Source: Candidatus Latescibacterota bacterium (lineage in GTDB: Bacteria > Latescibacterota > UBA2968). Taken from it: a stretch of 64,000 bases of DNA. The stretch is from NCBI GenBank assembly GCA_965207885.1, contig OZ242311.1, positions 2,944,001-3,008,000 of the forward strand, in the 5' to 3' direction. Under the pieces are notes generated by a model, which saw only the letters and a program-made list of their open reading frames with translations, did not search any database and was not told the origin of the DNA. Each line of letters starts with the position of its first letter. The stretch's first letter is position 1. The translations under genes and the position numbers were made by a program. Below are positions 1-64,000 of the stretch, piece after piece.

Positions 1-1
1 G

Positions 2-346
2 TGTCATGGCAGACTAGAATCGGAATACGAGGGTCTATACGCACGGATTCGCAATTGGATCAAGCCAGGCGGATGCTTTCTGTGTCTTGACCACGTTCAC
101 GGCTCAAAAGCAGAACTGACCATGCTTGGATTCGAAGATTGGGCTGAGTTGCTTCGACGGAACTTTCCAGAAGATAGAGTTGAGCCGATCCTGAAGAACT
201 CTTTGATAGAAGATTCTCCGTTGGATATTCCTCATCATCTCTCTCTGCTATCAAAAGTCGGGTTTGAGAGAGTTGATGTGCTTTGGAAGAAAGGTCTGTT
301 CGCTCTCTACGGAGGCTTCGGAAAGGCGGAAGAAACCCGACACTGA
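2..346 (+). CDS. Class I SAM-dependent methyltransferase, C-terminal part (runs off window start)
   Basis: Frame open from base 2: ...LYARIRNWIKPGGCFLCLDH...HLSLLSKVGFERVDVLWKKGLFALYGG; 'KPGG' and 'GF..V...W' are typical of CmoA-like MTases. Confidence 0.7.
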   Translation, partial: CHGRLESEYEGLYARIRNWIKPGGCFLCLDHVHGSKAELTMLGFEDWAELLRRNFPEDRVEPILKNSLIEDSPLDIPHHLSLLSKVGFERVDVLWKKGLFALYGGFGKAEETRH

Positions 347-514
347 TCTCCCCGTACTGTTTCTTATGAGATCCAAACCTGCCACAGGCATATAACAGGT
401 CCACTTGCGCTGTGGCGCATTTGCGCCATGGTCTTCAGCAATCCGCTTCGCAGGTTCGCAACCCGCGAGAACGTTACACGCAAACCGGATTCGCATCTTA
501 GGCTGGAAAGGGAA

Positions 515-877
515 ATGATTAAGAGCTTACACCACGCACAGATTACGGTACCCAGGGGCGCTGAGGATGCTGCGAGGGAGTTCTATTGCGGCATTTTAGG
601 GTTACCCGAAATCGAGAAGCCGGAATCGCTTAAGGCCCGAGGTGGATTGTGGTTGCAAGTCGGTGATCGCCAGGTTCACGTAGGAATCGAAGAGGGCGTG
701 GATCGGCTGGCTACCAAGGCACACCTGGCCTACGAGGTGACAGACATCTCTTTTTGGAGGTCTCTGCTTGCTGAGGCGGGCGTCGAGATAGAAAAATCCA
801 TCGCAATTTCCGGCATCGATCGCTTCGAATTTCGGGATCCTTTTGGGAATCGAGTTGAAATCCTCATGCAGACTTAA
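515..877 (+). CDS. VOC/glyoxalase family protein
   Basis: LHHAQITVPRG.E..AREFY..ILGL, HLAY, RFEFRDPFGNRVE; ATG at 515 after purine-rich RBS. Confidence 0.9.
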   Translation: MIKSLHHAQITVPRGAEDAAREFYCGILGLPEIEKPESLKARGGLWLQVGDRQVHVGIEEGVDRLATKAHLAYEVTDISFWRSLLAEAGVEIEKSIAISGIDRFEFRDPFGNRVEILMQT

Positions 878-1129
878 GAAAGGATGGCAGAATGTCTTCA
901 GCCTCCGATACTCCGCGCGTGTACCTGGGTGCCTATGGATTCTGCCGTACCGCGTTCTGTTGGTGAGGTGGAGGCAACGCACAACAAGAAGCTCAAGTTC
1001 GTTCAGTATACTTGAGCATAGAGAAAATTTCGCTGGAAATGACCGGTATCGGAAGCTATATTGTTACGAGAGTAGCCAAACCGAAGTCGATTCGAACCGT
1101 ACATATTATTCTGGAAAATTTGACTCCAG

Positions 1130-1237
1130 ATGAAGAATTGGCCTGAATTCGATCATAATGGTGATTTACCAGTAGGGATTCATGAGGCAACACTGGATGA
1201 GGTGATCAACGATGATTCAGAACGATCAGGAACTTGA
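1130..1237 (+). pseudogene. Truncated remnant of a DUF6932-like (nucleotidyltransferase-fold) gene
   Basis: MKNWPEFDHNGDLPVGIHEATLDEVI matches my recollection of this family's N-terminus, but the ORF is only 35 aa and overlaps the next gene. Confidence 0.5.
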
Positions 1238-1421
1238 GGCGACCAAGGAACGCATCCAATATTTTCAGCGACAAGTAGAAAAGCTTCGACAGGTCGAAAC
1301 CAATCCACAGAACTATTGGTTATCGGCAGGAGGCTATCTGGCCGAAATAGATCGGATGAATCTCGAGGTGAGAGAGTATCTTTCGCTTCATCCAAGTGAA
1401 CAAAGAGAGCGGGTTACCTGA
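1212..1421 (+). CDS. Small helical hypothetical protein (possible antitoxin-like partner)
   Basis: 69 aa, GAGGTG RBS, MIQNDQELEATKERI...LAEIDRMNLEVREYL, followed by a terminator. Confidence 0.65.
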   Translation: MIQNDQELEATKERIQYFQRQVEKLRQVETNPQNYWLSAGGYLAEIDRMNLEVREYLSLHPSEQRERVT

Positions 1422-1451
1422 GTTTATCATAGAACATGTTTTGTGATATAG

Positions 1452-1487
1452 ATCCCCGTTCAGTAGGTTCTGACGGGGATTTTCTTT
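1452..1487 (+). terminator. Rho-independent terminator
   Basis: ATCCCCGT(T)CAG-loop-CTGACGGGGAT followed by TTTCTTT. Confidence 0.7.
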
Positions 1488-1719
1488 ACCAAACACACCG
1501 TTGTTGCGCTGCGTCGCCCTACGCCCAAAAACAAGGACATCCCATGAATTTCACGGTTGATCTTGAATATACTACATGCAGCCCCCAAGATGGATTGCCG
1601 TTTACAGAGGAGACATTCTGTCGGCGTAGTATCCCATTTACCTTTTAAAATCTGTGAAAATTCTTAAATAAAAAGCCCCTAAGCTTGCGTCATCCCGACT
1701 CCAACCACTACTCCAGAGA

Positions 1720-2590
1720 CTAGGTAGTGTCTGAAAAGTAAGCTTTGAAGAGTTGTCTGATACAGGCCAGCTTGACCATAGTGAGAAAATGAGTCGCCTT
1801 TTTTTCAAATCGGGTCACAATCCGTCGGCAGTGTTTAAGCCAACCAAAGAGACGCTCCACGATATTGCGTTTGGCATATAATCTTTTATCACACTTAGGC
1901 CGTGGTCCTCTCTTACGCCGTTTTCTGCCTTTGGGAATCGCCTTGTTTGGGATAGCAGCCTTGATACCCCGTTTGCGTAGATAGACTCTGATGCGTGAGA
2001 CATCATAAGATTTATCAGCTACCAGATACTTGGGTCGGTTTCTTGGACGCCCTCGTTTGGTGGGTATGCATACCTTTGACAGTAGCCTTTCAGCCTGTGT
2101 GGATTCTGACTGGTTACCAGGGAGAAGATCCACTGCTAAAGGATGCCCGACTGCATCGCAAAGAAGATGGATTTTCGTGGTCAAACCGCCACGAGAGCGT
2201 CCTAAAGCGTGATCTGGGGGCTCTTCTTCACCCTTTTTGCCCTTTTTTTTTCGCTCCTGCCGCGGCTTGTGTGGCTCGAATATGGGTTGCATCCATCATC
2301 CAGGTCGCATAATCTAAAAGACCATCTTCACCCAATTTGAGATGTAGCTTTTCTACAATGCGATCAAAGGTGCCATCCTGTTTCCATTTGCAGAATCGGT
2401 CAAAGGCTGTCTGCCAAGGACCATATCGTTCTGGCAGGTCGCGCCAAGCTGCACCTGAACACAATATCCAGAAGATCCCGTTGAATAATGTACGATCATC
2501 CCGACGGGGACGACCCATCTTCTTCGGCGGTGGGAACAGGTCTTGGATCAGATGCCAAGCCTCGTCGCGCAGTTCATATCTCCGTTGCAT
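1720..2590 (-). CDS. IS5 transposase (OrfA 2228-2590 + OrfB 1720-2292, -1 frameshift)
   Basis: WRDLPERYGPW, GRSRGGLTTKIH, ADKSYD, RNIVERLFGWLK; A9-GGG slippery site in the overlap; stop codon completed by the target TA+G. Confidence 0.93.
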
Positions 2591-2659
2591 ATCATACTCC
2601 TTGGTTTAGGGCGTATGCTGCAACTAAAATACATACTTTACGACTTTTCAGACACTACC
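1723..2659 (-). mobile_element. IS5-family insertion sequence (IS427-like), copy 1, 937 bp
   Basis: Perfect 17-bp TIRs GGTAGTGTCTGAAAAGT, TA on both sides, two overlapping transposase ORFs. Confidence 0.95.
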
Positions 2660-2930
2660 TAGGAAACTCGCGATCGAGTTTTTTCTGCGTTTCTCTGCAC
2701 CATTGGTGGTCAGTTTCTCTTAACGGTCCCTCAATGAAGGAATATAAATCAAGATCGGAAACGCCTTGAATGGCTTCATTTCTGTGAACACTGCCCCATA
2801 CGTAGATCGAAATGAGTCTCTCTGCAAAGTATGCCTGATACTCCAATACATGACGCTGAATAAGCTGCACAAAATATTGGTCGTCAAATAGATGTAAATT
2901 TCTGTATTTATCTGAGGTGTTCGATTTCAT
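2660..2930 (-). pseudogene. Nucleotidyltransferase-domain protein truncated by IS5
   Basis: SIYVWGSVHRNEAIQGVSDLDL (GS...DxD motif); frame runs into the IS end. Confidence 0.75.
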
Positions 2931-3086
2931 AAAGTAGCTGCCTTTAGATAGAATGGATGAAACAAATTTAGATTACAAATATGTGTAAATCAAGTTTTCA
3001 ATAGGGATGAGGGAACGCCAGATCAGAGATATATATCTAATAATTCAGAACCGCAGATTATAAACGATCCATCGGATAGATGAAAA

Positions 3087-4652
3087 ATGGCCAGATACAC
3101 ACATAAATCGCCTGCTTCTATTGACCGAAGGGATTTTATTCACCTGGCCGGTCTTGGCGCAATGGGTGCGCTTGTCCTGGGGCTGGATGCTCCTGTTGGC
3201 GCACAAAAACAACCTAATTTTATCTTTATGGTTTCTGACGATCAGGGGTGGGACGGCCTTTCAGTGCAGATGCACGATGCGATTTCCGGTTCAAAGAGCG
3301 ATTTTTATCAGACGCCCAATCTCGAGAAGCTCGCACAGCAGGGCATGCGTTTTTCGGCTGCTTATTCGCCTTCGCCTGTCTGTTCGCCAACGCGATGCAG
3401 CCTTCAAACGGGTAAGAGTCCGGCAAAGAACCACTGGACAAAGGCATCCCCTATTCTGACCGTCAGAGATGGCCGTAAACTCATCCCACCAATGCATGGC
3501 AGAGATCTTTCCAGTGATGAAATAACCATTGCTGAGATGTTGAAACAGGCCGGTTATACCACAGCACATTATGGCAAATGGCATCTCGGTGGCGGTGGAC
3601 CAGGACGTCACGGGTATGACGTACACGATGGGAATACGGGTAACAGGGATGCAGCTCGTCATGTCGATCCCAATCCTGTAGATATCTTCGGCATGTCCCG
3701 GCGTGCGAATGCGTTTATGGAGGAGAATACAGAAGCTGGCAAGCCGTTCTTTATTCAGTTGTCTTATTATGCCCTGCACTATCCCCGGAATGCGCTGGAA
3801 AGCACGCGGCAAGCATACTTAAATCGGCCGAGAGGGGACGTCCATCGAAATGTCAATCGCGCGGCGATTACTGAAGACCTGGATACGGGTGTGGGTATGA
3901 TCATGGATCAAGTTGAGAAACTCGGCATAGGTGGTCATACGTATCTGATTTACATGTCTGATAATGGTGCTGTGGGAGGCGGTCTGGGTGTGTTGCGCGG
4001 GTCGAAGGGGTCTTTGTGGGAGGGTGGTATTCGCGTGCCATTGATTATCCAGGGACCTGGTATAGAGCCAAATACAGTTTGTCACGAACGCGTGGTCGGC
4101 GTTGATTTGTTTCCCACGCTTTGCGAACTGGGCGGTGTGAGCCAGCCGTTGCCAGTGGGTATTGAGGGGGGGAGTATCGCATCGTTATTATCTGGTGGGG
4201 CGGGTGCCGTTGTGAGACCTCGTGAGGAATTGGTCTTTCATTTTCCGCATTATCAAAGCGGAGATGGACCGCATTCGGCAATCATGTTGGACGATTACAA
4301 GCTGATCAAGTTTTACGAGACCGATGACGTGCGATTGTACGATTTGGTCAATGATATTGGAGAACAAAATGATTTGTCCAAAGATATGGGGGAAGAGGCG
4401 ATGCACCTGCGCGAACGGCTCGAACAGTATCTGGTATCTGTTGACGCTCAGTTGCCCGTGCCGAATCCCAATTATGGACCAGGCAAATCAAGTGATTTTA
4501 ATGGCGATGGACAAATTGATTTTGTGGATTTTCTCGAATTTGCCAGAGCTTATGGGTCGGAGGAGACTCGGTTTGATCTGGACAATAGCGGACAGGTAGA
4601 TTTTGCCGATTTTTTGAGGTTTGTACAGGATTTTGGAAGCACCGGGAATTAA
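3087..4652 (+). CDS. Tat-exported Cys-type sulfatase with C-terminal dockerin/EF-hand-like module
   Basis: DRRDFI Tat signal, PNFIFMVSDDQG, CSPTR, GKWHLG, SDNG; C-terminal DFNGDGQIDFVDFL...DLDNSGQVDFADFL. Confidence 0.93.
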   Translation: MARYTHKSPASIDRRDFIHLAGLGAMGALVLGLDAPVGAQKQPNFIFMVSDDQGWDGLSVQMHDAISGSKSDFYQTPNLEKLAQQGMRFSAAYSPSPVCSPTRCSLQTGKSPAKNHWTKASPILTVRDGRKLIPPMHGRDLSSDEITIAEMLKQAGYTTAHYGKWHLGGGGPGRHGYDVHDGNTGNRDAARHVDPNPVDIFGMSRRANAFMEENTEAGKPFFIQLSYYALHYPRNALESTRQAYLNRPRGDVHRNVNRAAITEDLDTGVGMIMDQVEKLGIGGHTYLIYMSDNGAVGGGLGVLRGSKGSLWEGGIRVPLIIQGPGIEPNTVCHERVVGVDLFPTLCELGGVSQPLPVGIEGGSIASLLSGGAGAVVRPREELVFHFPHYQSGDGPHSAIMLDDYKLIKFYETDDVRLYDLVNDIGEQNDLSKDMGEEAMHLRERLEQYLVSVDAQLPVPNPNYGPGKSSDFNGDGQIDFVDFLEFARAYGSEETRFDLDNSGQVDFADFLRFVQDFGSTGN

Positions 4653-4684
4653 CAAATTCAATTGTTTATACAGGAGTTTTTCCC

Positions 4685-5905
4685 ATGAAGATTGTCGGGT
4701 TTGCGCTTGTCGCGTGCTTGTTGTGCGCTTTGGAAACGAATGCCTACGGTGCGGATTCCTTATCCGTCGAGGCGGGCTATGGTCGGATTGTGCTTCCGGG
4801 TACACAGGTGGATCTCAATGCCTCGATTACCAATGGTTCGGGCGCCCGTGTTGTGTGGCGGCAAGTGCAAGGGACGTCGGCGGCGATCAGTTCACCCAAT
4901 GCGCTCCAGACGACTGTTAGCGTTCCTGTCAATTTCAACCAGGCGGAGACATTGCTATTTGAAGTGCGTGCCGAGATGAATTCGGGTCAACAAGCATCGG
5001 ATACGGTTTGGATCGAGGTGTACGTACCTGAACAGAATCCCGCCGACCTGACGCTTGTGGCAGATTTTTCGCCGAAAGTTGGCTGGGAGTGCAATCAGGA
5101 CCCCGTAGAGGTTCCAGAGGTTCAGACCCGCGTTTTGGAAGATGCCATCGAGTACACGTCCAACGGCATTCCCGCCCATGCGACGGGAATATTTCCCAAT
5201 CGGGGAAATCCGAACATGATTTGGTCGGTAACGCAAACCTGGCGCATTCCCCGCTATCCCGTAAAGACAGATTCGCCCACCGAAATGGTTGTATTTGGCA
5301 TTACGCTTGAGGGCATAAAGCTCGAACCCGGCACTGCGGAGAGTTATCGCAACCAGCGGCAGTGGCGTTACGAGGCACTGACCCCGGGTATGGCGCGTCG
5401 ATTGAGCGGCACTGCGCGGTTCGAATGGCTGGGTACAGATTGCAATAACGCGCACGTTCAGCCGACGGGTGTTTACCACTATCACGGCGTGCCGCATAGC
5501 TTGATAAATGAACTCGCCGGTGGGATGGACAGTGAGGAGATGGTATTGGTCGGATATGCTGCCGACGGTTTTCCGGTCTATGTCGCCAGCGGACCCAATG
5601 CTCCTGAGGGGAGTTGGGAATTGCGCTCGGGTACGCGAGAAAGTGGACCAGGTGGAGAATATGACGGTACGTTTCGGGAAGATTGGCAATTTGTCGAGGG
5701 ATCGGGCGACCTCGACCAGTGCAATGGGCGATTCGGGATTACGCCCGAGTTTCCGGAAGGGATCTACCATTATTATTTGACCGAGGATTACCCGTACATA
5801 CCCCGCTGTGTATGGGGAACGCCAGATCCTTCGTTCCGGCAACACCGAGATGGTGGACCGCCCGGCGGTCGGCGTTTTAGAAGGCCCCCACCGCGGCGTC
5901 GTTGA
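4685..5905 (+). CDS. YHYH-family secreted protein with N-terminal PKD/Ig-like domain and Arg/Pro-rich tail
   Basis: Signal peptide, AHVQPTGVYHYHG, GYAADGFP, DLDQCNGR, YHYYLT. Confidence 0.88.
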   Translation: MKIVGFALVACLLCALETNAYGADSLSVEAGYGRIVLPGTQVDLNASITNGSGARVVWRQVQGTSAAISSPNALQTTVSVPVNFNQAETLLFEVRAEMNSGQQASDTVWIEVYVPEQNPADLTLVADFSPKVGWECNQDPVEVPEVQTRVLEDAIEYTSNGIPAHATGIFPNRGNPNMIWSVTQTWRIPRYPVKTDSPTEMVVFGITLEGIKLEPGTAESYRNQRQWRYEALTPGMARRLSGTARFEWLGTDCNNAHVQPTGVYHYHGVPHSLINELAGGMDSEEMVLVGYAADGFPVYVASGPNAPEGSWELRSGTRESGPGGEYDGTFREDWQFVEGSGDLDQCNGRFGITPEFPEGIYHYYLTEDYPYIPRCVWGTPDPSFRQHRDGGPPGGRRFRRPPPRRR

Positions 5906-5939
5906 AACGATAGGGGATGAAGATTATAATAAGAGGCTA

Positions 5940-7343
5940 ATGATGAGGCGACAATTGAGGATGTTCGGATTGGTTTTTTGCCTGATGAGTGTGTTGTGTA
6001 CCAGTTATGCAGAAGGGCACATGCTCTACAGCGATGAGAGTGATGTGACGGATTTCAATGGCGACGGAAAAACGGACTTCGATGATTTTATTTTGTTCGT
6101 GGCCGCATTTGGTTCACAACAGGTGCCGTTCGATCTAAATGGGAATGGCCTGGTAGATTTTCCCGATTTTCTGATATTTGCCGCCCAATTTGTTCAAACG
6201 TCTCCGAACGAAACGCCAGATACCTTATCCGTCGAGGCGGGCTATGGTCGGATTGTTCTTCCGGGTACACAGGTGCAACTCAACGCCACGCTTAATGGTC
6301 CGGGTGCCCAGATTGCGTGGCGACAAGTGGGCGGCATAGTGGCGGAGATTCGTTCGGCAAACGCGCTCCAGCCGATCATTAGCATTCCCGTTATGATCAA
6401 CCAGCCGGAAACCTTGCTATTTGAAGTGCGTGCCGAAAAGGATTCGGGGCAACAAGCATCGGATATCGTTTGGGTCGAGGCGTACGTGCCGCAACAGGAT
6501 GTCACAGATTTGACGCTTGTGGCAGATTTTTCGCCGAAAGTTGGCTGGGAGTGCGACCAGGATCCCGTCGCGGTTCCAGAGGTTCGGACCCGCGTTCTGG
6601 AAAACACCATCGAGTACACGACGAATGGCATTCCCGCCCATGCAACGGGAATGTTTCCCAATCGGGGTAATCCAAATACGATAGCTCAAGTGACGCAAAC
6701 CTGGAGGATTCCCCGCTATCCGGAAAAGACGAATACGCCTACTGAAATGGCTACATTTGGCATCACGCTGGACGGCATCAAACTCGAGCGCGATACCGCC
6801 GAGAGTTATCGCAATCAGCGGCAGTGGAGTTACGAGGCGCTGACCCCGGGTATGGCGCGGCGGTTAAGCGGCAATGCGCGGTTTGAATGGCTGGGGACAG
6901 ATTGCAATAACGCGCACGTTCAGCCGACGGGCATTTACCACTACCACGGCGTACCGCACGGACTGGTCAATGAACTCGCCAGTGAGGCTGGGAGCCAGGA
7001 TATGATATTGGTCGGATATGCTGCCGATGGTTTTCCGTTCTATGTCGCCCTCGGACCCGATGCGCCCGAGGGTAGTTGGGTATTGCGCCAGGGTACGCGA
7101 GAAAGCGCGCCGGGAGGGGCTTATGACGGCACGTTTCGGGAAGATTGGCAATATGTCGGATCGGGCGACCTGGATCAGTGCAATGGTCGGTTCGGGGTGA
7201 CGCCCGAGTTTCCGGAAGGGATCTACCATTATTATTTGACCGAGGATTACCCGTACATACCCCGATGTGTTTGGGGGACGCCTGATTCTTCGTTTCGGCG
7301 ACGTCGGGCTGGTGGCCCACCTCCTGGTGGTCCAGGAGGTTGA
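5940..7343 (+). CDS. YHYH-family secreted protein, paralog with N-terminal dockerin/EF-hand-like module
   Basis: ATG 5940 after AAGAGG; DFNGDGKTDFDDFI...DLNGNGLVDFPDFL, then the same PKD+YHYH body as 4685-5905. Confidence 0.88.
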   Translation: MMRRQLRMFGLVFCLMSVLCTSYAEGHMLYSDESDVTDFNGDGKTDFDDFILFVAAFGSQQVPFDLNGNGLVDFPDFLIFAAQFVQTSPNETPDTLSVEAGYGRIVLPGTQVQLNATLNGPGAQIAWRQVGGIVAEIRSANALQPIISIPVMINQPETLLFEVRAEKDSGQQASDIVWVEAYVPQQDVTDLTLVADFSPKVGWECDQDPVAVPEVRTRVLENTIEYTTNGIPAHATGMFPNRGNPNTIAQVTQTWRIPRYPEKTNTPTEMATFGITLDGIKLERDTAESYRNQRQWSYEALTPGMARRLSGNARFEWLGTDCNNAHVQPTGIYHYHGVPHGLVNELASEAGSQDMILVGYAADGFPFYVALGPDAPEGSWVLRQGTRESAPGGAYDGTFREDWQYVGSGDLDQCNGRFGVTPEFPEGIYHYYLTEDYPYIPRCVWGTPDSSFRRRRAGGPPPGGPGG

Positions 7344-7367
7344 CGAAGTCCATCGCCACACATTCGA

Positions 7368-7406
7368 GGGCGAGCAGTTGTAGGGACGATGCCTTTGTGC
7401 TCGCCC
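7368..7406. repeat. GTAG-type REP-like palindrome
   Basis: GGGCGAGCA...TGCTCGCCC inverted repeat enclosing GTAGGG. Confidence 0.4.
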
Positions 7407-8508
7407 ATCGGATGATCACATAACTTGATCGGGTATATCTGCGCGGAGGAGACAGACATCATGTTTTTAAAATTATTAAAATCAAAATGGGTGCTGGGTG
7501 CGACCTTCGCTTTATTTTGTATTTTTAGCCCAATCACTTTGAAAGCGTCACTGCCCGATTTTGATGGGAATGGCAAAGTCGATTTTGCCGATTTTCTACT
7601 TTTTGTAGCTGTATTTGGGCAATCGGCTGCTGGGCAAAATGCGATTTTCGACCTGGACACAAGTGGAACAGTTGATTTTGGAGATTTTTTAATTTTTGCC
7701 AGTGCATTTGGGCAACCCGTCTCTGATCCTGTTCGAGGTGTTAGTACTCAGGGTTTTGCAACGCAAACAATTTCCAATCTGCTCGATTGTCCCGGGGGGC
7801 GTATAAGTCGTGTGGGGACCATTACATCTGACGATGGCAATGTGTGGATTATGCCTGCCGAGACGCAATACACAACCGCAAGACATGCATCGGACATGTA
7901 TAACCAATGCACAGGTATTTTCACTTCCAATAGCAGTGCTCTCAATTTGTCGGCTGTGCCAGTCGTAGAGATCGATCAAGATGGTGAGACGATTACGGGA
8001 TATATCTTTGCTGACAATTACTTTGAATTGTATGTGAACGGTATCTTGATCGCGGTTGATGCAGTTCCGTTCACCCCGTTTAATTCGAGCATGGTTCGGT
8101 TTAAGGTTAAGCGGCCATTTACGATTGCAATGAAGCTGGTTGATTGGGAAGAGAATTTGGGGCTTGGTACAGAAGCTAATCGCAATTTTTTACACCATCC
8201 GGGAGATGGTGGTCTGGTCGCGAGTTTTCACGATGCCAATGGAAATACTATTGCAATTACAAATGATCAATGGAAAGCGCAGACTTTCTATATTGCACCC
8301 ATTAGAGATTTGAGCTGTATTGTCGAGAAGGAGACCGAGCATTTGTCCGGCGACTGTGACACGCGTGGTACAAATGATGGGAGTCTATTTTACGCAATGC
8401 ACTATCCCGTCCCATCGAACTGGTACGATAGCGACTTTGATGATTCGGCCTGGCCACGGGCATATACTTATACAAATGCGACAGTTGGTGTGAACAATAA
8501 ACCCGCAT

Positions 8509-9705
8509 TAAAGTACACGACAAAAAATAAAAGACCTGTGCAAAACGTGAAAAAGAGTTAGGTTTGAATGTGTGAAAACGAACCTTCTCATCTCAACAAG
8601 GCACAGGTCTATGTCTCGTCAAGTTATACAACTTCACCATGTATTGCAAGGCCATTTTGGGTGGCATAAAGCACGCATCACTTTCACAGCGGCCTTCATC
8701 TTGTCTTTGGTCAAGCTGAGCAGGGTCAACTTCGCCAAATTGGCTAATGCGCTAAATGGACAGGTCAAACCGCAATCAAATTACCGCAGGATACAGCGTT
8801 TTTTCGCTGAGTTTGACATTCCTTATGAAGCCGTGACGCGACTGATCTTGCACTTATTACCTATAAAGACCGATTTTGCAGTCTCAATAGATCGCACTAA
8901 TTGGAAGTTAGGCAAATTCAATATCAACATCCTAACCGCAGGCATTATCTATGAAGGGGTCGCCTTTCCTATGTGTTGGCACTTGTTAAAAAAACGAGGC
9001 AATTCCAATAGTGATGAGCGTATCAATTTGATGAAACAGGTGCTTACGCGCATTCCCAAGTCTCATATCCGCGTTGTATTGGCAGATAGAGAATTCATTG
9101 GAAGAGAATGGTTTGCGTGGTTAGACACACAAAACATCCCTTTTGTCATCCGCATCAAGGAAAATGCCCTTGTCTCAAGGGCAGATAGAGAGATACCCAT
9201 AAAAAAACTCTTTGAAAATTTGCACATCCATCAGCAGGTCAGCCTACAAAGACCTCGCCGCGTTTATGACCTACCTGTGTATGTGTCTGCGCTAAGATTG
9301 AAGGATCAATACCTCATTCTTGCAAGCAACCAACAACGTCAAGTCGCATTGGAGGTGTATAAAAAACGTTGGGGCATTGAAGTCCTTTTTGCAAATTTGA
9401 AAAGTCGAGGATTTAATCTGGAAGAGACCCACCTTATACATCAAGATCGCATTGAAAAACTCATCGCGCTTTTGGCTATTGCCTGCACCTGGGCCCATAT
9501 CATCGGCGAATGGATCGCCCTTACAAAACCTTTGAAGGTCAAAAACCACGGACGGATGGAAAAAAGTCTCTTCCGATATGGGTTGGACTATTTGCAGTAT
9601 GTCCTGCTCAATATACACCAACAAGCCCAGCAGTTCCTCAAATGCATTCGTTTACTGATTAATCCGCCAGATTTTAACCCGATTTAGGTTTTGTCGTGTA
9701 CTATG
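8509..9705 (+). mobile_element. IS4-family insertion sequence, 1197 bp
   Basis: Imperfect TIRs with core AGTACACGACAAAA / TTTTGTCGTGTACT; 7-bp TSD CCCGCAT at 8502-8508 and 9706-9712. Confidence 0.92.
8572..9687 (+). CDS. IS4-family DDE transposase (start may be ATG 8611)
   Basis: IDRTNWK, LADREFIG, YKKRWGIEVLFANLKSRGFNLEET (YREK motif). Confidence 0.92.
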   Translation: MKTNLLISTRHRSMSRQVIQLHHVLQGHFGWHKARITFTAAFILSLVKLSRVNFAKLANALNGQVKPQSNYRRIQRFFAEFDIPYEAVTRLILHLLPIKTDFAVSIDRTNWKLGKFNINILTAGIIYEGVAFPMCWHLLKKRGNSNSDERINLMKQVLTRIPKSHIRVVLADREFIGREWFAWLDTQNIPFVIRIKENALVSRADREIPIKKLFENLHIHQQVSLQRPRRVYDLPVYVSALRLKDQYLILASNQQRQVALEVYKKRWGIEVLFANLKSRGFNLEETHLIHQDRIEKLIALLAIACTWAHIIGEWIALTKPLKVKNHGRMEKSLFRYGLDYLQYVLLNIHQQAQQFLKCIRLLINPPDFNPI

Positions 9706-9843
9706 CCCGCATATACAAATTTTACGGATCTATTTGATAATCCTGAGCACGATGCACAATTTATATGGTCATCGAATCTCATTTTGGACAATGAAGTGAT
9801 TGTGAGATATACCGTAAAGTAGTGTTATGGAGGAATTGGACCA

Positions 9844-11268
9844 ATGAAGCGTAGAGAGTTTCTCGGTGTCGTCGGTGCTGGTGTCTGTGGGGTGGCGGTG
9901 GCCAATGCGTTTGGTCAAATTACGTCTAAGCGTTCCAAACAACCCAATTTTATTTTTATGGTTTCTGACGATCAGGGGTGGGATGGCCTTTCGGTGCAGA
10001 TGCACGATGCAGTTGCTGGCTCAAAGAGCGACTTTTATCAGACGCCTAATCTCGAGAAATTGGCACAACAGGGCATGCGTTTTTCGGCTGCTTATTCGCC
10101 TGCACCCGTCTGTGCGCCAACGCGATGCAGCCTTCAAACGGGCAAGAGTCCGGCAAAGAACCACTGGACAACGGTAGCCCCTCTCCAGGGTGCCGCGGAG
10201 AACCATAAACTCGTCCCGCCGATACATGGCAGAAATCTTGCCAAGGGTGAGACGACGATTGCCGAAATGTTGAAACAGGCTGGTTATGCCACGGCACATT
10301 ATGGCAAATGGCATCTCGGTGGTGGTGGTCCTGGAAATCACGGGTATGACGTACACGATGGAAATACGGGGAATCAGGATGCGGCGCCTCATGTCGATCC
10401 CAATCCGGTGGATATTTTCGGTATGTCCAGACGTGCGAATGCGCTTATGGAAGAGAATACGAAAGCCGGTAAGCCGTTCTTTATTCAGCTATCTTATTAT
10501 GCCCTGCACTATCCTCAGAATGCACTGGCAAGTACGCGGCAGGCATATGAAAATCGACTGAGAGGGCGCAGCTATCGAGAGATCAACCGTGCAGCCATTA
10601 CTGAAGATCTCGACACAGGTGTGGGTATGGTCATGGATCAAGTTGAGAAACTCGGCATAGGTGATCACACGTATCTGATTTACATGTCGGATAATGGTGC
10701 TGGCGGAAGAGGTCGGGGTATGTTGCGCGGTGGAAAAGGGTCTTTGTGGGAGGGAGGCATTCGCGTGCCGTTGATCATTCAGGGACCTGGTATAGAGCCA
10801 AATACGTTTTGTGATGAACGCGTGGTCGGTTTTGATCTATTTCCCACGCTTTGCGAACTGGGAGGCGTGAGCCCGCCGTTGCCAGTGGGTATTGAGGGGG
10901 GGAGTATCACATCGTTATTATCTGGTGGCGAGGGTGTGGTGGAGAGACCTCGTGAGGAGCTTGTGTTTCATTTTCCGCATTATCAAAGTGGGGATGGCCC
11001 ACATTCGGCAATCATGTTGGGCGATTACAAGCTGATCAAACTTTATGAGACCGATAAATTGCACCTGTTTGATCTGAGTAAGGATATAGGTGAGGAGAAT
11101 GACTTAGCAGATCGTAAACCAGAAGTTGTTGAGAAATTGCACGACCGACTGAATGAATATTTAGTATCTGTTGATGCCCAAATGCCCCAGCCCAATCCGT
11201 ATTACGATCCGAGTTGGCCGGTCGGCGGGCGAAGGGGGAGAAATAATCGGAGGAGAAGAACGCAGTAG
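9844..11268 (+). CDS. Tat-exported Cys-type sulfatase, paralog of 3087-4652, Arg-rich tail
   Basis: KRREFL Tat signal, CAPTR, GKWHLG; ends GGRRGRNNRRRRTQ. Confidence 0.93.
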   Translation: MKRREFLGVVGAGVCGVAVANAFGQITSKRSKQPNFIFMVSDDQGWDGLSVQMHDAVAGSKSDFYQTPNLEKLAQQGMRFSAAYSPAPVCAPTRCSLQTGKSPAKNHWTTVAPLQGAAENHKLVPPIHGRNLAKGETTIAEMLKQAGYATAHYGKWHLGGGGPGNHGYDVHDGNTGNQDAAPHVDPNPVDIFGMSRRANALMEENTKAGKPFFIQLSYYALHYPQNALASTRQAYENRLRGRSYREINRAAITEDLDTGVGMVMDQVEKLGIGDHTYLIYMSDNGAGGRGRGMLRGGKGSLWEGGIRVPLIIQGPGIEPNTFCDERVVGFDLFPTLCELGGVSPPLPVGIEGGSITSLLSGGEGVVERPREELVFHFPHYQSGDGPHSAIMLGDYKLIKLYETDKLHLFDLSKDIGEENDLADRKPEVVEKLHDRLNEYLVSVDAQMPQPNPYYDPSWPVGGRRGRNNRRRRTQ

Positions 11269-11502
11269 TCTTTGTCCTTCTATCCACTTCATCTATCATA
11301 GGTATTACGTCAACGCCTTTAAAGCGTCCTTATGCCATTAAAAGACAGGCTAACACGCTACGCTGCGCCAACTTGCGCGGCGTATTCTTTTTTAAAAACG
11401 GACTTACGCAATCAACCACAAAAAAACGCAAGTGAACGATGTACAACTGCGTAGCAGTTCATTTGAGCGTTTTACAGCGCGGCGGACAGATGGGCAAGTG
11501 GT

Positions 11503-11586
11503 ACATATCTTTCACATTACCGCCCATTCATCGCTCAAAATGTGCAGAGACTGTTCTGAGCCAAATAGACAATCCTTAAATTCAAG
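11503..11586 (+). promoter_or_regulatory. Conserved non-coding blocks shared with the leader of the second Rpn gene (candidate enhancer)
   Basis: ACATATCTTTCAC..TCATCGCTCAAAATGT and GAGCCAAATAGACAATCCTTAAA recur on the minus strand at 18531-18636. Confidence 0.65.
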
Positions 11587-11675
11587 TTGAAAAAAAGGGC
11601 GCAATACAGCATATTGAAGGCATAATAAGGGTATTTGATGCTGTCCATACCATTTGTCGTGCGATTCTGTGACAT

Positions 11676-11691
11676 TGGCCTGATATTTGCT
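11676..11691 (+). promoter_or_regulatory. Sigma54 (-24/-12) promoter candidate
   Basis: TGGCCTGATATTTGCT fits TGGC-N7-TTGCW spacing, about 60 bp before the Rpn ATG. Confidence 0.65.
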
Positions 11692-11750
11692 TGAGTTCTG
11701 ATTGTTGCGTTTGTCCAAAATACGACCAACCCTCAGACCAGACATCTCAC

Positions 11751-12701
11751 ATGGCAGAATTCGATACGATATCCAAACACCTGATTCAGAAATATCCCGA
11801 CGACTTTGCCAGCTTCACCCTCGGGAGCGAGGACATTGAAGTTCTTGCTGTCATTGACACAGAGCAATACACTGTTGAAGCACGCCAGACCGATAGCCTG
11901 ATTCGCGTGCGTATGGGTGACGAGGAGGTATTGGTCCACAACGAGTTTCAAACCACTGACAGCACCAATCCTCCTATGCCACGCCGCATGGCGGGCTATA
12001 TTGGACATGCTATTCGGCAACACGGCCTGCCGATATATTCCAATGTCATCTACCTGCGTCCGGATGCAGGGCAACGCGATCTCGGGTACTATGTCCAGGA
12101 GCATCTCGACTACGAAATCACGATTCGGTATCGCGTGATCAGACTGATTGAGATAGAAGGCGAGCGTGTCCTCAGTGCGGGGCAATCGGGCCTGATCCCA
12201 TTCACGCCATTGATGAAGCCACCTGAAGGGATGGCCTCGGATGTATGGTTGCATCAGTGTATTCACACGGCTCGGACGCGCCCCATCATTCGGTCATCCA
12301 GGGCCGATTATCTCGCAGGTATGGTGGCGTTGAGCGAATTGGTATATGAGTCTGAAGTCATTTCTGCTATTATTTTACAGGAGGGCATCATGGACTTGAT
12401 CCGCGAATCATCTCTTTTTCAATCCCTTACCCAGAAAAGCCGAGAGGAAAGTTTTGAACAGGGCAGAGAGGAAGGCAGAGAGGAGGGCATTGAGCAAGGC
12501 ATTGAGCAAGGGGGTAGAGAACGCGCTATTGAGGATATCCTCGACGTGCTGGAGATTCGATTTGATCTCCGCCAGATAGATCCCTTATCTGCTCGCATTT
12601 CAGCTATTGAAGATTTACAACGCCTCAAGCAGTTGCACCGTGCGGCGATACAGGTGTCCAATCTTGATGAATTTGAACGCATGTTAGATTCAACGACGTG
12701 A
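11751..12701 (+). CDS. Rpn/YhgA-like PD-(D/E)xK nuclease ('putative transposase')
   Basis: FDTISKHLI..YP, RQTDSLI, HNEFQT, MPRRMAGY; EQGREEGREEGIEQG repeats; internal AGGAGG-N5-ATG at 12390. Confidence 0.85.
   Translation: MAEFDTISKHLIQKYPDDFASFTLGSEDIEVLAVIDTEQYTVEARQTDSLIRVRMGDEEVLVHNEFQTTDSTNPPMPRRMAGYIGHAIRQHGLPIYSNVIYLRPDAGQRDLGYYVQEHLDYEITIRYRVIRLIEIEGERVLSAGQSGLIPFTPLMKPPEGMASDVWLHQCIHTARTRPIIRSSRADYLAGMVALSELVYESEVISAIILQEGIMDLIRESSLFQSLTQKSREESFEQGREEGREEGIEQGIEQGGRERAIEDILDVLEIRFDLRQIDPLSARISAIEDLQRLKQLHRAAIQVSNLDEFERMLDSTT
12462..12512 (+). repeat. 12-bp coding tandem repeats (GREE/GIEQ)
   Basis: GGCAGAGAGGAR x2 then GGCATTGAGCAA x2. Confidence 0.75.
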
Positions 12702-12702
12702 T

Positions 12703-14433
12703 ATGAAAAAAATATCATCCATCCCAATTTACACCATCGGTTACGGTAGCCGTTCCATTGAGCAATTCATCGAAGTACTACAACAACATGAAATTGCCTA
12801 CCTTATTGATGTGCGCTCAACTCCCTATTCTCGCTATAAACCCGAATTTTCCAAAGAGGCACTGGAGGTGAAGCTGCAACAGCACCAGATTCGGTATGTG
12901 TTCATGGGGGACACGTTGGGCGGGCATCCCGATGACGAAACTTGTTATGATGCGAAAGGGCAGGTGGATTACGAAAAGGTAAAGGAGATCGAAGTCTATC
13001 AGATGGGAATTGAACGTCTCCAAACAGCCTTTGCTCAACAACAATGTATTGCTCTCATGTGTAGCGAGGGAAAACCGGAACACTGCCATCGAAGCAAACT
13101 CATCGGAGCATCGCTCACGGCTCAGGATCTCCCCGTGATTCATATTGACGAAAACGACGAGCAGCAGACGCAGGATGACGTTATTGAGCGTCTGACAAAA
13201 GGACAAATGCTTCTGTCAGCCCAAGAGGTGCTCAAAGACGTTTTTGGGTATGAACAGTTCCGACCTTTGCAGGAGACAATAATCAGCCACATTCTCAACC
13301 GGCACGATGCGCTGATCGTTCTGCCAACGGGGGGTGGGAAGTCACTCTGCTATCAACTGCCCGCCCTTATCTTCAATGGCGTAACGGTTGTCGTATCTCC
13401 GTTGATTTCGCTTATGCAAGACCAGGTAATGCAGTTGCAACAGCGGGATGTTTGCGCCGCTTTTCTCAACAGTACCCTTAGCCAGCGAGAATATGTTGCC
13501 ACAATGCAGCGTGTCAAAAGGGGTGAAATTAAGCTACTTTACGTTGCGCCTGAAACGCTCCTGCGACCTGAGATTTTGTTGATGCTCGATGAGTCACATG
13601 TAGCCTGCCTTGCAATTGATGAAGCACACTGTATTTCACAGTGGGGCCACGATTTTCGTCCAGAGTATCGACAACTGGTTTCCGTTCGTGAACGATTCAG
13701 GAACGCTGTCTGCGTCGCGCTGACAGCTACTGCCACGCCACGGGTTCAGCAGGACATTAAACAATTGCTCAAAATTCAGGTGGAAAATGAATTCATTGCC
13801 AGTTTTGACCGGAAAAATCTCTTCATGGGTATTGAATTGAAAGAGGCGGTGCTACAGCAGACGCTTGCATTTCTCAATACCCATCGTGATGAATCCGGTA
13901 TCATCTATTGCCAGACGAAGAAACAAGTTGAATCGCTGTTTCGCAATTTAATTGAACGTGGGATTCCGGCACTTCCTTATCATGCAGACCTGGATAGCGA
14001 AACCCGCAAGCAGAATCAGGAAGCTTTCATCAACGGGGACATTCAGGTGATAGTTGCAACAATTGCTTTTGGAATGGGGATTGATAAAGAAGATGTACGT
14101 TTCATACTACATATAGGATTGCCAAAGGAACCTGAGTCTTACTATCAGGAGATTGGACGTGCTGGCCGAGATGGACATCAAGCGGATTGCCTTTTACTGT
14201 TCAATCACGGCGACGTTGACACCATCAAATATTTCATAGATCAAGGTGCGCCATCTGAACGAGAAGGAGCTTTGAAACGATTACAGACGCTTGTTGATTG
14301 GGCGACTTCTGCAGCGTGTCGCCGCAAAGGATTATTGGCTTATTTCGGAGATCATTACGAAGAACAAAATTGTGGAATGTGTGATAACTGTCGCCAGGCG
14401 GAAATGGAGCGAGTTGACCTAGGTAGTGTCTGA
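12703..14433 (+). pseudogene. recQ: DUF488-RecQ helicase fusion truncated by IS5 after the Zn-binding region
   Basis: N-terminal IYTIGY..LIDVRS.PYS..MCSE...CHR (DUF488); LPTGGGKS, DEAHCISQWGHDFRPEY, QEIGRAGRDG, CRR...CGMCDNC; IS begins at 14422, winged-helix and HRDC domains absent. Confidence 0.88.
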
Positions 14434-15358
14434 AAAGTCGTAAAGTATGTATTTTAGTTGCAGCATACGCCCTAAACCAAGGAGTATGATATGCAACGGA
14501 GATATGAACTGCGCGACGAGGCTTGGCATCTGATCCAAGACCTGTTCCCACCGCCGAAGAAGATGGGTCGTCCCCGTCGGGATGATCGTACATTATTCAA
14601 CGGGATCTTCTGGATATTGTGTTCAGGTGCAGCTTGGCGCGACCTGCCAGAACGATATGGTCCTTGGCAGACAGCCTTTGACCGATTCTGCAAATGGAAA
14701 CAGGATGGCACCTTTGATCGCATTGTAGAAAAGCTACATCTCAAATTGGGTGAAGATGGTCTTTTAGATTATGCGACCTGGATGATGGATGCAACCCATA
14801 TTCGAGCCACACAAGCCGCGGCAGGAGCGAAAAAAAAAGGGCAAAAAGGGTGAAGAAGAGCCCCCAGATCACGCTTTAGGACGCTCTCGTGGCGGTTTGA
14901 CCACGAAAATCCATCTTCTTTGCGATGCAGTCGGGCATCCTTTAGCAGTGGATCTTCTCCCTGGTAACCAGTCAGAATCCACACAGGCTGAAAGGCTACT
15001 GTCAAAGGTATGCATACCCACCAAACGAGGGCGTCCAAGAAACCGACCCAAGTATCTGGTAGCTGATAAATCTTATGATGTCTCACGCATCAGAGTCTAT
15101 CTACGCAAACGGGGTATCAAGGCTGCTATCCCAAACAAGGCGATTCCCAAAGGCAGAAAACGGCGTAAGAGAGGACCACGGCCTAAGTGTGATAAAAGAT
15201 TATATGCCAAACGCAATATCGTGGAGCGTCTCTTTGGTTGGCTTAAACACTGCCGACGGATTGTGACCCGATTTGAAAAAAAGGCGACTCATTTTCTCAC
15301 TATGGTCAAGCTGGCCTGTATCAGACAACTCTTCAAAGCTTACTTTTCAGACACTACC
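14422..15358 (+). mobile_element. IS5-family insertion sequence, copy 2, 937 bp
   Basis: Same TIRs, TA flanks, internal ORF translations identical to copy 1. Confidence 0.95.
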
Positions 15359-15361
15359 TAA
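14491..15361 (+). CDS. IS5 transposase (OrfA 14491-14853 + OrfB 14789-15361, -1 frameshift)
   Basis: Identical to copy 1; GCGAAAAAAAAAGGG slippery site; stop is target TA+A. Confidence 0.93.
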
Positions 15362-15611
15362 AGAATTCGATCTGGATAGATACAACGATTCTCCGTATGG
15401 CATCACGTATGCGAACAACCGATTCTATGTGGTTGATCGGCCAGATGCTAAGGTCTATGTGTACACCAGTGACGGACAGCGGGTGGCAGAGGCAGACTTT
15501 TTTTTGGATATCGGCAACGGTTATCCGAGTGGTATCACATATGCGAACAACCGACTCTATGTGGTTGATTCGGAGAATAAGAAGGTCTATGTGTACACGG
15601 GTTCCGAATAA
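15359..15611 (+). pseudogene. C-terminal fragment of an NHL-like beta-propeller repeat protein
   Basis: Two 44-aa repeats P.GITYANNR.YVVD....KVYVYT (132-bp period); no start codon, cut by the IS. Confidence 0.7.
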
Positions 15612-15623
15612 AACATCGGAGGA

Positions 15624-17399
15624 ATGAATAGGAGAGTACATGGCCCGAACGTTCTTATTTTTTTTATTCTCACAGCGCCCGCCCGTGCAGATACAATAAT
15701 ACCAGGTATTGAAAGCGTCTTGTACGAAGTCTATCAGGACTGGCAATCTCAAAAATATGCTCGTGCGAAACAGACGCTCAATCAATACGATACTGAATTG
15801 GTGCAATCCAATAGGGTTATAGTTACACTTGAACCCGATTCAATAGGGCACTCTAAAACAATCAATACTGACGAACTCGAAGAAATCCAAGCCAAGATTC
15901 TGGCACGTTCTCGAAGCCTCTTAAGAGTCTCTGTACCGATACCCAAGCTCCCGAGACTGACACAAGTTTCAGGCGTCAATTTGGTACGAACACCGATGCG
16001 TCCGATATTAAACGCGGTTGAAGGCGAAGGTTTCCAGTTGATTCAGGCATTAAAATTTCATAATGCTGGACACATGGGCGAAGGGGTGAAAATTGCTGTT
16101 TTAGACGGAGGATATGCTAAATCTCAAGAAGCACAGTCTAATGGCGACCTCCCACCAAATTTCAGTGTCATAGGTTATTCGCCGAACAATGAGCGCCATG
16201 GAACCGGTTGTGCCGAAATTATTTATGACATAGTGCCTGAAGCGTTGTTATTACCATTTCAATATGATGATTTTCTGGAGTTTGAAAACGCAGTTGACAC
16301 AGCAATCCAAAACGACATAGATATTATCTCTTATTCTGGTGGATGGGTTGATGGTTGGGGTGACGGTAAGGGACGGTCTTGTGAGATTGTAAAACGTGCG
16401 TATCAGAACGGGATTTTATGGGTTAATGGCATTGGGAATGAAGCCAAAAATTTCTATCGCGGACGCTTTCAAAGTACCGATGGCGACAGAGATCATGACT
16501 TTGGAGGTGAATACGATGCGATTCAGATCAAGAATGTCAGCGTGGGAGATGAGATTCGTATAGCTTTGGTGTGGGATGACTTTCCTCGGACTTCAGAAGA
16601 CTATGACATGTATCTGTGGAAGTCAGTATTGGGAAGCAATGCGAGAGTTGACAGGTCTATAACGACGCAAAGAAATTCAAAACCGTTTGAGTCTATTGAA
16701 TATACTGTTACAGATGCGGGACTCTTTACAAGCTATCATATTCAAATTGTAAAATCTGCTTCTGCTCGACCTATGGACTTTAAAATTATCAGCCTAAATC
16801 ACAACTTATCAGAAGAATTTGTCACGCCTCGTGGGTCTCTTATTAACCCTTCTGATTCCGAGTATGCTGTATCGGTGGGAGCTATCAGATCGAGTCGATA
16901 TATTTATGGGCCTCAAGAAGATTACAGCTCGCAAGGTCCTACAATGGACGGCAGAATAAAGCCTGATATCATGGGGCCAACAGGCGTGAAAACGTATGCT
17001 TACGGCTCACAGGGTTTTCATGGAACCTCCGCCGCAACTCCGCATGTTGCTGGCGCAGCAGCGTTGATACTCTCGGCGAATTCCGAATTAACGGTTTCGG
17101 AACTTCGCAACAAATTGTTTGAGGCTACAGTTGACATGGGAAGCCCTGGGAAGGACAATATTTATGGTCATGGCCGATTGGATTTATCGCCGATAGATAT
17201 AACGCCTCCTGTCTTTCATGCAGGAGATTTTGACGGCGATTTGGATGTAGATATTTTAGATTTGTTGGCTTTTTCAGAGGTCTATGGGCTTACGTCGTCA
17301 GACCCGAATTATGATGCCCGTATGGATATGGACAACAATGGTGTCATTGATGTGTTAGACCTTCTGCTGTTTGCGGAAGTTTATGGAAAAACGTACTAA
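15624..17399 (+). CDS. Secreted S8 subtilisin-like protease with C-terminal dockerin/EF-hand-like module
   Basis: KIAVLDGG, HGTGCA, GTSAATPHVAGAAAL; GDFDGDLDVDILDL...DMDNNGVIDVLDL. Confidence 0.9.
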   Translation: MNRRVHGPNVLIFFILTAPARADTIIPGIESVLYEVYQDWQSQKYARAKQTLNQYDTELVQSNRVIVTLEPDSIGHSKTINTDELEEIQAKILARSRSLLRVSVPIPKLPRLTQVSGVNLVRTPMRPILNAVEGEGFQLIQALKFHNAGHMGEGVKIAVLDGGYAKSQEAQSNGDLPPNFSVIGYSPNNERHGTGCAEIIYDIVPEALLLPFQYDDFLEFENAVDTAIQNDIDIISYSGGWVDGWGDGKGRSCEIVKRAYQNGILWVNGIGNEAKNFYRGRFQSTDGDRDHDFGGEYDAIQIKNVSVGDEIRIALVWDDFPRTSEDYDMYLWKSVLGSNARVDRSITTQRNSKPFESIEYTVTDAGLFTSYHIQIVKSASARPMDFKIISLNHNLSEEFVTPRGSLINPSDSEYAVSVGAIRSSRYIYGPQEDYSSQGPTMDGRIKPDIMGPTGVKTYAYGSQGFHGTSAATPHVAGAAALILSANSELTVSELRNKLFEATVDMGSPGKDNIYGHGRLDLSPIDITPPVFHAGDFDGDLDVDILDLLAFSEVYGLTSSDPNYDARMDMDNNGVIDVLDLLLFAEVYGKTY

Positions 17400-17421
17400 G
17401 GATAGCCCGATGTTCACCAAA

Positions 17422-17497
17422 CAAATACCCCTGTCTGATTATTTTGGACAGGGGGTATTTGCCTGCCCGCCTATCTGCTGACAGGCAGCGGGCGGGC
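17422..17497. terminator. Paired hairpins between convergent genes (likely bidirectional terminator)
   Basis: CAAATACCCCTGTC...GACAGGGGGTATTTG then GCCTGCCCGC...GCGGGCGGGC. Confidence 0.55.
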
Positions 17498-17549
17498 GTG
17501 ATGGCGCGATCACAGATCGCCCATTTCAATTTATCTTATTGGTTCGCCT

Positions 17550-18368
17550 CTATTTTTTGCCATTTTCCTCTTTCAATACAGAACGGATGGCTTCCATATC
17601 AATATCTGGATACGTCTTTTGAATGGCTGCAAATATTTCTCTCTGTCCTTCTTCTCGGCCTTCTTCTCGGCCTTCTTCTCTGGCTTGTTTCATGATGTAT
17701 TGTGCAAAAGATGATTCGCGCATAATCGCATCCATAAGACCCTCCTGGGATAAAATACGACTAATCGTGGCTGGCGCATACGCTAATCCACTCAATATCG
17801 TCAACCCACCCAAAATGTCAACCTTTATTGATTCTTCCAACGGCAAAGCTCTCGCAGCATCAATACACGACTGTAACCACGCTTCAGAATCCATTTCATC
17901 AGGACGTTTCATCAATGGCGCAAATGGAAGCAATCCCGCGTGTCCTTCATTGAGAATGTGCTGTCCTTCGATCTCGATCAGTCTGATCACGCTATATTGG
18001 AAGAGAAGACGATGACCTGGCAGGTTTTGGATATAGTGTCCCGGATCGTTCTTTCCCGCATTGGGACGCAAGTAGATCACGCTGGAATAGATCGGCAAGT
18101 GATGCGTCTCAATGGCTCTGATGGTATAGCCGGCCATCCGAATGGGCATTGTCGGATCGGTAGTGGTTTGAAATTCGTGATGTACCAATGCCTCTTCACC
18201 TGCAATCTGAACTTTGATGAGGCTGTCCATGTGATGTGTTTGTGTTGTTGGTTGTTCTGTGTCGAGAATGTCGAGAAATTGGACGTCGTCTCGTTGGAGA
18301 GAGAGTCGGATGAAGTCTTGAGGGTAGGTTTGGATGAAGTGTTTTGAGATGGTGTCGTATTGGGGCAT
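17550..18368 (-). CDS. Rpn/YhgA-like PD-(D/E)xK nuclease, second paralog
   Basis: YDTISKHFI..YP, HMDSLI, HHEFQT, MPIRMAGY; REEG repeats; internal AGGAGG-N5-ATG at 17735. Confidence 0.85.
   Translation of the reverse strand: MPQYDTISKHFIQTYPQDFIRLSLQRDDVQFLDILDTEQPTTQTHHMDSLIKVQIAGEEALVHHEFQTTTDPTMPIRMAGYTIRAIETHHLPIYSSVIYLRPNAGKNDPGHYIQNLPGHRLLFQYSVIRLIEIEGQHILNEGHAGLLPFAPLMKRPDEMDSEAWLQSCIDAARALPLEESIKVDILGGLTILSGLAYAPATISRILSQEGLMDAIMRESSFAQYIMKQAREEGREEGREEGQREIFAAIQKTYPDIDMEAIRSVLKEENGKK
17647..17680 (-). repeat. 12-bp coding tandem repeat (REEG x3)
   Basis: CCTTCTTCTCGG x2 plus CCTTCTTCTC. Confidence 0.85.
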
Positions 18369-18441
18369 GTGCTCGCCTTTGGTCTGTATATTTCTGAGGC
18401 GGGCGAAAGATGTTTCGCCGTCCCGTAACCCTCAGACCTTA

Positions 18442-18457
18442 TGCAAACCTTATGCCA
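18442..18457 (-). promoter_or_regulatory. Sigma54 (-24/-12) promoter candidate
   Basis: Minus strand reads TGGCATAAGGTTTGCA, about 75 bp before the Rpn ATG. Confidence 0.7.
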
Positions 18458-18530
18458 ATGGCCTGGAATTGGGCGATGAATGGCAGGATAAGACGCGCTA
18501 ATCTCCTTATTTTTCTTCAGTTATTGATCA

Positions 18531-18636
18531 CTCAATTTTAAGAATTATCTATTGACTCGGATCAGCCTCAGTGCAAATGTGAGGCAAAAAAGTGTACATT
18601 TTGAGCGATGATTGAGTAGAGAAGTGAAAGATATGT
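18531..18636 (-). promoter_or_regulatory. Conserved non-coding blocks shared with the leader of the first Rpn gene
   Basis: Minus strand ACATATCTTTCAC..TCATCGCTCAAAATGT and GAGTCAATAGATAATTCTTAAA. Confidence 0.65.
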
Positions 18637-18826
18637 GTTCGAATGTAGAGCGAAAAATGCCAGCCTTTATTGATTCATATTGTGCTGACATAGCGCAATT
18701 GCCTGTTGTTTTTTTCTATGACTATCGAGTTTATTTTTATAGGTTTATCATTATATTGCCTACCTTTGTGCCGTGAACTGGTCTGGACTGCGACCAGTTG
18801 TACACCGCCCGTGGATAATTATCGCC

Positions 18827-21820
18827 ATGCCAGACGATCCCATCACATTAAACGCACGCCAGCGCGAAGCGGTTACCGCGCCGATAGGTCCAGTTCTCGT
18901 GCTGGCGGGACCGGGTACGGGGAAGACGCGGGTGCTGACCGAACGCATTGCGTATCTGGTCTCGCGGCGCGGCGTCCATCCGGAAAATATCCTGGCGCTC
19001 ACATTTACAAATAAGGCTGCTGCAGAACTTCAAATCCGCTTGTCGCGCACGTTGAGCAAAGAAACTGCGGAGGTTATTACCGCAGGTACATTTCACAGGT
19101 TTTGTATCTCAATTCTGCGGGAGCATCGAGAAACGGTTGGGTTGCCGCCGCATTTTGGCATTGCCGATGAAGACCTTCAGCGCACGCTGATCTATCGCGC
19201 ATTTCCTCGCCTGAATCCCAATGAAAGCAATTTGAATAATGTGATGCAAAATGTGAATCGCCTGAAGTGGCAGCGGCGATACAAGGCGCATGTTCCGATG
19301 AAAAAAGGGGATGCGGCATTGCTTGATCAGTACGAATCCGAGCTTAAGAAAAATCGATTGATCGATTTTGACGATCTCATCTTTCTCGCGCATGATTTGC
19401 TTCATTCGCATCGCCAGATTCTGGCGGATTATCGCGCGCAATTTCAACATATTCTCGTCGATGAGTTTCAAGATACCGATCCCGTGCAATACGCCCTCGT
19501 TTATTTGTTGGGCGCGGCTCACCGGAGTGTTTTTGTGGTTGCAGATGACGAGCAGTCCATTTACGGGTGGCGACATGCCAGGCCAGAACATATCGAACAA
19601 TTTCGGGATGATTTTCTCAAAGGTCGTTCGCCCATTTTTTTGGAGGAAAACTACCGATCATCCGCAGAAATTTTGCGGCTGGCGCGCGTGTTTATCGCCA
19701 ATAATGACGTGTTGTTTGAACGCAGTATCCATACCCAGAGATCGGGACGCCGCGTGCGGGGGATGGCTTTTGATACGTTTGAGGAAGAAGGCCAGTTTAT
19801 TGCGGGCGATATCTGGGATCGCATCCGGGAAACGCCCGATCTGGTTCACCGGGATATTGCGGTGCTTTATCCCCAACACGCAATAGGCAGCGAGCTCGAG
19901 CGCATTTTTATGCGCGCCAATGTTCCCTGCCTGATGGCTCATCGCAGGGGCTTGTTCGATCAGCCCGTGATCCGTCGTGCCCTGTCCGTGTTGCGCTATG
20001 CCCTCGATGGCGCGAATGACGCGAGTCTCGAGTTGTTTTTGCGGCGCGAACTCGAAGCAGTGGATCCCAAATTATACCCGGCGGTGCGGGGATTTCAGAA
20101 ACAAAAAAATATTGGGAGTTTCAAACAGGCGGCTTTTCTGTATCCGCGAACGGTTTCGGAAGAAGAGGGCGTGGATGTGGAACGCGCGCTGGGTCTGGCA
20201 GGTGTGGTACACAATGCCGTGCAAAGAGGCGCGGTCGCATCTTTGCCCCATCTGGTGGATGATATTCTGGACCAATTGAATACATCGGAGTTGCCATCTC
20301 TGAAAAATCATCTCGATGACATTGTAGATCCACTCGAACTTTCGGATCTCAATATCGCTCTGAATCGCGTGTTGCCACTCTGGCGCAGGGGCGGCACCTT
20401 GTATGTGGCGTGTCGAGACGAGGTGCTGCGGCATATGCTCACAACTCTGATCCGGGATGCACTGGCGCGGCCGGGTCTCATCATACGAGAGGCTGTGCCC
20501 GGCAGCCGATTGGATGTTTTATCCGATACTCTAATTTTGTCCTTTGACGAAGATCCGCCGAAAACACCCGAACACTTTTTACATTTGGGAGGCATGGCGT
20601 GTGGTGCAATGCTCGCTGCTCTCAAATTGTGTCAGGCGATCCGCTGCGCAGATTTGCCAGCGTATATGCCGGAATACACTGCATTTGCGTTGGAAACGGC
20701 GGATGACGATCCCGAGCAAGCACAGATCACAGCTCTGGGTGCTGTGCGCGTGCGAGATGGGCGTGCTGTCGATACATTTTATTCGCCCGTACGCCTGCGA
20801 GAGGACAAAGGCACGGCTCCTACATTTCAGGAAATTTATCTCGCGTTTCAGGCGTTTGTCGGTATCGATATTCTGGTCGCACACAATGGCTATGCGTTCG
20901 ATTTTCAGGTTTTGCACCGCGAAGCCCGCCGCAATGGCAGGTCTCGCATGCCCAATCCGACGGTTGATATATTGCCTATGGCGCGAAGCTATGGCGCGAC
21001 TGCTACACGCGATTTGCGCCCTCTTTGCGAGCGGTATGATATTGCGTCAGATCCAAACGATCCGCCGGCACGCGCGCGGGCATTGGCCTTGCATCGCGTG
21101 TTTGAAGCTATGAAGAAAGAGCGCGCCTCTCGCTACCGGCGTATGACGCATGAACGCCTTTTGGATCACGTTGCTCTGGGCTTGCTTTTTCGCACGCGCG
21201 ATGGGGTAAGGGATACGGAATTTTCCCGCGAAGAACACGTGCATTTCAATCTGGGGGCGCAGCGTCTTTTGGGGCCGGCCAATTTGTGCATTCGCAATCT
21301 CGTGCAGCACTACCCTCGATTGGATGCCGACCGGCTGCGGGGACAGGCGCGGATGTTGCTCGGCGAAGATCCCCGTCCCGATGTGCTCGCGTTGCACGCC
21401 CCCGATCAGATTCAACGCTTTCGAGACCTTTGCGAACGCCACGGTGCTGCTGCGCCATCTCTTCAGGAGGGCATTCGCAATTTGCTCGATTTTGCCGATC
21501 TCTACAAAGTCGAATTGGATACCCAAGACCGCGATGCTGTGCATTTGCTGACGTTGCACGCGGCAAAGGGGCTTGAGTTTCGAGAGGTCTATATTTGCGG
21601 TCTCGAAGATCGCATTTTGCCCAATGCCCGCGCCCTGAACAGCGCGGATTTGGCCGAACAACGCAGGTTGTTGTACGTGGGGATCACCCGCGCAATGGAT
21701 CGCCTCACGCTTTCCTGTGTGCAGCATCGTCCGGGCCGAAATATGGCGCCTTCTCGATTCTGGGATGAACTCGGTTTAGAACGCGATGATCGCGGTGTGG
21801 ATGCCGCTCCAACGGCGTAA
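18827..21820 (+). CDS. UvrD/PcrA-family helicase with an inserted DnaQ-like exonuclease domain
   Basis: AGPGTGKT, TFTNKAA, VDEFQD, LEENYRS, TLHAAKGLEF, RRLLYVGITRA; insert contains VAHNGYAFDF. Confidence 0.9.
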   Translation: MPDDPITLNARQREAVTAPIGPVLVLAGPGTGKTRVLTERIAYLVSRRGVHPENILALTFTNKAAAELQIRLSRTLSKETAEVITAGTFHRFCISILREHRETVGLPPHFGIADEDLQRTLIYRAFPRLNPNESNLNNVMQNVNRLKWQRRYKAHVPMKKGDAALLDQYESELKKNRLIDFDDLIFLAHDLLHSHRQILADYRAQFQHILVDEFQDTDPVQYALVYLLGAAHRSVFVVADDEQSIYGWRHARPEHIEQFRDDFLKGRSPIFLEENYRSSAEILRLARVFIANNDVLFERSIHTQRSGRRVRGMAFDTFEEEGQFIAGDIWDRIRETPDLVHRDIAVLYPQHAIGSELERIFMRANVPCLMAHRRGLFDQPVIRRALSVLRYALDGANDASLELFLRRELEAVDPKLYPAVRGFQKQKNIGSFKQAAFLYPRTVSEEEGVDVERALGLAGVVHNAVQRGAVASLPHLVDDILDQLNTSELPSLKNHLDDIVDPLELSDLNIALNRVLPLWRRGGTLYVACRDEVLRHMLTTLIRDALARPGLIIREAVPGSRLDVLSDTLILSFDEDPPKTPEHFLHLGGMACGAMLAALKLCQAIRCADLPAYMPEYTAFALETADDDPEQAQITALGAVRVRDGRAVDTFYSPVRLREDKGTAPTFQEIYLAFQAFVGIDILVAHNGYAFDFQVLHREARRNGRSRMPNPTVDILPMARSYGATATRDLRPLCERYDIASDPNDPPARARALALHRVFEAMKKERASRYRRMTHERLLDHVALGLLFRTRDGVRDTEFSREEHVHFNLGAQRLLGPANLCIRNLVQHYPRLDADRLRGQARMLLGEDPRPDVLALHAPDQIQRFRDLCERHGAAAPSLQEGIRNLLDFADLYKVELDTQDRDAVHLLTLHAAKGLEFREVYICGLEDRILPNARALNSADLAEQRRLLYVGITRAMDRLTLSCVQHRPGRNMAPSRFWDELGLERDDRGVDAAPTA

Positions 21821-21842
21821 AATCTCTTTCTCTACTCTGCCG

Positions 21843-22634
21843 ATGAAAAAAAACAAAGTTTATTTTATTTCTGACGCGCATATAGGCGGGGGCAAATATA
21901 TTCGTCCACCGCGCGTTCGGGAAGATGCGTTGATCGATTTTCTACGCGCTATTCGCAAAGATGCCAAATGTTTGTATATTGTGGGGGATTTGTTCGATTT
22001 TTGGTTTGAATATCGTTCTGTCGTTCCCGCACACGGAGCGCGTGTGATCTTTGAGCTCTACCATCTCGTTCAAAGTGGAACGCGCGTCATTTATCTGCCG
22101 GGCAATCACGATAGCTGGCTGGGGGGCTATTTATCAGAGCAGGTGGGGGCGGAGCTTCCCGGGCCTTTTTGCGACATCTCACATCAGAATTGCCGTCTGT
22201 ATGTGACACACGGCGATATTTTTCAGCAAAATTGGAAATTTGAATTGCGGCGGCGCATTTTGAAGCATCCACTGTGTATCGCCTTGTTTCGGTGGTTACA
22301 TCCAGATATCGGCGCTTATCTGGCGCGTATTGTGTCGCGGTCTTCGGATCTTGATATCAGAGAAGGAACGCGAAAGAAAAAGAAAACATATTTGCCTTTG
22401 TATTTTATTAAAAGCGCGGCAGAGAAATTTGCCGAGGGATTTGATTTTGTGATTTGTGGACATTATCACGCGCTGAGTGTTGAGCCGATGGACGGCGGGA
22501 CACTTATTGTGTTGGGCGATTGGCTGAGATACGATGCTTATGCTGTGCTCGAAAATGGCGAGATTGCATTAAAGCACTGGCATACAGCACCGGAAAAGCC
22601 GCTGCTGACCGATGATACAGGAGATCTCAAATGA
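21843..22634 (+). CDS. LpxH-like metallophosphoesterase (UDP-2,3-diacylglucosamine diphosphatase family)
   Basis: FISDAH, GDLFDFWFEY, GNHD, THGD, GHYH, LGDW. Confidence 0.85.
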   Translation: MKKNKVYFISDAHIGGGKYIRPPRVREDALIDFLRAIRKDAKCLYIVGDLFDFWFEYRSVVPAHGARVIFELYHLVQSGTRVIYLPGNHDSWLGGYLSEQVGAELPGPFCDISHQNCRLYVTHGDIFQQNWKFELRRRILKHPLCIALFRWLHPDIGAYLARIVSRSSDLDIREGTRKKKKTYLPLYFIKSAAEKFAEGFDFVICGHYHALSVEPMDGGTLIVLGDWLRYDAYAVLENGEIALKHWHTAPEKPLLTDDTGDLK

Positions 22635-24109
22635 TTTTGAGTATTGATCAGGGCACAACGGGGACAACTGCGTTGGTGTTGGATTCTCAGGGGGAAGTTT
22701 TGGGGCGAGGATATTCGGAGTTTCGACAAATTTTTCCACGTCCCGGGTGGGTATCGCACGACGCAACAGAAATATGGAATACGACACTGAAAGTTATTGG
22801 CATCGCAATCTCAGAGGCGGGGATAGACGCCTCTGACGTAAAAGGTATTGGCATTGCCAATCAACGCGAGACGACGGTCTTATGGGATTGGAGAACAGGT
22901 GAACCCGTACACGACGCGATTGTCTGGCAGTGCCGACGCACGGCGGATTTGTGTGCCCAATATCGCGCAGATGGTCTCGAAGACATGGTGCGTGAAAAGA
23001 CAGGATTGGTTATTGACGCTTATTTTTCGGCGAGTAAGATTGTGTGGTTACTCGACCGCGTCTATGGTCTGCGTGCGCGTGCGGAGCGGGGCGAGGTGTG
23101 TTTTGGCACTGTGGATAGTTTTTTGTTGTACAAACTCACAGGAGGGGCTGTTCATGCGACTGATTATACCAATGCATCGCGCACAATGATTTACAATATT
23201 CACGGGAGAGCATGGGATAGCAGATTATTGGAAATTTTTGACATTCCCGTGGGCATACTCCCCAAAGTGCGATCATCGGCTGGCGACTTTGGGACTACTG
23301 TGGATTTGGACATCTTGCCTGCGGGCATTCCAATAGGCGGGATTGCGGGTGACCAGCAAGCAGCACTTTTTGGGCAACGCGGTGTTTTCAAAGGTGATAT
23401 AAAAAATACGTATGGCACGGGGTGTTTTACACTTTTTCAAACGGGTGATCGGGCTGTACAATCCGCGCATGGTCTGTTGACGACGCTTGCGTGTGGGCCT
23501 TCTGGGCGCGTATCCCACGCGCTTGAAGGTTCGGTGTTCAGCGCGGGGGCGACGGTTCAATGGCTGCGCGATGGCCTGGGGATTATTGATACTGCCGCTG
23601 AGACCGAGGCCTGGTCCCAGGCGATTGACGATACGGGAGGTGTGTATTTTGTTCCCGCATTTACCGGCCTGGGCGCACCGCACTGGAACGCGGATGCGCG
23701 GGGGACAATTGTAGGGCTTACGCGCGGCACAGGGCGTCCACATCTCGTCCGTGCGGCACTGGAGTCCATTGCCTATCAGTCTGCCGATCTCGTCCACGCA
23801 ATGGCCGCCGATGCAGGGCAGTCTGTGACGAGTTTGCACGTGGATGGGGGGGCTGTGGTGAATGATTTTTTGATGCAGTTTCAAGCGGATATTCTGGATG
23901 TACCGGTGATTCGTCCAAAGTACGTGGAGACGACTGCATTGGGGGCGGGAATGCTGGCGGGATTGGCGACGGGCGTGTGGGATGATGCTGACGCACTTGC
24001 CGATCTTAACCCACCGCAACGCACCTTTGATCCTGCGATGTCGCAGGATCGCCGCGAGGCATTGCTGGCGGGCTGGCACAAAGCAGTAGAGAGAACCCTG
24101 TTGGCGTAA
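22631..24109 (+). CDS. glpK: Glycerol kinase
   Basis: IDQGTTGT, NQRETT, WQCRRT, GDQQAALFGQ, KNTYGTGCF, VPAFTGLGAPHW. Confidence 0.95.
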   Translation: MILSIDQGTTGTTALVLDSQGEVLGRGYSEFRQIFPRPGWVSHDATEIWNTTLKVIGIAISEAGIDASDVKGIGIANQRETTVLWDWRTGEPVHDAIVWQCRRTADLCAQYRADGLEDMVREKTGLVIDAYFSASKIVWLLDRVYGLRARAERGEVCFGTVDSFLLYKLTGGAVHATDYTNASRTMIYNIHGRAWDSRLLEIFDIPVGILPKVRSSAGDFGTTVDLDILPAGIPIGGIAGDQQAALFGQRGVFKGDIKNTYGTGCFTLFQTGDRAVQSAHGLLTTLACGPSGRVSHALEGSVFSAGATVQWLRDGLGIIDTAAETEAWSQAIDDTGGVYFVPAFTGLGAPHWNADARGTIVGLTRGTGRPHLVRAALESIAYQSADLVHAMAADAGQSVTSLHVDGGAVVNDFLMQFQADILDVPVIRPKYVETTALGAGMLAGLATGVWDDADALADLNPPQRTFDPAMSQDRREALLAGWHKAVERTLLA

Positions 24110-24121
24110 CCTACAGACTTC

Positions 24122-25282
24122 TCACTGTATTTGTTCCAAATAGGCAAGATGGGTTTGGACGGCTTTGTTTTGAGGATCAATAGCGAGCATATCGCGGTAG
24201 TGCTGACAAGCTTCCGCGATATCGTTTTTTTGTTCGGCAATGATGGCCAATCCGTGTAGAATGCGGGTATTTTCCGGGTGCTGTTCTCGGATGTGTAACA
24301 GCAGTATTTCAATATCATCAATATAGTCGGGATAATGTAGCTGTTCATTATTTTCACGAGACAATGCCACGAGACTTAGCAACGGATTCACACTGCCAGC
24401 AACGCCGCTACCTCGACGCGGTTTGAGATCAATTTTATCCCCAATTTCGGGAAGGCCGAGAACGATGGCTTCGATCAGGGATTCAACCGCTTCATCTAAC
24501 CGATCCAGTTCTATTAAAATATTGCCTCGGTTATAATGCACAGCGAGATTATCGGGCACCAGTTCAGATAAGATGTCGTAAATCCTCAGTTCCTGTTCAG
24601 AATTTTCTGTCTCGGCCAAATGCTCAGCCCGATCGTAGAGTTGCTCAATTTTGGTATGATTTCTATCCGTGATCTCTTGCGCCTGCTTCTCAAAGTCCGG
24701 ATGCACCAGCAAGACGAGTTGTCCCTTTTGATCTTGTGAAAACAGGGGCGTTTTGACTGTGTGCAAAATATCGCCCAATTCCGAAATAATTTTGTTCAAA
24801 AACGCAGGGGATCGCGATTGAAAAATGGGTTTCCAGGTATTGAGATCATGCGAGACATCAACCGTCCACAATTCGAGAGATAAAAAACGCCTGAGCGTTG
24901 ACTTCAACTGTTCTGTGGTATCAAAAAAAAACGATGTTAGGTAACCTTCTTCTACATAGTGGTGAACGAGCCATTGACGGAATTCGCGCTGGATAACCCA
25001 GGCGTCCTCCAGGCAATTGGCGAGCGTGAGTATCGACCAGAGCGGAATATCTGAATCTACTTTTGCAAGCGCCTGATCAATGGTACACGACTCGCCTTCC
25101 TCATCATTCTGGGCCAGATGGACATCGTCGATAAAGTTTTCTATGGACAATGCGCGTTTTTCTCGTTCGCTTTCTGCGATAACGAGAAAATTCCCCTGGA
25201 AATTTTCCCGGTCAATTGTCAGTGTGCGCACAAGTTCTCGATCGCTCATCACAGCACACTGTTGTATAACCCGGTCACTCAT
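24122..25282 (-). CDS. TPR-repeat protein
   Basis: PDNLAVHYNRGNILIELDRLDEAV and LHGLAIIAEQ...DPQN TPR motifs; start uncertain (25282 or 25372). Confidence 0.7.
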   Translation of the reverse strand: MSDRVIQQCAVMSDRELVRTLTIDRENFQGNFLVIAESEREKRALSIENFIDDVHLAQNDEEGESCTIDQALAKVDSDIPLWSILTLANCLEDAWVIQREFRQWLVHHYVEEGYLTSFFFDTTEQLKSTLRRFLSLELWTVDVSHDLNTWKPIFQSRSPAFLNKIISELGDILHTVKTPLFSQDQKGQLVLLVHPDFEKQAQEITDRNHTKIEQLYDRAEHLAETENSEQELRIYDILSELVPDNLAVHYNRGNILIELDRLDEAVESLIEAIVLGLPEIGDKIDLKPRRGSGVAGSVNPLLSLVALSRENNEQLHYPDYIDDIEILLLHIREQHPENTRILHGLAIIAEQKNDIAEACQHYRDMLAIDPQNKAVQTHLAYLEQIQ

Positions 25283-25292
25283 GTTCGTAAAC

Positions 25293-25511
25293 TCAACGGT
25301 GATATTCGCGCAAAGACAAACGCTTTCGCGGTCGTTGGATCTCAATGGGTTTTTCAGATACACTGACGTCATTGCGCATCTTGCGACCGAGCTTGCGAAT
25401 CAGATGAACCCCCCACCAGATTAGCGCCCCGATCACAGCCATCACCATCCCAATGCTGCGACCGCTGGCACTTTCAAGGCTCTTGAGCAAACTGTTAATC
25501 AGATCTTCCAC
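25293..25511 (-). CDS. Small single-TM hypothetical protein
   Basis: 72 aa, one hydrophobic stretch followed by a basic tail, fills the gap after purC. Confidence 0.55.
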   Translation of the reverse strand: MEDLINSLLKSLESASGRSIGMVMAVIGALIWWGVHLIRKLGRKMRNDVSVSEKPIEIQRPRKRLSLREYHR

Positions 25512-25526
25512 TGTTGATCGTTTCTT

Positions 25527-26492
25527 TTAAAAATACGGCTCGATATTTTTTTCAATGCGCTCGAGTATGGGCGTATCATCCACTTCGGTTTCAAATTGTT
25601 CACCTGTTACACGCTCGAACAGGTCTATGTATCGCGCGGAGACTTGTGTGCGAATTTCGTCATCTAATTCGGGAATATTATCGTCGGATATCCCCTTATC
25701 CACGAGCCAGAGGCGCAGGAATTCTTTGTCCAGACTTTCGGGTTCTTCGCCGCGCGCATGGAGGTCTTCATAAGAATCCAGGATCCAGTAGCGCGAGGAG
25801 TCGGGCGTGTGGATCTCATCGGCAACGGTTAGATTGCCATCTGGGTCCAGTCCCATTTCGTATTTTGTATCCACGAGAATCAATCCGCGCTGTGCGGCTA
25901 ATTCTGTGCCGCGCGCGAATAATTCCAGAGCTACTTCCTCGACTTCTGCCCACCTGTCTGCATCGACCAGGCCGCGTTCGACAATTTCCTGTGGCGAGAT
26001 CGATTCGTCGTGATCTTCTGCTTTTGTGGTCGGCGTAATAATCGCTTCGTCAAATTTTTGATTTTTTATCATGCCATCGGGCAAGTCAACGCCACAAAAT
26101 TTCCGTACACCGTTATTGTAATTCGTCCACACCGAGGTGTCTGTGCTGCCGGTCAGGTACCGGCGTACGACGATTTCGACGGGTAACATATCGAGTTCGC
26201 GCGCAACTGTCACATTGGGGTCCGGTACGTCAAGTACCTGATTGGGCACGATATCTGTGGTCTGATCAAACCAGTATTTTGCCGTTTTGTTCAACACCTG
26301 TCCCTTCAGAGGGATTGCGCCGAGCACATGGTCAAACGCGCTTTGCCGATCTGTGGTGATGAGGATGCGCTTGTCTTCGAGCAGATAGATGTCCCGCACT
26401 TTCCCTTTTTGGTATTGATTTGACCAGCGGTCAAATTTGGCTTCCAACAAACAGTTATTCAGTTGTGAACGGATTTGTGCTTGAGAGATCAT
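25527..26492 (-). CDS. purC: SAICAR synthetase
   Basis: KGKVRDIY, TDRQSAFD, TPTTKA..HDE, LVDTKYE, DEIHTPDSSRYW. Confidence 0.95.
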   Translation of the reverse strand: MISQAQIRSQLNNCLLEAKFDRWSNQYQKGKVRDIYLLEDKRILITTDRQSAFDHVLGAIPLKGQVLNKTAKYWFDQTTDIVPNQVLDVPDPNVTVARELDMLPVEIVVRRYLTGSTDTSVWTNYNNGVRKFCGVDLPDGMIKNQKFDEAIITPTTKAEDHDESISPQEIVERGLVDADRWAEVEEVALELFARGTELAAQRGLILVDTKYEMGLDPDGNLTVADEIHTPDSSRYWILDSYEDLHARGEEPESLDKEFLRLWLVDKGISDDNIPELDDEIRTQVSARYIDLFERVTGEQFETEVDDTPILERIEKNIEPYF

Positions 26493-26531
26493 GTTTGGTA
26501 CACTCCTTGGGAAAAATGATTTATGGTTGCT

Positions 26532-28520
26532 TTAAGCCGCGCGGAAATGCACGGCGTGGCCCCTTTCTGGGAACCAGATTACATCCAGCATCATTGATAG
26601 GGCTACGCCCAGGACATAGCCGACGAGTAAGCCTATGAAAAAGGGTCGCGATTTGTGATAGACAGAGGGACCGCCCACTTTGAGCATCACCAGCTTGATC
26701 AGCCAGGCGATAAATAATGTGAAGCTGCTGGCGCGAATCAATGGCGTTCCGGAAAGCGCGAGGCCCACCGGGTGCAGGGGCCACCACACAAACCGATGGC
26801 GCATAAAAATGAGGCCAATCATCGCCAGACCGCCTATGCCGAAAAAGGCCAGATTTTCGGGGTTATCCACGTAAAAGGGCGGATTATCGGCATTCTTGAC
26901 CGCGTTGGCGGAATTCCTAAAATAATTGCGCGCACTTCTGGGGATCTCGGCGACATTAAAATTAAATGCGCCTTCATTATAGCCCAGGTTCAAAGTGAGA
27001 AAAATGCTCGTTACAAAACTCACTGCGAAAGCCATATAAAGTGCTGCTATCAACTTGCGGCGGTTATCGGTGATGCCCTCGGATAACTTGCCGACCTGTG
27101 CGGTCGCTGGCAAAAATAAGCCCTTGGCATTCCCCGTAATCAAATTGGCGAATCGAAACGCCACATGCGTGGTGGATGGAATCCCGACGTTGCCGAAAAA
27201 GGGTGCCACGTAATTCCAGGCAATCCCCGGTATCTGCGTGTAGGGCATGCCCGTATCTGACAGAATTTTCGCCATCCCAATATATCCACACATACACGCC
27301 ATTAGCAGCAGGGCACTGATGATGGGATCCATATTCATCTGCATCATCCAGATAAACAAAAACGCGAGGCCCGCCACCACGCCGATCACGGCGGCGCGAT
27401 AGGACAATAGTTCGTCGCGATCATCTATGCTGTCGTCTTTGCCAAGGGCTTTCATTATCACATCCCGCAAATGCAGCCGCGCCACCCAGAACATCGAAAT
27501 CACCAGCACGACGAACGCGCCGCGCGTCTGCCATTGGTACACGCCGCGATAGGCAACGGGAACCATGGATTTATATCCCAATTTATTGAGCCAGCCGCCT
27601 TCGACAATGAAAAGGAGATCGAATACCCATAAACTGAGCAACACATCGAGGCTGGCAAAATAGGAAAAGAAGATGGAAAACAAACCCACCGATGCCCGAA
27701 TGCGCGGAAATTGTGGATCAATGATATGCCATCTGCCCCCGTGAATGGGAAAGCGCGGGAAATTTGGCAAAAAATAATTGATACAATTCCAGGCGATCAT
27801 GCCAAATGCCAGGGCGAATCCAACCCAGAACAGGCGATTGTACATAAAGCCGGGCAATGCGCGTTTGTCGCCTCCCGGTTCGGACATCATGTTGATCAGG
27901 GGAGCCATGGCTGGATATGCCAGGCGTTCGTTTTGCACCCACTGTTTTCTAAAAATGACGCCTATACAGGTCAGTACCACAAACGCAGCCGTAAAAGCCA
28001 TGAACCACCAGAATAGCGGTAGCACCCATATATCCCAGGGGATGGCCGCGCCCTCGGGGCGGCCTTCGAAAAACCACGCGATTCCATTGCCATCATTGGT
28101 GGGGATTAAAAAGTCGGGCAGATGTGGGTGCAGTAATTCAGCCCAGTTATTGTCTTCGGTCGCATAGAAATATGGCGCGGAAATATATCCGATCAAATAC
28201 CCTGTGCTGCTCCAGATCGGCATGGTCGCGCCCACGAGGCCCATCGATAAAATGGTATGCCATTCCCCGGATTGAAGTGAGAATCGCGCAAGCCTGCCCA
28301 TTATTGCGAGCGCAATGAGCATGGTAATAAATACGATGAGCATGGCCATTGGTATGTGCGAGAGCACCATGCGCGAGCCGTGATAATGAAATCGCACATA
28401 GACCGCTATCACATCCAGCAGTACCACCAGGAGCAGTCCCAATCCGATAGCCCGCGGCGTAATACCCCCGCGAGGAGATTGTTCGGCCTCGCGGCCAATA
28501 TTTGGTACTTGTGTTGCCAT
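26532..28520 (-). CDS. Polytopic membrane protein, DUF6785/DUF6784 (OPT-like putative transporter)
   Basis: Many TM helices; QW..NERL.YP, WWPLHPVG, RPFFIGL..G. Confidence 0.75.
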   Translation of the reverse strand: MATQVPNIGREAEQSPRGGITPRAIGLGLLLVVLLDVIAVYVRFHYHGSRMVLSHIPMAMLIVFITMLIALAIMGRLARFSLQSGEWHTILSMGLVGATMPIWSSTGYLIGYISAPYFYATEDNNWAELLHPHLPDFLIPTNDGNGIAWFFEGRPEGAAIPWDIWVLPLFWWFMAFTAAFVVLTCIGVIFRKQWVQNERLAYPAMAPLINMMSEPGGDKRALPGFMYNRLFWVGFALAFGMIAWNCINYFLPNFPRFPIHGGRWHIIDPQFPRIRASVGLFSIFFSYFASLDVLLSLWVFDLLFIVEGGWLNKLGYKSMVPVAYRGVYQWQTRGAFVVLVISMFWVARLHLRDVIMKALGKDDSIDDRDELLSYRAAVIGVVAGLAFLFIWMMQMNMDPIISALLLMACMCGYIGMAKILSDTGMPYTQIPGIAWNYVAPFFGNVGIPSTTHVAFRFANLITGNAKGLFLPATAQVGKLSEGITDNRRKLIAALYMAFAVSFVTSIFLTLNLGYNEGAFNFNVAEIPRSARNYFRNSANAVKNADNPPFYVDNPENLAFFGIGGLAMIGLIFMRHRFVWWPLHPVGLALSGTPLIRASSFTLFIAWLIKLVMLKVGGPSVYHKSRPFFIGLLVGYVLGVALSMMLDVIWFPERGHAVHFRAA

Positions 28521-28551
28521 CCTTAAATGTTCCCTAAAGAAAAATACACAC

Positions 28552-29286
28552 CTATAGTGCGCGCCCGCGCAAAACCTCGCGGCATTGTCCCTCGCTATTG
28601 CCCGTCACATTATAGGCAAAGGTATTCATGCGGCGATCTCGATGCGATGTATTTGGTCCCGATCCGTGGATGGTCAATGCGCTAAAAAATACCCCATCGC
28701 CCGGTTCCATCGGAACGGGCACCGCGTCTTCTCGCTCGCGATAGTGCCCCGGCAAAAATACGCCAAAACTCATTTGTGCACGTCCGTGTTCTTGCAGACC
28801 CCATTTCTGGCTGCCGGGGATGAACTGAATACATCCATTTTCGTCATCTGCGCCGTCAATGGCGAGTTGACAATTTACCATCAGAGGCCGATTGTCTTCG
28901 CGTTTCCAATACGCGTAATCCTGATGCCAGGGTATTGCCGTGCCATCGCGTGCGGCTTTCATCAATAGCTTGCTGTGATACAGTGAGATATTCGGCCCGA
29001 TCAGTGCTTCTATAATATCCAACATATCATCGCAGCGCAATGCGCGATTTAATCCCTCGCTGATTACTTCGCTGTGCATTAACTGTCGGATGCGCCTGGG
29101 CAGGTGCTCATCCTCAAATTCTTCCCATGAGATGCCGACTCTGTCGGGCATGTTTTTTGACATTCGCTCGTGCAAGCCCGCAATTTCTCGTTCGATATGG
29201 GAAATCTCTCCGGAAGTGATCAATCCCTTTTTTAACACATATCCATTCTGGTCGTAGAATTTTTGTTCTGCATCCGTTAGCCCCAT
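28552..29286 (-). CDS. Phytanoyl-CoA dioxygenase (PhyH)-family Fe(II)/2OG oxygenase
   Basis: FYDQNGY, PWHQDYAYW, NGCIQFIPGS, HGSGPNTS..DRR. Confidence 0.88.
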   Translation of the reverse strand: MGLTDAEQKFYDQNGYVLKKGLITSGEISHIEREIAGLHERMSKNMPDRVGISWEEFEDEHLPRRIRQLMHSEVISEGLNRALRCDDMLDIIEALIGPNISLYHSKLLMKAARDGTAIPWHQDYAYWKREDNRPLMVNCQLAIDGADDENGCIQFIPGSQKWGLQEHGRAQMSFGVFLPGHYREREDAVPVPMEPGDGVFFSALTIHGSGPNTSHRDRRMNTFAYNVTGNSEGQCREVLRGRAL

Positions 29287-29484
29287 GGAACACTCCTTTG
29301 AAGTTTCAACCAATATCTAATTTACAAATTATGACACGCTCTTGCAAAATCATTTATATTGTATAACGTGCAAATTAGAAATAGGGAACAGAAAAAGAGT
29401 GGCTGACGTATAATTGAGATTGAGCGCGTTTGTTATGCTCTATTTTTTTCACCGCCCAATTGGGCATTAAAATAAGGAAAGCCG

Positions 29485-31641
29485 ATGAAAATACGTATTC
29501 TTTTTGCTTTGTTGTTCTGTATCTCTCTTTTGGGAAGTATTTCCGAGGCGTCTGATTGGACGCACTGGCGCGGTCCCATGCAAAATGGCGCTTCGCCGGA
29601 GACTGGGCTTATTTCTACCTGGTCTCTGGAGGGCGAAAATCTGATCTGGCGCCGTGATTTTATCGGCAGATCTACACCGATTATTGTAAATGGTCGGGTC
29701 TATGTTATCGGGCGAACCGGCAAAGACATAACCGAGCAGGAGCACATCGCGTGTTTTGATGCGGAAACAGGTGATCTCATTTGGGAAAAGAAATTCAATG
29801 TCTGGCACTCAACCATAACCTTCAATCGTCTGGGATGGGCAAGCCTGGGGGCCGATGGCGAGACCGGTAATATTTACGCCCATCTCGTCAGTGGATTATT
29901 GATCTGTTTTGATACCGATGGCTATGTCCAGTGGCAGCGGTCTCTAACCGAAGAATTTAACCGATTCTCCGGTTATGGCGGACGATTGCACACGCCCGTT
30001 GTCGATGGCGATCTGGTTATCATCAGCATGGGCAATCGCGGATGGGCTGGTGTACCTCCTTCTCATCGGTATGTTGCCTTTAATAAACATACGGGTGAAA
30101 CCGCGTGGATGGCTCGTCCAGGCGGCGGTGGGCAGGTTGATTTAACCGTTTACTCTACGCCTGTTGTCACGACAATTGACGGGCAGCGCGTGTTGGTTGC
30201 CGGCAATGGCAATGGCGGTATTTTTGCCTTCAAAGTCGCAACGGGCGAAAAAGTATGGGGTTTTTCATTCAGTAAGCGCGGCATCAATACCTCGCCTGTT
30301 GTGGCTGATAATCGCGTTTATGTCGCACATAGTGAAGAAAATGTCGATAATACCTCTCTTGGTCGCGTTGCGTGTTTGGATGCGCGTACGGGCAAAGAAA
30401 TCTGGCGACAAGACGGTATGACCGCGGGCTATGCTTCGCCAGCGGTTCACGCGGGACGCGTCTATGTGATCGACAATTCGGCCAATGTGCATTGTTTAGA
30501 CGCCAAAACGGGAAAGCAATATTGGGAGCAAAATATCGGCACTGTGGGCAAGGGATCGCCGACCTGGGCCGATGGAAAACTCTATGTTACTGAAGTCAAT
30601 GGCGGCTTCCAGATTCTCAAAACGAACAATATGAACGCTGAAGTGCTCGACAAAAAGAAAATTGCAATGCCCGAAGGTGGGCATGCCGAGATCTACGGAT
30701 CAGCCGCTGTTGCGTATCGCCGCATCTATTTTGCGACCGAAGCCGGGTTGTTTTGTCTGGGCGATAAAAACGCGCGATTTGAAGTCACGCCTTCTCCCCA
30801 TACAAAGCACGAAAGCGCGCCTTCGAGTGCTGAACCAGCATCTATTCTTTCTATTCCGGCTGAGGCGACCATACAACAAGGCGAGGTACTGCCTCTGCGG
30901 GCAGAGGCTTATGACGAGAAGGGCCGCTTGATCGGCAATGCCGACGTCGAGTGGTCGTTGAATGGCCTGGATGGAGAAATAAAGAATAATCAGTTTGTAC
31001 CATCCCGACCGGGACAGGGCGGGTGGATCACGGCCAAACTGGGGGAATTAACCCGACAAACCTGGGTGCGCGTGGTGCCCGATGTGCCCTGGACAGAGGA
31101 TTTTGAAAATGTCGAAGTCGGCACAAATCCATTGCACTGGGTGTGGGGGGGCAGGGGTTTTGTGGTGGAGGAAAAAGATGGCAACATGGTGCTGGCAAAA
31201 CCGCCAGCTGCACGCGGCTTAGACCGGTCAAATCTCTACGTGGCGCCATACAACTTCAGTGGCTATACGATTCAGGCCGATCTTATGGGTACGCAGAACA
31301 AGCGCCGACGTCCCGATATGGGGCTTGTAGCGCATCGCTATATCCTCGACCTTCAGGGCATTCACCAACGCCTTGAAGTGCGATCGTGGTCGTCGGATTT
31401 GCGCATGGCAAAACGCATTGATTTCCACTGGGACATGGGGGTGTGGTACACCATGAAAATGAGAGTTGATATCGAAGGCGGTAAAGCTATCGTTCGGGGC
31501 AAAGTCTGGAAAAAAGGCGATCCCGAACCCGATGCGTGGAGTATTGAAGTAGAGGATCCCCTGCCGATAGAAGAGGGCAGCCCCGCGCTTTACGGCTATT
31601 CACCCGCCACGATTTACTACGATAATGTGAAAGTGTGGTAA
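29485..31641 (+). CDS. Exported PQQ-like beta-propeller protein with C-terminal Ig-like and beta-sandwich domains
   Basis: Signal peptide, DWTHWRGP..NG, repeated DA.TG..IW Trp-docking motifs. Confidence 0.85.
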   Translation: MKIRILFALLFCISLLGSISEASDWTHWRGPMQNGASPETGLISTWSLEGENLIWRRDFIGRSTPIIVNGRVYVIGRTGKDITEQEHIACFDAETGDLIWEKKFNVWHSTITFNRLGWASLGADGETGNIYAHLVSGLLICFDTDGYVQWQRSLTEEFNRFSGYGGRLHTPVVDGDLVIISMGNRGWAGVPPSHRYVAFNKHTGETAWMARPGGGGQVDLTVYSTPVVTTIDGQRVLVAGNGNGGIFAFKVATGEKVWGFSFSKRGINTSPVVADNRVYVAHSEENVDNTSLGRVACLDARTGKEIWRQDGMTAGYASPAVHAGRVYVIDNSANVHCLDAKTGKQYWEQNIGTVGKGSPTWADGKLYVTEVNGGFQILKTNNMNAEVLDKKKIAMPEGGHAEIYGSAAVAYRRIYFATEAGLFCLGDKNARFEVTPSPHTKHESAPSSAEPASILSIPAEATIQQGEVLPLRAEAYDEKGRLIGNADVEWSLNGLDGEIKNNQFVPSRPGQGGWITAKLGELTRQTWVRVVPDVPWTEDFENVEVGTNPLHWVWGGRGFVVEEKDGNMVLAKPPAARGLDRSNLYVAPYNFSGYTIQADLMGTQNKRRRPDMGLVAHRYILDLQGIHQRLEVRSWSSDLRMAKRIDFHWDMGVWYTMKMRVDIEGGKAIVRGKVWKKGDPEPDAWSIEVEDPLPIEEGSPALYGYSPATIYYDNVKVW

Positions 31642-31673
31642 TCTTTATAACCCCTTACAGATAAAGGAATAAA

Positions 31674-33101
31674 ATGAAATTGAAACGACTTTTTAGCGGA
31701 TGTGCCATCGTTGGTTTAATCGTATCGACTGGTATTGCTGAAGAGGTTATGTGGGGATTTACTCCAGATCGCAACCTCGTGTCAGACGCAAAAAATTTGC
31801 CAATGAACTGGAATGTAGAAACGGGTGAAAATATCGCCTGGAAAGCAGATCTCGGTTCGCAGTCCTACGCCGGTCCCATCAGGGTTGGTGGAAAAATATT
31901 CATGGGTACAAATAACCAGATTGAGCGCAATCCCAAAGTCACGGGTGACAAGGGCGTGATCATGGCGTTTCAGGAATCCGATGGGAAATTTCTCTGGCAA
32001 GCGGCGCATCCCAAGCTGCCCGCGGGGCGCGTCAATGACTGGCCACAACAGGGCATTTGTTCCACGCCTTATATTCGCGGAGATCGGATGTATTATATCT
32101 CGAATCAATGTCGCGTGGTGTGTGCGGATACAGAGGGGTTTTTGGATGGGGAAAATGACGGTCCATATACCGGAGAAGAGGATACGAGCGACATCGGCGT
32201 GGATATTATCTGGGAATACGACATGATGGAAGAACTGGATGTGTTCCCCCACAATCTGGCGACCTGTTCGCCCGTGGGGGCGGGCAATCTCCTGTTTGTC
32301 ATCACTGCTAATGGTGTTGACGAGGGCCACATCGCCATCCCGTCGCCTCTGTCGCCCAGTTTTATTGCGGTCGATCTCAATACGGGGGAACTGGTATGGG
32401 AAAAAGCCTATCCGGGTGAAAGTATCTTGCACGGGCAGTGGTCCAATCCCGCTTATGGTGTTATCAATGGCAAGCCGCAGGTGATTTGCCCCGGAGGCGA
32501 TGGTTGGGTTTATTCGGTGGAACCCGAGACCGGGGACTTGATCTGGAAATTTGACTGCAATCCAAAAGACTCTGTGTGGGAGTTGGGTGGGCGCGGTACG
32601 CGCAATGCAATTATTTCCACTCCCGTTATTTACGATAACAAGGTTTTTATCGGCGTTGGGCAAGACCCGGAGCACGGCGAGGGCATTGGACACCTGTGGG
32701 CTATTGATGCAACGGGTAAAGGCGATGTGACGGGAAGCCATGCGGTGTGGCACTTTGGCAATGAAAATTACAACCGGACTATTTCTTCGGTGGGCATCAG
32801 CGATGGCCTGCTCTATGCGGCAGACCTGAGTGGTTTTGTCTATTGTCTCGATCTGAAAACCGGCACACAGCACTGGAAATACGATACATTTGCTGCGATA
32901 TGGGGATCGCCTTTTGTCGCGGATGGAAAGGTGTACATTGGGGATGAAGACGGCGATGTGGCGATTTTGAAAGCCGGAACAGAATTTGAACTGATCAACG
33001 AAATCAATATGGGTAGCGCCGTATATACCACGCCTATTGCAAAAGATGGCATGCTCTACATTGGCACGCGCAATACGCTGTATGCGATTAAAGGCGAGTA
33101 G
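31674..33101 (+). CDS. Exported PQQ-like beta-propeller protein
   Basis: Signal peptide, W..ETGENIAW, multiple TG.L.W blades, acidic insertions. Confidence 0.85.
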   Translation: MKLKRLFSGCAIVGLIVSTGIAEEVMWGFTPDRNLVSDAKNLPMNWNVETGENIAWKADLGSQSYAGPIRVGGKIFMGTNNQIERNPKVTGDKGVIMAFQESDGKFLWQAAHPKLPAGRVNDWPQQGICSTPYIRGDRMYYISNQCRVVCADTEGFLDGENDGPYTGEEDTSDIGVDIIWEYDMMEELDVFPHNLATCSPVGAGNLLFVITANGVDEGHIAIPSPLSPSFIAVDLNTGELVWEKAYPGESILHGQWSNPAYGVINGKPQVICPGGDGWVYSVEPETGDLIWKFDCNPKDSVWELGGRGTRNAIISTPVIYDNKVFIGVGQDPEHGEGIGHLWAIDATGKGDVTGSHAVWHFGNENYNRTISSVGISDGLLYAADLSGFVYCLDLKTGTQHWKYDTFAAIWGSPFVADGKVYIGDEDGDVAILKAGTEFELINEINMGSAVYTTPIAKDGMLYIGTRNTLYAIKGE

Positions 33102-33114
33102 GAGAGGTCACAAT

Positions 33115-34203
33115 ATGGAAGTTCTGGCAACACCAGTGGCCGATAAGGTCAAAGAAGCGCGGGACAATCTCGATACCCAGGTGCGAGATATGGTCGCGTG
33201 GCATTTTAATCCCAGTACGGGATGTCCATTCTGGCTGGAATTTGCAGGGGAATTGGATTTTGATCCGCGGCGGGAGATCGGCGGGTACAGCGATTTGAAA
33301 TACCTCGGACATTTCCAGGATGAATGGCTGCGCGGCGGTCCCGTGCGGCGATGGATACCGAGGGGTAGTGAAGGACAGCGGACTTATGTATTTGAGACGG
33401 GTGGCTCAACTGGGGTTCCCAAATATCGGATCAGCCAAAATGATTTTCAGATCGACTACGAAATGTTTAGCGAGCACCTCTCAGAAGAAACATTTCCGAA
33501 GGGGGCGGACTGGTTAATGCTGGGACCAACAGGTCCACGGCGATTGCGTCTGGCTGTGGAATATCTCTGTCAGATTCGCGGTGGGATTTGCTTTCTCGTG
33601 GATCTTGATCCCCGATGGGTCAACAAGCTGATCAAGCGCGGGGCACTCCAGGAATTGGAACTCTACAAAGCCCATGTGATTGATCAGGCACTCACGATTC
33701 TGCGCGCCAATGACAATGTGAAATGCATGTTCACGACCCCCAAGCTTCTCGAAGAATTATGCGAAAAAATTTCTCTGCAAAAAGCCGGGATTAGCGGCAT
33801 TTTCTGCGGGGGAACAGAGATGAACGCACAATTCAATCGCTTTGCGAGAGAAGAGCTTATCCCGGGTATCGATTTTGTTCCTACCTACGGCAATACCCTG
33901 ATGGGGCTGGCTTATTCCAAGCCTCTGGAACCCGGAGATAACTACGCGATTACGTATTATCCTCCCGTGCCCCGCGCGTTTATCGAACTGGTGAATCCAG
34001 ATAATCCCGATGAAGTGGTCGATTACGACGAAGTCGGGCGCGTGATGCTGACGACGCTTACAAAAGAATTTTTTATGCCCCGCTTTCTCGAACGCGATGA
34101 GGCCGAACGCGCCAAACCGATTGAAGCCTATCCCTGGGATGGCGTGAGAAATCTGGGTCTGCTCTCCGAGTTGCAGGAATCAGTCGTCGTCGGGGTGTAT
34201 TAG
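33115..34203 (+). CDS. GriC/EhpF-like adenylate-forming (ANL superfamily) enzyme
   Basis: WHF.P.TGCPFW, VFETGGSTGVPK P-loop, FCGGT, PTYGNT, FMPRFLERD. Confidence 0.75.
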   Translation: MEVLATPVADKVKEARDNLDTQVRDMVAWHFNPSTGCPFWLEFAGELDFDPRREIGGYSDLKYLGHFQDEWLRGGPVRRWIPRGSEGQRTYVFETGGSTGVPKYRISQNDFQIDYEMFSEHLSEETFPKGADWLMLGPTGPRRLRLAVEYLCQIRGGICFLVDLDPRWVNKLIKRGALQELELYKAHVIDQALTILRANDNVKCMFTTPKLLEELCEKISLQKAGISGIFCGGTEMNAQFNRFAREELIPGIDFVPTYGNTLMGLAYSKPLEPGDNYAITYYPPVPRAFIELVNPDNPDEVVDYDEVGRVMLTTLTKEFFMPRFLERDEAERAKPIEAYPWDGVRNLGLLSELQESVVVGVY

Positions 34204-34299
34204 GTAGCGTTTAAAGAATGGGTAATTGACATAGAGAGAACTTGTTATGCAAGCTGCACACGTATGCAAGATCTGATATGCATACAAGGAGGTAACGAT

Positions 34300-36237
34300 A
34301 TGCGATCTATAATCGCACAAATTCTGGTTGTTGGTCTGCTATTTTACGCGGCCCCACTTCTGGCGCAGGAATGGGGGGATGTGTCTGAAGAGATTCTGGG
34401 CATGACCGGCATTCCCGAAGACTCTGAGGCCGATGCCGTTATTCTGTTCGATAAAGGTACTATCGCTATTACACTGCGATTCCAGCTTGTGATTCAGCGA
34501 CACACCCGAATTAAAATTCTCACCGAACGCGGCCTGAAATACGGCGATGTGTCCATCTATCTCGGCTCTGATGACGAGATAGATGAATTGCGGGCACAGA
34601 CTATTTTGCCCAATGGCAAAAAGGTTACGCTTTCAAAAAAAGACATTTTTACAAAAAAGCGCAGAAGTGGTTCTGAAAAGGTGTTCGCCATACCCGGTGT
34701 GGAGGTGGGGGCTGTTATTGAATACGCCTATGAAATTACCAGTAGACGACTGACATTTCTCGCCCCCTGGCAGTTCCAGCATGGCGTATTTACAAAGCTG
34801 AGTGAGTTGATCTTGATTATTCCAGAAGGTTTCGATTATCGGGCCTTTGCCAGCAATGCCTACGTTCCCGATCCACAGAGAGAGTCTTTTCAAATTGCCG
34901 ATCCTCAAATGGGTACCTCTTTTGTCGGCAGATTTGTATGGCGTGCAGAAAATTTACCAGCTCTTAAACGGGAACCTTATATTACGACGCTCAAAGATTA
35001 TTGGGCCACGTTATTTTTTCAGATTGTCTCTTATCGAAATCCAAAAGATACAATGGCCGATCCTGTCATATTCATTAAAACCTGGGACGACCTTGCGGAA
35101 ACCTTACAAAAGAGTTACAATCCACTCCTCAGAAGAAACAGGACCTTAGAAAGACGGACACTCGCTCTTGCACCCGAGACGCAGGATGACCGCACCCGGG
35201 CAGAGGCTATTTACAGCTATGTGAGAGACTCGATTGAAACATCTGCGTCGAGTGGAAGTCGCAAAAAACCCAACGATGTACTAAAAAGAAAAAAGGGCAG
35301 TTCGTCCGAGAAAAACATGTTGTTAATCGCGATGCTGAAAGCTGCTGGTTTCGAAGCCAGTCCGCTGCGTATTTCCACCCGCATCAATGGGCGTTTGCAA
35401 GAGAACTGGCCTCAATTGCAGCAATTCAACTACACGATTGCACACCTGTCCATAGACGATGACGTTTATTTTTTAGATACAAATGACAGTCAATGTCCAT
35501 TTGTACTGCTACCACCCAGATTCTTGTCTGGAAAAGGGTTTTTGATTGCGGAGGAAGAAGGCAAAATTGTCGAAATTCCCATACCGAAAGATGCGAGCAC
35601 AAGTAGAGCAAATACTCAGGCGAAGCTGACCGAAAACGGCGATCTCCTGTGCCAAACAACACTGCAATTTGAAGGGTATCGCGGGATTTCAGAACGAAAG
35701 GATCTGGACGAAGAGAAACCGGGGAAATACGTCAAAGATATTCTGGAAAACCGTTTTGGAGATGTGGTGATCGATACATTTCAGGTCGCCCAGGACAAAA
35801 ATGTCGATATGCCTTTGGAAGTTAAGATCGACTATCGGGTTCAAAATTACGCCCAGGTGGCTGGCGATATGGTCTATTGTCCATCGAGTTTGATCCATCG
35901 ACGTCAGTCCAATCCCTTCAAGAACGAAAAAAGGCTTTTTCCCGTCGAGTTCAATTACGGCTTTGCATCTGAAGAAATAGTAGATCTGACTCTACCGGAG
36001 GGGTTCGAGGTTGTCGAAATACCCGAAGTACAAAAGGTTACATCCCTCGGGGTCAGGTTTCAGTCTGATTGTCAGGCAGACAGCAATAGCGTGCGTGTCC
36101 AGCGGACGTTTTCTGTGAACCGCGTTTATTACACACCGGCGCAATATTCCCGGCTGCGAAACGCGTATGCAAAGATTGTGAGTGCCGATCAAGGACAGAT
36201 TGTCTTGCGTCGAAGGCCATTGGAAGCCGAAGAATAA
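34300..36237 (+). CDS. DUF3857/transglutaminase-like secreted protein (catalytic Cys apparently absent)
   Basis: DAVILFD, RIKILT..G, PGVEVGAVIEY, GSSSEKN in place of GxC, FNYTI. Confidence 0.82.
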   Translation: MRSIIAQILVVGLLFYAAPLLAQEWGDVSEEILGMTGIPEDSEADAVILFDKGTIAITLRFQLVIQRHTRIKILTERGLKYGDVSIYLGSDDEIDELRAQTILPNGKKVTLSKKDIFTKKRRSGSEKVFAIPGVEVGAVIEYAYEITSRRLTFLAPWQFQHGVFTKLSELILIIPEGFDYRAFASNAYVPDPQRESFQIADPQMGTSFVGRFVWRAENLPALKREPYITTLKDYWATLFFQIVSYRNPKDTMADPVIFIKTWDDLAETLQKSYNPLLRRNRTLERRTLALAPETQDDRTRAEAIYSYVRDSIETSASSGSRKKPNDVLKRKKGSSSEKNMLLIAMLKAAGFEASPLRISTRINGRLQENWPQLQQFNYTIAHLSIDDDVYFLDTNDSQCPFVLLPPRFLSGKGFLIAEEEGKIVEIPIPKDASTSRANTQAKLTENGDLLCQTTLQFEGYRGISERKDLDEEKPGKYVKDILENRFGDVVIDTFQVAQDKNVDMPLEVKIDYRVQNYAQVAGDMVYCPSSLIHRRQSNPFKNEKRLFPVEFNYGFASEEIVDLTLPEGFEVVEIPEVQKVTSLGVRFQSDCQADSNSVRVQRTFSVNRVYYTPAQYSRLRNAYAKIVSADQGQIVLRRRPLEAEE

Positions 36238-36252
36238 GATGAGGGTGGAGAG

Positions 36253-38142
36253 ATGAGAACCATATCTTTCATAAGGTCGGCACTTGTGGTCTTGCTAATT
36301 GCAGCCCATGTGCAGGCAGATGCGGACTGCGTTGGGGAGGATGTTGATGCGGTTGTTGTGCTGGATGAGAACGAATTTGTCATACGAGGCAAAAACAAGG
36401 CGACATATCGCAAACATCGGATTGTCAAAATTAACACCGAAGCAGGACGGAAATACGGACAGGTGGTAATTGGCGAAAATAAATACGTCAAGTGTACCCA
36501 TATCTCTGGAAAAATTTTGGATGCAGAGGGCAATCTGATTCGCAAATTGGGCAAAGGCGATGTTCGGAAAAACCCGTACTTTCCCGAGTACATCCTGTAT
36601 CAGGATACCAAATACCAGGCATTTGAACTGAAGGCCAGCACGTTTCCATATACAGTGGAATATACCTATGAACAGGAATACGAAAGCCTGTTCTTCTGGC
36701 CTTCGTGGTCTCCACAGGCGGATGTTCCCGTTCTGCAGTCAACCTATACTGTTGTGGGGCATGACAAAATTGATTATCGAACCCATGCCGTTGGGTTGAT
36801 AGAACCACCTGTAATGGAAAAGGCGTCTAAACGCAAGTGGCAGTTGACACATATTAAACCCAGAGCCAGCGAGCGGTCTATGCCTCCTGAAGACAGAATT
36901 CAGATGAGGCTCTTTTTTGCGCCTGTTGCCTTCAAAATTGGGAAGTCTCCAGGATCGTTCGCCTCATGGGATGCTGTGGCAAAATGGTACGGGATGCTGG
37001 CTGATGGTCGGTATGACCTGCCACAGGCTGCCGTAGAGAAAGTGCGGACATTGGTATCTGAAGCGAGCAGTGACCGGCAGAAAGTGGAGATTCTCTATCG
37101 CTATCTCCAGGATCACACGCGATATGTGGCTATTGAACTGGGCATTGGGGCGTGGCAACCGTATTCGGCAGAATGGGTTTTTAAGAATAAGTATGGCGAC
37201 TGCAAGGATCTATCTACATTCATGGTTGCGATGCTCAAAGCCTGTGGTATCTCAGCGTATCCAACCTTGATTGGCACGCGCGACCGCGGCATGTTGATTC
37301 GGGAATTTCCTTCCAATCAGTTCAATCACTGTATCACATTTGTCCCCTTGCAACGCGATACGCTCTGGTTGGAATGCACAGCCGACCTTATAGCTGCGGG
37401 GGAGTTGCCATCCGCAGATGAGGGATGCGATGTGCTCGTGGTTAAGGAGAACGCCGGAGAAATCGTTCGGACGCCGCAGAGTAAGAGTGGGGATAACTGC
37501 CAGATTAGCACTATAAAAGGCCATCTCACAGCATCAGGTAAACTTACTTTTTCGGGGCAGCTATCGGGCACAGGTAATATTGCAACGCGATTGAGACACA
37601 GTCTGCGGGATAACAAGGGAGAAGACCGCAAGCGTTATTTAGGCGGAAGATTGGGCAGGTATTTACCCGTGTTGGATCTGGCTACTTATGAGATTGATCA
37701 TCTGCTCCAGAACTTTGACCAACCACTTGAGGTACGCGTTAGCGGTACGTCCGGAAAATTTGGTGCTCGAAGCGCGAAGAGACTATTTGTGAATCCCAAC
37801 ATAGTGAACCGCGCCAGGCCGGGAAGTGTGCCGAGAGCGAAAAAACGGCAATTCTCTGTGTACCATTCCTATCCATATACGTACATTGATTCCCTATCTA
37901 TTGATATACCAAAAGGTTATGTGCTGGAAACTGCGCCTGAGCCAGTGGAAATTACAACGCCATTCGGCTTTTTCAAAACCACCAGTCATTTTTCGGGTGG
38001 CGCATTGCGCTATACCCGAATATTCAGGCTGGATGAAAAACAAATACCGCGGTCAGATTATGAGACCTATGTGTCTTTTATGAAGAATATTGTGAAAAAC
38101 GATCAAATCCCTTATGTTTTTGTGGCTGAGGCAAGTAGATGA
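36253..38142 (+). CDS. DUF3857/transglutaminase-like secreted protein
   Basis: YVAIELGIGAWQP, YGDCKD, FNHCI, WLECT. Confidence 0.85.
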   Translation: MRTISFIRSALVVLLIAAHVQADADCVGEDVDAVVVLDENEFVIRGKNKATYRKHRIVKINTEAGRKYGQVVIGENKYVKCTHISGKILDAEGNLIRKLGKGDVRKNPYFPEYILYQDTKYQAFELKASTFPYTVEYTYEQEYESLFFWPSWSPQADVPVLQSTYTVVGHDKIDYRTHAVGLIEPPVMEKASKRKWQLTHIKPRASERSMPPEDRIQMRLFFAPVAFKIGKSPGSFASWDAVAKWYGMLADGRYDLPQAAVEKVRTLVSEASSDRQKVEILYRYLQDHTRYVAIELGIGAWQPYSAEWVFKNKYGDCKDLSTFMVAMLKACGISAYPTLIGTRDRGMLIREFPSNQFNHCITFVPLQRDTLWLECTADLIAAGELPSADEGCDVLVVKENAGEIVRTPQSKSGDNCQISTIKGHLTASGKLTFSGQLSGTGNIATRLRHSLRDNKGEDRKRYLGGRLGRYLPVLDLATYEIDHLLQNFDQPLEVRVSGTSGKFGARSAKRLFVNPNIVNRARPGSVPRAKKRQFSVYHSYPYTYIDSLSIDIPKGYVLETAPEPVEITTPFGFFKTTSHFSGGALRYTRIFRLDEKQIPRSDYETYVSFMKNIVKNDQIPYVFVAEASR

Positions 38143-38301
38143 ATGTCGTGAGTATTTTAGAGTCAATGTGAAAATACTCACGTTAAATGGACTGGTGGTT
38201 TCTGTCGTGTCATTGCGCTTGCTTTTATTGGGGCGAAAAGCTACTTTTTTGGTGAATTTTCGTATGTTACAACGCAGATTCATACTTTAACGAGACAACT
38301 T

Positions 38302-39726
38302 ATGACTCATTTACCCATTTTACGCGCGGGGGAACCGTACACGAGTTTGAGCGTTCAGGAAGTGTCGCATATTCAAACTGGCGAGCCGCTCGTTCAGGTC
38401 AGTCAGGCAAATCGGGGGCTGGTCGCGAAAGACTTAAATGGGGCGGCGGCGAACAAACAGGTGCTCGACAGGCTGAGTGTATCCGAACTCGTGGGCATAA
38501 CCCGCGAAGCTGCGCGCTTATTTGCAGAAGCTGATTTGCCAATTGGTGACCATATCCAGACGCCCGATGATTATATCAAACAGGTGTCTGGCACTACGGG
38601 TATGCCCGAAGCTCTCTGCCGTGCGAATATGGAGAAGATTCAACTCGTGTGTACGGAGATCGAAGCTATTTTAGGGGGTCTCACGCGCGGGTTAGATCTC
38701 GCTGTACTCGATGAGGGCTGGTACGATCAGGATGGCCGCTCTCTCAGCTACATTTGTCAGGCCGATGCCCTCGGGGCTATATTGCCGAGCAATTCACCAG
38801 GGGTACACGCGCTGTGGGTTCCATCTATACCGCTTAAAGTACCCCTTGTTCTAAAACCCGGACGCGAAGAGCCATGGACGCCTTTTCGAATTGCACAGGC
38901 GTTTATCGAAGCGGGGTGCCCGCCAGAAGCATTTGGGTTTTATCCGACGGATCACGGTGGTGCCACTGAAATTTTGCTTCGCTGTGGTCGCTCCATGCTC
39001 TTTGGAGGCGGGGCGACGGTCGCGCCCTGGCTGGGCGATCCCCGCGTGGAAATTCACGGGCCTGGGCAGAGTAAGGTTATTATTGGCGAAGATGTGATAG
39101 ACCGCTGGGAAGACTATCTCGACATCGCGGTTGCTTCGATTGCTGCGAATGGTGGTCGCTCCTGTATCAATGCATCGGGTGTGTGGGTTCCCGCGTATGG
39201 TCGAGAGATTGCCGAAGCACTCGCAGAGCGAGTGGCAAAAATCGTCGGGAGACCTCTGGATGATCCAGATGCGCAGATCGCGGCATTTACCAACCCCACA
39301 TTCGCCGATCAAATTTCGACGACTATAGACATCCATCTGAAAACCTCAGGAGCTGAAGATCTGACCGAAAAATTGCGCGGTGATCGGCTGGTCGAGATCG
39401 ATGGATTGAAATTTTTAAATCCCACGGTTGTATGGTGTGATGATTTTGAACATCCTCTTGCAAATACCGAATATTTGTTCCCTTATGCGAGCGTGGTCGA
39501 AGTTCCGCAGTCAGAAATTCTGGGCAAGATTGGACCGAGTCTCGTGGTGACAGCAATAACAGAAGACCGTGTATTTATCGACAAATTGCTCAATTCGCCC
39601 CATGTAGAAAGACTCAATGTGGGTGCGATTCCCACGCCTCAGATTTCATGGGATCAACCACACGAGGGCAATTTGTTCGAACATCTGTACCGTCAGCGCG
39701 CGCTGCAATGGGCTAAACAGGCTTAG
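38302..39726 (+). CDS. GriD/EhpG/LuxC-like aldehyde-dehydrogenase-fold reductase
   Basis: LPSNSPGVH, LKPGREEPWT, HGPGQSK, NGGRSCINAS (catalytic Cys), EYLFP. Confidence 0.8.
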   Translation: MTHLPILRAGEPYTSLSVQEVSHIQTGEPLVQVSQANRGLVAKDLNGAAANKQVLDRLSVSELVGITREAARLFAEADLPIGDHIQTPDDYIKQVSGTTGMPEALCRANMEKIQLVCTEIEAILGGLTRGLDLAVLDEGWYDQDGRSLSYICQADALGAILPSNSPGVHALWVPSIPLKVPLVLKPGREEPWTPFRIAQAFIEAGCPPEAFGFYPTDHGGATEILLRCGRSMLFGGGATVAPWLGDPRVEIHGPGQSKVIIGEDVIDRWEDYLDIAVASIAANGGRSCINASGVWVPAYGREIAEALAERVAKIVGRPLDDPDAQIAAFTNPTFADQISTTIDIHLKTSGAEDLTEKLRGDRLVEIDGLKFLNPTVVWCDDFEHPLANTEYLFPYASVVEVPQSEILGKIGPSLVVTAITEDRVFIDKLLNSPHVERLNVGAIPTPQISWDQPHEGNLFEHLYRQRALQWAKQA

Positions 39727-39729
39727 GAG

Positions 39730-40845
39730 ATGAAAGCATTTGATTTTTATCCCACTGCGCGCGTGGTGTTTGGGGAGGGCACACTCGCGCAATTGGGGAA
39801 ATTATCAAAAGAGTTGGGCGGTAGCCGTATTCTTTTTGTGACCGATCCAGGGATTGTAAGTGCCGGGCTTGCAGACCGTGCGATTGCGGTGCTTCAACGC
39901 GCTTCCCTGGATTTTTTTGTGTTTGATAGAGTGGGCGAAAATCCCACGACCGCGCATATAGAGGCCGGTGTCGCGTTTGCAAAAGCGCGTGAAAATATTG
40001 ATCTGATTGTCGGGATGGGCGGGGGTAGCGCGATGGATTGCGCCAAGGGGATCAATTTTATCCTGACCAACGGCGGACAGATGGCAGATTATTGGGGTAT
40101 GGGCCATGCGGCAAAACCCATGTTGCCCTCTATCGGGATTCCAACGACTGCGGGTACTGGAAGCGAAGCGCAGTCCTACGCGCTTATTTCCGATGCAAAA
40201 ACGCATGCCAAGATGGCCTGTGGCGACCTAAAAGCGCGATTTCGAAGTGTTATTCTCGATCCGTCACTGGTTGAAAGTGCGCCGAAAGATGTCGCAGCAG
40301 CAGCGGGTATAGATGCCATCGCCCATGCCATTGAAAGTTATGTTTGTACGAGTCGTAATGTCATTTCTATGATGTTCGCACAAAAGGCGTGGCAGTTGCT
40401 TTCATCGAGTTTTGAAAGCGTGCTGAGGGATGCTTCCGATAGCGAAGCGAGAAGTAAAATGCTTTTGGGCGCGCACCTTGCCGGCGCGGCTATTGAGAAT
40501 GCTATGCTGGGTGCAGCCCATGCGTGTGCCAATCCATTGACCGCGCATTTTGGTATTACACATGGCGTTGCTGTGGCACTTATGCTGCCCGCTGTCGTCC
40601 AATTTAATGGAGAAACCGCAGGCACGCGCTATCGTGGACTCGGATCCGATGTTGATGAACTCGTCGAGCAGATCGCTTTTTTGAAAGAATGTGCGAATCT
40701 GCCTTCTCGATTGCGCGATCTCGGTGTATCGCGTGACAGCCTCCCCATGCTGGCAAAAGATGCCACTGAACAATGGACAGGTACTTTTAATCCGAGGCCC
40801 GTGGATGAAGATAATTTTCTCGCGCTTTACGAATCTGTGTATTGA
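39730..40845 (+). CDS. Iron-containing alcohol dehydrogenase
   Basis: GGGSAMD, IPTTAGTGSE, DAIAHAIES, HACA..L, HGVAVA. Confidence 0.92.
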   Translation: MKAFDFYPTARVVFGEGTLAQLGKLSKELGGSRILFVTDPGIVSAGLADRAIAVLQRASLDFFVFDRVGENPTTAHIEAGVAFAKARENIDLIVGMGGGSAMDCAKGINFILTNGGQMADYWGMGHAAKPMLPSIGIPTTAGTGSEAQSYALISDAKTHAKMACGDLKARFRSVILDPSLVESAPKDVAAAAGIDAIAHAIESYVCTSRNVISMMFAQKAWQLLSSSFESVLRDASDSEARSKMLLGAHLAGAAIENAMLGAAHACANPLTAHFGITHGVAVALMLPAVVQFNGETAGTRYRGLGSDVDELVEQIAFLKECANLPSRLRDLGVSRDSLPMLAKDATEQWTGTFNPRPVDEDNFLALYESVY

Positions 40846-40851
40846 TACGCA

Positions 40852-41952
40852 ATGAGAGTGCTTCTTTTTTTTCTTATCTTTTATTTATTTTTAATTCCCG
40901 TCCATGCAGAAGAATGGAGCCGATTCCGCGGGGATGCACAATCTACGGGTGTTGCAAATAGTAGCTTGCCCGCTGAGCTGGATGTGTTGTGGACGACACA
41001 GATCGAAATAGGGATTGAATCCACCGCCGCAATTTGGCAAGACGCGGTGTATGTGGGCGGGTTGGACGAAAAGCTGTACGCTTTTGATTTTGATAGTGGT
41101 GCGATCAAGTGGACGTATTCGGCTACGGGTGAGATCAAATCGTCGCCATTGGTTTTTGAAAAAACCGTATTTTTCGGGGATGGCAATGGCGTTTTTCACG
41201 CTGTTGATGCACAGACAGGTAACGCACTTTGGACGTTTCAAACGGATGGGGAGATTATCTCGTCGGCAAATGCGACCGGGGGCAGCGTCCTGTTTGGGTC
41301 TTATGATCAGTTCTTATACTGCCTCGCGCCGGACGACGGGTCTTTACTGTGGAAAATAGAAACGGATGGTTATGTTCACGGTATGCCGGCTATCGCACAA
41401 ACGCATACGCTGATCGCGGGGTGTGATGGTCTCTTGCGCGTTATCGATATTGCCAGTGGAAAAGAACAATCGCAAATTGAACTCGGTGCTTATGTGGGGG
41501 CCAGTGCCGCCGTTCATCAGACGCGCGCTTATGTGGGGACTTATGAGAGCCAGGTTTTGTGCATTGATTTAAATGCAAAAGAGATTGTCTGGAGATACGA
41601 ACACCCGCAGCGGAAATTTCCCTATTTCGCATCGCCATCTACGACTCCTGAACGGGTTATTGTTGCGGGGCGCGACAAGATGGTTCACGCGCTTGATCCC
41701 GATACGGGGGATATTTTGTGGACCTACACATCCCGCTCTCGATTTGAAGCGTCTCCCGTTGTGGTGGGAGATCGCGTTTTTGCAGGTACAATGGATGGAA
41801 AAATTGTGGCGTTAAATCTCGAGACTGGAGAATCCGATTGGGAATTTGTAACCGGATCGGGATTTATTGCTTCGCCCAGTGTGGCGCGCAAGCGGCTGAT
41901 TATTGGCACAACAGATGGGACGTTATATTGTTTTGGAAAGGCGGAAGAATGA
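40852..41952 (+). CDS. Exported PQQ-like beta-propeller protein
   Basis: Signal peptide, WSRFRGD..STG, regular SSP...G.....A.D..TG...W blades. Confidence 0.87.
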   Translation: MRVLLFFLIFYLFLIPVHAEEWSRFRGDAQSTGVANSSLPAELDVLWTTQIEIGIESTAAIWQDAVYVGGLDEKLYAFDFDSGAIKWTYSATGEIKSSPLVFEKTVFFGDGNGVFHAVDAQTGNALWTFQTDGEIISSANATGGSVLFGSYDQFLYCLAPDDGSLLWKIETDGYVHGMPAIAQTHTLIAGCDGLLRVIDIASGKEQSQIELGAYVGASAAVHQTRAYVGTYESQVLCIDLNAKEIVWRYEHPQRKFPYFASPSTTPERVIVAGRDKMVHALDPDTGDILWTYTSRSRFEASPVVVGDRVFAGTMDGKIVALNLETGESDWEFVTGSGFIASPSVARKRLIIGTTDGTLYCFGKAEE

Positions 41953-43295
41953 GCGAGCAAATTCAGATTCCAGAGCCAGCGACAACCCGCAAAGTGTGGA
42001 AGGAGACAGATGTTGGTAGCGTGTTTGTTTCCAATTATCCGCCTTACTCTTTCTGGCGCGATGAAAATACGGCGCGCATTGAAGAGATGTTACACACATC
42101 TGATTCGGGGGATAGAGAAGTTCCTATGGGCCTTTACCTGCATATTCCATTTTGCCGAAAACGGTGTAAGTTCTGTTATTTTCGGGTTTATACAGATCGA
42201 AATAGTACGGAAATTCAGACGTATTTGGATGCCCTGGCAAAAGAAGTGGAAACTTATAGCGCATTGCCGCGTATTGCTGGGCGAAAATTGCACTTCGTTT
42301 ATTTTGGCGGTGGCACGCCGTCTTATATTAGTGTCAAACACTTGAAGGTATTGGTTGACCGGGTCAAGGCTGTGATGCCATGGGATGATGCGGAAGAAGT
42401 GGCATTTGAATGCGAACCGGGTACGCTGTCAAAATCCAAAGTCGAGGCTATTCGAGAGATTGGCGTCACGCGCTTGAGCCTGGGATTGGAGAATTTAAAC
42501 GACGGTATATTGCAGGAGAATGGTCGCGCACACGTCAGCAAAGAAATTTACAGGGCTATGCCGTGGGTCAAGGCCCAGGAATTTGCACAGGTCAATGTAG
42601 ATTTAATCTCCGGTATGGTCGGGGAGACGTGGGAGACGTGGCGAGATACGGTGCAGGGCACCATTGATCTCGACGCGGATAGCGTCACTATTTATCAGAT
42701 GGAATTGCCGTTTAATACGACGTATTCAAAAGCGATACGCGATGGGGGAGGTTTGCAGGTCGCAGATTGGGCTACCAAGCGCGCCTGGCACAATTACGCG
42801 ATTGAAGAGTTTGTCAGAGCGGGCTATGAAACATCGAGTGCTTATACACTGGTGAAAAAAGGTCGCCTGAACAAATTCATCTATCGAGATGCCCTGTGGC
42901 GCAGTGCAGATCTCATCGGTTCGGGTGTGGCTTCTTTTTCTCATGTGGGTGGCATGCATTTTCAAAACCAGACGCACTGGGATCCCTATATCGAAACTAT
43001 TGACAAAGGACAACTTCCGATCAATCGATCTTTTGTGCCCACAAAAGACGAGCGGCTGATCAGAGAGATGATTTTGCAACTCAAGCTCGGGCGGATTGAA
43101 ACAGCGTATTTTCAGGATAAATTTGGTGTCAATATTTTGCAGCAATTTGGTGATGCCTATCAGAAGCTCAGGGAATACGAGATGCTGGATTTCGATTCGC
43201 AGAGTATCACTCTGAGCCGGGAGGGACTTTTGCGCGTCGATCAGTTGCTGCCCGAATTTTACCACGAAAAATATCGCAATTCGCGCTATACATGA
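41949..43295 (+). CDS. HemN-like radical SAM enzyme
   Basis: LYLHIPFCRKRCKFC (CxxxCxxC), YFGGGTPS, RLSLG, VDLISG; overlaps the previous stop (ATGA). Confidence 0.88.
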   Translation: MSEQIQIPEPATTRKVWKETDVGSVFVSNYPPYSFWRDENTARIEEMLHTSDSGDREVPMGLYLHIPFCRKRCKFCYFRVYTDRNSTEIQTYLDALAKEVETYSALPRIAGRKLHFVYFGGGTPSYISVKHLKVLVDRVKAVMPWDDAEEVAFECEPGTLSKSKVEAIREIGVTRLSLGLENLNDGILQENGRAHVSKEIYRAMPWVKAQEFAQVNVDLISGMVGETWETWRDTVQGTIDLDADSVTIYQMELPFNTTYSKAIRDGGGLQVADWATKRAWHNYAIEEFVRAGYETSSAYTLVKKGRLNKFIYRDALWRSADLIGSGVASFSHVGGMHFQNQTHWDPYIETIDKGQLPINRSFVPTKDERLIREMILQLKLGRIETAYFQDKFGVNILQQFGDAYQKLREYEMLDFDSQSITLSREGLLRVDQLLPEFYHEKYRNSRYT

Positions 43296-43325
43296 GTGAT
43301 CACTACCACTAACTATGGGGGATAT

Positions 43326-44567
43326 ATGATATACAGGTATTATTTTTTACTCGCTGTTGTGCTGTGCTTTTCTTCCGCACATGCGGATTGGCCCCAATGG
43401 TTGGGACCCAACCGAACGGGTATTTCTTCTGAAACGGGGTTGTTGACAACCTGGGCAAAAGATGGTCCAACGGTTGTGTGGGAAAAAGAACTCGGAGAGG
43501 GGTTTTCCGGTATCTCGGTCGCAGAGGGACGGGTCTATACTATGTTCTCTGCCGGTGAAGATGAATTTGCCGTTTGCCTCGATGAAAAAACGGGTGAGGA
43601 AATATGGCGTTTCAGGACCGGTGCCAAATACTATGAGCGGCAAGGTGGAAATGGTCCTCGTTCTCAGCCCACTCTGGATGGCGATCGGGTTTTTGTGCTC
43701 AGTGCCGAAGGCTGGTTGTACGCGCTCAATGCAAAAGATGGCAAAAAACTTTGGCTGGTCGATCTCTACGATGGATTGGGCAGTCGCGTGCCAAAATTTG
43801 GTTTTTCGACATCGCCGCTGGTCGAAGGCGATTTGTTGCTCTTAGAAGTGGGCACACGGCAGGGGACATTTATCGCTTTGGATAAGACAAATGGCGCTGT
43901 CAAGTGGGCGTCTCAACGAGATGTCGTGTCTTATTCATCGCCTATTGCTGTAGATATTGCGGGTATTCGCCAGGTGGTTTTTGTTTCGGGCGAGGCCGCG
44001 GTTGGGCTTTCTCCCGCGGATGGCTCGCTCTACTGGCGATTTCCCTGGTACACATCTTATGATTTGAATGTTGCTACGCCAATTTTAGTGCCTCCAGATC
44101 GCATATTTATTTCTTCGGGTTATGACCACGGGGCAGCTCTGTTGCAAATATCCCAAGAGGGAGATGGTCTGGGCGTTAAAAAGGTGTGGGAAAGCCGCGG
44201 CATGAAAAACCATTTTGGAACATCGCTCCTGATCGGCGACTATATCTACGGTTTTGACAATGCAATTTTGAAATGTATTGAAGCAGAGACTGGCAAGGAG
44301 CAGTGGAAACGCCGGGGGTATGGCAAAGGGACGCTTATTTATGCCGATGGACAGTTGATCATTTTGAGCGATAAAGGCAAACTCGCATTGGCAGATGCAT
44401 CGCCTACGGGTTTTCGGGAAAAGGTCAGTGCGCAAGTGCTTTCGGGCAAATGCTGGACACCACCAACACTTGCCAATGGCAAAATTTTTGTGCGCGATAT
44501 GCATAGGATTGTATGCATGGATGTATCGGGCACGCAGGCGAAACCTGCGGACACGGAGAGCGAATAA
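43326..44567 (+). CDS. Exported PQQ-like beta-propeller protein
   Basis: Signal peptide, DWPQWLGPNRTG, GPRSQP, SYSSP, WTPP. Confidence 0.87.
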   Translation: MIYRYYFLLAVVLCFSSAHADWPQWLGPNRTGISSETGLLTTWAKDGPTVVWEKELGEGFSGISVAEGRVYTMFSAGEDEFAVCLDEKTGEEIWRFRTGAKYYERQGGNGPRSQPTLDGDRVFVLSAEGWLYALNAKDGKKLWLVDLYDGLGSRVPKFGFSTSPLVEGDLLLLEVGTRQGTFIALDKTNGAVKWASQRDVVSYSSPIAVDIAGIRQVVFVSGEAAVGLSPADGSLYWRFPWYTSYDLNVATPILVPPDRIFISSGYDHGAALLQISQEGDGLGVKKVWESRGMKNHFGTSLLIGDYIYGFDNAILKCIEAETGKEQWKRRGYGKGTLIYADGQLIILSDKGKLALADASPTGFREKVSAQVLSGKCWTPPTLANGKIFVRDMHRIVCMDVSGTQAKPADTESE

Positions 44568-44611
44568 TAGTCGGAAGAGGCCGGGGGACAACCGATAATC
44601 GGAGAATTGCT

Positions 44612-46726
44612 ATGCGTTATTTTCGACAGCTTTTGATTTTTGTCTGTATTCTGGGCCTGACGAGTAATCTTATTTTTGCGCAAAATACAGAAGAGGAGGA
44701 GAAGAAGGAAGAACTGCCCGTTTATGCGGGGGAAGAGATCGTGGTGACGGAGAGCAAGGAAAAAGTGCCTACCGTGAGCACTATCGCGACCAAGGTCCCC
44801 GTCCCAATCCGTTTGACACCGGCGAGTATCGGTGTAGTTAATCACGGGTTATTTCAACATCAAAGCGGCGTGGTTTTGGGGGATGCACTGCGGAATGTGA
44901 GCGGGGTCAATATTCAGACCGTATTTGGCGTTACGGATTTCTTCGTCATTCGCGGGTTCGATTCGCTTTCCAGCGGGCTGGTGCTCACCGATGGCGCATC
45001 GGATCCAGAAGCCACGTTTTACAATCTTTACAATCTGGAGCGCGTAGAGGTGCTCAAGGGGCCGGGGGCATTTTTATACGGGGGCAATCCGCTTTCTGGA
45101 TCGGTGAATCTGAATCGCAAACAACCGATTTTTACAAATGCGTTCCAGGTCGGGGGTTCTTACGGTCCGTACAAGACAGGACGAGGAACAGTAGATGCAA
45201 ATTGGGCGGATGTCGATCAGGGTATTGCTTTGCGCGTCAATGCACTACGGCAGGTATCTGATAGCTATCGAGACGATAAAGACAGCGGCTTGTGGGCTGT
45301 AAATCCCGCGGTGACATGGCGGCCCAGTGACAAAACCACAGTGACCGCCAATTTTGAATATGTCACCAGCAGGTACAAATCGGATTCAGGCCTGCCCATT
45401 ATTAATGAGGCGGTCGCAGATGTGCCGCGCACACAATCGTATCAATCGCCTTTTGATGCGTCAGATCAAGATATTTATCGGGCGCGCGTCGATCTTCAGT
45501 CGCGCTTATCGCAGCGGGTTACGCTTCGCAACAAGCTCTATTATACCGATTTTTCATGGGTGTCTCAGGGCACATTGTTCAACGGCGTTTTCCCCAATGC
45601 CCAGGGTAGTCTAGACATCTTGCGCTCACTTGTTCTATTGGACGACCATCAGAAAGTGTTGGGCAATCAGTTTGAACTGCTTTCTACATTCCGCACGGGC
45701 CACGTAGAACACACACTGCTTACCGGACTGGAACTGATGCAGTGGAGAGACAAATTTACCTTAGATGTGGCTGCTTTGCCCAATATCGACGTGTTCAACC
45801 CCGTGGAAACCGCGAGCCAACCTTATTTTTATATTCCAGGGCAATCGCAGGGAGCAGATTCAAAAAGCCGCGTTGTTGCGCCCTATGTCGTGGATCGCAT
45901 TGTCTTTTGTCCATGTTATCAGGCATTTGTAGGTGTGCGATATGACCGTATTGATTACGATGATCCCGTGACTTCCACGACGCGCAATTACAACAAACTG
46001 AGTCCTATGGCTGGCATGGTGTTTTCGCTTAAGGAGGATCTTTCGTTTTACGCCAATGCGGGTAAAGCATTTGCGCCTCCTTCGAGCCTGGTCGCAGGTC
46101 CGCGAGAAACAGAAGAGAGTTTCCAGATGGAAGTGGGCGCGAAAAAATACCTGTTGGATAACCGCCTGCACGCGAGCCTTGCAGTTTATCATTTGACAAA
46201 AAACAATATTGGCATTCCCGATGCAACAGGCGTTACAAAACAAGATGGGGATCAGAGGTCTCGCGGTCTTGAGCTTGAAGTGATGATGCGCCCCGTGAGA
46301 AATTGGCACACATTTTTGTCCTACTCATTTTCCGATGCCACACTCACACGCTTTGCCGAATTTGTTCCCGTGTTTACGCAAACGGGTATTACATACCAGC
46401 TTATGGATCGTTCGGGAAATAGGGCGGCTTTTTCGCCGCGTCATATTTTTAATGTGTGGACGGCGAGAGGATTTGACAACGGATTGGAATTTGGGATTGG
46501 CGCGCGCTATGTTGCCAGCCAGTTTATTGCCGAAGACAATCAATTTCAGATTGGGAATGTGCTGACGCTGGATGCCTCGGTGTCTTATGCGTACAGGCTG
46601 ATAAAATTTCGCATTAACGCCAAAAATTTGACCAATCAGGAATACGAAACGCGCGGCTTTGGCTCCGCTTCAATTATTCCGGCCAATCCTTTTGGCCTGT
46701 ACTGTGCTTTTGAAGTCAATATTTGA
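44612..46726 (+). CDS. TonB-dependent outer-membrane receptor
   Basis: Signal peptide, EEIVVT TonB box, ERVEVLKGP.AFLYG, RSRGLELE, KNLTNQEY. Confidence 0.9.
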   Translation: MRYFRQLLIFVCILGLTSNLIFAQNTEEEEKKEELPVYAGEEIVVTESKEKVPTVSTIATKVPVPIRLTPASIGVVNHGLFQHQSGVVLGDALRNVSGVNIQTVFGVTDFFVIRGFDSLSSGLVLTDGASDPEATFYNLYNLERVEVLKGPGAFLYGGNPLSGSVNLNRKQPIFTNAFQVGGSYGPYKTGRGTVDANWADVDQGIALRVNALRQVSDSYRDDKDSGLWAVNPAVTWRPSDKTTVTANFEYVTSRYKSDSGLPIINEAVADVPRTQSYQSPFDASDQDIYRARVDLQSRLSQRVTLRNKLYYTDFSWVSQGTLFNGVFPNAQGSLDILRSLVLLDDHQKVLGNQFELLSTFRTGHVEHTLLTGLELMQWRDKFTLDVAALPNIDVFNPVETASQPYFYIPGQSQGADSKSRVVAPYVVDRIVFCPCYQAFVGVRYDRIDYDDPVTSTTRNYNKLSPMAGMVFSLKEDLSFYANAGKAFAPPSSLVAGPRETEESFQMEVGAKKYLLDNRLHASLAVYHLTKNNIGIPDATGVTKQDGDQRSRGLELEVMMRPVRNWHTFLSYSFSDATLTRFAEFVPVFTQTGITYQLMDRSGNRAAFSPRHIFNVWTARGFDNGLEFGIGARYVASQFIAEDNQFQIGNVLTLDASVSYAYRLIKFRINAKNLTNQEYETRGFGSASIIPANPFGLYCAFEVNI

Positions 46727-46729
46727 ACT

Positions 46730-48001
46730 ATGCCTGACTTGACCCCAGATCGAAATGCGCTTTGGCAGCGGCAGTTGAAGCGGTTGCGAGGTATGCTGTC
46801 TTCAGTGCTGAATAGCAATGATTTTTATCGCAATAAGTTGAATCGAGCGGGTATTTATCGACCCGAGGATATTCAGACGCGCGATGATTACAGGCGATTG
46901 CCCTTCACGACCAAAGAGGAATTATCGGCAGATCAGATGGCGTATCCCCCTTATGGCAGTAATCTGACGTTTCCGCCAGATCACTATGTTCGCGTCCATC
47001 AAACATCGGGGACTACGGGAGACCCTTTGAACTGGTTGGATACGGTAGAGAGTTGGGATTGGTTTGCGCGCTGCTGGACTTATGTGTATCGCGGGGCGGG
47101 CGTGACGGCAAATGACAGACTGTTTTTTGCCTTTTCCTTTGGCCCTTTTATCGGATTCTGGACCGGGCATGAGAGCGCACGTTTAATGGGTGCGATGTCC
47201 ATCTCCGGTGGGTCTATGTCCACAATTCAGCGTTTGCAGGCGATCCAGGATCATCGGGTTACTGTTCTGATCTGTACGCCGACGTATGCCCTGCATCTGG
47301 CAGAGGTGGCTGAGGCCGAAGGTTTTGATATTGCAGGTGGGAGTGTTCAGACTACAATTCACGCAGGCGAACCCGGCGCGGGGTTGCCTGCGACCAGACG
47401 ACGCATTGAGCAGGCCTGGGGAGCGCGTTGTTATGACCACGCCGGAGCGACTGAGGTGGGTGCGTGGGGATTTGAATGTGCGTTTCGAGATGGCATGCAT
47501 ATCAACGAAGCCGAATTTATTTGCGAAGTGATTGATCCCGATACGGGCGAACAAGCGAGGGAGGGGGAGTTGGTGCTTACCAATTTGGGACGCGCTGGCA
47601 TGCCCGTTATCCGCTATCGCACGGGAGATCGCGTAAAGCTGAATGCAGAAATCTGTGGTTGCGGTTCGAGTTTCTCGCGTCTGGAAGGGGGCGTGATTGG
47701 ACGTATCGACGATGCGTTGATTATCCGCGGCGTCAATTTTTATCCCAGCGCGATTGAAAATATCGTGCGGGGATTTCCCGAAGTGACAGAGTTTGCGGTA
47801 GATATTTATCGACAACGCGAAATGGACGATATGAAAATTCGCATCGAATTAAATGGCGGAGAGGCGGGTGCAATTTCCGATGCGATAGGTAGAGAGGTGC
47901 GACATATTCTGGGCATACGCGCCAGTGTTCAAACCGTGCCACACAATACGTTGCCGAGATTTGAACTTAAAGCGAGACGGTTTACAGATCATCGAGTTTA
48001 A
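46730..48001 (+). CDS. Phenylacetate-CoA ligase (PaaK)-family protein
   Basis: LPFTTK, HQTSGTTG, AGEPG, HAGATE, RYRTGD, GRIDD, RGVN.YP. Confidence 0.88.
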   Translation: MPDLTPDRNALWQRQLKRLRGMLSSVLNSNDFYRNKLNRAGIYRPEDIQTRDDYRRLPFTTKEELSADQMAYPPYGSNLTFPPDHYVRVHQTSGTTGDPLNWLDTVESWDWFARCWTYVYRGAGVTANDRLFFAFSFGPFIGFWTGHESARLMGAMSISGGSMSTIQRLQAIQDHRVTVLICTPTYALHLAEVAEAEGFDIAGGSVQTTIHAGEPGAGLPATRRRIEQAWGARCYDHAGATEVGAWGFECAFRDGMHINEAEFICEVIDPDTGEQAREGELVLTNLGRAGMPVIRYRTGDRVKLNAEICGCGSSFSRLEGGVIGRIDDALIIRGVNFYPSAIENIVRGFPEVTEFAVDIYRQREMDDMKIRIELNGGEAGAISDAIGREVRHILGIRASVQTVPHNTLPRFELKARRFTDHRV

Positions 48002-48020
48002 TTTAATAGAAAGCGTTTCT

Positions 48021-49280
48021 ATGATTGCAGATCAATACGATGTTGTTGTTATAGGCGGGGGACCTGCGGGGAGTACGACAGCCGCGCTTGTCGCTGAATA
48101 TGGTCACCGCGTACTGTTGCTGGAGCGGGAGGAGTTTCCCAGGTTCCAGATTGGCGAATCTCTGATGCCGGGTACGTACTGGTCATTCAAACGACTAGGG
48201 CTGCTGGATAAGCTAAAAAAAAGTGAGTTTGTAAAAAAGTACAGCGTTCAGTTTTTCAGCGGATCGGGAAAAGGCTCTGCGCCATTTTATTTTCACTTAC
48301 ACGATCCCCACGAGAGTTCTATCACCTATCAGGTGTTGCGCAGCGAATTTGATCTTATGATGATGGACAATGCCCGTGAGAAAGGTGCCAAAGTTGAGCA
48401 AGGGGCGAGTGTGCATCAGGTGCATTTTAGTGGAGAGCGCGCAACGGGTGTTCAGGTAAGATACCGCGATGGACGGATTCAAGATGTATCTGCCAGTGTC
48501 ATTGTAGATGCGACGGGGCGAAGCGCGCTTATTTCGCGAAGGCTAAAGACCAAGACGATTGAGCCGAAGCTCAAAAAGGCGTCTATTTTCACGCATTACA
48601 AAGGCGCGTTTCGCGATGAGGGTATTGACGAAGGTGCAACGCTGATTTTACATACGCAAGATAAGGACTCCTGGTTCTGGTACATCCCGCTGGCAGATGA
48701 TGTGGTCAGCGTGGGCGTTGTTGGAGGATTGGATTATCTGTTGCAAAACCGCAAGAGAACCCCACAGGAAATTTTCGAAGAAGAGCTGGATAAGTGCATC
48801 CGCATGCAAGAACGGCTCGCCGGGGCAGAGCAGTTATTTCCGATGAAAGTCACGCAGGACTTTTCATACCGATCCAATACTGTCGCGGGTGAGGGATGGG
48901 TGCTAGTGGGCGATGCTTTTGGTTTTATCGATCCCGTTTATTCCTCGGGTGTGTTCCTCGCGCTCAAATCGGGCGAGATGGCCGCCGATGCGATCCACGA
49001 GGCCATTGAAAAACGCGATTTCTCCGCCGAGCAACTCGGCAAATGGGGATCAGAATTTCTTCCGGGCATGGAGGCGATTCGCAAATTGGTCTATGCTTTT
49101 TATACTAAAGATTTCAGTTTTGCCAAATTTTTAAAATCGCATCCGGAATGTATAGATGGCATTATCAATATTTTAAAAGGCAATGTCTATCGCGAGGATG
49201 TCACCCCTATTTTTGAACCTATGGGACAAATGTGCGATCTGCCCGAGACTGTGGATCACTACGCTGAGGTATCTGCTTAA
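48021..49280 (+). CDS. FAD-dependent halogenase-like oxidoreductase
   Basis: GGGPAG, FPRFQIGESL, FVKKYS (conserved Lys), WFWYIP (WxWxIP), GDAFGFIDPVYSSGV. Confidence 0.85.
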   Translation: MIADQYDVVVIGGGPAGSTTAALVAEYGHRVLLLEREEFPRFQIGESLMPGTYWSFKRLGLLDKLKKSEFVKKYSVQFFSGSGKGSAPFYFHLHDPHESSITYQVLRSEFDLMMMDNAREKGAKVEQGASVHQVHFSGERATGVQVRYRDGRIQDVSASVIVDATGRSALISRRLKTKTIEPKLKKASIFTHYKGAFRDEGIDEGATLILHTQDKDSWFWYIPLADDVVSVGVVGGLDYLLQNRKRTPQEIFEEELDKCIRMQERLAGAEQLFPMKVTQDFSYRSNTVAGEGWVLVGDAFGFIDPVYSSGVFLALKSGEMAADAIHEAIEKRDFSAEQLGKWGSEFLPGMEAIRKLVYAFYTKDFSFAKFLKSHPECIDGIINILKGNVYREDVTPIFEPMGQMCDLPETVDHYAEVSA

Positions 49281-49295
49281 ACGGGATTGCTGTAT

Positions 49296-50594
49296 ATGCG
49301 AATTGCTTATATTGCCGCAGGTGCGGCGGGCATGTATTGTGGCAGTTGTATTCACGACAATGCGCTGGCCTCTGCGCTTCAGCGCAAGGGAATAGATTTC
49401 GCGCTTATTCCGACGTACACACCGCTGCGGACCGATGAACCGGGCGCGAGTATTGATCGAGTGTTTTACGGCGGCGTAAATGTTTATCTCCAGCAGAAAA
49501 TGGGTATTTTTCGGCACACGCCCTCTTTTGTCGATAGATTATTGAATAGCCGAGCACTGCTCAATAGTCTCGCCCGTTTTAGTGGATCAACGCGTGCGGA
49601 AGACCTCGGCGCGCTCACTGTATCGGTTTTAGAGGGGGAAGATGGCGCACAAAAAAAAGAACTCGCAAAGCTGGTGCGCTGGTTGAAAGAGGATTTTAGA
49701 CCAGATCTTGTGCAATTGACCAATTCGATGTTTTTGGGCATGGCGAGAGAAATGAAACGGGAACTCGGTATTCCCGTTTTGTGCTCTCTGCAAGGGGAAG
49801 ATATTTTCCTCGAAGGATTGATAGAACCGTATAAATCGGAGGCGCAGCAGTGCTTGCGAGATCGAGCAAGAGATGTCGATGGATTTGTAGCCACTTGTGA
49901 TTATTATGCCGATTTTATGGCTGGTTATCTCGATGTACCGCGCAATCGCATTCACGTTGCGTCTTTGGGTATCAAATTAGACGGACATGGAGAAAGCGAT
50001 GTAAAGCCAGACCCGTTGCCTTTTGCGATTGGTTATCTCGCTCGCATATGTCCCGAGAAGGGGTTGCATGCGCTGGTTGATGCGTTTCATCAACTGGCTG
50101 AGCAAGTCGGCAAAGAAAATGTAAAACTCAGTGTTGCCGGTTATCTCGGACAAAGAGACGCGCCGTATTTTCAGCACGTATGCGAACAAGTCGCATCCCG
50201 GGGACTTTCCGATGTTTTTGATTATCGCGGGGAAGTCAATCGAGAAGAAAAAATTGCATTCCTGAATAGCATCCATATCTTGTCCGTACCTACGCCTTAT
50301 AAAGAACCCAAAGGGCTATCGTTGCTCGAAGCTATGGCCAATGGCGTTCCCGTTGTTCAGCCCCGGCACGGTATTTTTCCAGAATGGATTGAAAAAACGG
50401 GTGGGGGAATTCTGGTAGAGCCAGATTCTTCAGAGGCACTGGCGGCAGGGTTGCTGCGGATGATGAACGACAAAGAGGGACGGGAGGCGATGGGGCAAAA
50501 AGGGAAAGAAGCTGTACATCAAAATTTTAGCGACGACGATATGGCGGAAGCAACACTGGCGGTATATCGTCAGTATGTGACGGATTCAACTTAA
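49296..50594 (+). CDS. Glycosyltransferase family 4 with N-terminal CxxC
   Basis: MYCGSC, RICPEKG, EPKGLSLLEAMANGVPVV. Confidence 0.87.
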   Translation: MRIAYIAAGAAGMYCGSCIHDNALASALQRKGIDFALIPTYTPLRTDEPGASIDRVFYGGVNVYLQQKMGIFRHTPSFVDRLLNSRALLNSLARFSGSTRAEDLGALTVSVLEGEDGAQKKELAKLVRWLKEDFRPDLVQLTNSMFLGMAREMKRELGIPVLCSLQGEDIFLEGLIEPYKSEAQQCLRDRARDVDGFVATCDYYADFMAGYLDVPRNRIHVASLGIKLDGHGESDVKPDPLPFAIGYLARICPEKGLHALVDAFHQLAEQVGKENVKLSVAGYLGQRDAPYFQHVCEQVASRGLSDVFDYRGEVNREEKIAFLNSIHILSVPTPYKEPKGLSLLEAMANGVPVVQPRHGIFPEWIEKTGGGILVEPDSSEALAAGLLRMMNDKEGREAMGQKGKEAVHQNFSDDDMAEATLAVYRQYVTDST

Positions 50595-50607
50595 CACGGG
50601 GGGGCAA

Positions 50608-51099
50608 ATGCCGACTTCATCTTCTGGACTTACGTGGTTGATTTTTGCGTTGTTGACTGTGGGATCGTGGGGTTTGTACGGGATTTTTCTGCACACCGGG
50701 CAGATCGCTATGGGCGATCCCGAAAATGGACGCTATAAGGCGTTTCTGTTTGTGGGTATTGCCTATCTTGTGACGGCTGTTATTGGATCTCTCATCGTGC
50801 TGGCGATCAACGGGTCGGACTGGTCATTTCCGACAAAGGGGCTGACCTGGTCGCTGCTGGCTGGTACTGTGGGTGCTATTGGCGCGTTTGGTGTGCTCCT
50901 CGCCTTTGGTGCAAAGGGGACGCCGCCCGTGGTTATGTCCATTGTTTTTGCTGGCGCGCCTATGGTCAATGCCGTCGTATCCCTCATCTTGCATCCGCCA
51001 GCAGGTGGGTGGGGCGGTTTGAACTGGCAATTTGTGTTGGGCATTATACTGGCCGCGCTGGGAGGTTGTCTGGTGACCTTATTTAAACCTTCGTCTTGA
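50608..51099 (+). CDS. Small DMT/EamA-like membrane protein
   Basis: About five Gly-rich TM helices, WGLYG, VF.GAP.VN. Confidence 0.65.
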   Translation: MPTSSSGLTWLIFALLTVGSWGLYGIFLHTGQIAMGDPENGRYKAFLFVGIAYLVTAVIGSLIVLAINGSDWSFPTKGLTWSLLAGTVGAIGAFGVLLAFGAKGTPPVVMSIVFAGAPMVNAVVSLILHPPAGGWGGLNWQFVLGIILAALGGCLVTLFKPSS

Positions 51100-51108
51100 T
51101 TGAGCACT

Positions 51109-51525
51109 ATGCACAGTGAATTTCACACCACTCGCAGGGTAGAATTTTCCGATACGGACATGGCCGGGATTGTACACTTTTCCCGGTTTTTTGTCTTTAT
51201 GGAAGCGGCCGAGCACGCTTTCTTGCGCGCGTTGGGGACGAGTGTTTCAACAGAATGGGATGGAAATAAAATTGGATGGCCGAGGTTGGAGGCGACGTGT
51301 ACATATCTCAGTCCGGTCGTATTTGAAGATGTGCTGGATATTCATCTGAAGGTGATACGCAAGGGCACAAAATCGCTGACCTATCGGTTTGATTTTTTTC
51401 GCGGAGAGATGGCGATTGCCAGTGGAGAATTGAGTACGGTATGTTGTATATGCAATCCCGGTGAAAAAATCAGGTCCATACCGATTCCAGATTTTATTGC
51501 GGATCAGATACAGGTCTCGGAATAG
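51109..51525 (+). CDS. Hot-dog acyl-CoA thioesterase (4HBT/YbgC-like)
   Basis: RVEFSDTDMAGIVHF..F..FME. Confidence 0.88.
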   Translation: MHSEFHTTRRVEFSDTDMAGIVHFSRFFVFMEAAEHAFLRALGTSVSTEWDGNKIGWPRLEATCTYLSPVVFEDVLDIHLKVIRKGTKSLTYRFDFFRGEMAIASGELSTVCCICNPGEKIRSIPIPDFIADQIQVSE

Positions 51526-51544
51526 TATATCTAAGAGGTCCAGA

Positions 51545-52198
51545 ATGGCACTAAAAGTTGAGCAGCTTTCTAAACACTTCGGCGATGTAAATGTTCTGCA
51601 GAATATATCCTTTGAAATGGCGGCGGGGCAATCGCTGAGTGTTATGGGACCTTCGGGGTCGGGGAAAAGCACCCTGTTGCATGTGCTGGGTACGCTGGAC
51701 CGACCATCTGAGGGTAGCCTCAAAATTGAGGGAGAGGACCCCTTTGCATTATCTGAAAACGAACTCGCGCGGTTTAGAAATCAGGGGATTGGATTTGTGT
51801 TTCAAGAGCACCATCTTTTGCCGCAATATTCGGTTCTGGAAAATGTTTTGATCCCGACGCTGGCATTTCGAAATGGCGATGCGCGAGACCGCGCCCGAGA
51901 GATTATTCATCGCGTGGGCTTGTCGCATCGCATTGATCACCGGCCCGCTGAATTATCCGGCGGCGAGCGACAGCGCACAGCTGTTGCGCGTGCCCTCATC
52001 AATTCTCCAGCATTGCTCTTGTGCGACGAACCAACAGGTAGCCTGGATGGGGCGCGAGCAGAGGAAATAGCCAATCTGCTGTTTGAATTGCACAAGCGAG
52101 AAAATAATATTCTGATCTGCGCGACGCACAGTTCGGTACTCGCTCATCGCTTTGAGCGGCGGTTTGATCTACAGGGGGGAACGTGCGTCGAAGTCTGA
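51545..52198 (+). CDS. ABC transporter ATPase (LolD/MacB type)
   Basis: GPSGSGKS, GFVFQ, LSGGERQR, CDEPTG. Confidence 0.93.
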   Translation: MALKVEQLSKHFGDVNVLQNISFEMAAGQSLSVMGPSGSGKSTLLHVLGTLDRPSEGSLKIEGEDPFALSENELARFRNQGIGFVFQEHHLLPQYSVLENVLIPTLAFRNGDARDRAREIIHRVGLSHRIDHRPAELSGGERQRTAVARALINSPALLLCDEPTGSLDGARAEEIANLLFELHKRENNILICATHSSVLAHRFERRFDLQGGTCVEV

Positions 52199-55100
52199 TC
52201 TATTTCTGGCGAATTAATCTGGCTGTTATGCTCGGCGTGGCAGTGGCGACAGCTGTTCTGACAGGTGCTTTGATCGTGGGTGATTCCGTGCGCGGCAGCT
52301 TGCGGGATTTGTCGCTGAGTCGTCTGGGCAAAATTGACCACGCTCTGGTATCCGAGCGATTTTTTCGCGCACATCTGGAGCGCGATCTGGAGCGTGAACT
52401 CGACACTCAGGATGTTGTATCGGCTATCAGTCTGAGTGGAACAGCTGTTCACGCAAGATCGAATACGCGGGCTTCTCGCGTTCAAATTCAGGGTATTGAC
52501 AATCGCTTTGCAAATCTGTTTGATCAAATACTGCCCGAGTTGACGATCGAGGGAATATTTCCATCGGTTGTTGTCAACGAATCCCTCCAAAAAGAACTCA
52601 ATGCACAGATTGGCGATGCCATTCTGTTGTCTTTTGAACAATCAGATGATATTCACCGCGAATCGCTATTTGGACGTGCTGATGGTGCAGTTCAAACAAT
52701 TCGACTGACGCTCGCAGGCGTGCTTCCCGATAGGGGAATGGGGCGCTTTGGTCTTTTCGCCCGCCAGACCGTTCCACTCAATGCATACCTGTCGCTGCCA
52801 GTTTTGCAAAAAGCGTTGGGGCAAAGAGGCCGCGTGAATACACTGCTGGTGTCGGGTGATTCTGATACAGACGTTCAGGAAGTACTTTCCCGCGTTGCAA
52901 CGCCCGATGATCTCGGCATTATCATCCGCCGAGAGACCGATTATTTCGCTATTGAGAGCACGCAGTTTATTCTCAAATCCCATATTGCGGAAACTATTCA
53001 ACAAGTATCTGCTGAATTAAACGCGCCCCATATGTCCATTCTCACCTATCTGGCGAATACCACGCAGGTGGGGGAGAGAGAATTGCCCTATTCTACAATT
53101 TCTGCGTTAGATGTTGGGAATTTGGGGACTTTTCAGCTTGTAGATGGATTACTACAACTCGGGGAAGACGATATTTTGCTGAATACCTGGGCGGCTGAGG
53201 ATTTGAACGCACAGGTTGGCGATGAAGTGAAAGTTGCCTATTACGAAGTCGCTCCTGGGGAAAAACTCCTGACCCGTTGGGCGATATTTCAGCTCAAGGG
53301 CATTGTTGCAATGGCGGGATTGGGCGCAGATGAAAAGTTGTCTCCCGATTATCCTGGCCTTGGTGATGCAAATAATATGGCAGATTGGGAAGCCCCCTTT
53401 CCCATAGATCTGAGTCGCGTTCGTCCCGAGGATGAAGATTATTGGGATACCTATCGCGATGCGCCAAAAGCCTTTGTATCCGCCGCGACTGGGCAGCGAT
53501 TGTGGCAAAGTCGATTTGGCGTATTAACCGCCATACGCATTGGGGCTATTGCGGGAGAAGATATCGAAACAACGGCGAAACGATTTGAGGATCGCTTGCT
53601 GAAAAACATCGCGCCCGAATCGGCTGGTCTGATATTTCAGCCCGTCAAACAGCAGGGCCTGGCCGCTTCTGCAGGGGCAACGGACTTTAGCGGGCTGTTT
53701 ATTGCATTCAGCCAATTTTTGATTATCTCCGCGGCTCTTCTGGTCGGATTATTATTTCGCCTGAGTGTGGAGCAGCGGGGCAGAGAAGTCGGGATGCGGA
53801 TGGTATCGGGATATTCGGGAAAAAAAATTCGCCGACTCTTTAGTTGCGAGAGCCTTGTGCTGGCCGGTGTGGGCGGTATCACAGGGCTAATAGGCGGTGT
53901 TTTCTATGCCTATCTGATTATAGTGGGATTGCGCACTTATTGGGTTGGCGCGGTTGGTACGTCTGATCTCGCGCTCCACATCCACGCATCGAGTTTGTTG
54001 CTGGGCTATGCTATTTCACTGATCGTGATCCTGCTGGCAATCTGGCTCACGCTGCGCCGTTTGGGCAATATTTCTGTTCGCGCATTATTATCGGGTGTTA
54101 CGGAAGTGGTGCGCGCAAAGTCGCGCACCAAATGGTATGCCCTGGTCAGCCTTATCCTCGCCGCGCTCAGTCTGGGGGGCGCTGTGGCGGTGGATCCATC
54201 AGCGGGTACGGGTTTGTTTTTCGTTAGTGGTGCGCTGTGGATGGTTTCGGGATTGTGCTTTCTCTCGCTCTGGTTCAGGCGCGGGCATCGCTCTGTGAGA
54301 GAAGGTATTATTGGGATGGGGGTGCAAAATAGCAAGCGGCAGCCCGCGCGAAGTTTGCTGTGTGCCTCACTCATCGGTTGTGCGTGTTTTGTCATTGTTG
54401 CAGTAGGCGCGAACAGGCGAACTGATCTGACTCAAAATATCGCGCAGGACAAAGCCTCTGGCACGGGAGGCTTTGCTCTCATCGCCGAAGTTGATGTGCC
54501 GATTTATCGGGATTTCAATTCAAAAGAAGGACAATTTGAACTCGGGTTTTCGCAAACAGATGCAGAACTTTTGAATCAGGCGCAGTTCATCCCGCTGCGC
54601 GTTTTGCCGGGTGAAGATGCGAGTTGCCTCAATCTTTACAAGCCCGACAGCCCGCGCGTTCTGGGTGTTCCCGAAGCTTTGCGTCAGCGAGGTGGTTTTA
54701 CGTTTCAGCAAACGAGTACCGAAGTGGAAAATCCCTGGACTCTATTATCCGAGGATTTGGGTGCAGATGTGATCCCGGCAATTGGGGATTACAATTCGGC
54801 TATGTGGATCTTGCACAAGCAATTAGGCGATGATATTGTGTTGCAGAATGAGATGGGGGGAACAGTCAAGTTGAGACTGGTGGGCTTGTTAAAGACGAGT
54901 ATTTTTCAAAGTGAATTGCTGATTTCCGAAGACAATTTTTTGCGGCACTTTCCCGACCAGAGTGGGTATGGTGCTTTTCTCGTTGAAACACAACAACCCG
55001 TTCAGCTTACTGCGCTTGTGGAAAGCCGATTAAAAGATATCGGGTTAGACGCCGTATCTACAACACAAAAACTCGCGCATTTTCAGGAGGTCGAAAACAC

Positions 55101-55482
55101 GTATCTCTCCACCTTTCAAACACTGGGGGGATTGGGCCTGCTGTTGGGCACGCTCGGGTTGGGAATCGTTCTATTGAGAAATGTTATTGAAAGACGCGGT
55201 GAATTGGCGGTTCTGCGAGCCTTTGGCTTTCGCCGCGCTGTGCTGTCGCGCATGTTGCTCGCGGAGAATGGGTTTTTAATGCTCGTGGGTCTGGCTATTG
55301 GCAGCGTCTCCGCGCTTATTGCAGTAGCGCCCCATGTCATGAGCTATGGTGCGTTAATTCCTTGGGGATCGCTGGCTCTCACGCTTGTCATCATATACGG
55401 CGCGGGCCTCATCGCAAGCGCGATAGCTGTTTTCTTCGCCCTGCGAGCACCTTTATTGCCCGCGTTGAAACAGGAGATGTGA
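52183..55482 (+). CDS. Large FtsX/MacB-type ABC permease with two periplasmic domains
   Basis: TGALIVGDS, EQR.RE.G, ERRGELAVLRAFGF; GTG start overlaps the ATPase. Confidence 0.87.
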   Translation: MRRSLIYFWRINLAVMLGVAVATAVLTGALIVGDSVRGSLRDLSLSRLGKIDHALVSERFFRAHLERDLERELDTQDVVSAISLSGTAVHARSNTRASRVQIQGIDNRFANLFDQILPELTIEGIFPSVVVNESLQKELNAQIGDAILLSFEQSDDIHRESLFGRADGAVQTIRLTLAGVLPDRGMGRFGLFARQTVPLNAYLSLPVLQKALGQRGRVNTLLVSGDSDTDVQEVLSRVATPDDLGIIIRRETDYFAIESTQFILKSHIAETIQQVSAELNAPHMSILTYLANTTQVGERELPYSTISALDVGNLGTFQLVDGLLQLGEDDILLNTWAAEDLNAQVGDEVKVAYYEVAPGEKLLTRWAIFQLKGIVAMAGLGADEKLSPDYPGLGDANNMADWEAPFPIDLSRVRPEDEDYWDTYRDAPKAFVSAATGQRLWQSRFGVLTAIRIGAIAGEDIETTAKRFEDRLLKNIAPESAGLIFQPVKQQGLAASAGATDFSGLFIAFSQFLIISAALLVGLLFRLSVEQRGREVGMRMVSGYSGKKIRRLFSCESLVLAGVGGITGLIGGVFYAYLIIVGLRTYWVGAVGTSDLALHIHASSLLLGYAISLIVILLAIWLTLRRLGNISVRALLSGVTEVVRAKSRTKWYALVSLILAALSLGGAVAVDPSAGTGLFFVSGALWMVSGLCFLSLWFRRGHRSVREGIIGMGVQNSKRQPARSLLCASLIGCACFVIVAVGANRRTDLTQNIAQDKASGTGGFALIAEVDVPIYRDFNSKEGQFELGFSQTDAELLNQAQFIPLRVLPGEDASCLNLYKPDSPRVLGVPEALRQRGGFTFQQTSTEVENPWTLLSEDLGADVIPAIGDYNSAMWILHKQLGDDIVLQNEMGGTVKLRLVGLLKTSIFQSELLISEDNFLRHFPDQSGYGAFLVETQQPVQLTALVESRLKDIGLDAVSTTQKLAHFQEVENTYLSTFQTLGGLGLLLGTLGLGIVLLRNVIERRGELAVLRAFGFRRAVLSRMLLAENGFLMLVGLAIGSVSALIAVAPHVMSYGALIPWGSLALTLVIIYGAGLIASAIAVFFALRAPLLPALKQEM

Positions 55483-55488
55483 GGCGCG

Positions 55489-57024
55489 TTAATTTATTTT
55501 TTTAAGTGAAAGTTCATAGCACGCTGCTTCTCGATCATTTCGCACGAGGAGATAGGGCGCGGCAAGTGTGGGCGCATTCCAGGTATGGCTGCCCAGGGCG
55601 GGGAAGCGCGCGCGTTCATTGTGTTCAATTGGCGAGGCATCGACGAGCACGACATCGCCCGATTCGGTCTGGATGAGCAAGAGGTCATCTACGAGAATGA
55701 GTTGTCCGTGCCCGTAGCGCCCTCGCTTCCATTTGCGTTGCCCATCCGCCAGATCCAAACACACGAGGACGCCGTCGTCCAGTCCGTAAATATACCCGTC
55801 TTTATAGACCATATTGGCAAATTTGGCTTTGAGACGAGGGCTTTTCCATATCCGTTTGGCAGTAAATTCATCCCGACTGTTTTTCGCAATTTGAATCAAT
55901 TCACTGCCGATACCATAACCTGTTGATACAAAGATGCTGTCTCCGGGCAGTGGAATGGGTTGGGCAACGTGTTGCGTCATCCCACCAGTCCAGGGATATT
56001 CCCATAGCAACTTGCCGGAAATTGGATCGTGACCCGCGACTTGCCCCCTGTTAAAAATGAGTAATTGATCCATTCCCGCTATGGAGGCCAAACTGGGCGA
56101 GCTATGCCCTGCTCTTGTACGGCCACCTCCCCAGATAATAGTACCGGTTTCTCTGTCATAAGCCATCAGCGATTGCTCATTTCGTCCGCCCGGACTCACG
56201 ATCACTTTGTCGTCTAAAACGAGAGGCGAACCGCTCATGCCCCATTCTTTAACGCGCGCATTGGTTTCTTTCACGGTGTCGCGTGACCAGATTTCTCGAC
56301 CGGTTTCCAAATCGAGACAGGTGAGGATGCCGGTTGCGCCAAAAGAATAAACGCGGTTGTTCGATATGGTTGGCGTGGCTCGCGGACCAATTCCGGCAAT
56401 CGCGGTTTCATATCGCGCACGCGCGCTGTGACGCCATTTCTCTTTTCCGGTCAAGAGGTCGTAACAGGCAACGGTTTCGTCTTCGCCTTTTTGCTCTTGA
56501 GTCACGGCAGAGCGGCCAACAACGGCAAAGGCGGAATAGGCCTCACCGACGGGTACGCGCCAGAGTAATTTGGGGGGATTTTGAACCCAATCGGACTCCA
56601 GTTTTATTCCATTGAGTATGGCGTTGCGGTGTGGACCCAAAAATTGAGGATAGTCTGTATCGGGACCATCTGAAGACTGTCCCGACACGGATATCGCTGT
56701 AACAGAAGACCAGCGCCACTCTATCTTGGGAGCCAGATCGCCCGTAAAACCGCGAATTTGAAATAATGAAACTGTCAGGATGATCAGGAGTATAAGAATA
56801 CTTAGACCCCGCAGGCGGATTTTTCGACTCGCTCGGGAAAAAGCAAAGAACCAGAGACAGAGCAAAATAGAGCCGATTGAGCAGACGAGTATGGTCGGCA
56901 TAACCTGCATCTGGCGGTTTGGCCTGTCGGGAATCCAGATTGCCGATAATACAATGATCATCAATGCGGCGATCGCAATAGCGGGCCACCATCGAATGGG
57001 TTTGGGATAAAGAGGAGCAGGCAT
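55489..57024 (-). CDS. Membrane-anchored PQQ-like beta-propeller protein
   Basis: Three N-terminal TM helices, DYPQFLGP.RN, GPRATP, TWNAP. Confidence 0.85.
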   Translation of the reverse strand: MPAPLYPKPIRWWPAIAIAALMIIVLSAIWIPDRPNRQMQVMPTILVCSIGSILLCLWFFAFSRASRKIRLRGLSILILLIILTVSLFQIRGFTGDLAPKIEWRWSSVTAISVSGQSSDGPDTDYPQFLGPHRNAILNGIKLESDWVQNPPKLLWRVPVGEAYSAFAVVGRSAVTQEQKGEDETVACYDLLTGKEKWRHSARARYETAIAGIGPRATPTISNNRVYSFGATGILTCLDLETGREIWSRDTVKETNARVKEWGMSGSPLVLDDKVIVSPGGRNEQSLMAYDRETGTIIWGGGRTRAGHSSPSLASIAGMDQLLIFNRGQVAGHDPISGKLLWEYPWTGGMTQHVAQPIPLPGDSIFVSTGYGIGSELIQIAKNSRDEFTAKRIWKSPRLKAKFANMVYKDGYIYGLDDGVLVCLDLADGQRKWKRGRYGHGQLILVDDLLLIQTESGDVVLVDASPIEHNERARFPALGSHTWNAPTLAAPYLLVRNDREAACYELSLKKIN

Positions 57025-57097
57025 AAAATTCCTTTTTTTAGTTGTTAGATGTTAGTCCGCCAAATCTCTATCTCCAACGTAAATAAAAAAGAAAGGT

Positions 57098-57126
57098 TTG
57101 ACAACCATTCATTAAACAGATATTTT
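57098..57126 (+). promoter_or_regulatory. Sigma70-type promoter candidate
   Basis: TTGACA-N17-TATTTT upstream of an AGGAG RBS and ATG 57172. Confidence 0.55.
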
Positions 57127-57171
57127 GGATCTCTAAATTGCAAAATATCACATCACAGAAAGGAGTTTGCG

Positions 57172-58485
57172 ATGAAGAAATGGATTTTGATTTTGATGGG
57201 TTTTTGTCTCATTCCGATTTTGGTTCAGGCAAAACACCATGCGGCGAAGGAAACACAGAATTGGCCCCACCTGCGGGGACCGAATGTAAATGGACTGGTG
57301 GATACGGGCAATCCTCCCGTGGAATGGAGCGAAGATACCAATATCCGATGGAAAGTAAAAATTCCGGGTACGGGTCACGCCACGCCCATTATATGGGGCG
57401 ATAAAATTTTTGTCCAGACTGCGGTTAAGACCGACAAAACCGTAGAAGTTGCCCAGACAGCCAGAAAGCCGTTGCCCACTCATATCTATCACTTTAAGCT
57501 GCTTGCACTGGATCGCAAAAGTGGCGATGTGGTGTGGGAAAAGACCGTGCGCGAGGCATTGCCCCACGAAGGCACCCATAAAACGGCTAATTATGCTGCC
57601 ACATCGGGTGTTACGGACGGCGAGCATCTGTACGCCTTTTTCGGTTCATGGGGACTTTACTGTTTTGACTTTGATGGCAATTTGAAATGGGATAAGGACC
57701 TGGGCGATATGAGAGTTGCAGGTTCTTTCGGAGAAGGTTCATCGCCGACGATTCACGGCAATACGCTGATTATCAATTGGGATCACCAGGGCAATTCGTT
57801 TATTGTCGCGCTGGATAAACGCACGGGTGAGGAAATCTGGCGCACGGCGCGACGGGAAAGAACGACGTGGACCACACCGATCGTTGTCGAACACAAGGGC
57901 ACGCAACAGATTATTGTGGGCGCGAGTGGAAAGACCCGAAGTTACGATCTCAAAACCGGCGATGTCTTGTGGGAATGCGCGGGACTGGGGTCAAATGTCA
58001 TTCCCACCGCTGTCTATGCCGATGGCATCGTCTATGTTACAAGCGGTCATAGAGACCCGGCCATGCAGGCGATTTCACTCGACAAAGCCAAAGGCGATAT
58101 TACGGGTACAGATGCCATTCTGTGGACTGTTACTGGCAACTACACCCCTTATGTTTCCTCGCCTCTTCTTTCCGGAAACAATATCTATAGCATGAGAAAA
58201 ACTTCTAACATTTTGTTCTGTTTCAATGCCAAAACAGGCGAAATGGTTTTCGGTCCCGAGCGACTCCAGGGCCTGAATCGCATATATGCCCCGCTGGTTG
58301 GCACAAGCGACCGCATTTACCTCGCCGGGCTGGCCGGCATGACATTTGTGATCAAGAACGGCAGCGAATTTGAAGTGCTCGCAAAAAATAAACTCGACGA
58401 GGGCACTGGCGCATCTCCCATTATCGCGGGCGACGAGTTGTATTTGCGCGGCAGTGAACATCTTTATTGTATTGCTGCAAATTAA
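57172..58485 (+). CDS. Exported PQQ-like beta-propeller protein
   Basis: Signal peptide, NWPHLRGP..NG, W.E..NIRWK, FGEGSSP. Confidence 0.87.
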   Translation: MKKWILILMGFCLIPILVQAKHHAAKETQNWPHLRGPNVNGLVDTGNPPVEWSEDTNIRWKVKIPGTGHATPIIWGDKIFVQTAVKTDKTVEVAQTARKPLPTHIYHFKLLALDRKSGDVVWEKTVREALPHEGTHKTANYAATSGVTDGEHLYAFFGSWGLYCFDFDGNLKWDKDLGDMRVAGSFGEGSSPTIHGNTLIINWDHQGNSFIVALDKRTGEEIWRTARRERTTWTTPIVVEHKGTQQIIVGASGKTRSYDLKTGDVLWECAGLGSNVIPTAVYADGIVYVTSGHRDPAMQAISLDKAKGDITGTDAILWTVTGNYTPYVSSPLLSGNNIYSMRKTSNILFCFNAKTGEMVFGPERLQGLNRIYAPLVGTSDRIYLAGLAGMTFVIKNGSEFEVLAKNKLDEGTGASPIIAGDELYLRGSEHLYCIAAN

Positions 58486-58497
58486 AAGAGGATAGCT

Positions 58498-59448
58498 ATG
58501 CGGCACAAAGCATTACTCATCTTTGCGGTAGCCATGTTCATCGGCTGTGGCGCGCCTCAGGATCGAGAGGATAAATTTCTCAGTGTGGGCACGGCGCCGC
58601 CCGGTGGTGCGTTTTTTGTTGTGGGGGGTGCGATTGCCCAGGTTGTCAACGATCACATGCCCTGGGAGGTTTCTGCCGAGGCCACCAAAGGTACGCAGGA
58701 GAATATTCGCCGCCTTTCGAGTGGGGAACTGGATTTTGCGCTGGCCAATGCCGCGATTTCCTATTTTGCCGTGCGCGGAGAAGGCGCCTGGGGAGAGAAA
58801 CAGAATATCAATGCGGTTATGACATTGGCGCCGAATGTCGCGCTTTTTATTGCGCCACAAAGCGCGGGTGTCAATGGTTTGGGCGATCTCAAGGGCAAGC
58901 GCGTTGTCGTTGGGCCAGCGGGTGCGGGATTTGAGTATTTCTTAAGACCCATCCTGAATGCGCACGGGGTCACTTATGACGATTTCACACCGCTTCACAA
59001 TACGCAGGCGGGAACGGTTGACATGCTCGCCGATGGATCGGCTGCGGCGGCTTTTTTAGGGGGCGCAGTGCCCACGGCCTCAATCACTCAGGCCAGTGCG
59101 TCTCAGGATATTTATTTTATTCCCTACGATGAGTCGGCCAAACAAAGCCTTTTTGAGACTTATCCTTTCTTTTTTGCCGCAACGATTCCCGCCAATACGT
59201 ACCGGGGACAAGCAGAGGATTTCGCCGGGATGAATGTCGGTTCTATGCATCTCATCACGCGGGCGAGTTTGAGCGAGGATACGGTTTACAATTTTACCAA
59301 AACGCTCTATGAACGCCGCGCGGAAGTCGTAAAAAAACACCCGGCGGGCAGGGCGATAAATCCCAAGAATATCGTTCGAGATACAGGGACGCCTTTTCAT
59401 CCGGGTGCGATAAAATATTTCAAGGAAATTGGTATCTGGCAGGATTAA
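58498..59448 (+). CDS. TAXI-family TRAP solute-binding lipoprotein
   Basis: Lipobox FIGC, GTAPPGG.F, T.GT.ENI, PFHPGAIKYFKE. Confidence 0.9.
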   Translation: MRHKALLIFAVAMFIGCGAPQDREDKFLSVGTAPPGGAFFVVGGAIAQVVNDHMPWEVSAEATKGTQENIRRLSSGELDFALANAAISYFAVRGEGAWGEKQNINAVMTLAPNVALFIAPQSAGVNGLGDLKGKRVVVGPAGAGFEYFLRPILNAHGVTYDDFTPLHNTQAGTVDMLADGSAAAAFLGGAVPTASITQASASQDIYFIPYDESAKQSLFETYPFFFAATIPANTYRGQAEDFAGMNVGSMHLITRASLSEDTVYNFTKTLYERRAEVVKKHPAGRAINPKNIVRDTGTPFHPGAIKYFKEIGIWQD

Positions 59449-59474
59449 ATGGTTTTGAAAATTAGTCAGGCTCT

Positions 59475-61361
59475 ATGACGCGCCTCCATTCCCACCTGTT
59501 TCGCATTATCTCTGCCCTACTCGGCCTTTTCATTCTGGTCGAAGTCAATTATCCGCAACTCTCACCACAAGCCCAGCTATCGGTTTTTGCCTTGCTGGGC
59601 TTGAGTCTTGTGTTTCTGAAATATCCGATCCATCCCAATAAATCTCTCCAGATCCTCGATCTCTTTTTTGTGCTGGCAGTTGTGTTCTGTTTTGGTTATG
59701 TGCTGACCCAAACCGAATCCCTCTTTCAATTTTCCTGGATCAATGGGCAATCTCTGGGCAATCGCGCGGGACTCGAACACGCGCTCGATCACGTTGTCGG
59801 CCTCATCGGGCTTATTCTGGTTCTCGAAGCCACCCGTCGCGCCATTGGTCTCACCCTGCCCTTGCTCGCACTCGCTTTTCTGATTTATGCCGCTTATGGA
59901 TATATCCTGCCCGACTGGCTTTTTCCTCACCGCGGATATAACTGGGAGCGCATTGTCTCTCAGACCTATCTCCACTCTCAGGGCGTTTTTGGCATCGCGT
60001 TGAAAGTGATGTTTACCTACGTTTTTCTTTTTGTACTTTTTGGCACTGTGCTCGAAGAGACCGGAGCCACGGGGTATATTCTGAATACGGCTCGTCGCAT
60101 CTTTCGCCATAGTACCGGGGGACCAGCCAAAGTGGCTGTTATTTCTTCGGGTATGATGGGGTCTCTTTCGGGCAGTGCTGTGGCCAATACGGCGACCACT
60201 GGCACGTTTACTATTCCGCTGATGCGCTCAACGGGCTTTCGTCCAACTGTGGCTGGCGGAATTGAAGCCGCAGCGAGTTCGGGTGGTGCGCTCGTTCCGC
60301 CGATTATGGGGGCGGGTGCATACATGATGCTCGAAATCGTCGAACCGGCTGTCACGTATTTGGAGATCATCAAAGCCGCTCTGGTTCCGGCAATTCTCTA
60401 TTACGCGGCTCTTTTGCTGATTGTCCATTTTCACGCCAAGCGCATTGGGGCGTCTGCAAGTGATCGAGAGGATCCTGAGCGCCCTCCCAGATTCCGGGGT
60501 CTGGTATTTCTCGTCGCTTTCATCACACTTATTGTATTTCTCATCCTGGGATACACGCCTTTCCGCGCCGTGAGTATCGCCCTACTCTTTGTGCTCATTG
60601 TCAGCGCGTTCAGCCCCACAACGCGCGTTGGTCCCCGCGCTATGGTCCGCGCATTGGAAAAGGCCGCGCACGGCGGTGTTTCGCTTATTGCAGCGGCTTC
60701 ATGCGTGGGTATTATTATCGGCGTTGTGACGCTCACTGGTATTGGCACAAAATTGCCGAGCACTTTGTTGCCGCTGGCGCAGAATAATATTATTCTGGCT
60801 TTGATTCTGCTGATGATCTCCACCATTATCCTGGGTATGGGCTTGCCTTCAGCCGTGTGTTATTTGCTTATGGCGACTCTGGTGGGCCCCGTTCTGAGCG
60901 ACCTCGGCATTGTGCCATTGGGAGCGCATCTGTTTATTTTTTATTTTGGCATGATGTCTATGGTTACGCCTCCAGTCGCGCTTGCTGCGTACACGGCTGC
61001 CGCGATTGCAAAGGCGAGTATTATGCAAACTGGCGTTACGGCTTTCCGCTTTGCCCTTGTGGGCTTTGCTTTGCCCTATGCCTTTGTTCTGCATCCCGAA
61101 ATTTTGCTCTTGTCCTCTGATTTTACTGCGATAGTCGCAAATATTCTCATCGTTTTGCTCGGCATTTTACCTCTATCAGCCGCCGCGGCCGGGCATGCCT
61201 TTGCCCCTTTGCCCACTTATCAGCGGATCCTTTTGCTCGCCGCGGCTCTTTTCTTATTTCTCACCCCATCAGGCGATGCCCGCCTCTTTTTGCAGGGTAT
61301 CGCGCTGCTCATCGCCGGTGTTATCGCGGTCTTAAACTATCGGTCTGCTCATCAGGACTGA
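59475..61361 (+). CDS. TAXI-TRAP fused permease
   Basis: GGPAKVAV, SGSAVAN, EAAASSGG...PPIMGA, GMGLP, TPPVA. Confidence 0.92.
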   Translation: MTRLHSHLFRIISALLGLFILVEVNYPQLSPQAQLSVFALLGLSLVFLKYPIHPNKSLQILDLFFVLAVVFCFGYVLTQTESLFQFSWINGQSLGNRAGLEHALDHVVGLIGLILVLEATRRAIGLTLPLLALAFLIYAAYGYILPDWLFPHRGYNWERIVSQTYLHSQGVFGIALKVMFTYVFLFVLFGTVLEETGATGYILNTARRIFRHSTGGPAKVAVISSGMMGSLSGSAVANTATTGTFTIPLMRSTGFRPTVAGGIEAAASSGGALVPPIMGAGAYMMLEIVEPAVTYLEIIKAALVPAILYYAALLLIVHFHAKRIGASASDREDPERPPRFRGLVFLVAFITLIVFLILGYTPFRAVSIALLFVLIVSAFSPTTRVGPRAMVRALEKAAHGGVSLIAAASCVGIIIGVVTLTGIGTKLPSTLLPLAQNNIILALILLMISTIILGMGLPSAVCYLLMATLVGPVLSDLGIVPLGAHLFIFYFGMMSMVTPPVALAAYTAAAIAKASIMQTGVTAFRFALVGFALPYAFVLHPEILLLSSDFTAIVANILIVLLGILPLSAAAAGHAFAPLPTYQRILLLAAALFLFLTPSGDARLFLQGIALLIAGVIAVLNYRSAHQD

Positions 61362-63620
61362 ATGGTCAGATCTTCTGGTCCGGATGATAGGGAAAGAACG
61401 GTGCTTTCATCAGGGGACAGGTTGATTTGCGCTGTTGTATTTTCCACAGAAAGCGCGATTTGATTTTCCGATGCAGTTATTGAAAAGTCGGGATCGCTCT
61501 CTCCGGGACCGCGAACAGAGAAAATCGCGGCAATCCGACAGCGTTCTACGCGCTCTGTCTCTGCTGTGAGATGCCATCGCTTTTCAGGCAATTCTTTATC
61601 AAGAGTTGGATATCCTTTATCTGGTGGTACTGGCCAGGCATTTGTCTGACTGAGGCGAAGGTCTGTTGATGCAAAAAGCTGACCCTTTAATGATGCGCCC
61701 TTGCGGCTGGATGTGACAGTCGTCGCATTGAGATCAAATTTTTCGAATGCGTGTAGCAACCACTGGAATGTCGATGCTTCGGGGGCTTCCAATTCATCGA
61801 CGAGAATCGTGATCGAAGGGCGGATCATCACGAGATGTCGCCTGTATCGGTTCAACCGGTCTCCGTAAGCGTTTTCGGCTTCGCCGCAGACATAGCCAAA
61901 CGGTTTTGTGGTCTTAAAATCGATAATTTCGCCGCCGCGGTTGCCATCCCGGTTGATCGCTCCTTCGCCATCGACGAGAACGCAGTTGTGTGAAACCGAG
62001 TGTTGGGCGTATTCGTTGTGAAATGGCGTGCCGTGATGCGGATACCGAAGGCCGCCAGCGCATATTAAAGCGCGTCCGCCTTTCATCACAGCAAAATCAT
62101 TCTGGCTCGCATGACCGTGGCTTACGCCGCCGAAGGGCGATGAACGGAAGAGTACCATAAAATCACTATCTGGGTGTTCGATATCGCTGTGCAATGCGCC
62201 CCAGCCAACGCCTCGAAAGACGCGGTCTTGTGGAATTAAATCTTTTTCTGGCGAGATGGGTTTATCTTCGAGCAGAATGCCCAGAAAGGGATCGATCTCT
62301 GCGGGCTGACCCTCAGGGTCGCGCACCTGATCCGCCCAGGCGCGTAGCTGATGATTGTGCAATCTAAGACCGTGAAATTGAAGAAAGGTTCTGGCCTGTG
62401 AGGCGCGAATGGGTTGGTCTTCGGTATCGCCAAATGGCATGAGTTCGCCGACTGGAGAAACGACGTAATAAAAAAAACCACGGCATGTTCTGATAATAGG
62501 GTTTTAGCCATATATCGTGTCCAGTTGCCAGTTTCCAGGCGTGAAAAGGTATTGCGTCCCGCGAGTTGTAAGACAGGCCATAGGGTACGCCCTGTGCCCA
62601 ACCTCCTTCGTGTCCGGCCCAATGGGGGAAATTTGTGGCAATAAGTTTGAGTGCATATTCCGCCCAGGAGGGAGCGCGTTCATCTTCGGCACATGCAATG
62701 GCGTGTTCGAGCAAAAATCCCGGTAGGCGACCGTTGTGGCTCTCTGCGGGCGTGAATGTATAATCGTGTTTCTCCAGCCTGCGAATCATCTGATCTGCCC
62801 GCGCGCCGAGCATGCGCGCGACGAGTTCGCGTTCGTTTTCGGTGAAAATATCATAGATCCAGTCATAGACTTCTGCGCCTGCTCTGAGCAATCCGAGGCC
62901 GACTTCGTCGCCATAAGGCGCGAGAATAGAGGATATGCCCTCCACATCCCACTGCGCGGCGTCAACAATAAAGCGCCGTGCGGCTTCGCCATATCGCTTT
63001 TCTCCAGTGAGTAAATAAAAGAGGGCGAGTGTTCGCATGCCTTCATCGTGAAATTTTCGCATGGTGCCAAAACATGCGACATAAGCCAGCCTGCGTTCGG
63101 CGGGGTCTTCAATCTGGTCGTATGTCGGCTCTGATGGCAGTTCGAGTGTGAGCGCGTGGTCGGCGTCGTTTCTCAGTGCTTCGAATGCTTCGGATCGAGT
63201 CGATGTTAGCGAGCGCCGCACATCTTCCAGGTCAGATGCCAGAAAGAAGAGACGCGGGCGTTCTTTTGGGACGTTTGCCAGCAGTGTAGCGGCGTCCGGG
63301 TGAGGTTGTTCGGTAGCGCAATCGGCAATTTCAAAAGATCGGGATTCCGAGCGCGCTCGAACCGCGCCACTTACAACGGCTTGCACATGCCATTCGTAAG
63401 TTCCGGGTGCAAAAACGCAATCTGGATGGTGTATGGGATCGGAGAGCAGAGGAGATTCGTAGTAGGATTTTCCAGCGCGTGCGACAATGACGCGATATTG
63501 ACATGCACCCCGATCAGCAGCCCGCCACCAGCTAAATCCGGGGGGTGAGAGTGTGAGCGTTTCACCGTCAAGTGGTCGGATATAATTGGCGCGCGGCGGA
63601 CGAATTGATGGAAATTCCAT
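61352..63620 (-). pseudogene. DUF4962/heparinase II/III-like polysaccharide lyase, frameshifted at a T8 tract
   Basis: ORFs 62364-63620 and 61352-62440 join if one base is removed from A8 at 62470-62477; GGWAQG..Y, PFGD, SHGHASQN, HNCVLVDG. Confidence 0.8.
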
Positions 63621-63639
63621 ATTTATGTCCTTTCTGTTT

Positions 63640-63999
63640 TTAAGACCACAATTCCGTGCCTTCGGGCAGGTGTTCTAATATTTCTTCTTCGTCTAATTCA
63701 ATGCCCAACCCGGGACCATCTGGCACGGTGATGTATCCATTTTGAATTGGATTTTTGATATTCAACATCTTTGACCAGAGAGGGATATTAGCGGAGTGAT
63801 ATTCCAGAGCCAGAAAGTTGGGTATGGTGGAACATATATGCACGGCTGCTATGCCGGCTACTGTGCTCGCCATATAATGCGGTGCGATTGACATGTGATA
63901 CATTTCTGCCAATTCTGCGATGCGCCGCGTTTCTATGGCACCACCACTGCGCGGTATGTCGGGTTCGAGCAGGTCGCACGCGCCTTTTTCCATGAGTTC
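63640..63999 (-). CDS. Mandelate racemase/muconate lactonizing enzyme family, C-terminal part (runs off window end)
   Basis: PDIPRSGG..E.RRIA..AE....IAPH, PNFLALE, PDGPGLGIELDE. Confidence 0.88.
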   Translation of the reverse strand, partial: ELMEKGACDLLEPDIPRSGGAIETRRIAELAEMYHMSIAPHYMASTVAGIAAVHICSTIPNFLALEYHSANIPLWSKMLNIKNPIQNGYITVPDGPGLGIELDEEEILEHLPEGTELWS

Positions 64000-64000
64000 T

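Follow-up and report, generated by a model that had tools for sequence, protein, structure and literature searches.

The closest described relatives of the genes considered here are the Rpn nucleases of Escherichia coli, where rpnA-E and rpnP2 are described as gene-within-gene toxin-antitoxin or phage-defence nucleases (PMC10400941; PMC5350276). As described there, the RpnL/RpnS pairs have traits that recur in our genes: an N-terminal PD-(D/E)XK-type domain with a D...E-x-Q motif, an internal start giving a short C-terminal protein, hypervariable four-residue repeats about 20 residues past the internal Met, each tetrad combining one hydrophobic residue with charged residues or Gly, and several paralogs per genome. 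According to one of these reports, E. coli-type Rpn genes show no target-site duplications and no evidence for autonomous transposition, and no autonomous transposase with this fold is known, TnsA of Tn7 being the one known PD-(D/E)XK transposition protein, which works with a DDE partner (PMC10400941). Sigma-54 promoters have been predicted before DDE-type transposases (COG3666, COG3464, and COG3385) in an in-silico survey that urges caution on repeats; Rpn is not among these COGs (PMC12316311). We found no literature linking Rpn genes with sigma-54 promoters.

The window analysed here, a 64,000-nucleotide stretch of Latescibacterota DNA, contains two Rpn-like genes, and our main reading, to which we assign a probability of roughly 0.6, is that both are copies of a widespread Latescibacterota unit that is mobile and carries its own sigma-54-type promoter and an RpnL/RpnS-like nuclease. 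Copy A (11,751-12,701, plus strand) is a long open reading frame of 316 aa with the PD-(D/E)XK-type residues D48, E65, and Q67, and copy B (17,550-18,368, minus strand) encodes 272 aa, with a C-terminal part that is shorter and diverged relative to copy A; the two proteins are identical at 116 of 231 positions (50%). Both match TIGR01784 (29.1 bits, E = 8.5e-7 for copy A; 25.9 bits, E = 7.6e-6 for copy B) without reaching the curated cut-off of 52.1, and the “Rpn” label holds only below this curated score, which sets these proteins apart from E. coli Rpn. The same model matches 18 of 41 diverse relatives at E ≤ 0.001, 5.5e-14 being the best value, and the 41 sequences all share D48 and Q67, with E65 retained in at least 90% of them; three close relatives carry the name “Rpn family” in a source, and PF04754 (Transposase_31) matched copy B only (E = 0.035). 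A predicted structure (pLDDT 93.0) placed its elements in the expected alpha-beta-beta-beta-alpha-beta order. A fold search with this model returned no match at E ≤ 0.001, and the weak best matches were mostly nucleases (Cap4, XisH-like, McrC, Bax1, NucS, and restriction enzymes), which we take to represent a restriction-endonuclease-like fold.

Judged from the D/E-x-Q motif, an internal AGGAGG-ATG, and tetrad repeats, the RpnL/RpnS gene-within-gene layout is present here. The internal Shine-Dalgarno sequence of copy A, ACAGGAGG, together with the ATG of Met214 (12,377-12,392, plus strand), would yield a predicted RpnS-like product of 103 aa ending at 12,701, and copy B has an internal CCAGGAGG (17,748-17,741, minus strand) with the ATG of Met212 at 17,735-17,733. 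Of 79 complete genes, 52 have AGGAGGG-N4-ATG in exactly this form at the position of Met214, and two stand-alone predicted proteins (P0164 and P0242) have their first residue at the Met214 position. Five four-residue repeats follow in copy A (FEQG REEG REEG IEQG IEQG; 12,453-12,512, plus strand) and three REEG repeats in copy B (17,681-17,646, minus strand); across 52 genes, the tetrad pattern [ILRF]E[EQ]G is found after the internal start 1-10 times per gene, and gaps in A2 fall in multiples of four residues.

Each gene is preceded by a leader with a -24/-12 element of the pattern TGGC-N7-TTGCW, namely TGGCCTGATATTTGCT in copy A (11,676-11,691, plus strand; GG at 11,677-11,678, GC at 11,689-11,690) and TGGCATAAGGTTTGCA in copy B (18,442-18,457, minus strand). 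Upstream of it, the initial annotation had described a series of conserved blocks in the same order with diverged spacers, and exact or pattern matches in both copies, together with the comparison of the two leaders, confirm this arrangement. Block 1, ACATATCTTTCAC, is exact at 11,503-11,515 (plus strand) and 18,624-18,636 (minus strand), and a search allowing up to two mismatches gave five matches, the two window leaders alone being exact. Block 2 spans 11,528-11,546 (plus strand) and 18,593-18,611 (minus strand), with TCATCGCTCAAAATGT exact at 11,528-11,543 and 18,596-18,611; at up to three mismatches this sequence gave three matches, of which two, both in the window leaders, were exact. The A/T-rich block 3, GAG.CTG.TC.GAG.C(A)AATAGA.AAT.CTTAAA, lies at 11,547-11,580 (plus strand) and 18,537-18,569 (minus strand), a 23-nt insertion separating it from block 2 in copy B. 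The blocks precede the GG by about 100-175 nt, in agreement with the distances first reported. Because the leader block pair aligns over 44 nt at 82%, including the exact 13- and 16-mers, whereas the best coding-region DNA match covers 135 nt at 73%, the leader blocks are better kept than the genes.

Within the window, TGGC-N7-TTGCW is matched 3 times against 1.81 expected, with at least 3 matches in 32 of 100 shuffles, and is not significant alone; the motif draws its weight from its homologous position in relatives. We examined 79 related loci among the matches listed, from 26 Latescibacterota-labelled assemblies, which with the two window copies make 81 copies. Latescibacterota is a phylum within the FCB group. 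The form [T/C]GGC-N7-TTGC is present in 79 of the 81, located 56-118 nt before the ATG and once at 233 nt, in a copy whose motif and gene are set apart by about 177 nt of inserted DNA; the two misses are one locus with no motif (L059) and one 5'-deleted locus (L073). The 79 motif-bearing copies display 17 distinct 15-mers of the element at fixed spacing, and the GG and GC positions are invariant over 53 distinct 29-mers while the spacer varies. The sigma-54 consensus is TGGCACG-N4-TTGCW, and the third spacer position is G, as in this consensus, in 78 of the 79. Subfamily 2, which carries the textbook TGGCACGATTCTTGC, has a leader that otherwise cannot be aligned with that of subfamily 1; TGGCACGATT(C/T)TTGC occurs in 14 subfamily 2 copies, and in those aligned a C stands where the consensus has W. 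Agreement with the textbook form is poorer in the window copies (TGGCCT.. and TGGCAT.. vs TGGCAC) than in subfamily 2; they match the extended consensus at 11 (TGGCCTG..TTGCT) and 10 (TGGCATA..TTGCA) of 12 specified positions. Two extra copies located in the flanks both have the motif, and the strict TGGCAC-N5-TTGC occurs once in 485,843 nt of flanks, in one of these two.

The motif search upstream of Rpn relatives supports the -24/-12 reading proposed in the initial annotation, with GG-N10-GC conserved, TGGCACG-N4-TTGC in subfamily 2, and conserved blocks 100-200 nt upstream as in known sigma-54 promoters, and a sigma-54-type promoter is the best reading of the element from its sequence, a further difference from E. 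coli Rpn. Transcription would be predicted, by the usual -12 numbering, to start near 11,702 (copy A) and 18,431 (copy B), and these genes would depend on sigma-54 and an enhancer-binding activator. Diderm LPS bacteria are reported to possess sigma-54 almost without exception (PMC3162934); no rpoN or enhancer-binding protein gene was found within the window, and no RpoN or bEBP motif among 2583 frames taken from the window and the loci. This last result would also suit an alternative in which TGGC-N7-TTGC is the binding site of another protein, encoded by the element or by the host, or a further conserved piece of the left end, and transcription starts from a different promoter, e.g., TTGNNA-17-CATATT further upstream. 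Such an alternative, which we consider unlikely, could also draw on the absence of a match to TGGCAC in the window copies and on a weak sigma-70-like TTGAAA-17-CATATT at 11,587-11,615, which sits in a well-kept part of the copy A leader, within a segment kept across subfamily 1. However, copy B is without this segment, and sigma-70-like matches in the scanned region are at chance level (2 found vs 2.4 expected). A binding site or end piece also fits poorly with GG and GC kept at fixed spacing around a varying spacer in 79 of 81 copies and with the exact textbook form of subfamily 2, and there is no ordered mirror at the right end, the reverse-complement motif occurring in 3 of 81 genes plus tails.

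Beyond the promoter, leader and gene together form a dispersed unit of 1.07-1.33 kb. In subfamily 1 homology starts at about -270/-340 and stops at about +0/+50, and in subfamily 2 it starts at -150/-170, while gene neighbourhoods differ between copies and flanking genes are not conserved. Terminal inverted repeats of 13 bp (at least 11 of 13 positions) were recognized on the left in 29, on the right in 21, and on both sides in 13 of the 81 copies. The 5-bp flanks of these 13 two-ended copies agree at 5/5 positions in 8, 4/5 in 1, 3/5 in 3, and 2/5 in 1, with L058 and L068 representing one orthologous site, and the target duplications are A/T-rich. Both deep subfamilies share the same 13-bp ends and the same duplication length, and two miniature derivatives (L078 and L012) share the ends and subterminal sequence, both with perfect 5-bp duplications (2/2). 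In its short inverted repeats, 5-bp A/T-rich duplication, single open reading frame, size of about 1.1-1.3 kb, numerous dispersed copies, some of them decayed or truncated, and miniatures with the same ends, the unit resembles insertion sequences, MITEs, and passenger-carrying IS-derived elements. Unlike insertion sequences, its open reading frame encodes a PD-(D/E)XK nuclease and not a DDE, HUH, serine, or tyrosine enzyme: this Rpn-like nuclease is the sole conserved frame of the unit, no transposase of known catalytic class and no DDE domain was found in it, and no antisense frame stays open across the copies with any consistency (85-298 aa, at least 150 aa in 49 of 81). No autonomous partner of the unit was found in the window and loci covered. 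Neither window copy has recognizable inverted repeats, their top score of 8/13 being the one that random 320-nt stretches from these loci most often reach as their best, so that we infer the mobility of these two copies from their relatives. When the flanks of the 13 units and one miniature were compared with the loci examined, every match was to an orthologous site that was either filled or partly deleted, and no empty site was found.

These results recast the proposal that the Rpn genes form a regulon. A shared promoter leader does exist, but it would not reflect independent recruitment by the paralogs, and because leader and gene repeat as one self-promoted unit in unrelated neighbourhoods, the “regulon” is largely the shared descent of a mobile unit; the shared leader would be regulatory DNA that belongs to the unit and is passed on together with the gene. 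Quite unlikely, in our estimate, is a host-built signal-activated regulon unrelated to mobility, in which chromosomal paralogs each gained or kept a sigma-54 promoter and enhancer. Most copies have no recognizable left (52/81) or right (60/81) inverted repeat, yet keep the leader and open frames, which would look like host maintenance. Sharp homology borders around a single leader-gene unit set in unrelated neighbourhoods, identical 13-bp ends and 5-bp duplication length in two deep subfamilies, and miniature derivatives with these same ends all speak against it.

The suggestion that the upstream blocks mark the end of a mobile unit was partly sustained: the leader does lie inside the left end, but the blocks are distinct from the terminal repeats, and nothing at the right end mirrors them (0/81 for block 1 and 0/81 for block 2). 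Since the window copies keep the leader, motif, and open frames without inverted repeats, we argue that the blocks would serve gene expression and not movement. With up to three mismatches allowed, 61 of 81 copies have block 1, none of them among the 19 of subfamily 2, and because blocks 1-3 are all missing from subfamily 2 (0/19), no single enhancer is common to all copies. The 9-mer ATCGCTCAA within block 2, located 147 nt (copy A) and 153 nt (copy B) upstream of the GG, recurs with at most one mismatch: 55 of 61 leaders have it at -147 to -198 relative to the GG, and 39 of 61 at -21 to -33, against a background of 97 per 394,229 nt; the proximal 9-mer of copy B, ATCGCCCAA, starts 21 nt upstream of its GG. 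Activator sites so near the GG (about 12-24 nt) are unusual, and the proximal 9-mer would be just as compatible with a repressor or a looping protein. A repeated site abutting the -24 element, and a nuclease in a transposon-like unit as the downstream gene, distinguish these leaders from typical sigma-54 promoters. Overall, the upstream blocks, including the twice-repeated 9-mer, look like putative regulator sites and not element ends or RNA.

We regard it as very unlikely that the blocks are functionless and kept merely by gene conversion or as young duplicates. The family is multi-copy, with at least seven loci on single chromosomes among the 80 matches listed, and Rpn proteins are reported to promote recombination (PMC5350276); however, exact 13- and 16-nt blocks amid diverged spacers, next to proteins 50% identical, are the opposite of a conversion tract, and the 9-mer recurs at two fixed places. 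Least credible is a structured RNA, either a cis-regulatory element or a small RNA, whose transcription would begin further upstream, an RNA element having also been suggested initially: although both copies form short hairpins and an invariant TCTGA...TCAGA pair lies downstream of the motif (11,697-11,701 and 11,733-11,737 in the inferred 5' UTR of copy A, 11,697-11,737, plus strand), this pair is neither for nor against a stem because it never varies, Rfam, searched over 9,000-21,000 with E allowed up to 1, returned nothing relevant (a single lncRNA match at E = 0.88, attributable to chance), and 17 diverse leaders folded jointly with RNAalifold shared no structure between blocks and promoter (energy 0.0), just the invariant 5-bp pair in the UTR (-1.8), and showed no covariation.

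The mobile unit with its own sigma-54-type promoter, as we propose it, builds on motifs, conservation, inverted repeats, duplications, and an internal start seen at the sequence level. From left to right, a full unit would comprise a 13-bp inverted repeat, the block-bearing leader, the sigma-54-type -24/-12 promoter, a 5' UTR of about 35-60 nt, the Rpn-type PD-(D/E)XK gene with its internal ribosome-binding site and ATG, and a 13-bp right inverted repeat, the whole flanked by a 5-bp target duplication. RNA polymerase with sigma-54, closed on TGGC-N7-TTGC, would keep the full-length nuclease off until, upon a signal, an enhancer-binding ATPase on the upstream blocks opened the promoter. The short C-terminal protein from the internal start may, by analogy with E. 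coli RpnS, act as an antitoxin that restrains the nuclease. The window copies would have lost recognizable inverted repeats and become fixed in place, keeping leader, motif, and open frames. Compared with E. coli Rpn, what is new in these Latescibacterota genes is the occurrence of leader and gene as a dispersed unit, which in some relatives has 13-bp inverted repeats and 5-bp target duplications.

Alignment of the two upstream regions bears out the initial annotation, which had placed the same conserved blocks in the same order before two Rpn-type nuclease genes of the window, copy A (11751-12701, + strand, 316 aa) and copy B (18368-17550, - strand, 272 aa). Block 1 (ACATATCTTTCAC; 11503-11515 in A, +, and 18636-18624 in B, -) and block 2 (TCATCGCTCAAAATGT; 11528-11543, +, and 18611-18596, -), both located by pairwise leader alignment, are followed by block 3 (GAG..AATAGA..CTTAAA; 11547-11580, +, and 18569-18537, -), by the -24/-12 element TGGC-N7-TTGCW exactly where it had been reported (11676-11691, +, and 18457-18442, -), and then by TCTGA, CAGACC and ATG, in this order. 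The spacers between these elements have diverged, as was also noted at the outset, and copy B has an extra 23 nt directly 3' of block 2. The two proteins are identical at 116 of 231 positions (50%), and the leader is better kept than the coding part, with 44 nt at 82% including exact 13- and 16-mers, versus 73% over 135 nt for the best coding stretch. Since TGGC-N7-TTGCW is not rare in 64 kb (3 matches observed versus 1.81 expected), the window alone cannot decide whether it represents a promoter. Its third match, at 50440-50455, falls inside a glycosyltransferase ORF, with a 163-aa ORF lacking a Pfam match 152 nt further on, and is probably due to chance.

Neither gene product matched a Pfam family at E<=0.001. 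With relaxed thresholds, TIGR01784 (Rpn family) scored 29.1 bits for copy A and 25.9 bits for copy B, both below its cut-off of 52.1, and PF04754 matched copy B at E=0.035. Of 3957 candidates from a word-index search, 2050 were relatives at E<=0.001, three close ones bearing the source name "Rpn family", and an exhaustive search of a representative library yielded 2340 at E<=0.001, of which 490 reach E<=1e-10 and 73 reach E<=1e-30. Across an alignment of 41 diverse relatives, 18 of which match TIGR01784, D48 and Q67 are invariant and E65 nearly so. The structure model derived from this alignment reached a pLDDT of 93.0 and a pTM of 0.79; a first model from a shallow alignment of 14 close sequences was poor (pLDDT 52.9) and was set aside. 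In fold searches with the model nothing reached E<=0.001, the top-ranking weak matches being nucleases (Cap4, XisH-like, McrC, Bax1, NucS, and restriction enzymes), and a sequence profile search of the PDB returned 0 matches. Of 79 complete genes, 52 contain an internal AGGAGGG-N4-ATG at Met214 (12377-12392, +, in copy A; 17748-17733, -, in copy B), followed on its 3' side by 1-10 tetrad repeats conforming to [ILRF]E[EQ]G, and two predicted stand-alone proteins from the representative library start exactly at residue 214. Internal start and tetrad repeats are both features of the systems described in PMC10400941, in its account of the long RpnL nuclease and short RpnS protein of E. coli, and on this basis we regard both window genes as encoding diverged Rpn-type nucleases in a gene-within-gene organization, at scores below the curated HMM cut-off. 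Sigma-70-like matches are also present within both genes, 5' of the internal starts (12262-12289, +; 17821-17794, -); these are possible internal promoters for the short protein, although their positions are non-homologous and the scan gave matches only at chance level.

A scan of genome contigs with one of our alignments (A2) gave 246 pattern matches, including 199 confirmed relatives, the best 80 of which provided 79 loci (L001-L079). All derive from MAGs labelled Latescibacterota, Latescibacteria or Gemmatimonadota (26 assemblies by our own count of the table), and at least seven of these loci, among the best 80 of 199 relatives, are carried by a single chromosome. Exact TGGC-N7-TTGC is present in 75 of the 79 loci and in both window copies; L061 and L069 have CGGC instead, the L059 leader has no -24/-12 motif, and the L073 copy has suffered a 5' deletion. 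Overall, [T/C]GGC-N7-TTGC is thus found in 79 of 81 copies, as 17 distinct 15-mers, and across 53 distinct 29-mers the GG and GC never change while the spacer varies, with a G at its third position in 78 of 79. Conserved GG/GC spacing among paralogs, a check named in the initial annotation, is therefore borne out. The motif is located at -56 to -118 from the ATG, with L069 (-233) as sole exception, where an insertion of ~177 nt (about 2790-2965) parts it from the Rpn gene. Subfamily 2 (L058-L079 minus L060, L070 and L075) is ~57-60% identical to copy A, and its leaders, which cannot be aligned with the others, carry TGGCACGATT(C/T)TTGC. Short elements and spacing retained across unalignable leaders are the signature expected of a sigma-54 promoter, and we consider it likely that this element is of the sigma-54 type; transcription would start near 11702 and 18431, as placed by the C of the GC at -12 and in agreement with the initial annotation. 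Leaders of subfamily 2 also share a conserved TGT-N12-ACA dyad (CTGTATCCTTTYCGCTACAC), which lies ~50-65 nt 5' of the GG and between about -125 and -105 relative to the ATG, and a GTTGCGG...CCGCAAC hairpin in the inferred 5' UTR, directly before the ribosome-binding site.

Within 485,843 nt of flanking DNA, strict TGGCAC-N5-TTGC occurred once, in a second Rpn copy at L067. Loose TGGC-N7-TTGCW occurred 18 times versus 7.3 +/- 3.3 in shuffles, two of these matches belonging to further Rpn copies and four to one orthologous intragenic site, and no recognisable wider sigma-54 regulon emerged from these flanks. The second copies in the L067 and L049 flanks have the motif 43-45 nt before the ATG; the former locus holds a tandem (3001-3924 and 4240-5175) and the latter a divergent (1380-502, -, and 3001-3888) pair of Rpn units. 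Neither rpoN nor a gene for an enhancer-binding ATPase (bEBP) was found within the 64-kb window or the locus flanks, and 2583 frames of at least 80 aa from window and loci contained no GAFTGA-type bEBP or RpoN-box motif, both searched as short motifs. Presence of sigma-54 in the host is nonetheless likely, because this factor is described as nearly universal in diderm LPS bacteria (PMC3162934) and the phylum Latescibacterota is a member of the FCB group. Literature searches identified no published link between Rpn (recombination-promoting nuclease) and sigma-54/RpoN, nothing relevant on sigma-54 in Latescibacteria (one candidate being unrelated by title), nothing on transposases of sponge Latescibacterota, and nothing relevant by title or abstract start on sigma54-dependent IS transposase promoters. 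Predicted sigma-54 promoters have been reported upstream of three DDE transposase COGs in an in-silico survey, which cautions about repeats (PMC12316311).

Genes adjoining the copies differ from copy to copy, and homology among copies extends from about -270 to -340 until about +0 to +50. Many copies carry GCGTAACRTCAGT 3' of the stop codon and its reverse complement, ACTGAYRTTACGC, 5' of the leader. Scored in all 81 copies as a 13-bp match with a threshold of >=11/13, the left end was found in 29, the right end in 21, and both in 13 copies, which delimit units of 1068-1329 bp. The 5-bp flanks of these 13 two-ended units match at 5/5 positions in 8 cases (TGGTA, TAATA, TATTC, TATGA twice at one orthologous site, GAATA, TAATA, and TTTTA), at 4/5 in 1, 3/5 in 3, and 2/5 in 1, for a chance of ~1 in 1024 per pair of a 5/5 match. 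Perfect 5-bp duplications also flank two miniature elements that carry these 13-bp ends, one in L078 (about 5509-5603, ~95 nt, TAGTT) and one in L012 (about 6130-6340, ~210 nt, TACTT), and their subterminal sequence resembles by eye that of the gene-bearing units. Ends and duplication length are common to both protein subfamilies, and no second conserved ORF was found in the unit. Taken together, the mobile-unit structure is well supported in the relatives, with a probability of about 0.85. No empty sites for these units were found among the 79 loci, and copies A and B have no recognisable ends, their best match being 8/13, the value that random 320-nt stretches of these loci most often reach as their top score. 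The L069 insertion contains an internal GCTGAGCG...GTCGAAGCATCT segment resembling the inside of the two miniature elements, and a solo right end with no partner seen is located at about 910 in L027. End-motif matches at L045 +710 and L073 -1492 were taken as chance because they fall inside long ORFs.

The window's own 943-nt IS has ends that differ from those of the Rpn units. This IS5-type element is present as two copies, 100% identical and in inverted orientation (1721-2663 and 14418-15360; DDE_Tnp_1 ORFs 1720-2292 and 14789-15361), the second overlapping the last 16 nt of a DUF488 and RecQ-type helicase fusion (12703-14433) that begins 2 nt after the copy A stop. A UvrD/REP helicase and RNase T-type exonuclease fusion (18773-21820, 1015 aa) is divergent from copy B. 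Neither fusion gene is found beside relatives, and a conserved neighbour or operon partner was thus discarded. The sole trace of these fusion genes among relatives is a 35-aa DUF488-RecQ N-terminal remnant (3965-4069) 3' of the Rpn gene in L001, the closest locus among those kept, followed by a sulfatase that shares 83% identity with the sulfatase upstream of copy A, suggesting that the 3' end of the Rpn gene was the site of a rearrangement. Elsewhere in the window, recent paralogs include a sulfatase pair (3087-4652 and 9844-11268; 82% aa identity, 86% over 300 nt) and a pair of YHYH-domain proteins (4685-5905 and 5808-7343; 80-91% nt blocks). Six copies of a 41-nt repeat (GTAGATTTTGCCGATTTT..; 4515-4636, 6153-6193, 7578-7711, and 17247-17287) are spread over the C-terminal parts of genes for several secreted proteins, and the one at 17247 falls in the dockerin-type region of an S8 peptidase.

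Two subfamilies with ~58% protein identity and unalignable leaders have kept the same ends, duplication length, and promoter type, which points to gene and ends having descended together over a long time, and away from a chance passenger. One tentative explanation is that the Rpn-family PD-(D/E)XK nuclease is the transposase, or an essential nuclease, of an undescribed IS family with 13-bp ends, 5-bp duplications, and miniatures, gated by sigma-54; that this nuclease would be autonomous as a transposase is rather less likely than not. The promoter would then restrict movement, or defensive DNA cutting, to the presence of a signal. Mobilization may instead occur in trans, through a DDE element with the same ends; this is favoured by the chemistry known for this fold, whereas gene/end co-descent in two deep subfamilies favours self-movement by the nuclease. 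PMC10400941 holds that target-site duplications are lacking for rpn genes and that no known autonomous transposase has this fold, and considers Rpn proteins very unlikely to be transposases, whereas the Latescibacterota relatives, with the same architecture, display inverted repeats, 5-bp duplications, and miniatures. PMC5350276 had allowed for rpn genes being eroded mobile elements.

Allowing few mismatches, upstream blocks 1-3 are present in about 57-61 of the 81 copies, and none of the 19 copies of subfamily 2 has them. Nine diverse leaders (subfamily 1 and B-like) share invariant A.ATCTTTCA, TTCAT.G.TCAAAA, TGGC..TTTGC, TCTGA, and CAGAC. A 9-mer absent from the initial annotation, ATCGCTCAA (<=1 mismatch), occurs at two places in direct orientation: 55 of 61 leaders have it at -147 to -198 relative to the GG and 39 of 61 at -21 to -33, against a background of 97 per 394,229 nt. 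Both sites are present in copy B, and only the distal site in copy A. As an alternative, the initial annotation had proposed the blocks as a mobile-unit end, and the leader does lie in the left part of a mobile unit. However, the right end of the unit has no mirror copies of the blocks, and mirror copies of the promoter motif there are absent or at noise level, while the blocks are conserved in copies without terminal repeats, including both window copies. This argues for regulator sites acting on gene expression rather than transposase-binding ends. The corresponding regulator could be an activator or a repressor, or else the short Rpn protein, and a repressor or a looping protein would fit the position of the proximal site, close to the -24 element, equally well. 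The other proposed alternative, an RNA element, found no support, as an Rfam scan of 9000-21000 (E up to 1) returned nothing relevant and RNAalifold predicted no structure for 17 non-redundant leaders (21 selected, minus four without a block-1 pattern match).

Judging from these sequence comparisons, the common leader is best read as the left, regulatory portion of an Rpn unit that is or once was mobile and has its own sigma-54-type promoter. The sigma54 regulon of Rpn toxins initially proposed is partly supported: the promoter reading is likely, but leader and gene form one copied unit, so that this regulon, real insofar as one sigma factor would control every copy and one set of sites the copies of a given subfamily, appears to have arisen by copying, not by recruitment. 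Release of the toxic full-length Rpn nuclease is presented as unresolved in PMC10400941, and a sigma-54 promoter, silent without an ATP-driven activator, would offer a concrete and testable switch. The Latescibacterota units further bring defined ends, duplications, and miniature derivatives to the debate on Rpn mobility, and these ends, usable in a transposition assay, reopen the old "putative transposase" label of Rpn. This may be the first transposon whose only protein has a restriction-endonuclease-like fold; if moved in trans, it would instead provide a clear example of a defence-type toxin-antitoxin gene carried as transposon cargo with its own regulated promoter.

Follow-up and report, generated by a model that had tools for sequence, protein, structure and literature searches.

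The window, the whole 64,000-nucleotide stretch of Latescibacterota DNA analysed here, carries at 29485–55482 a run of 18 co-oriented plus-strand ORFs (A to R, 26.0 kb), in which neighbouring ORFs overlap or are separated by gaps of 0–160 nt; the two largest gaps contain only short low-complexity ORFs. The run is followed by a propeller gene on the minus strand (S, 55489–57024) and then by another on the plus strand (T, ORF 57049–58485). Families were assigned by Pfam and NCBIfam profile searches, with scores read against the model cut-offs. These searches and an ORF check bear out the ORFs and strands described in an earlier note on this DNA, its six PQQ-like propellers (PQQ_2-type matches at 29485, 31674, 40852, 43296, 55489 on the minus strand and 57049), and its statement that PKS, NRPS, phz and pqq genes are absent; the searches found none of these families in the 46 ORFs of the window. 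The gene run is likewise confirmed, but the inventory given there left out two transglutaminase-like genes, D and E (34264–38142). RNA-library contigs (four libraries, three studies) reach every one of the 30 bins of 30000–49999 and span the junctions A-B, C-D, F-G, H-I, I-J, K-L, L-M and M-N, which is proof neither of transcription nor of a single transcript.

The gene order A-B-C-F-G-H-I-L-M-N-O-P-Q-R is retained in a second genus (G021) and, within the same order, in a second family (G029, G025), and partial synteny is found in loci whose titles name Poribacteria, Gemmatimonadota, Calditrichia, Acidobacteriota or Planctomycetota. Because of this synteny in other orders and phyla, a chance origin of the neighbourhood is excluded. 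In Acidobacteria, the genes are split over three loci: C-F-N-Q-R, in some cases preceded by a Vut_1 gene; A-B-G-H together with T-like propellers; and I-M-P.

The system includes a predicted two-protein carboxylic acid reductase of the EhpF/EhpG type. C (33115–34203) encodes its EhpF/GriC-type adenylating subunit; the ORF opens at 33037, and the start at 33115 is set by comparison with orthologues. Although the region 33037–34203 gives only a weak AMP-binding match in Pfam and NCBIfam, its product aligns end to end with EhpF (PDB 3l2k/3hgu; residues 14–357, E 9e-44), so that the earlier label of GriC-like adenylase is right. In an alignment of 76 sequences, conservation reaches 95% or more in 149 columns. 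F (38302–39726), an ALDH-fold subunit in the EhpG/GriD position (Aldedh 52.5 bits), has an invariant Cys288 within GRSCNAS and carries HGxGxSK in place of the Glu of the ELGGK motif. F shows 25.5% identity, with 98% of its length aligned, to an ALDH of a Pantoea agglomerans phenazine cluster, whose gene lies directly 3′ of a 366-aa AMP-binding gene. EhpF/EhpG belong to the D-alanylgriseoluteic acid (phenazine) cluster of P. agglomerans, and GriC/GriD serve grixazone biosynthesis in Streptomyces griseus. C and F share with EhpF/EhpG the adenylase-then-ALDH gene order, and F has kept the Cys and lost the hydrolytic Glu. Unlike both pairs, to which identity is only about 25–30%, C and F occur in six or more phyla, are embedded among exported propellers, a GT4 enzyme and an FtsX ABC transporter, and are accompanied by no phenazine or 3,4-AHBA core genes.

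Between C and F lie D (34264–36237), an exported DUF3857/transglutaminase-like protein with a signal peptide, and E (36253–38142), a second exported protein with DUF3857, transglutaminase-like and DUF3858 domains, both assigned by Pfam. Both are missing at this position from G021, G029 and G025; D is found in only 2 of 80 loci (L020, L026), and E persists as a remnant in genome G011. D and E form a lineage-specific insert. RNA-library contigs have loose ends at 34202, 38143/38144 and 38301, which fits relatives that do not carry it. Downstream of F, G (39730–40845) encodes a cytoplasmic iron-containing alcohol dehydrogenase (Fe-ADH 157 bits, ADH_Fe_C 128 bits) without a signal peptide; in Acidobacteria it sits within the A-B-G-H operon, away from C-F.

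Four further enzymes point to tailoring of a thioester. L (46730–48001) is a PaaK-family aryl/arylacetyl-CoA ligase with conserved adenylation motifs, which scores 258 and 232 bits against PaaK models, 167 against FlxY and 122 against BagE/FevW, each under its cut-off. M (48021–49280; ORF from 47925) is a flavin-dependent halogenase by its Trp_halogenase/FAD matches and by its similarity to halogenases in the PDB (8zop, 5.5e-66; PltA, 8e-55; also Mpy16-type 5buk, CndH, CmlS and Bmp2-type); GxGxxG, Lys105 and WFWxIP (the WxWxIP motif) are invariant in 8 sequences. I (41946–43295; ORF from 41838) combines Radical_SAM and HemN_C domains, with CxxxCxxC (C106/C110/C113) and GGGTP invariant, and scores 185 bits against ChuW, 183 against HemN and 170 against HemW, all under the respective cut-offs. 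P (51100–51525) is a 4HBT/YbgC-type thioesterase (4HBT 42 bits; TIGR00051 58.6 bits, under the cut-off of 68.7) with invariant Asp20 and His26. M resembles the carrier-bound halogenases PltA, Mpy16, Bmp2, CndH and CmlS (E 5.5e-66 to 2e-47, with GxGxxG, WxWxIP and the Lys kept), but this system encodes a CoA ligase and a 4HBT thioesterase in place of a carrier protein. The thioester step is not secured, because the system encodes neither a carrier protein nor a flavin reductase and because no L was seen in the vicinity of I-M-P at three Acidobacteria loci. These families and motifs support the chemistry listed in the earlier note (carboxylate reduction, CoA activation, release, radical chemistry and glycosylation), and its (hetero)aromatic acid as substrate class is supported by M, whose closest relatives of solved structure have pyrrolyl or aryl thioesters as substrates.

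N (49287–50594) is a GT4 glycosyltransferase (Glycos_transf_1 104 bits) with a conserved N-terminal MYCGxC motif and 94 conserved columns in an alignment of 22 sequences. O (50608–51099), syntenic in G021, G029 and G025, is a small polytopic membrane protein with five or six hydrophobic segments, seemingly a half-size DMT/EamA-like protein. The earlier description as DMT-like draws support only from these segments and from language-model (atlas) neighbours named EamA/DMT at 0.97; O has no match in Pfam. O is a candidate inner-membrane exporter or flippase, the exporter role being a guess. Q (51545–52198; ORF from 51461) is a LolD/MacB-type ABC ATPase (ABC_tran 121 bits; LolD model 242 bits, under the cut-off of 308), and R (52183–55482) is a duplicated FtsX permease (two FtsX matches and MacB_PCD), for which hydropathy predicts two periplasmic domains, one of about 470 aa and the other of about 235 aa. 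The N-Q-R adjacency is also found in Acidobacteria. Type VII ABC transporters (MacB/LolCDE) do not transport substrates across the inner membrane.

The genome encodes 11 propeller proteins, six of them inside the cluster; of the five outside, two are fused to hydrolase domains (phosphoesterase, esterase) and three lie among hydrolase and oxidoreductase genes. A (29485–31641; PQQ_2 127 bits), which shows conserved synteny with B and C across several phyla, is an exported 718-aa protein with a signal peptide and a C-terminal Ig-like and jelly-roll lectin-like domain. Its C-terminal 294 aa are modelled at pLDDT 90.9, and Foldseek places the C-terminal domain among lectin/CBM-type beta-sandwiches (the galactocerebrosidase lectin domain, and CBM66 at TMt 0.68). 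H (40852–41952) is an exported 366-aa propeller (Beta-prop_ACSF4 206 bits, PQQ_2 147 bits; signal peptide) and is syntenic across phyla. J, S and T are variable members. J (43296–44567), exported and 423 aa long (PQQ_2 115 bits), is present in G025 and G011, lies elsewhere in G021 and is replaced by a distant paralogue in G029. S (PQQ_2 105 bits) is membrane-anchored through three N-terminal hydrophobic segments, and its orthologue adjoins R in G021. T (57172–58485) is an exported propeller (PQQ_2 77 bits) whose orthologue directly follows R in G025; in Acidobacteria, T-like propellers stand in tandem upstream of A-B-G-H.

B (31674–33101), an exported, PQQ_2-type propeller with eight blades and a signal peptide, is the universal partner of the reductase. 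Among 18 sequences whose titles name at least six phyla, identity is 56–88% and about 150 columns, including 7 His, are invariant. Its model (pLDDT 82, pTM 0.86) superposes best on YxaL (Z 37.2, rmsd 2.2 over 335 aligned residues) and BamB (Z 33–35), with TMt 0.73–0.80, against Z of about 29 and TMt 0.50 for PQQ dehydrogenases (PQQ-ADH) and Z 23.4 for NirF. Like BamB and YxaL, B is thus predicted to be an eight-bladed propeller of that fold; compared with them, it has about 100 more residues and a densely polar, invariant face, it is not a lipoprotein, and its TIGR03300 score is 65 bits against a cut-off of 285. Manual mapping on the model places the invariant residues in the D-A and B-C loops of blades 1–7, on one face, so that the top face is predicted to be invariant, polar and rich in His, Asp and Glu.

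The system is widespread. Relatives of C are found in at least 589 genome-contig stretches or species from at least six phyla, with one copy in 37 of 41 relatives; in the four without C, B is absent too, and neither N nor M has a close match there. Among 201 Acidobacteriota genomes, C is found in 55 and never without B (B in 58), N in 58 that include all 55 C holders, and M in 45, all of them C holders. Co-occurrence beyond this genome is therefore near perfect, contrary to one of the outcomes that the earlier note named as refuting its reading. Halogenation is not essential to the system, because 10 of the 55 holders have no M. C is 61–75% identical between phyla and single-copy per genome; so high a conservation and the single copy are unusual for secondary metabolism and more in keeping with a housekeeping role.

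Heme d1 and PQQ are cytoplasmically made cofactors used by periplasmic eight-bladed propellers, PQQ by quinoproteins and heme d1 by NirS/NirF/NirN. The earlier note proposed that an imported acid is matured into a non-PQQ cofactor or ligand and delivered to periplasmic propellers. On a comparable route from cytoplasmic synthesis through export to a propeller client, the product would be a small redox cofactor or prosthetic ligand loaded into B and perhaps into many paralogues. In favour of such a cofactor are the joint presence of B, C and N in 55 of 55 genomes, even where C and B are megabases apart on the same contig (G229, G286, G306, G333), conservation of the grade seen for cofactors, and the concentration of B's invariant residues, among them the 7 His, in the top-face loops. 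Additionally, the genome is pqq-negative, with no match to PqqC, 66 bits against a cut-off of 381 for PqqE and no PQQ-ADH (37.8 against 480). Propeller numbers also rise with the system. The PF13360 first-look candidates have a median of 56 in Acidobacteriota holders (minimum 22, n=55) and 8 in non-holders (maximum 64; 139 listed and 7 with none), and the medians in genomes of 3–5 Mb are 51 and 8; in the order to which the window belongs, holders have 12–38 PF13360 matches and four non-holders 1–4. This roughly sevenfold enrichment of PQQ_2 stretches is, however, uncorrected for phylogeny and partly counts the system's own propellers. Moreover, 17 of 49 C-negative Latescibacterota have at least 20 PQQ_2 candidates, Latescibacterota family f10 has 12–35 and no C, and 8 of the 12 genomes with TIGR04528 'empty quinoproteins' over the cut-off lack C. 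Also against a cofactor are the fold of B, which is nearer to BamB/YxaL than to quinoprotein dehydrogenases, the small propeller complement of this genome, with two of the five outside the cluster fused to hydrolases, and the lack of a CxxCH cytochrome c motif or other electron acceptor or redox partner among 25 proteins. Unlike the heme d1 and PQQ systems, this one has no pqq or nir biosynthesis genes, and cofactor pathways are not known to use a halogenase. The enzyme chemistry, the (hetero)aromatic acid and its import are supported, whereas maturation into a non-PQQ cofactor delivered to propellers appears unlikely.

The import of an acid is supported by three unrelated importer types in or beside the system across lineages. 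K (44612–46726; ORF from 44513) is a TonB-dependent siderophore-type receptor (TIGR01783 251 bits, over the cut-off of 223.5) and a variable member, found in 14 of 80 loci. U and V (58498–61361, plus strand), the binding protein and fused permease of a TAXI-type TRAP transporter (TIGR02122 267 bits, TIGR02123 557 bits, both over cut-offs), are possibly an inner-membrane importer; a TAXI-TRAP adjoins the system in the window and in G025, and in L060 it lies upstream of A (61% identity). In 12 of 80 loci, the gene for a Vut_1/YhhQ-type transporter directly precedes C at a distance of 44–431 nt and has the same orientation. These attachments, with the importer-reductase-GT4-ABC order of the minimal Acidobacteria locus, would also suit the salvage or detoxification of an environmental (hetero)aromatic or vitamin-like acid, which propellers A (with its lectin domain), B and H would release or bind before its import, cytoplasmic reduction and conjugation. 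We consider this explanation improbable: halogenases and GT4 enzymes serve anabolic tailoring, spending ATP to turn an acid into an alcohol is an expensive step for a catabolic route, and no ring-cleavage or beta-oxidation genes are found among the 46 window ORFs. Alternatively, a secreted metal-binding or redox-cycling aromatic could be re-imported like a siderophore through the TonB receptor, TRAP or Vut_1, with the propellers as periplasmic maturation or release enzymes. One operon does hold both exporter-like and importer-like genes, and K passes a siderophore-receptor model; yet the clusters of G021 and G029 and most Acidobacteria loci have no K, and the 46 window ORFs include no NRPS/NIS synthetase, ferric reductase or siderophore-type periplasmic binding protein. 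Such recapture is rather improbable.

Taken together, this aromatic-acid gene system with exported propellers is real and common to hundreds of little-studied bacteria. We tentatively propose, with confidence a little short of even, that it is a conserved modular pathway of four modules, whose (hetero)aromatic product, tailored as a thioester, reduced and glycosylated, would be handled in the periplasm. In the first module, L would turn a (hetero)aromatic carboxylic acid into a thioester, M would halogenate the ring, I would probably C-methylate or otherwise alkylate it, and P would then release the acid. In the second, C would adenylate the acid and F would take the acyl group on Cys288 and reduce it with NAD(P)H to the aldehyde, which G could carry on to the alcohol. 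In the third, N would glycosylate the product, O would carry it across the inner membrane, and Q and R would handle it on the periplasmic side. In the fourth, exported propellers (B always, A and H usually, J/S/T-type variably) would act on or bind the product, and the lectin-like domain of A would suit a glycoside. Acid or product may enter through the lineage-dependent importers. The family assignments, catalytic motifs, synteny, genome-wide co-occurrence and coverage by RNA-library contigs are observed; we infer the order of the steps, the substrate class, the role of the propellers and the end use, whether antibiotic, signal, metal binder or protein ligand.

By description, the cluster resembles the 'Halo_AMP pseudoclass' of orphan BGCs from sponge microbiomes (Loureiro et al., bioRxiv 10.64898/2026.08.03.742642), which has a flavin halogenase together with an AMP-binding enzyme as its defining feature. 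The accessible part of that preprint treats these clusters as natural-product BGCs, gives no product, and does not look into the propellers, the reductase pair or how the clusters are distributed beyond sponges. It notes TonB transporters that lack other metallophore marks, which argues against recapture of a metal-binding aromatic. PQQ-like domains are frequent there together with TonB transporters and GT, TE and rSAM genes; Latescibacterota contribute 9% of the Halo_AMP families, Poribacteria 8% and Acidobacteriota 16%, and the best gene matches are BagE, Bmp2 and BrtI.

The cluster comprises 18 open reading frames on the plus strand (29485-55482), which overlap or are separated by gaps of 0-160 nt, followed by a minus-strand propeller gene (S, 55489-57024), a plus-strand propeller gene (T, 57172-58485) and a TAXI-TRAP transporter (U/V, 58498-61361). 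When true starts are placed at the point where the alignment of orthologues begins, the packing becomes tighter, with the adenylase gene C starting at 33115, the radical SAM gene I at 41946, overlapping the end of propeller gene H, the TonB receptor gene K at 44612, the halogenase gene M at 48021 and the ABC ATPase gene Q at 51545. ORF and profile checks confirm the gene families listed in an earlier note, but that inventory overlooked two exported DUF3857/transglutaminase-like genes, D and E (34264-38142), wedged between C (33115-34203) and its reductase partner F (38302-39726). D and E are missing at the C-F position in a genome of another genus (G021) and in two of another family of the same order (G029 and G025), and survive only as a remnant in G011. 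They occur at only 2 of the 80 related loci and represent an insert specific to the lineage. The genome itself is a single contig of 6.23 Mb, in which sulfatases, YHYH proteins, heparinase-like genes and IS elements flank the cluster. Copies of C with 96-97% identity occur in public records of Candidatus Latescibacterota MAGs, and near-identical DNA is found in sponge-metagenome-labelled runs from several studies. The cluster is real, conserved and one functional unit.

C is single-copy in 37 of 41 relatives and present in 91 of the 140 genomes of the phylum. In a one-genome-per-species collection, at least 589 stretches carrying relatives of C were confirmed, and the system is found in Latescibacterota, Poribacteria, Gemmatimonadota, Calditrichia, Acidobacteriota and Planctomycetota (at least 589 species), the core enzyme being 61-75% identical between phyla. 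Among the matches listed, the holders of C include Sulfidibacter corallicola M133 and Acidobacteria bacterium Mor1, which makes the system testable. The gene order A-B-C-F-G-H-I-(J-K)-L-M-N-O-P-Q-R is kept across the order to which the window belongs, and partial order recurs at loci titled Poribacteria, Gemmatimonadota, Calditrichia, Acidobacteriota and Planctomycetota; a propeller gene lies within 5 kb of C in 43 of the 53 loci that extend at least 5 kb to each side. Genes in two GC-rich loci, L060 and L081, were placed by tblastn. In other genomes, long ORFs (833-1258 aa) surrounding C and B had suggested C-F or A-B fusions; because tblastn places the genes in different frames, these ORFs are open frames of GC-rich DNA rather than fusions.

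Five Acidobacteria carry a compact C locus of the form C-F-N, which in four cases continues into Q-R; their B orthologues (55-58% identical) lie on other contigs in all five, and M orthologues are present in four. Two further conserved Acidobacteria loci contain T-like propellers with A-B-G-H, and I-M-P, respectively. Within a sample of 201 evenly drawn Acidobacteriota genomes (at least 90% complete, including the unpublished G290 and G193, with counts that ignore kinship), the adenylase C is found in 55 and the propeller B in 58: both occur in 55, B alone in three and C alone in none. Additionally, the glycosyltransferase N is present in 58 genomes, covering all 55 C holders, and the halogenase M in 45, every one of them inside these 55. 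C and B often share a contig but are separated by megabases, G229, G286, G306 and G333 being examples. In four C-less genomes of the window's order, B is absent and no close match to N or M was found. The earlier expectation that these genes co-occur in other genomes is thus borne out, with C, B and N together in 55 of 55 C holders of this sample, even from split loci. This co-occurrence despite split loci strongly supports a single function for the cytoplasmic enzymes together with, at the least, propeller B. The EhpF-like gene of Acidobacteriota comes in two sequence grades, 65-75% and 57-63% identical to C of the window; since one genome, G141, carries both, the family may consist of two subtypes with different contexts.

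C is a truncated ANL adenylating subunit that matches EhpF (3l2k/3hgu) with an E value of 9e-44 over query residues 14-357 of 357 in a phmmer search against the PDB. F adjoins C by synteny once the D/E insert is discounted; its catalytic Cys288 shows no variation among 48 sequences, and the ELGGK motif has a substitution at its Glu. F also shares 25.5% identity over 98% cover with the ALDH encoded directly after a 366-aa AMP-binding gene in a phenazine cluster of Pantoea agglomerans, which we take to be ehp, the cluster whose EhpF/EhpG pair reduces phenazine carboxylate. The related GriC/GriD pair reduces 3,4-AHBA. With an EhpF-homologous adenylase next to an ALDH that bears the catalytic Cys, C and F are therefore classed, from their sequences, as a putative two-protein carboxylate reductase of the EhpF/EhpG (GriC/GriD) type, which would convert an aromatic acid to its aldehyde at the expense of ATP and NAD(P)H. 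G is a cytoplasmic Fe-ADH.

The tailoring enzymes carry recognizable motifs. M matches the solved flavin halogenases 8zop, PltA, 5buk, CndH, CmlS and Bmp2-type, and its G44-G49 (GxGxxG), catalytic Lys K105 and W250-F-W-x-I-P255 (WxWxIP) are invariant in eight sequences, as expected of a flavin-dependent halogenase, the family to which M belongs. In I, the CxxxCxxC motif (C106/C110/C113) and the GGGTP SAM motif (G157-P161) are all invariant and HemN_C scores 23.8 bits against a cut-off of 24, which marks it as a HemN-like (class C) radical SAM enzyme, and it stays below every equivalog cut-off (HemW 170/205, HemN 183/325 and ChuW 185/400 bits). L is a PaaK-like ligase, and P is a YbgC/4HBT thioesterase that retains the Asp. 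N is a GT4 glycosyltransferase with an unusual conserved N-terminal MYCGxC, and O has five or six helices and language-model neighbours named EamA/DMT. In the embedding atlas, the neighbours of O, as well as those of B, are of their own kind only. A RiPP-derived cofactor system, as for PQQ or mycofactocin, was considered and rejected: the radical SAM enzyme is HemN-like rather than SPASM, and the two largest gaps (38143-38301 and 29314-29484) contain no conserved small ORF as a candidate precursor peptide. The small ORFs in these gaps are short and of low complexity.

Q and R encode a LolD/MacB-type ATPase and a permease with two FtsX domains and MacB_PCD; the LolD model scores 242 bits against a cut-off of 308, and hydropathy assigns R periplasmic domains of ~470 and 235 aa. 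By this combination of an FtsX permease bearing a large periplasmic domain with a LolD/MacB-type ATPase, Q/R is classed as a type VII (MacB/LolCDE/FtsEX) system; the cluster encodes neither a MacA-type adaptor nor LolA. When R residues 33-504 (the first periplasmic domain) and propeller T were modelled as a complex, the score was 0.00, which is neutral on binding. In the best-supported scheme, a (hetero)aromatic acid would be tailored at the thioester level, reduced by the EhpF/EhpG-type pair and the Fe-ADH, glycosylated and transferred to the periplasm, where dedicated propellers and the type VII ABC machine would handle the product. The system connects a halogenase and a carboxylate reductase of the rare two-protein kind with exported propellers, which rank among the largest protein families of these phyla that still lack an explanation.

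All six cluster propellers, A (29485-31641), B (31674-33101), H (40852-41952), J (43296-44567), S and T, have a signal peptide or a membrane anchor. The predicted structure of B is an 8-bladed propeller (pLDDT 82, pTM 0.86). Its best structural matches are YxaL (Z 37.2) and BamB (Z 33-35, with a TMt of 0.73-0.80 in Foldseek), followed by tetrathionate hydrolase (Z 31), PQQ dehydrogenases (Z ~29, TMt 0.50) and NirF (Z 23). Across 18 sequences, 56-88% identical to B of the window, ~150 columns are invariant, including seven His. The conserved motifs, among them GRVNDWPQQGxCS, FPHNLA, NGVDEGH, GGDGW and GQDPEHGEG, map nearly all to the D-A and B-C loops of blades 1-7, as placed manually on the secondary structure of the model only. 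This loop face is the ligand-binding face of propeller enzymes, and such conservation argues that B is not a mere scaffold. The C-terminus of A adds an Ig-like and a jelly-roll domain (pLDDT 91) resembling the lectin/CBM modules of glycosidases, which would suit a glycosylated ligand.

Two familiar identities were weighed for these propellers. BamB shares its fold with B; TIGR03300 gives only 37-181 bits against 285, the signal peptides are type I and B orthologues have no conserved lipobox Cys, so this identity was rejected. Identity as PQQ-dependent quinoprotein dehydrogenases fails on score and size, PQQ supply and acceptor alike. Specifically, against the TIGR03075 cut-off of 480, the cluster propellers reach at most 89 bits and the best score of the genome search is 37.8 bits. 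PqqC had no match in the genome, but the control genomes were silent too, so this result is uninformative alone and searches for PqqE and PQQ-ADH were added; the best PqqE score in the genome is 66 bits against a cut-off of 381, and CxxCH is absent from all 25 proteins checked. With scores far below the cut-offs, no PqqE or PQQ-ADH in the genome and no CxxCH, the cluster propellers are not quinoprotein dehydrogenases. In G025, the T orthologue that immediately follows the permease gene (L016:5912-7453) is interrupted by two in-frame stop codons and was excluded from alignment A3.

Three unrelated importer types accompany the system and differ by lineage. The siderophore-type TonB receptor K is found in 14 of 80 loci and is not in the cluster in G021 and G029; TAXI-TRAP adjoins the system in the window and in G025, and lies upstream of A in L060 (61% identity); and a Vut_1 (YhhQ-type) transporter gene precedes C by 44-431 nt, in the same orientation, at 12 of the 80 loci, each of which is titled Acidobacteriota-like, with no Vut_1 in the window's own genome. 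These importers are compatible with the imported acid proposed earlier, but recapture of an exported product fits them equally well. The TonB receptor is shared with siderophore biosynthesis and uptake clusters, whereas no NRPS, NIS or siderophore binding protein occurs among the 46 window ORFs, so that this is not such a cluster.

A more specific reading, which we consider unlikely, is that the product is a small, often halogenated, glycosylated heteroaromatic that serves as a bound ligand or prosthetic group of the exported BamB-like propellers, with B as the universal client. In its sharper form, the precursor would be a scavenged vitamin-like acid. A studied Vut_1/YhhQ member imports 7-deazaguanine precursors, and the importer of this type in the Acidobacteria operon would make 7-carboxy-7-deazaguanine-type or pyrrole-2-carboxylate-type acids candidates. 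If true, the system would join PQQ and heme d1 as a third "propeller cofactor" system, and would explain the large PQQ_2 propeller families in pqq-less bacteria.

The earlier note proposed a comparison of cluster presence with propeller-family expansion in pqq-negative genomes. Because PF13360 "matches" saturate when 13-18 candidates per genome are scored, first-look PF13360 candidates were counted as a rough proxy rather than as copy numbers or gene counts. By this proxy, the 55 Acidobacteriota holders have a median of 56 candidates (minimum 22), against a median of 8 (maximum 64) in the 139 listed non-holders, seven further non-holders having none; restricting the comparison to 3-5 Mb genomes gives medians of 51 and 8. 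In the window's order, PF13360 matches number 12-38 in holders and 1-4 in non-holders. The link is seen in Acidobacteriota and in this order but is not general: in Latescibacterota the medians are 41 in holders and 14 in non-holders, 17 of 49 non-holders have at least 20 candidates, and one whole family has 12-35 candidates and no C. Additionally, TIGR04528, the curated "empty quinoprotein" model, is above its cut-off in 12 genomes, eight of which are without C. The association is real, explained only in part, and inflated by the system's own propellers.

The limits of the link also show in the window's own genome, which encodes only 11 propeller proteins; six of these belong to the cluster. 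Among the other five, one is a phosphoesterase fusion and one an esterase fusion, and the remaining three have sulfatase, beta-lactamase-family, oxidoreductase, TPR and DUF6785 genes as neighbours. A DUF6785/DUF6784 membrane protein is encoded ~1 kb upstream of the cluster (26532-28520, minus strand); its paralogue (G000:C1:297792-299777; L110:1893-3878) adjoins the closest out-of-cluster J paralogue beside a PMT_2/TPR protein, and a 30% identical relative lies near A-B-C-F-G in G140 (L106). This protein may be a further associated component. A PhyH-type Fe/2OG dioxygenase gene (28552-29313, minus strand) lies divergently beside A in the window's genus, and a separate PhyH-type ORF family (L085:3106-3981) is found near the system in nine Poribacteria-titled loci. 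Other extras near the system in Poribacteria-titled loci (L033, L070 and others) are a TPP-dependent enzyme, a creatininase-family protein and an AAA_21/DUF4276 pair.

Metatranscriptome contigs with 90-99% identity, drawn from four libraries in three studies, reach every one of the 30 bins of 30000-49999 and span eight gene junctions, though such contigs do not prove a single transcript and RNA libraries can contain DNA. A 2026 preprint defines "Halo_AMP" clusters in sponge microbiomes, in which PQQ-like domains are frequent alongside TonB transporters, GT, TE and rSAM genes; the available part of its text contains no product and no propeller or reductase analysis (10.64898/2026.08.03.742642). 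Beyond this preprint, the literature search returned no other paper joining PQQ-like, halogenase and gene cluster, and the listings and abstract openings on EhpF, GriC and carboxylic acid reductases contain none on this system. Once found, the product would reveal either a widespread halogenated metabolite of symbionts in sponges and of Acidobacteria in soil or, should the cofactor reading be true, the role of PQQ-less "PQQ-like" propellers.

Elsewhere in the window, an IS4/IS5-type transposase is present in two copies with identical Pfam scores, at 1720-2292 (minus strand) and 14491-15361 (plus strand). A DUF4096 ORF precedes the latter, and such pairs of ORFs are typical of programmed frameshifting. 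Another DDE transposase, the third, is encoded at 8572-9687. The region 3087-11268 encodes two sulfatases, two YHYH-domain proteins (one with PKD) and EF-hand-bearing proteins, and is interrupted by a transposase. Two helicases follow, a RecQ-type enzyme with N-terminal DUF488 (12703-14433) and a UvrD-type enzyme (18773-21820) with an RNase T-like exonuclease domain inserted between the helicase halves. At 61352-63620 on the minus strand, DUF4962 and Hepar_II_III_C, which are expected within a single heparinase-like protein, are split over two overlapping ORFs; either a frameshift in the gene or a sequencing error could account for this arrangement.
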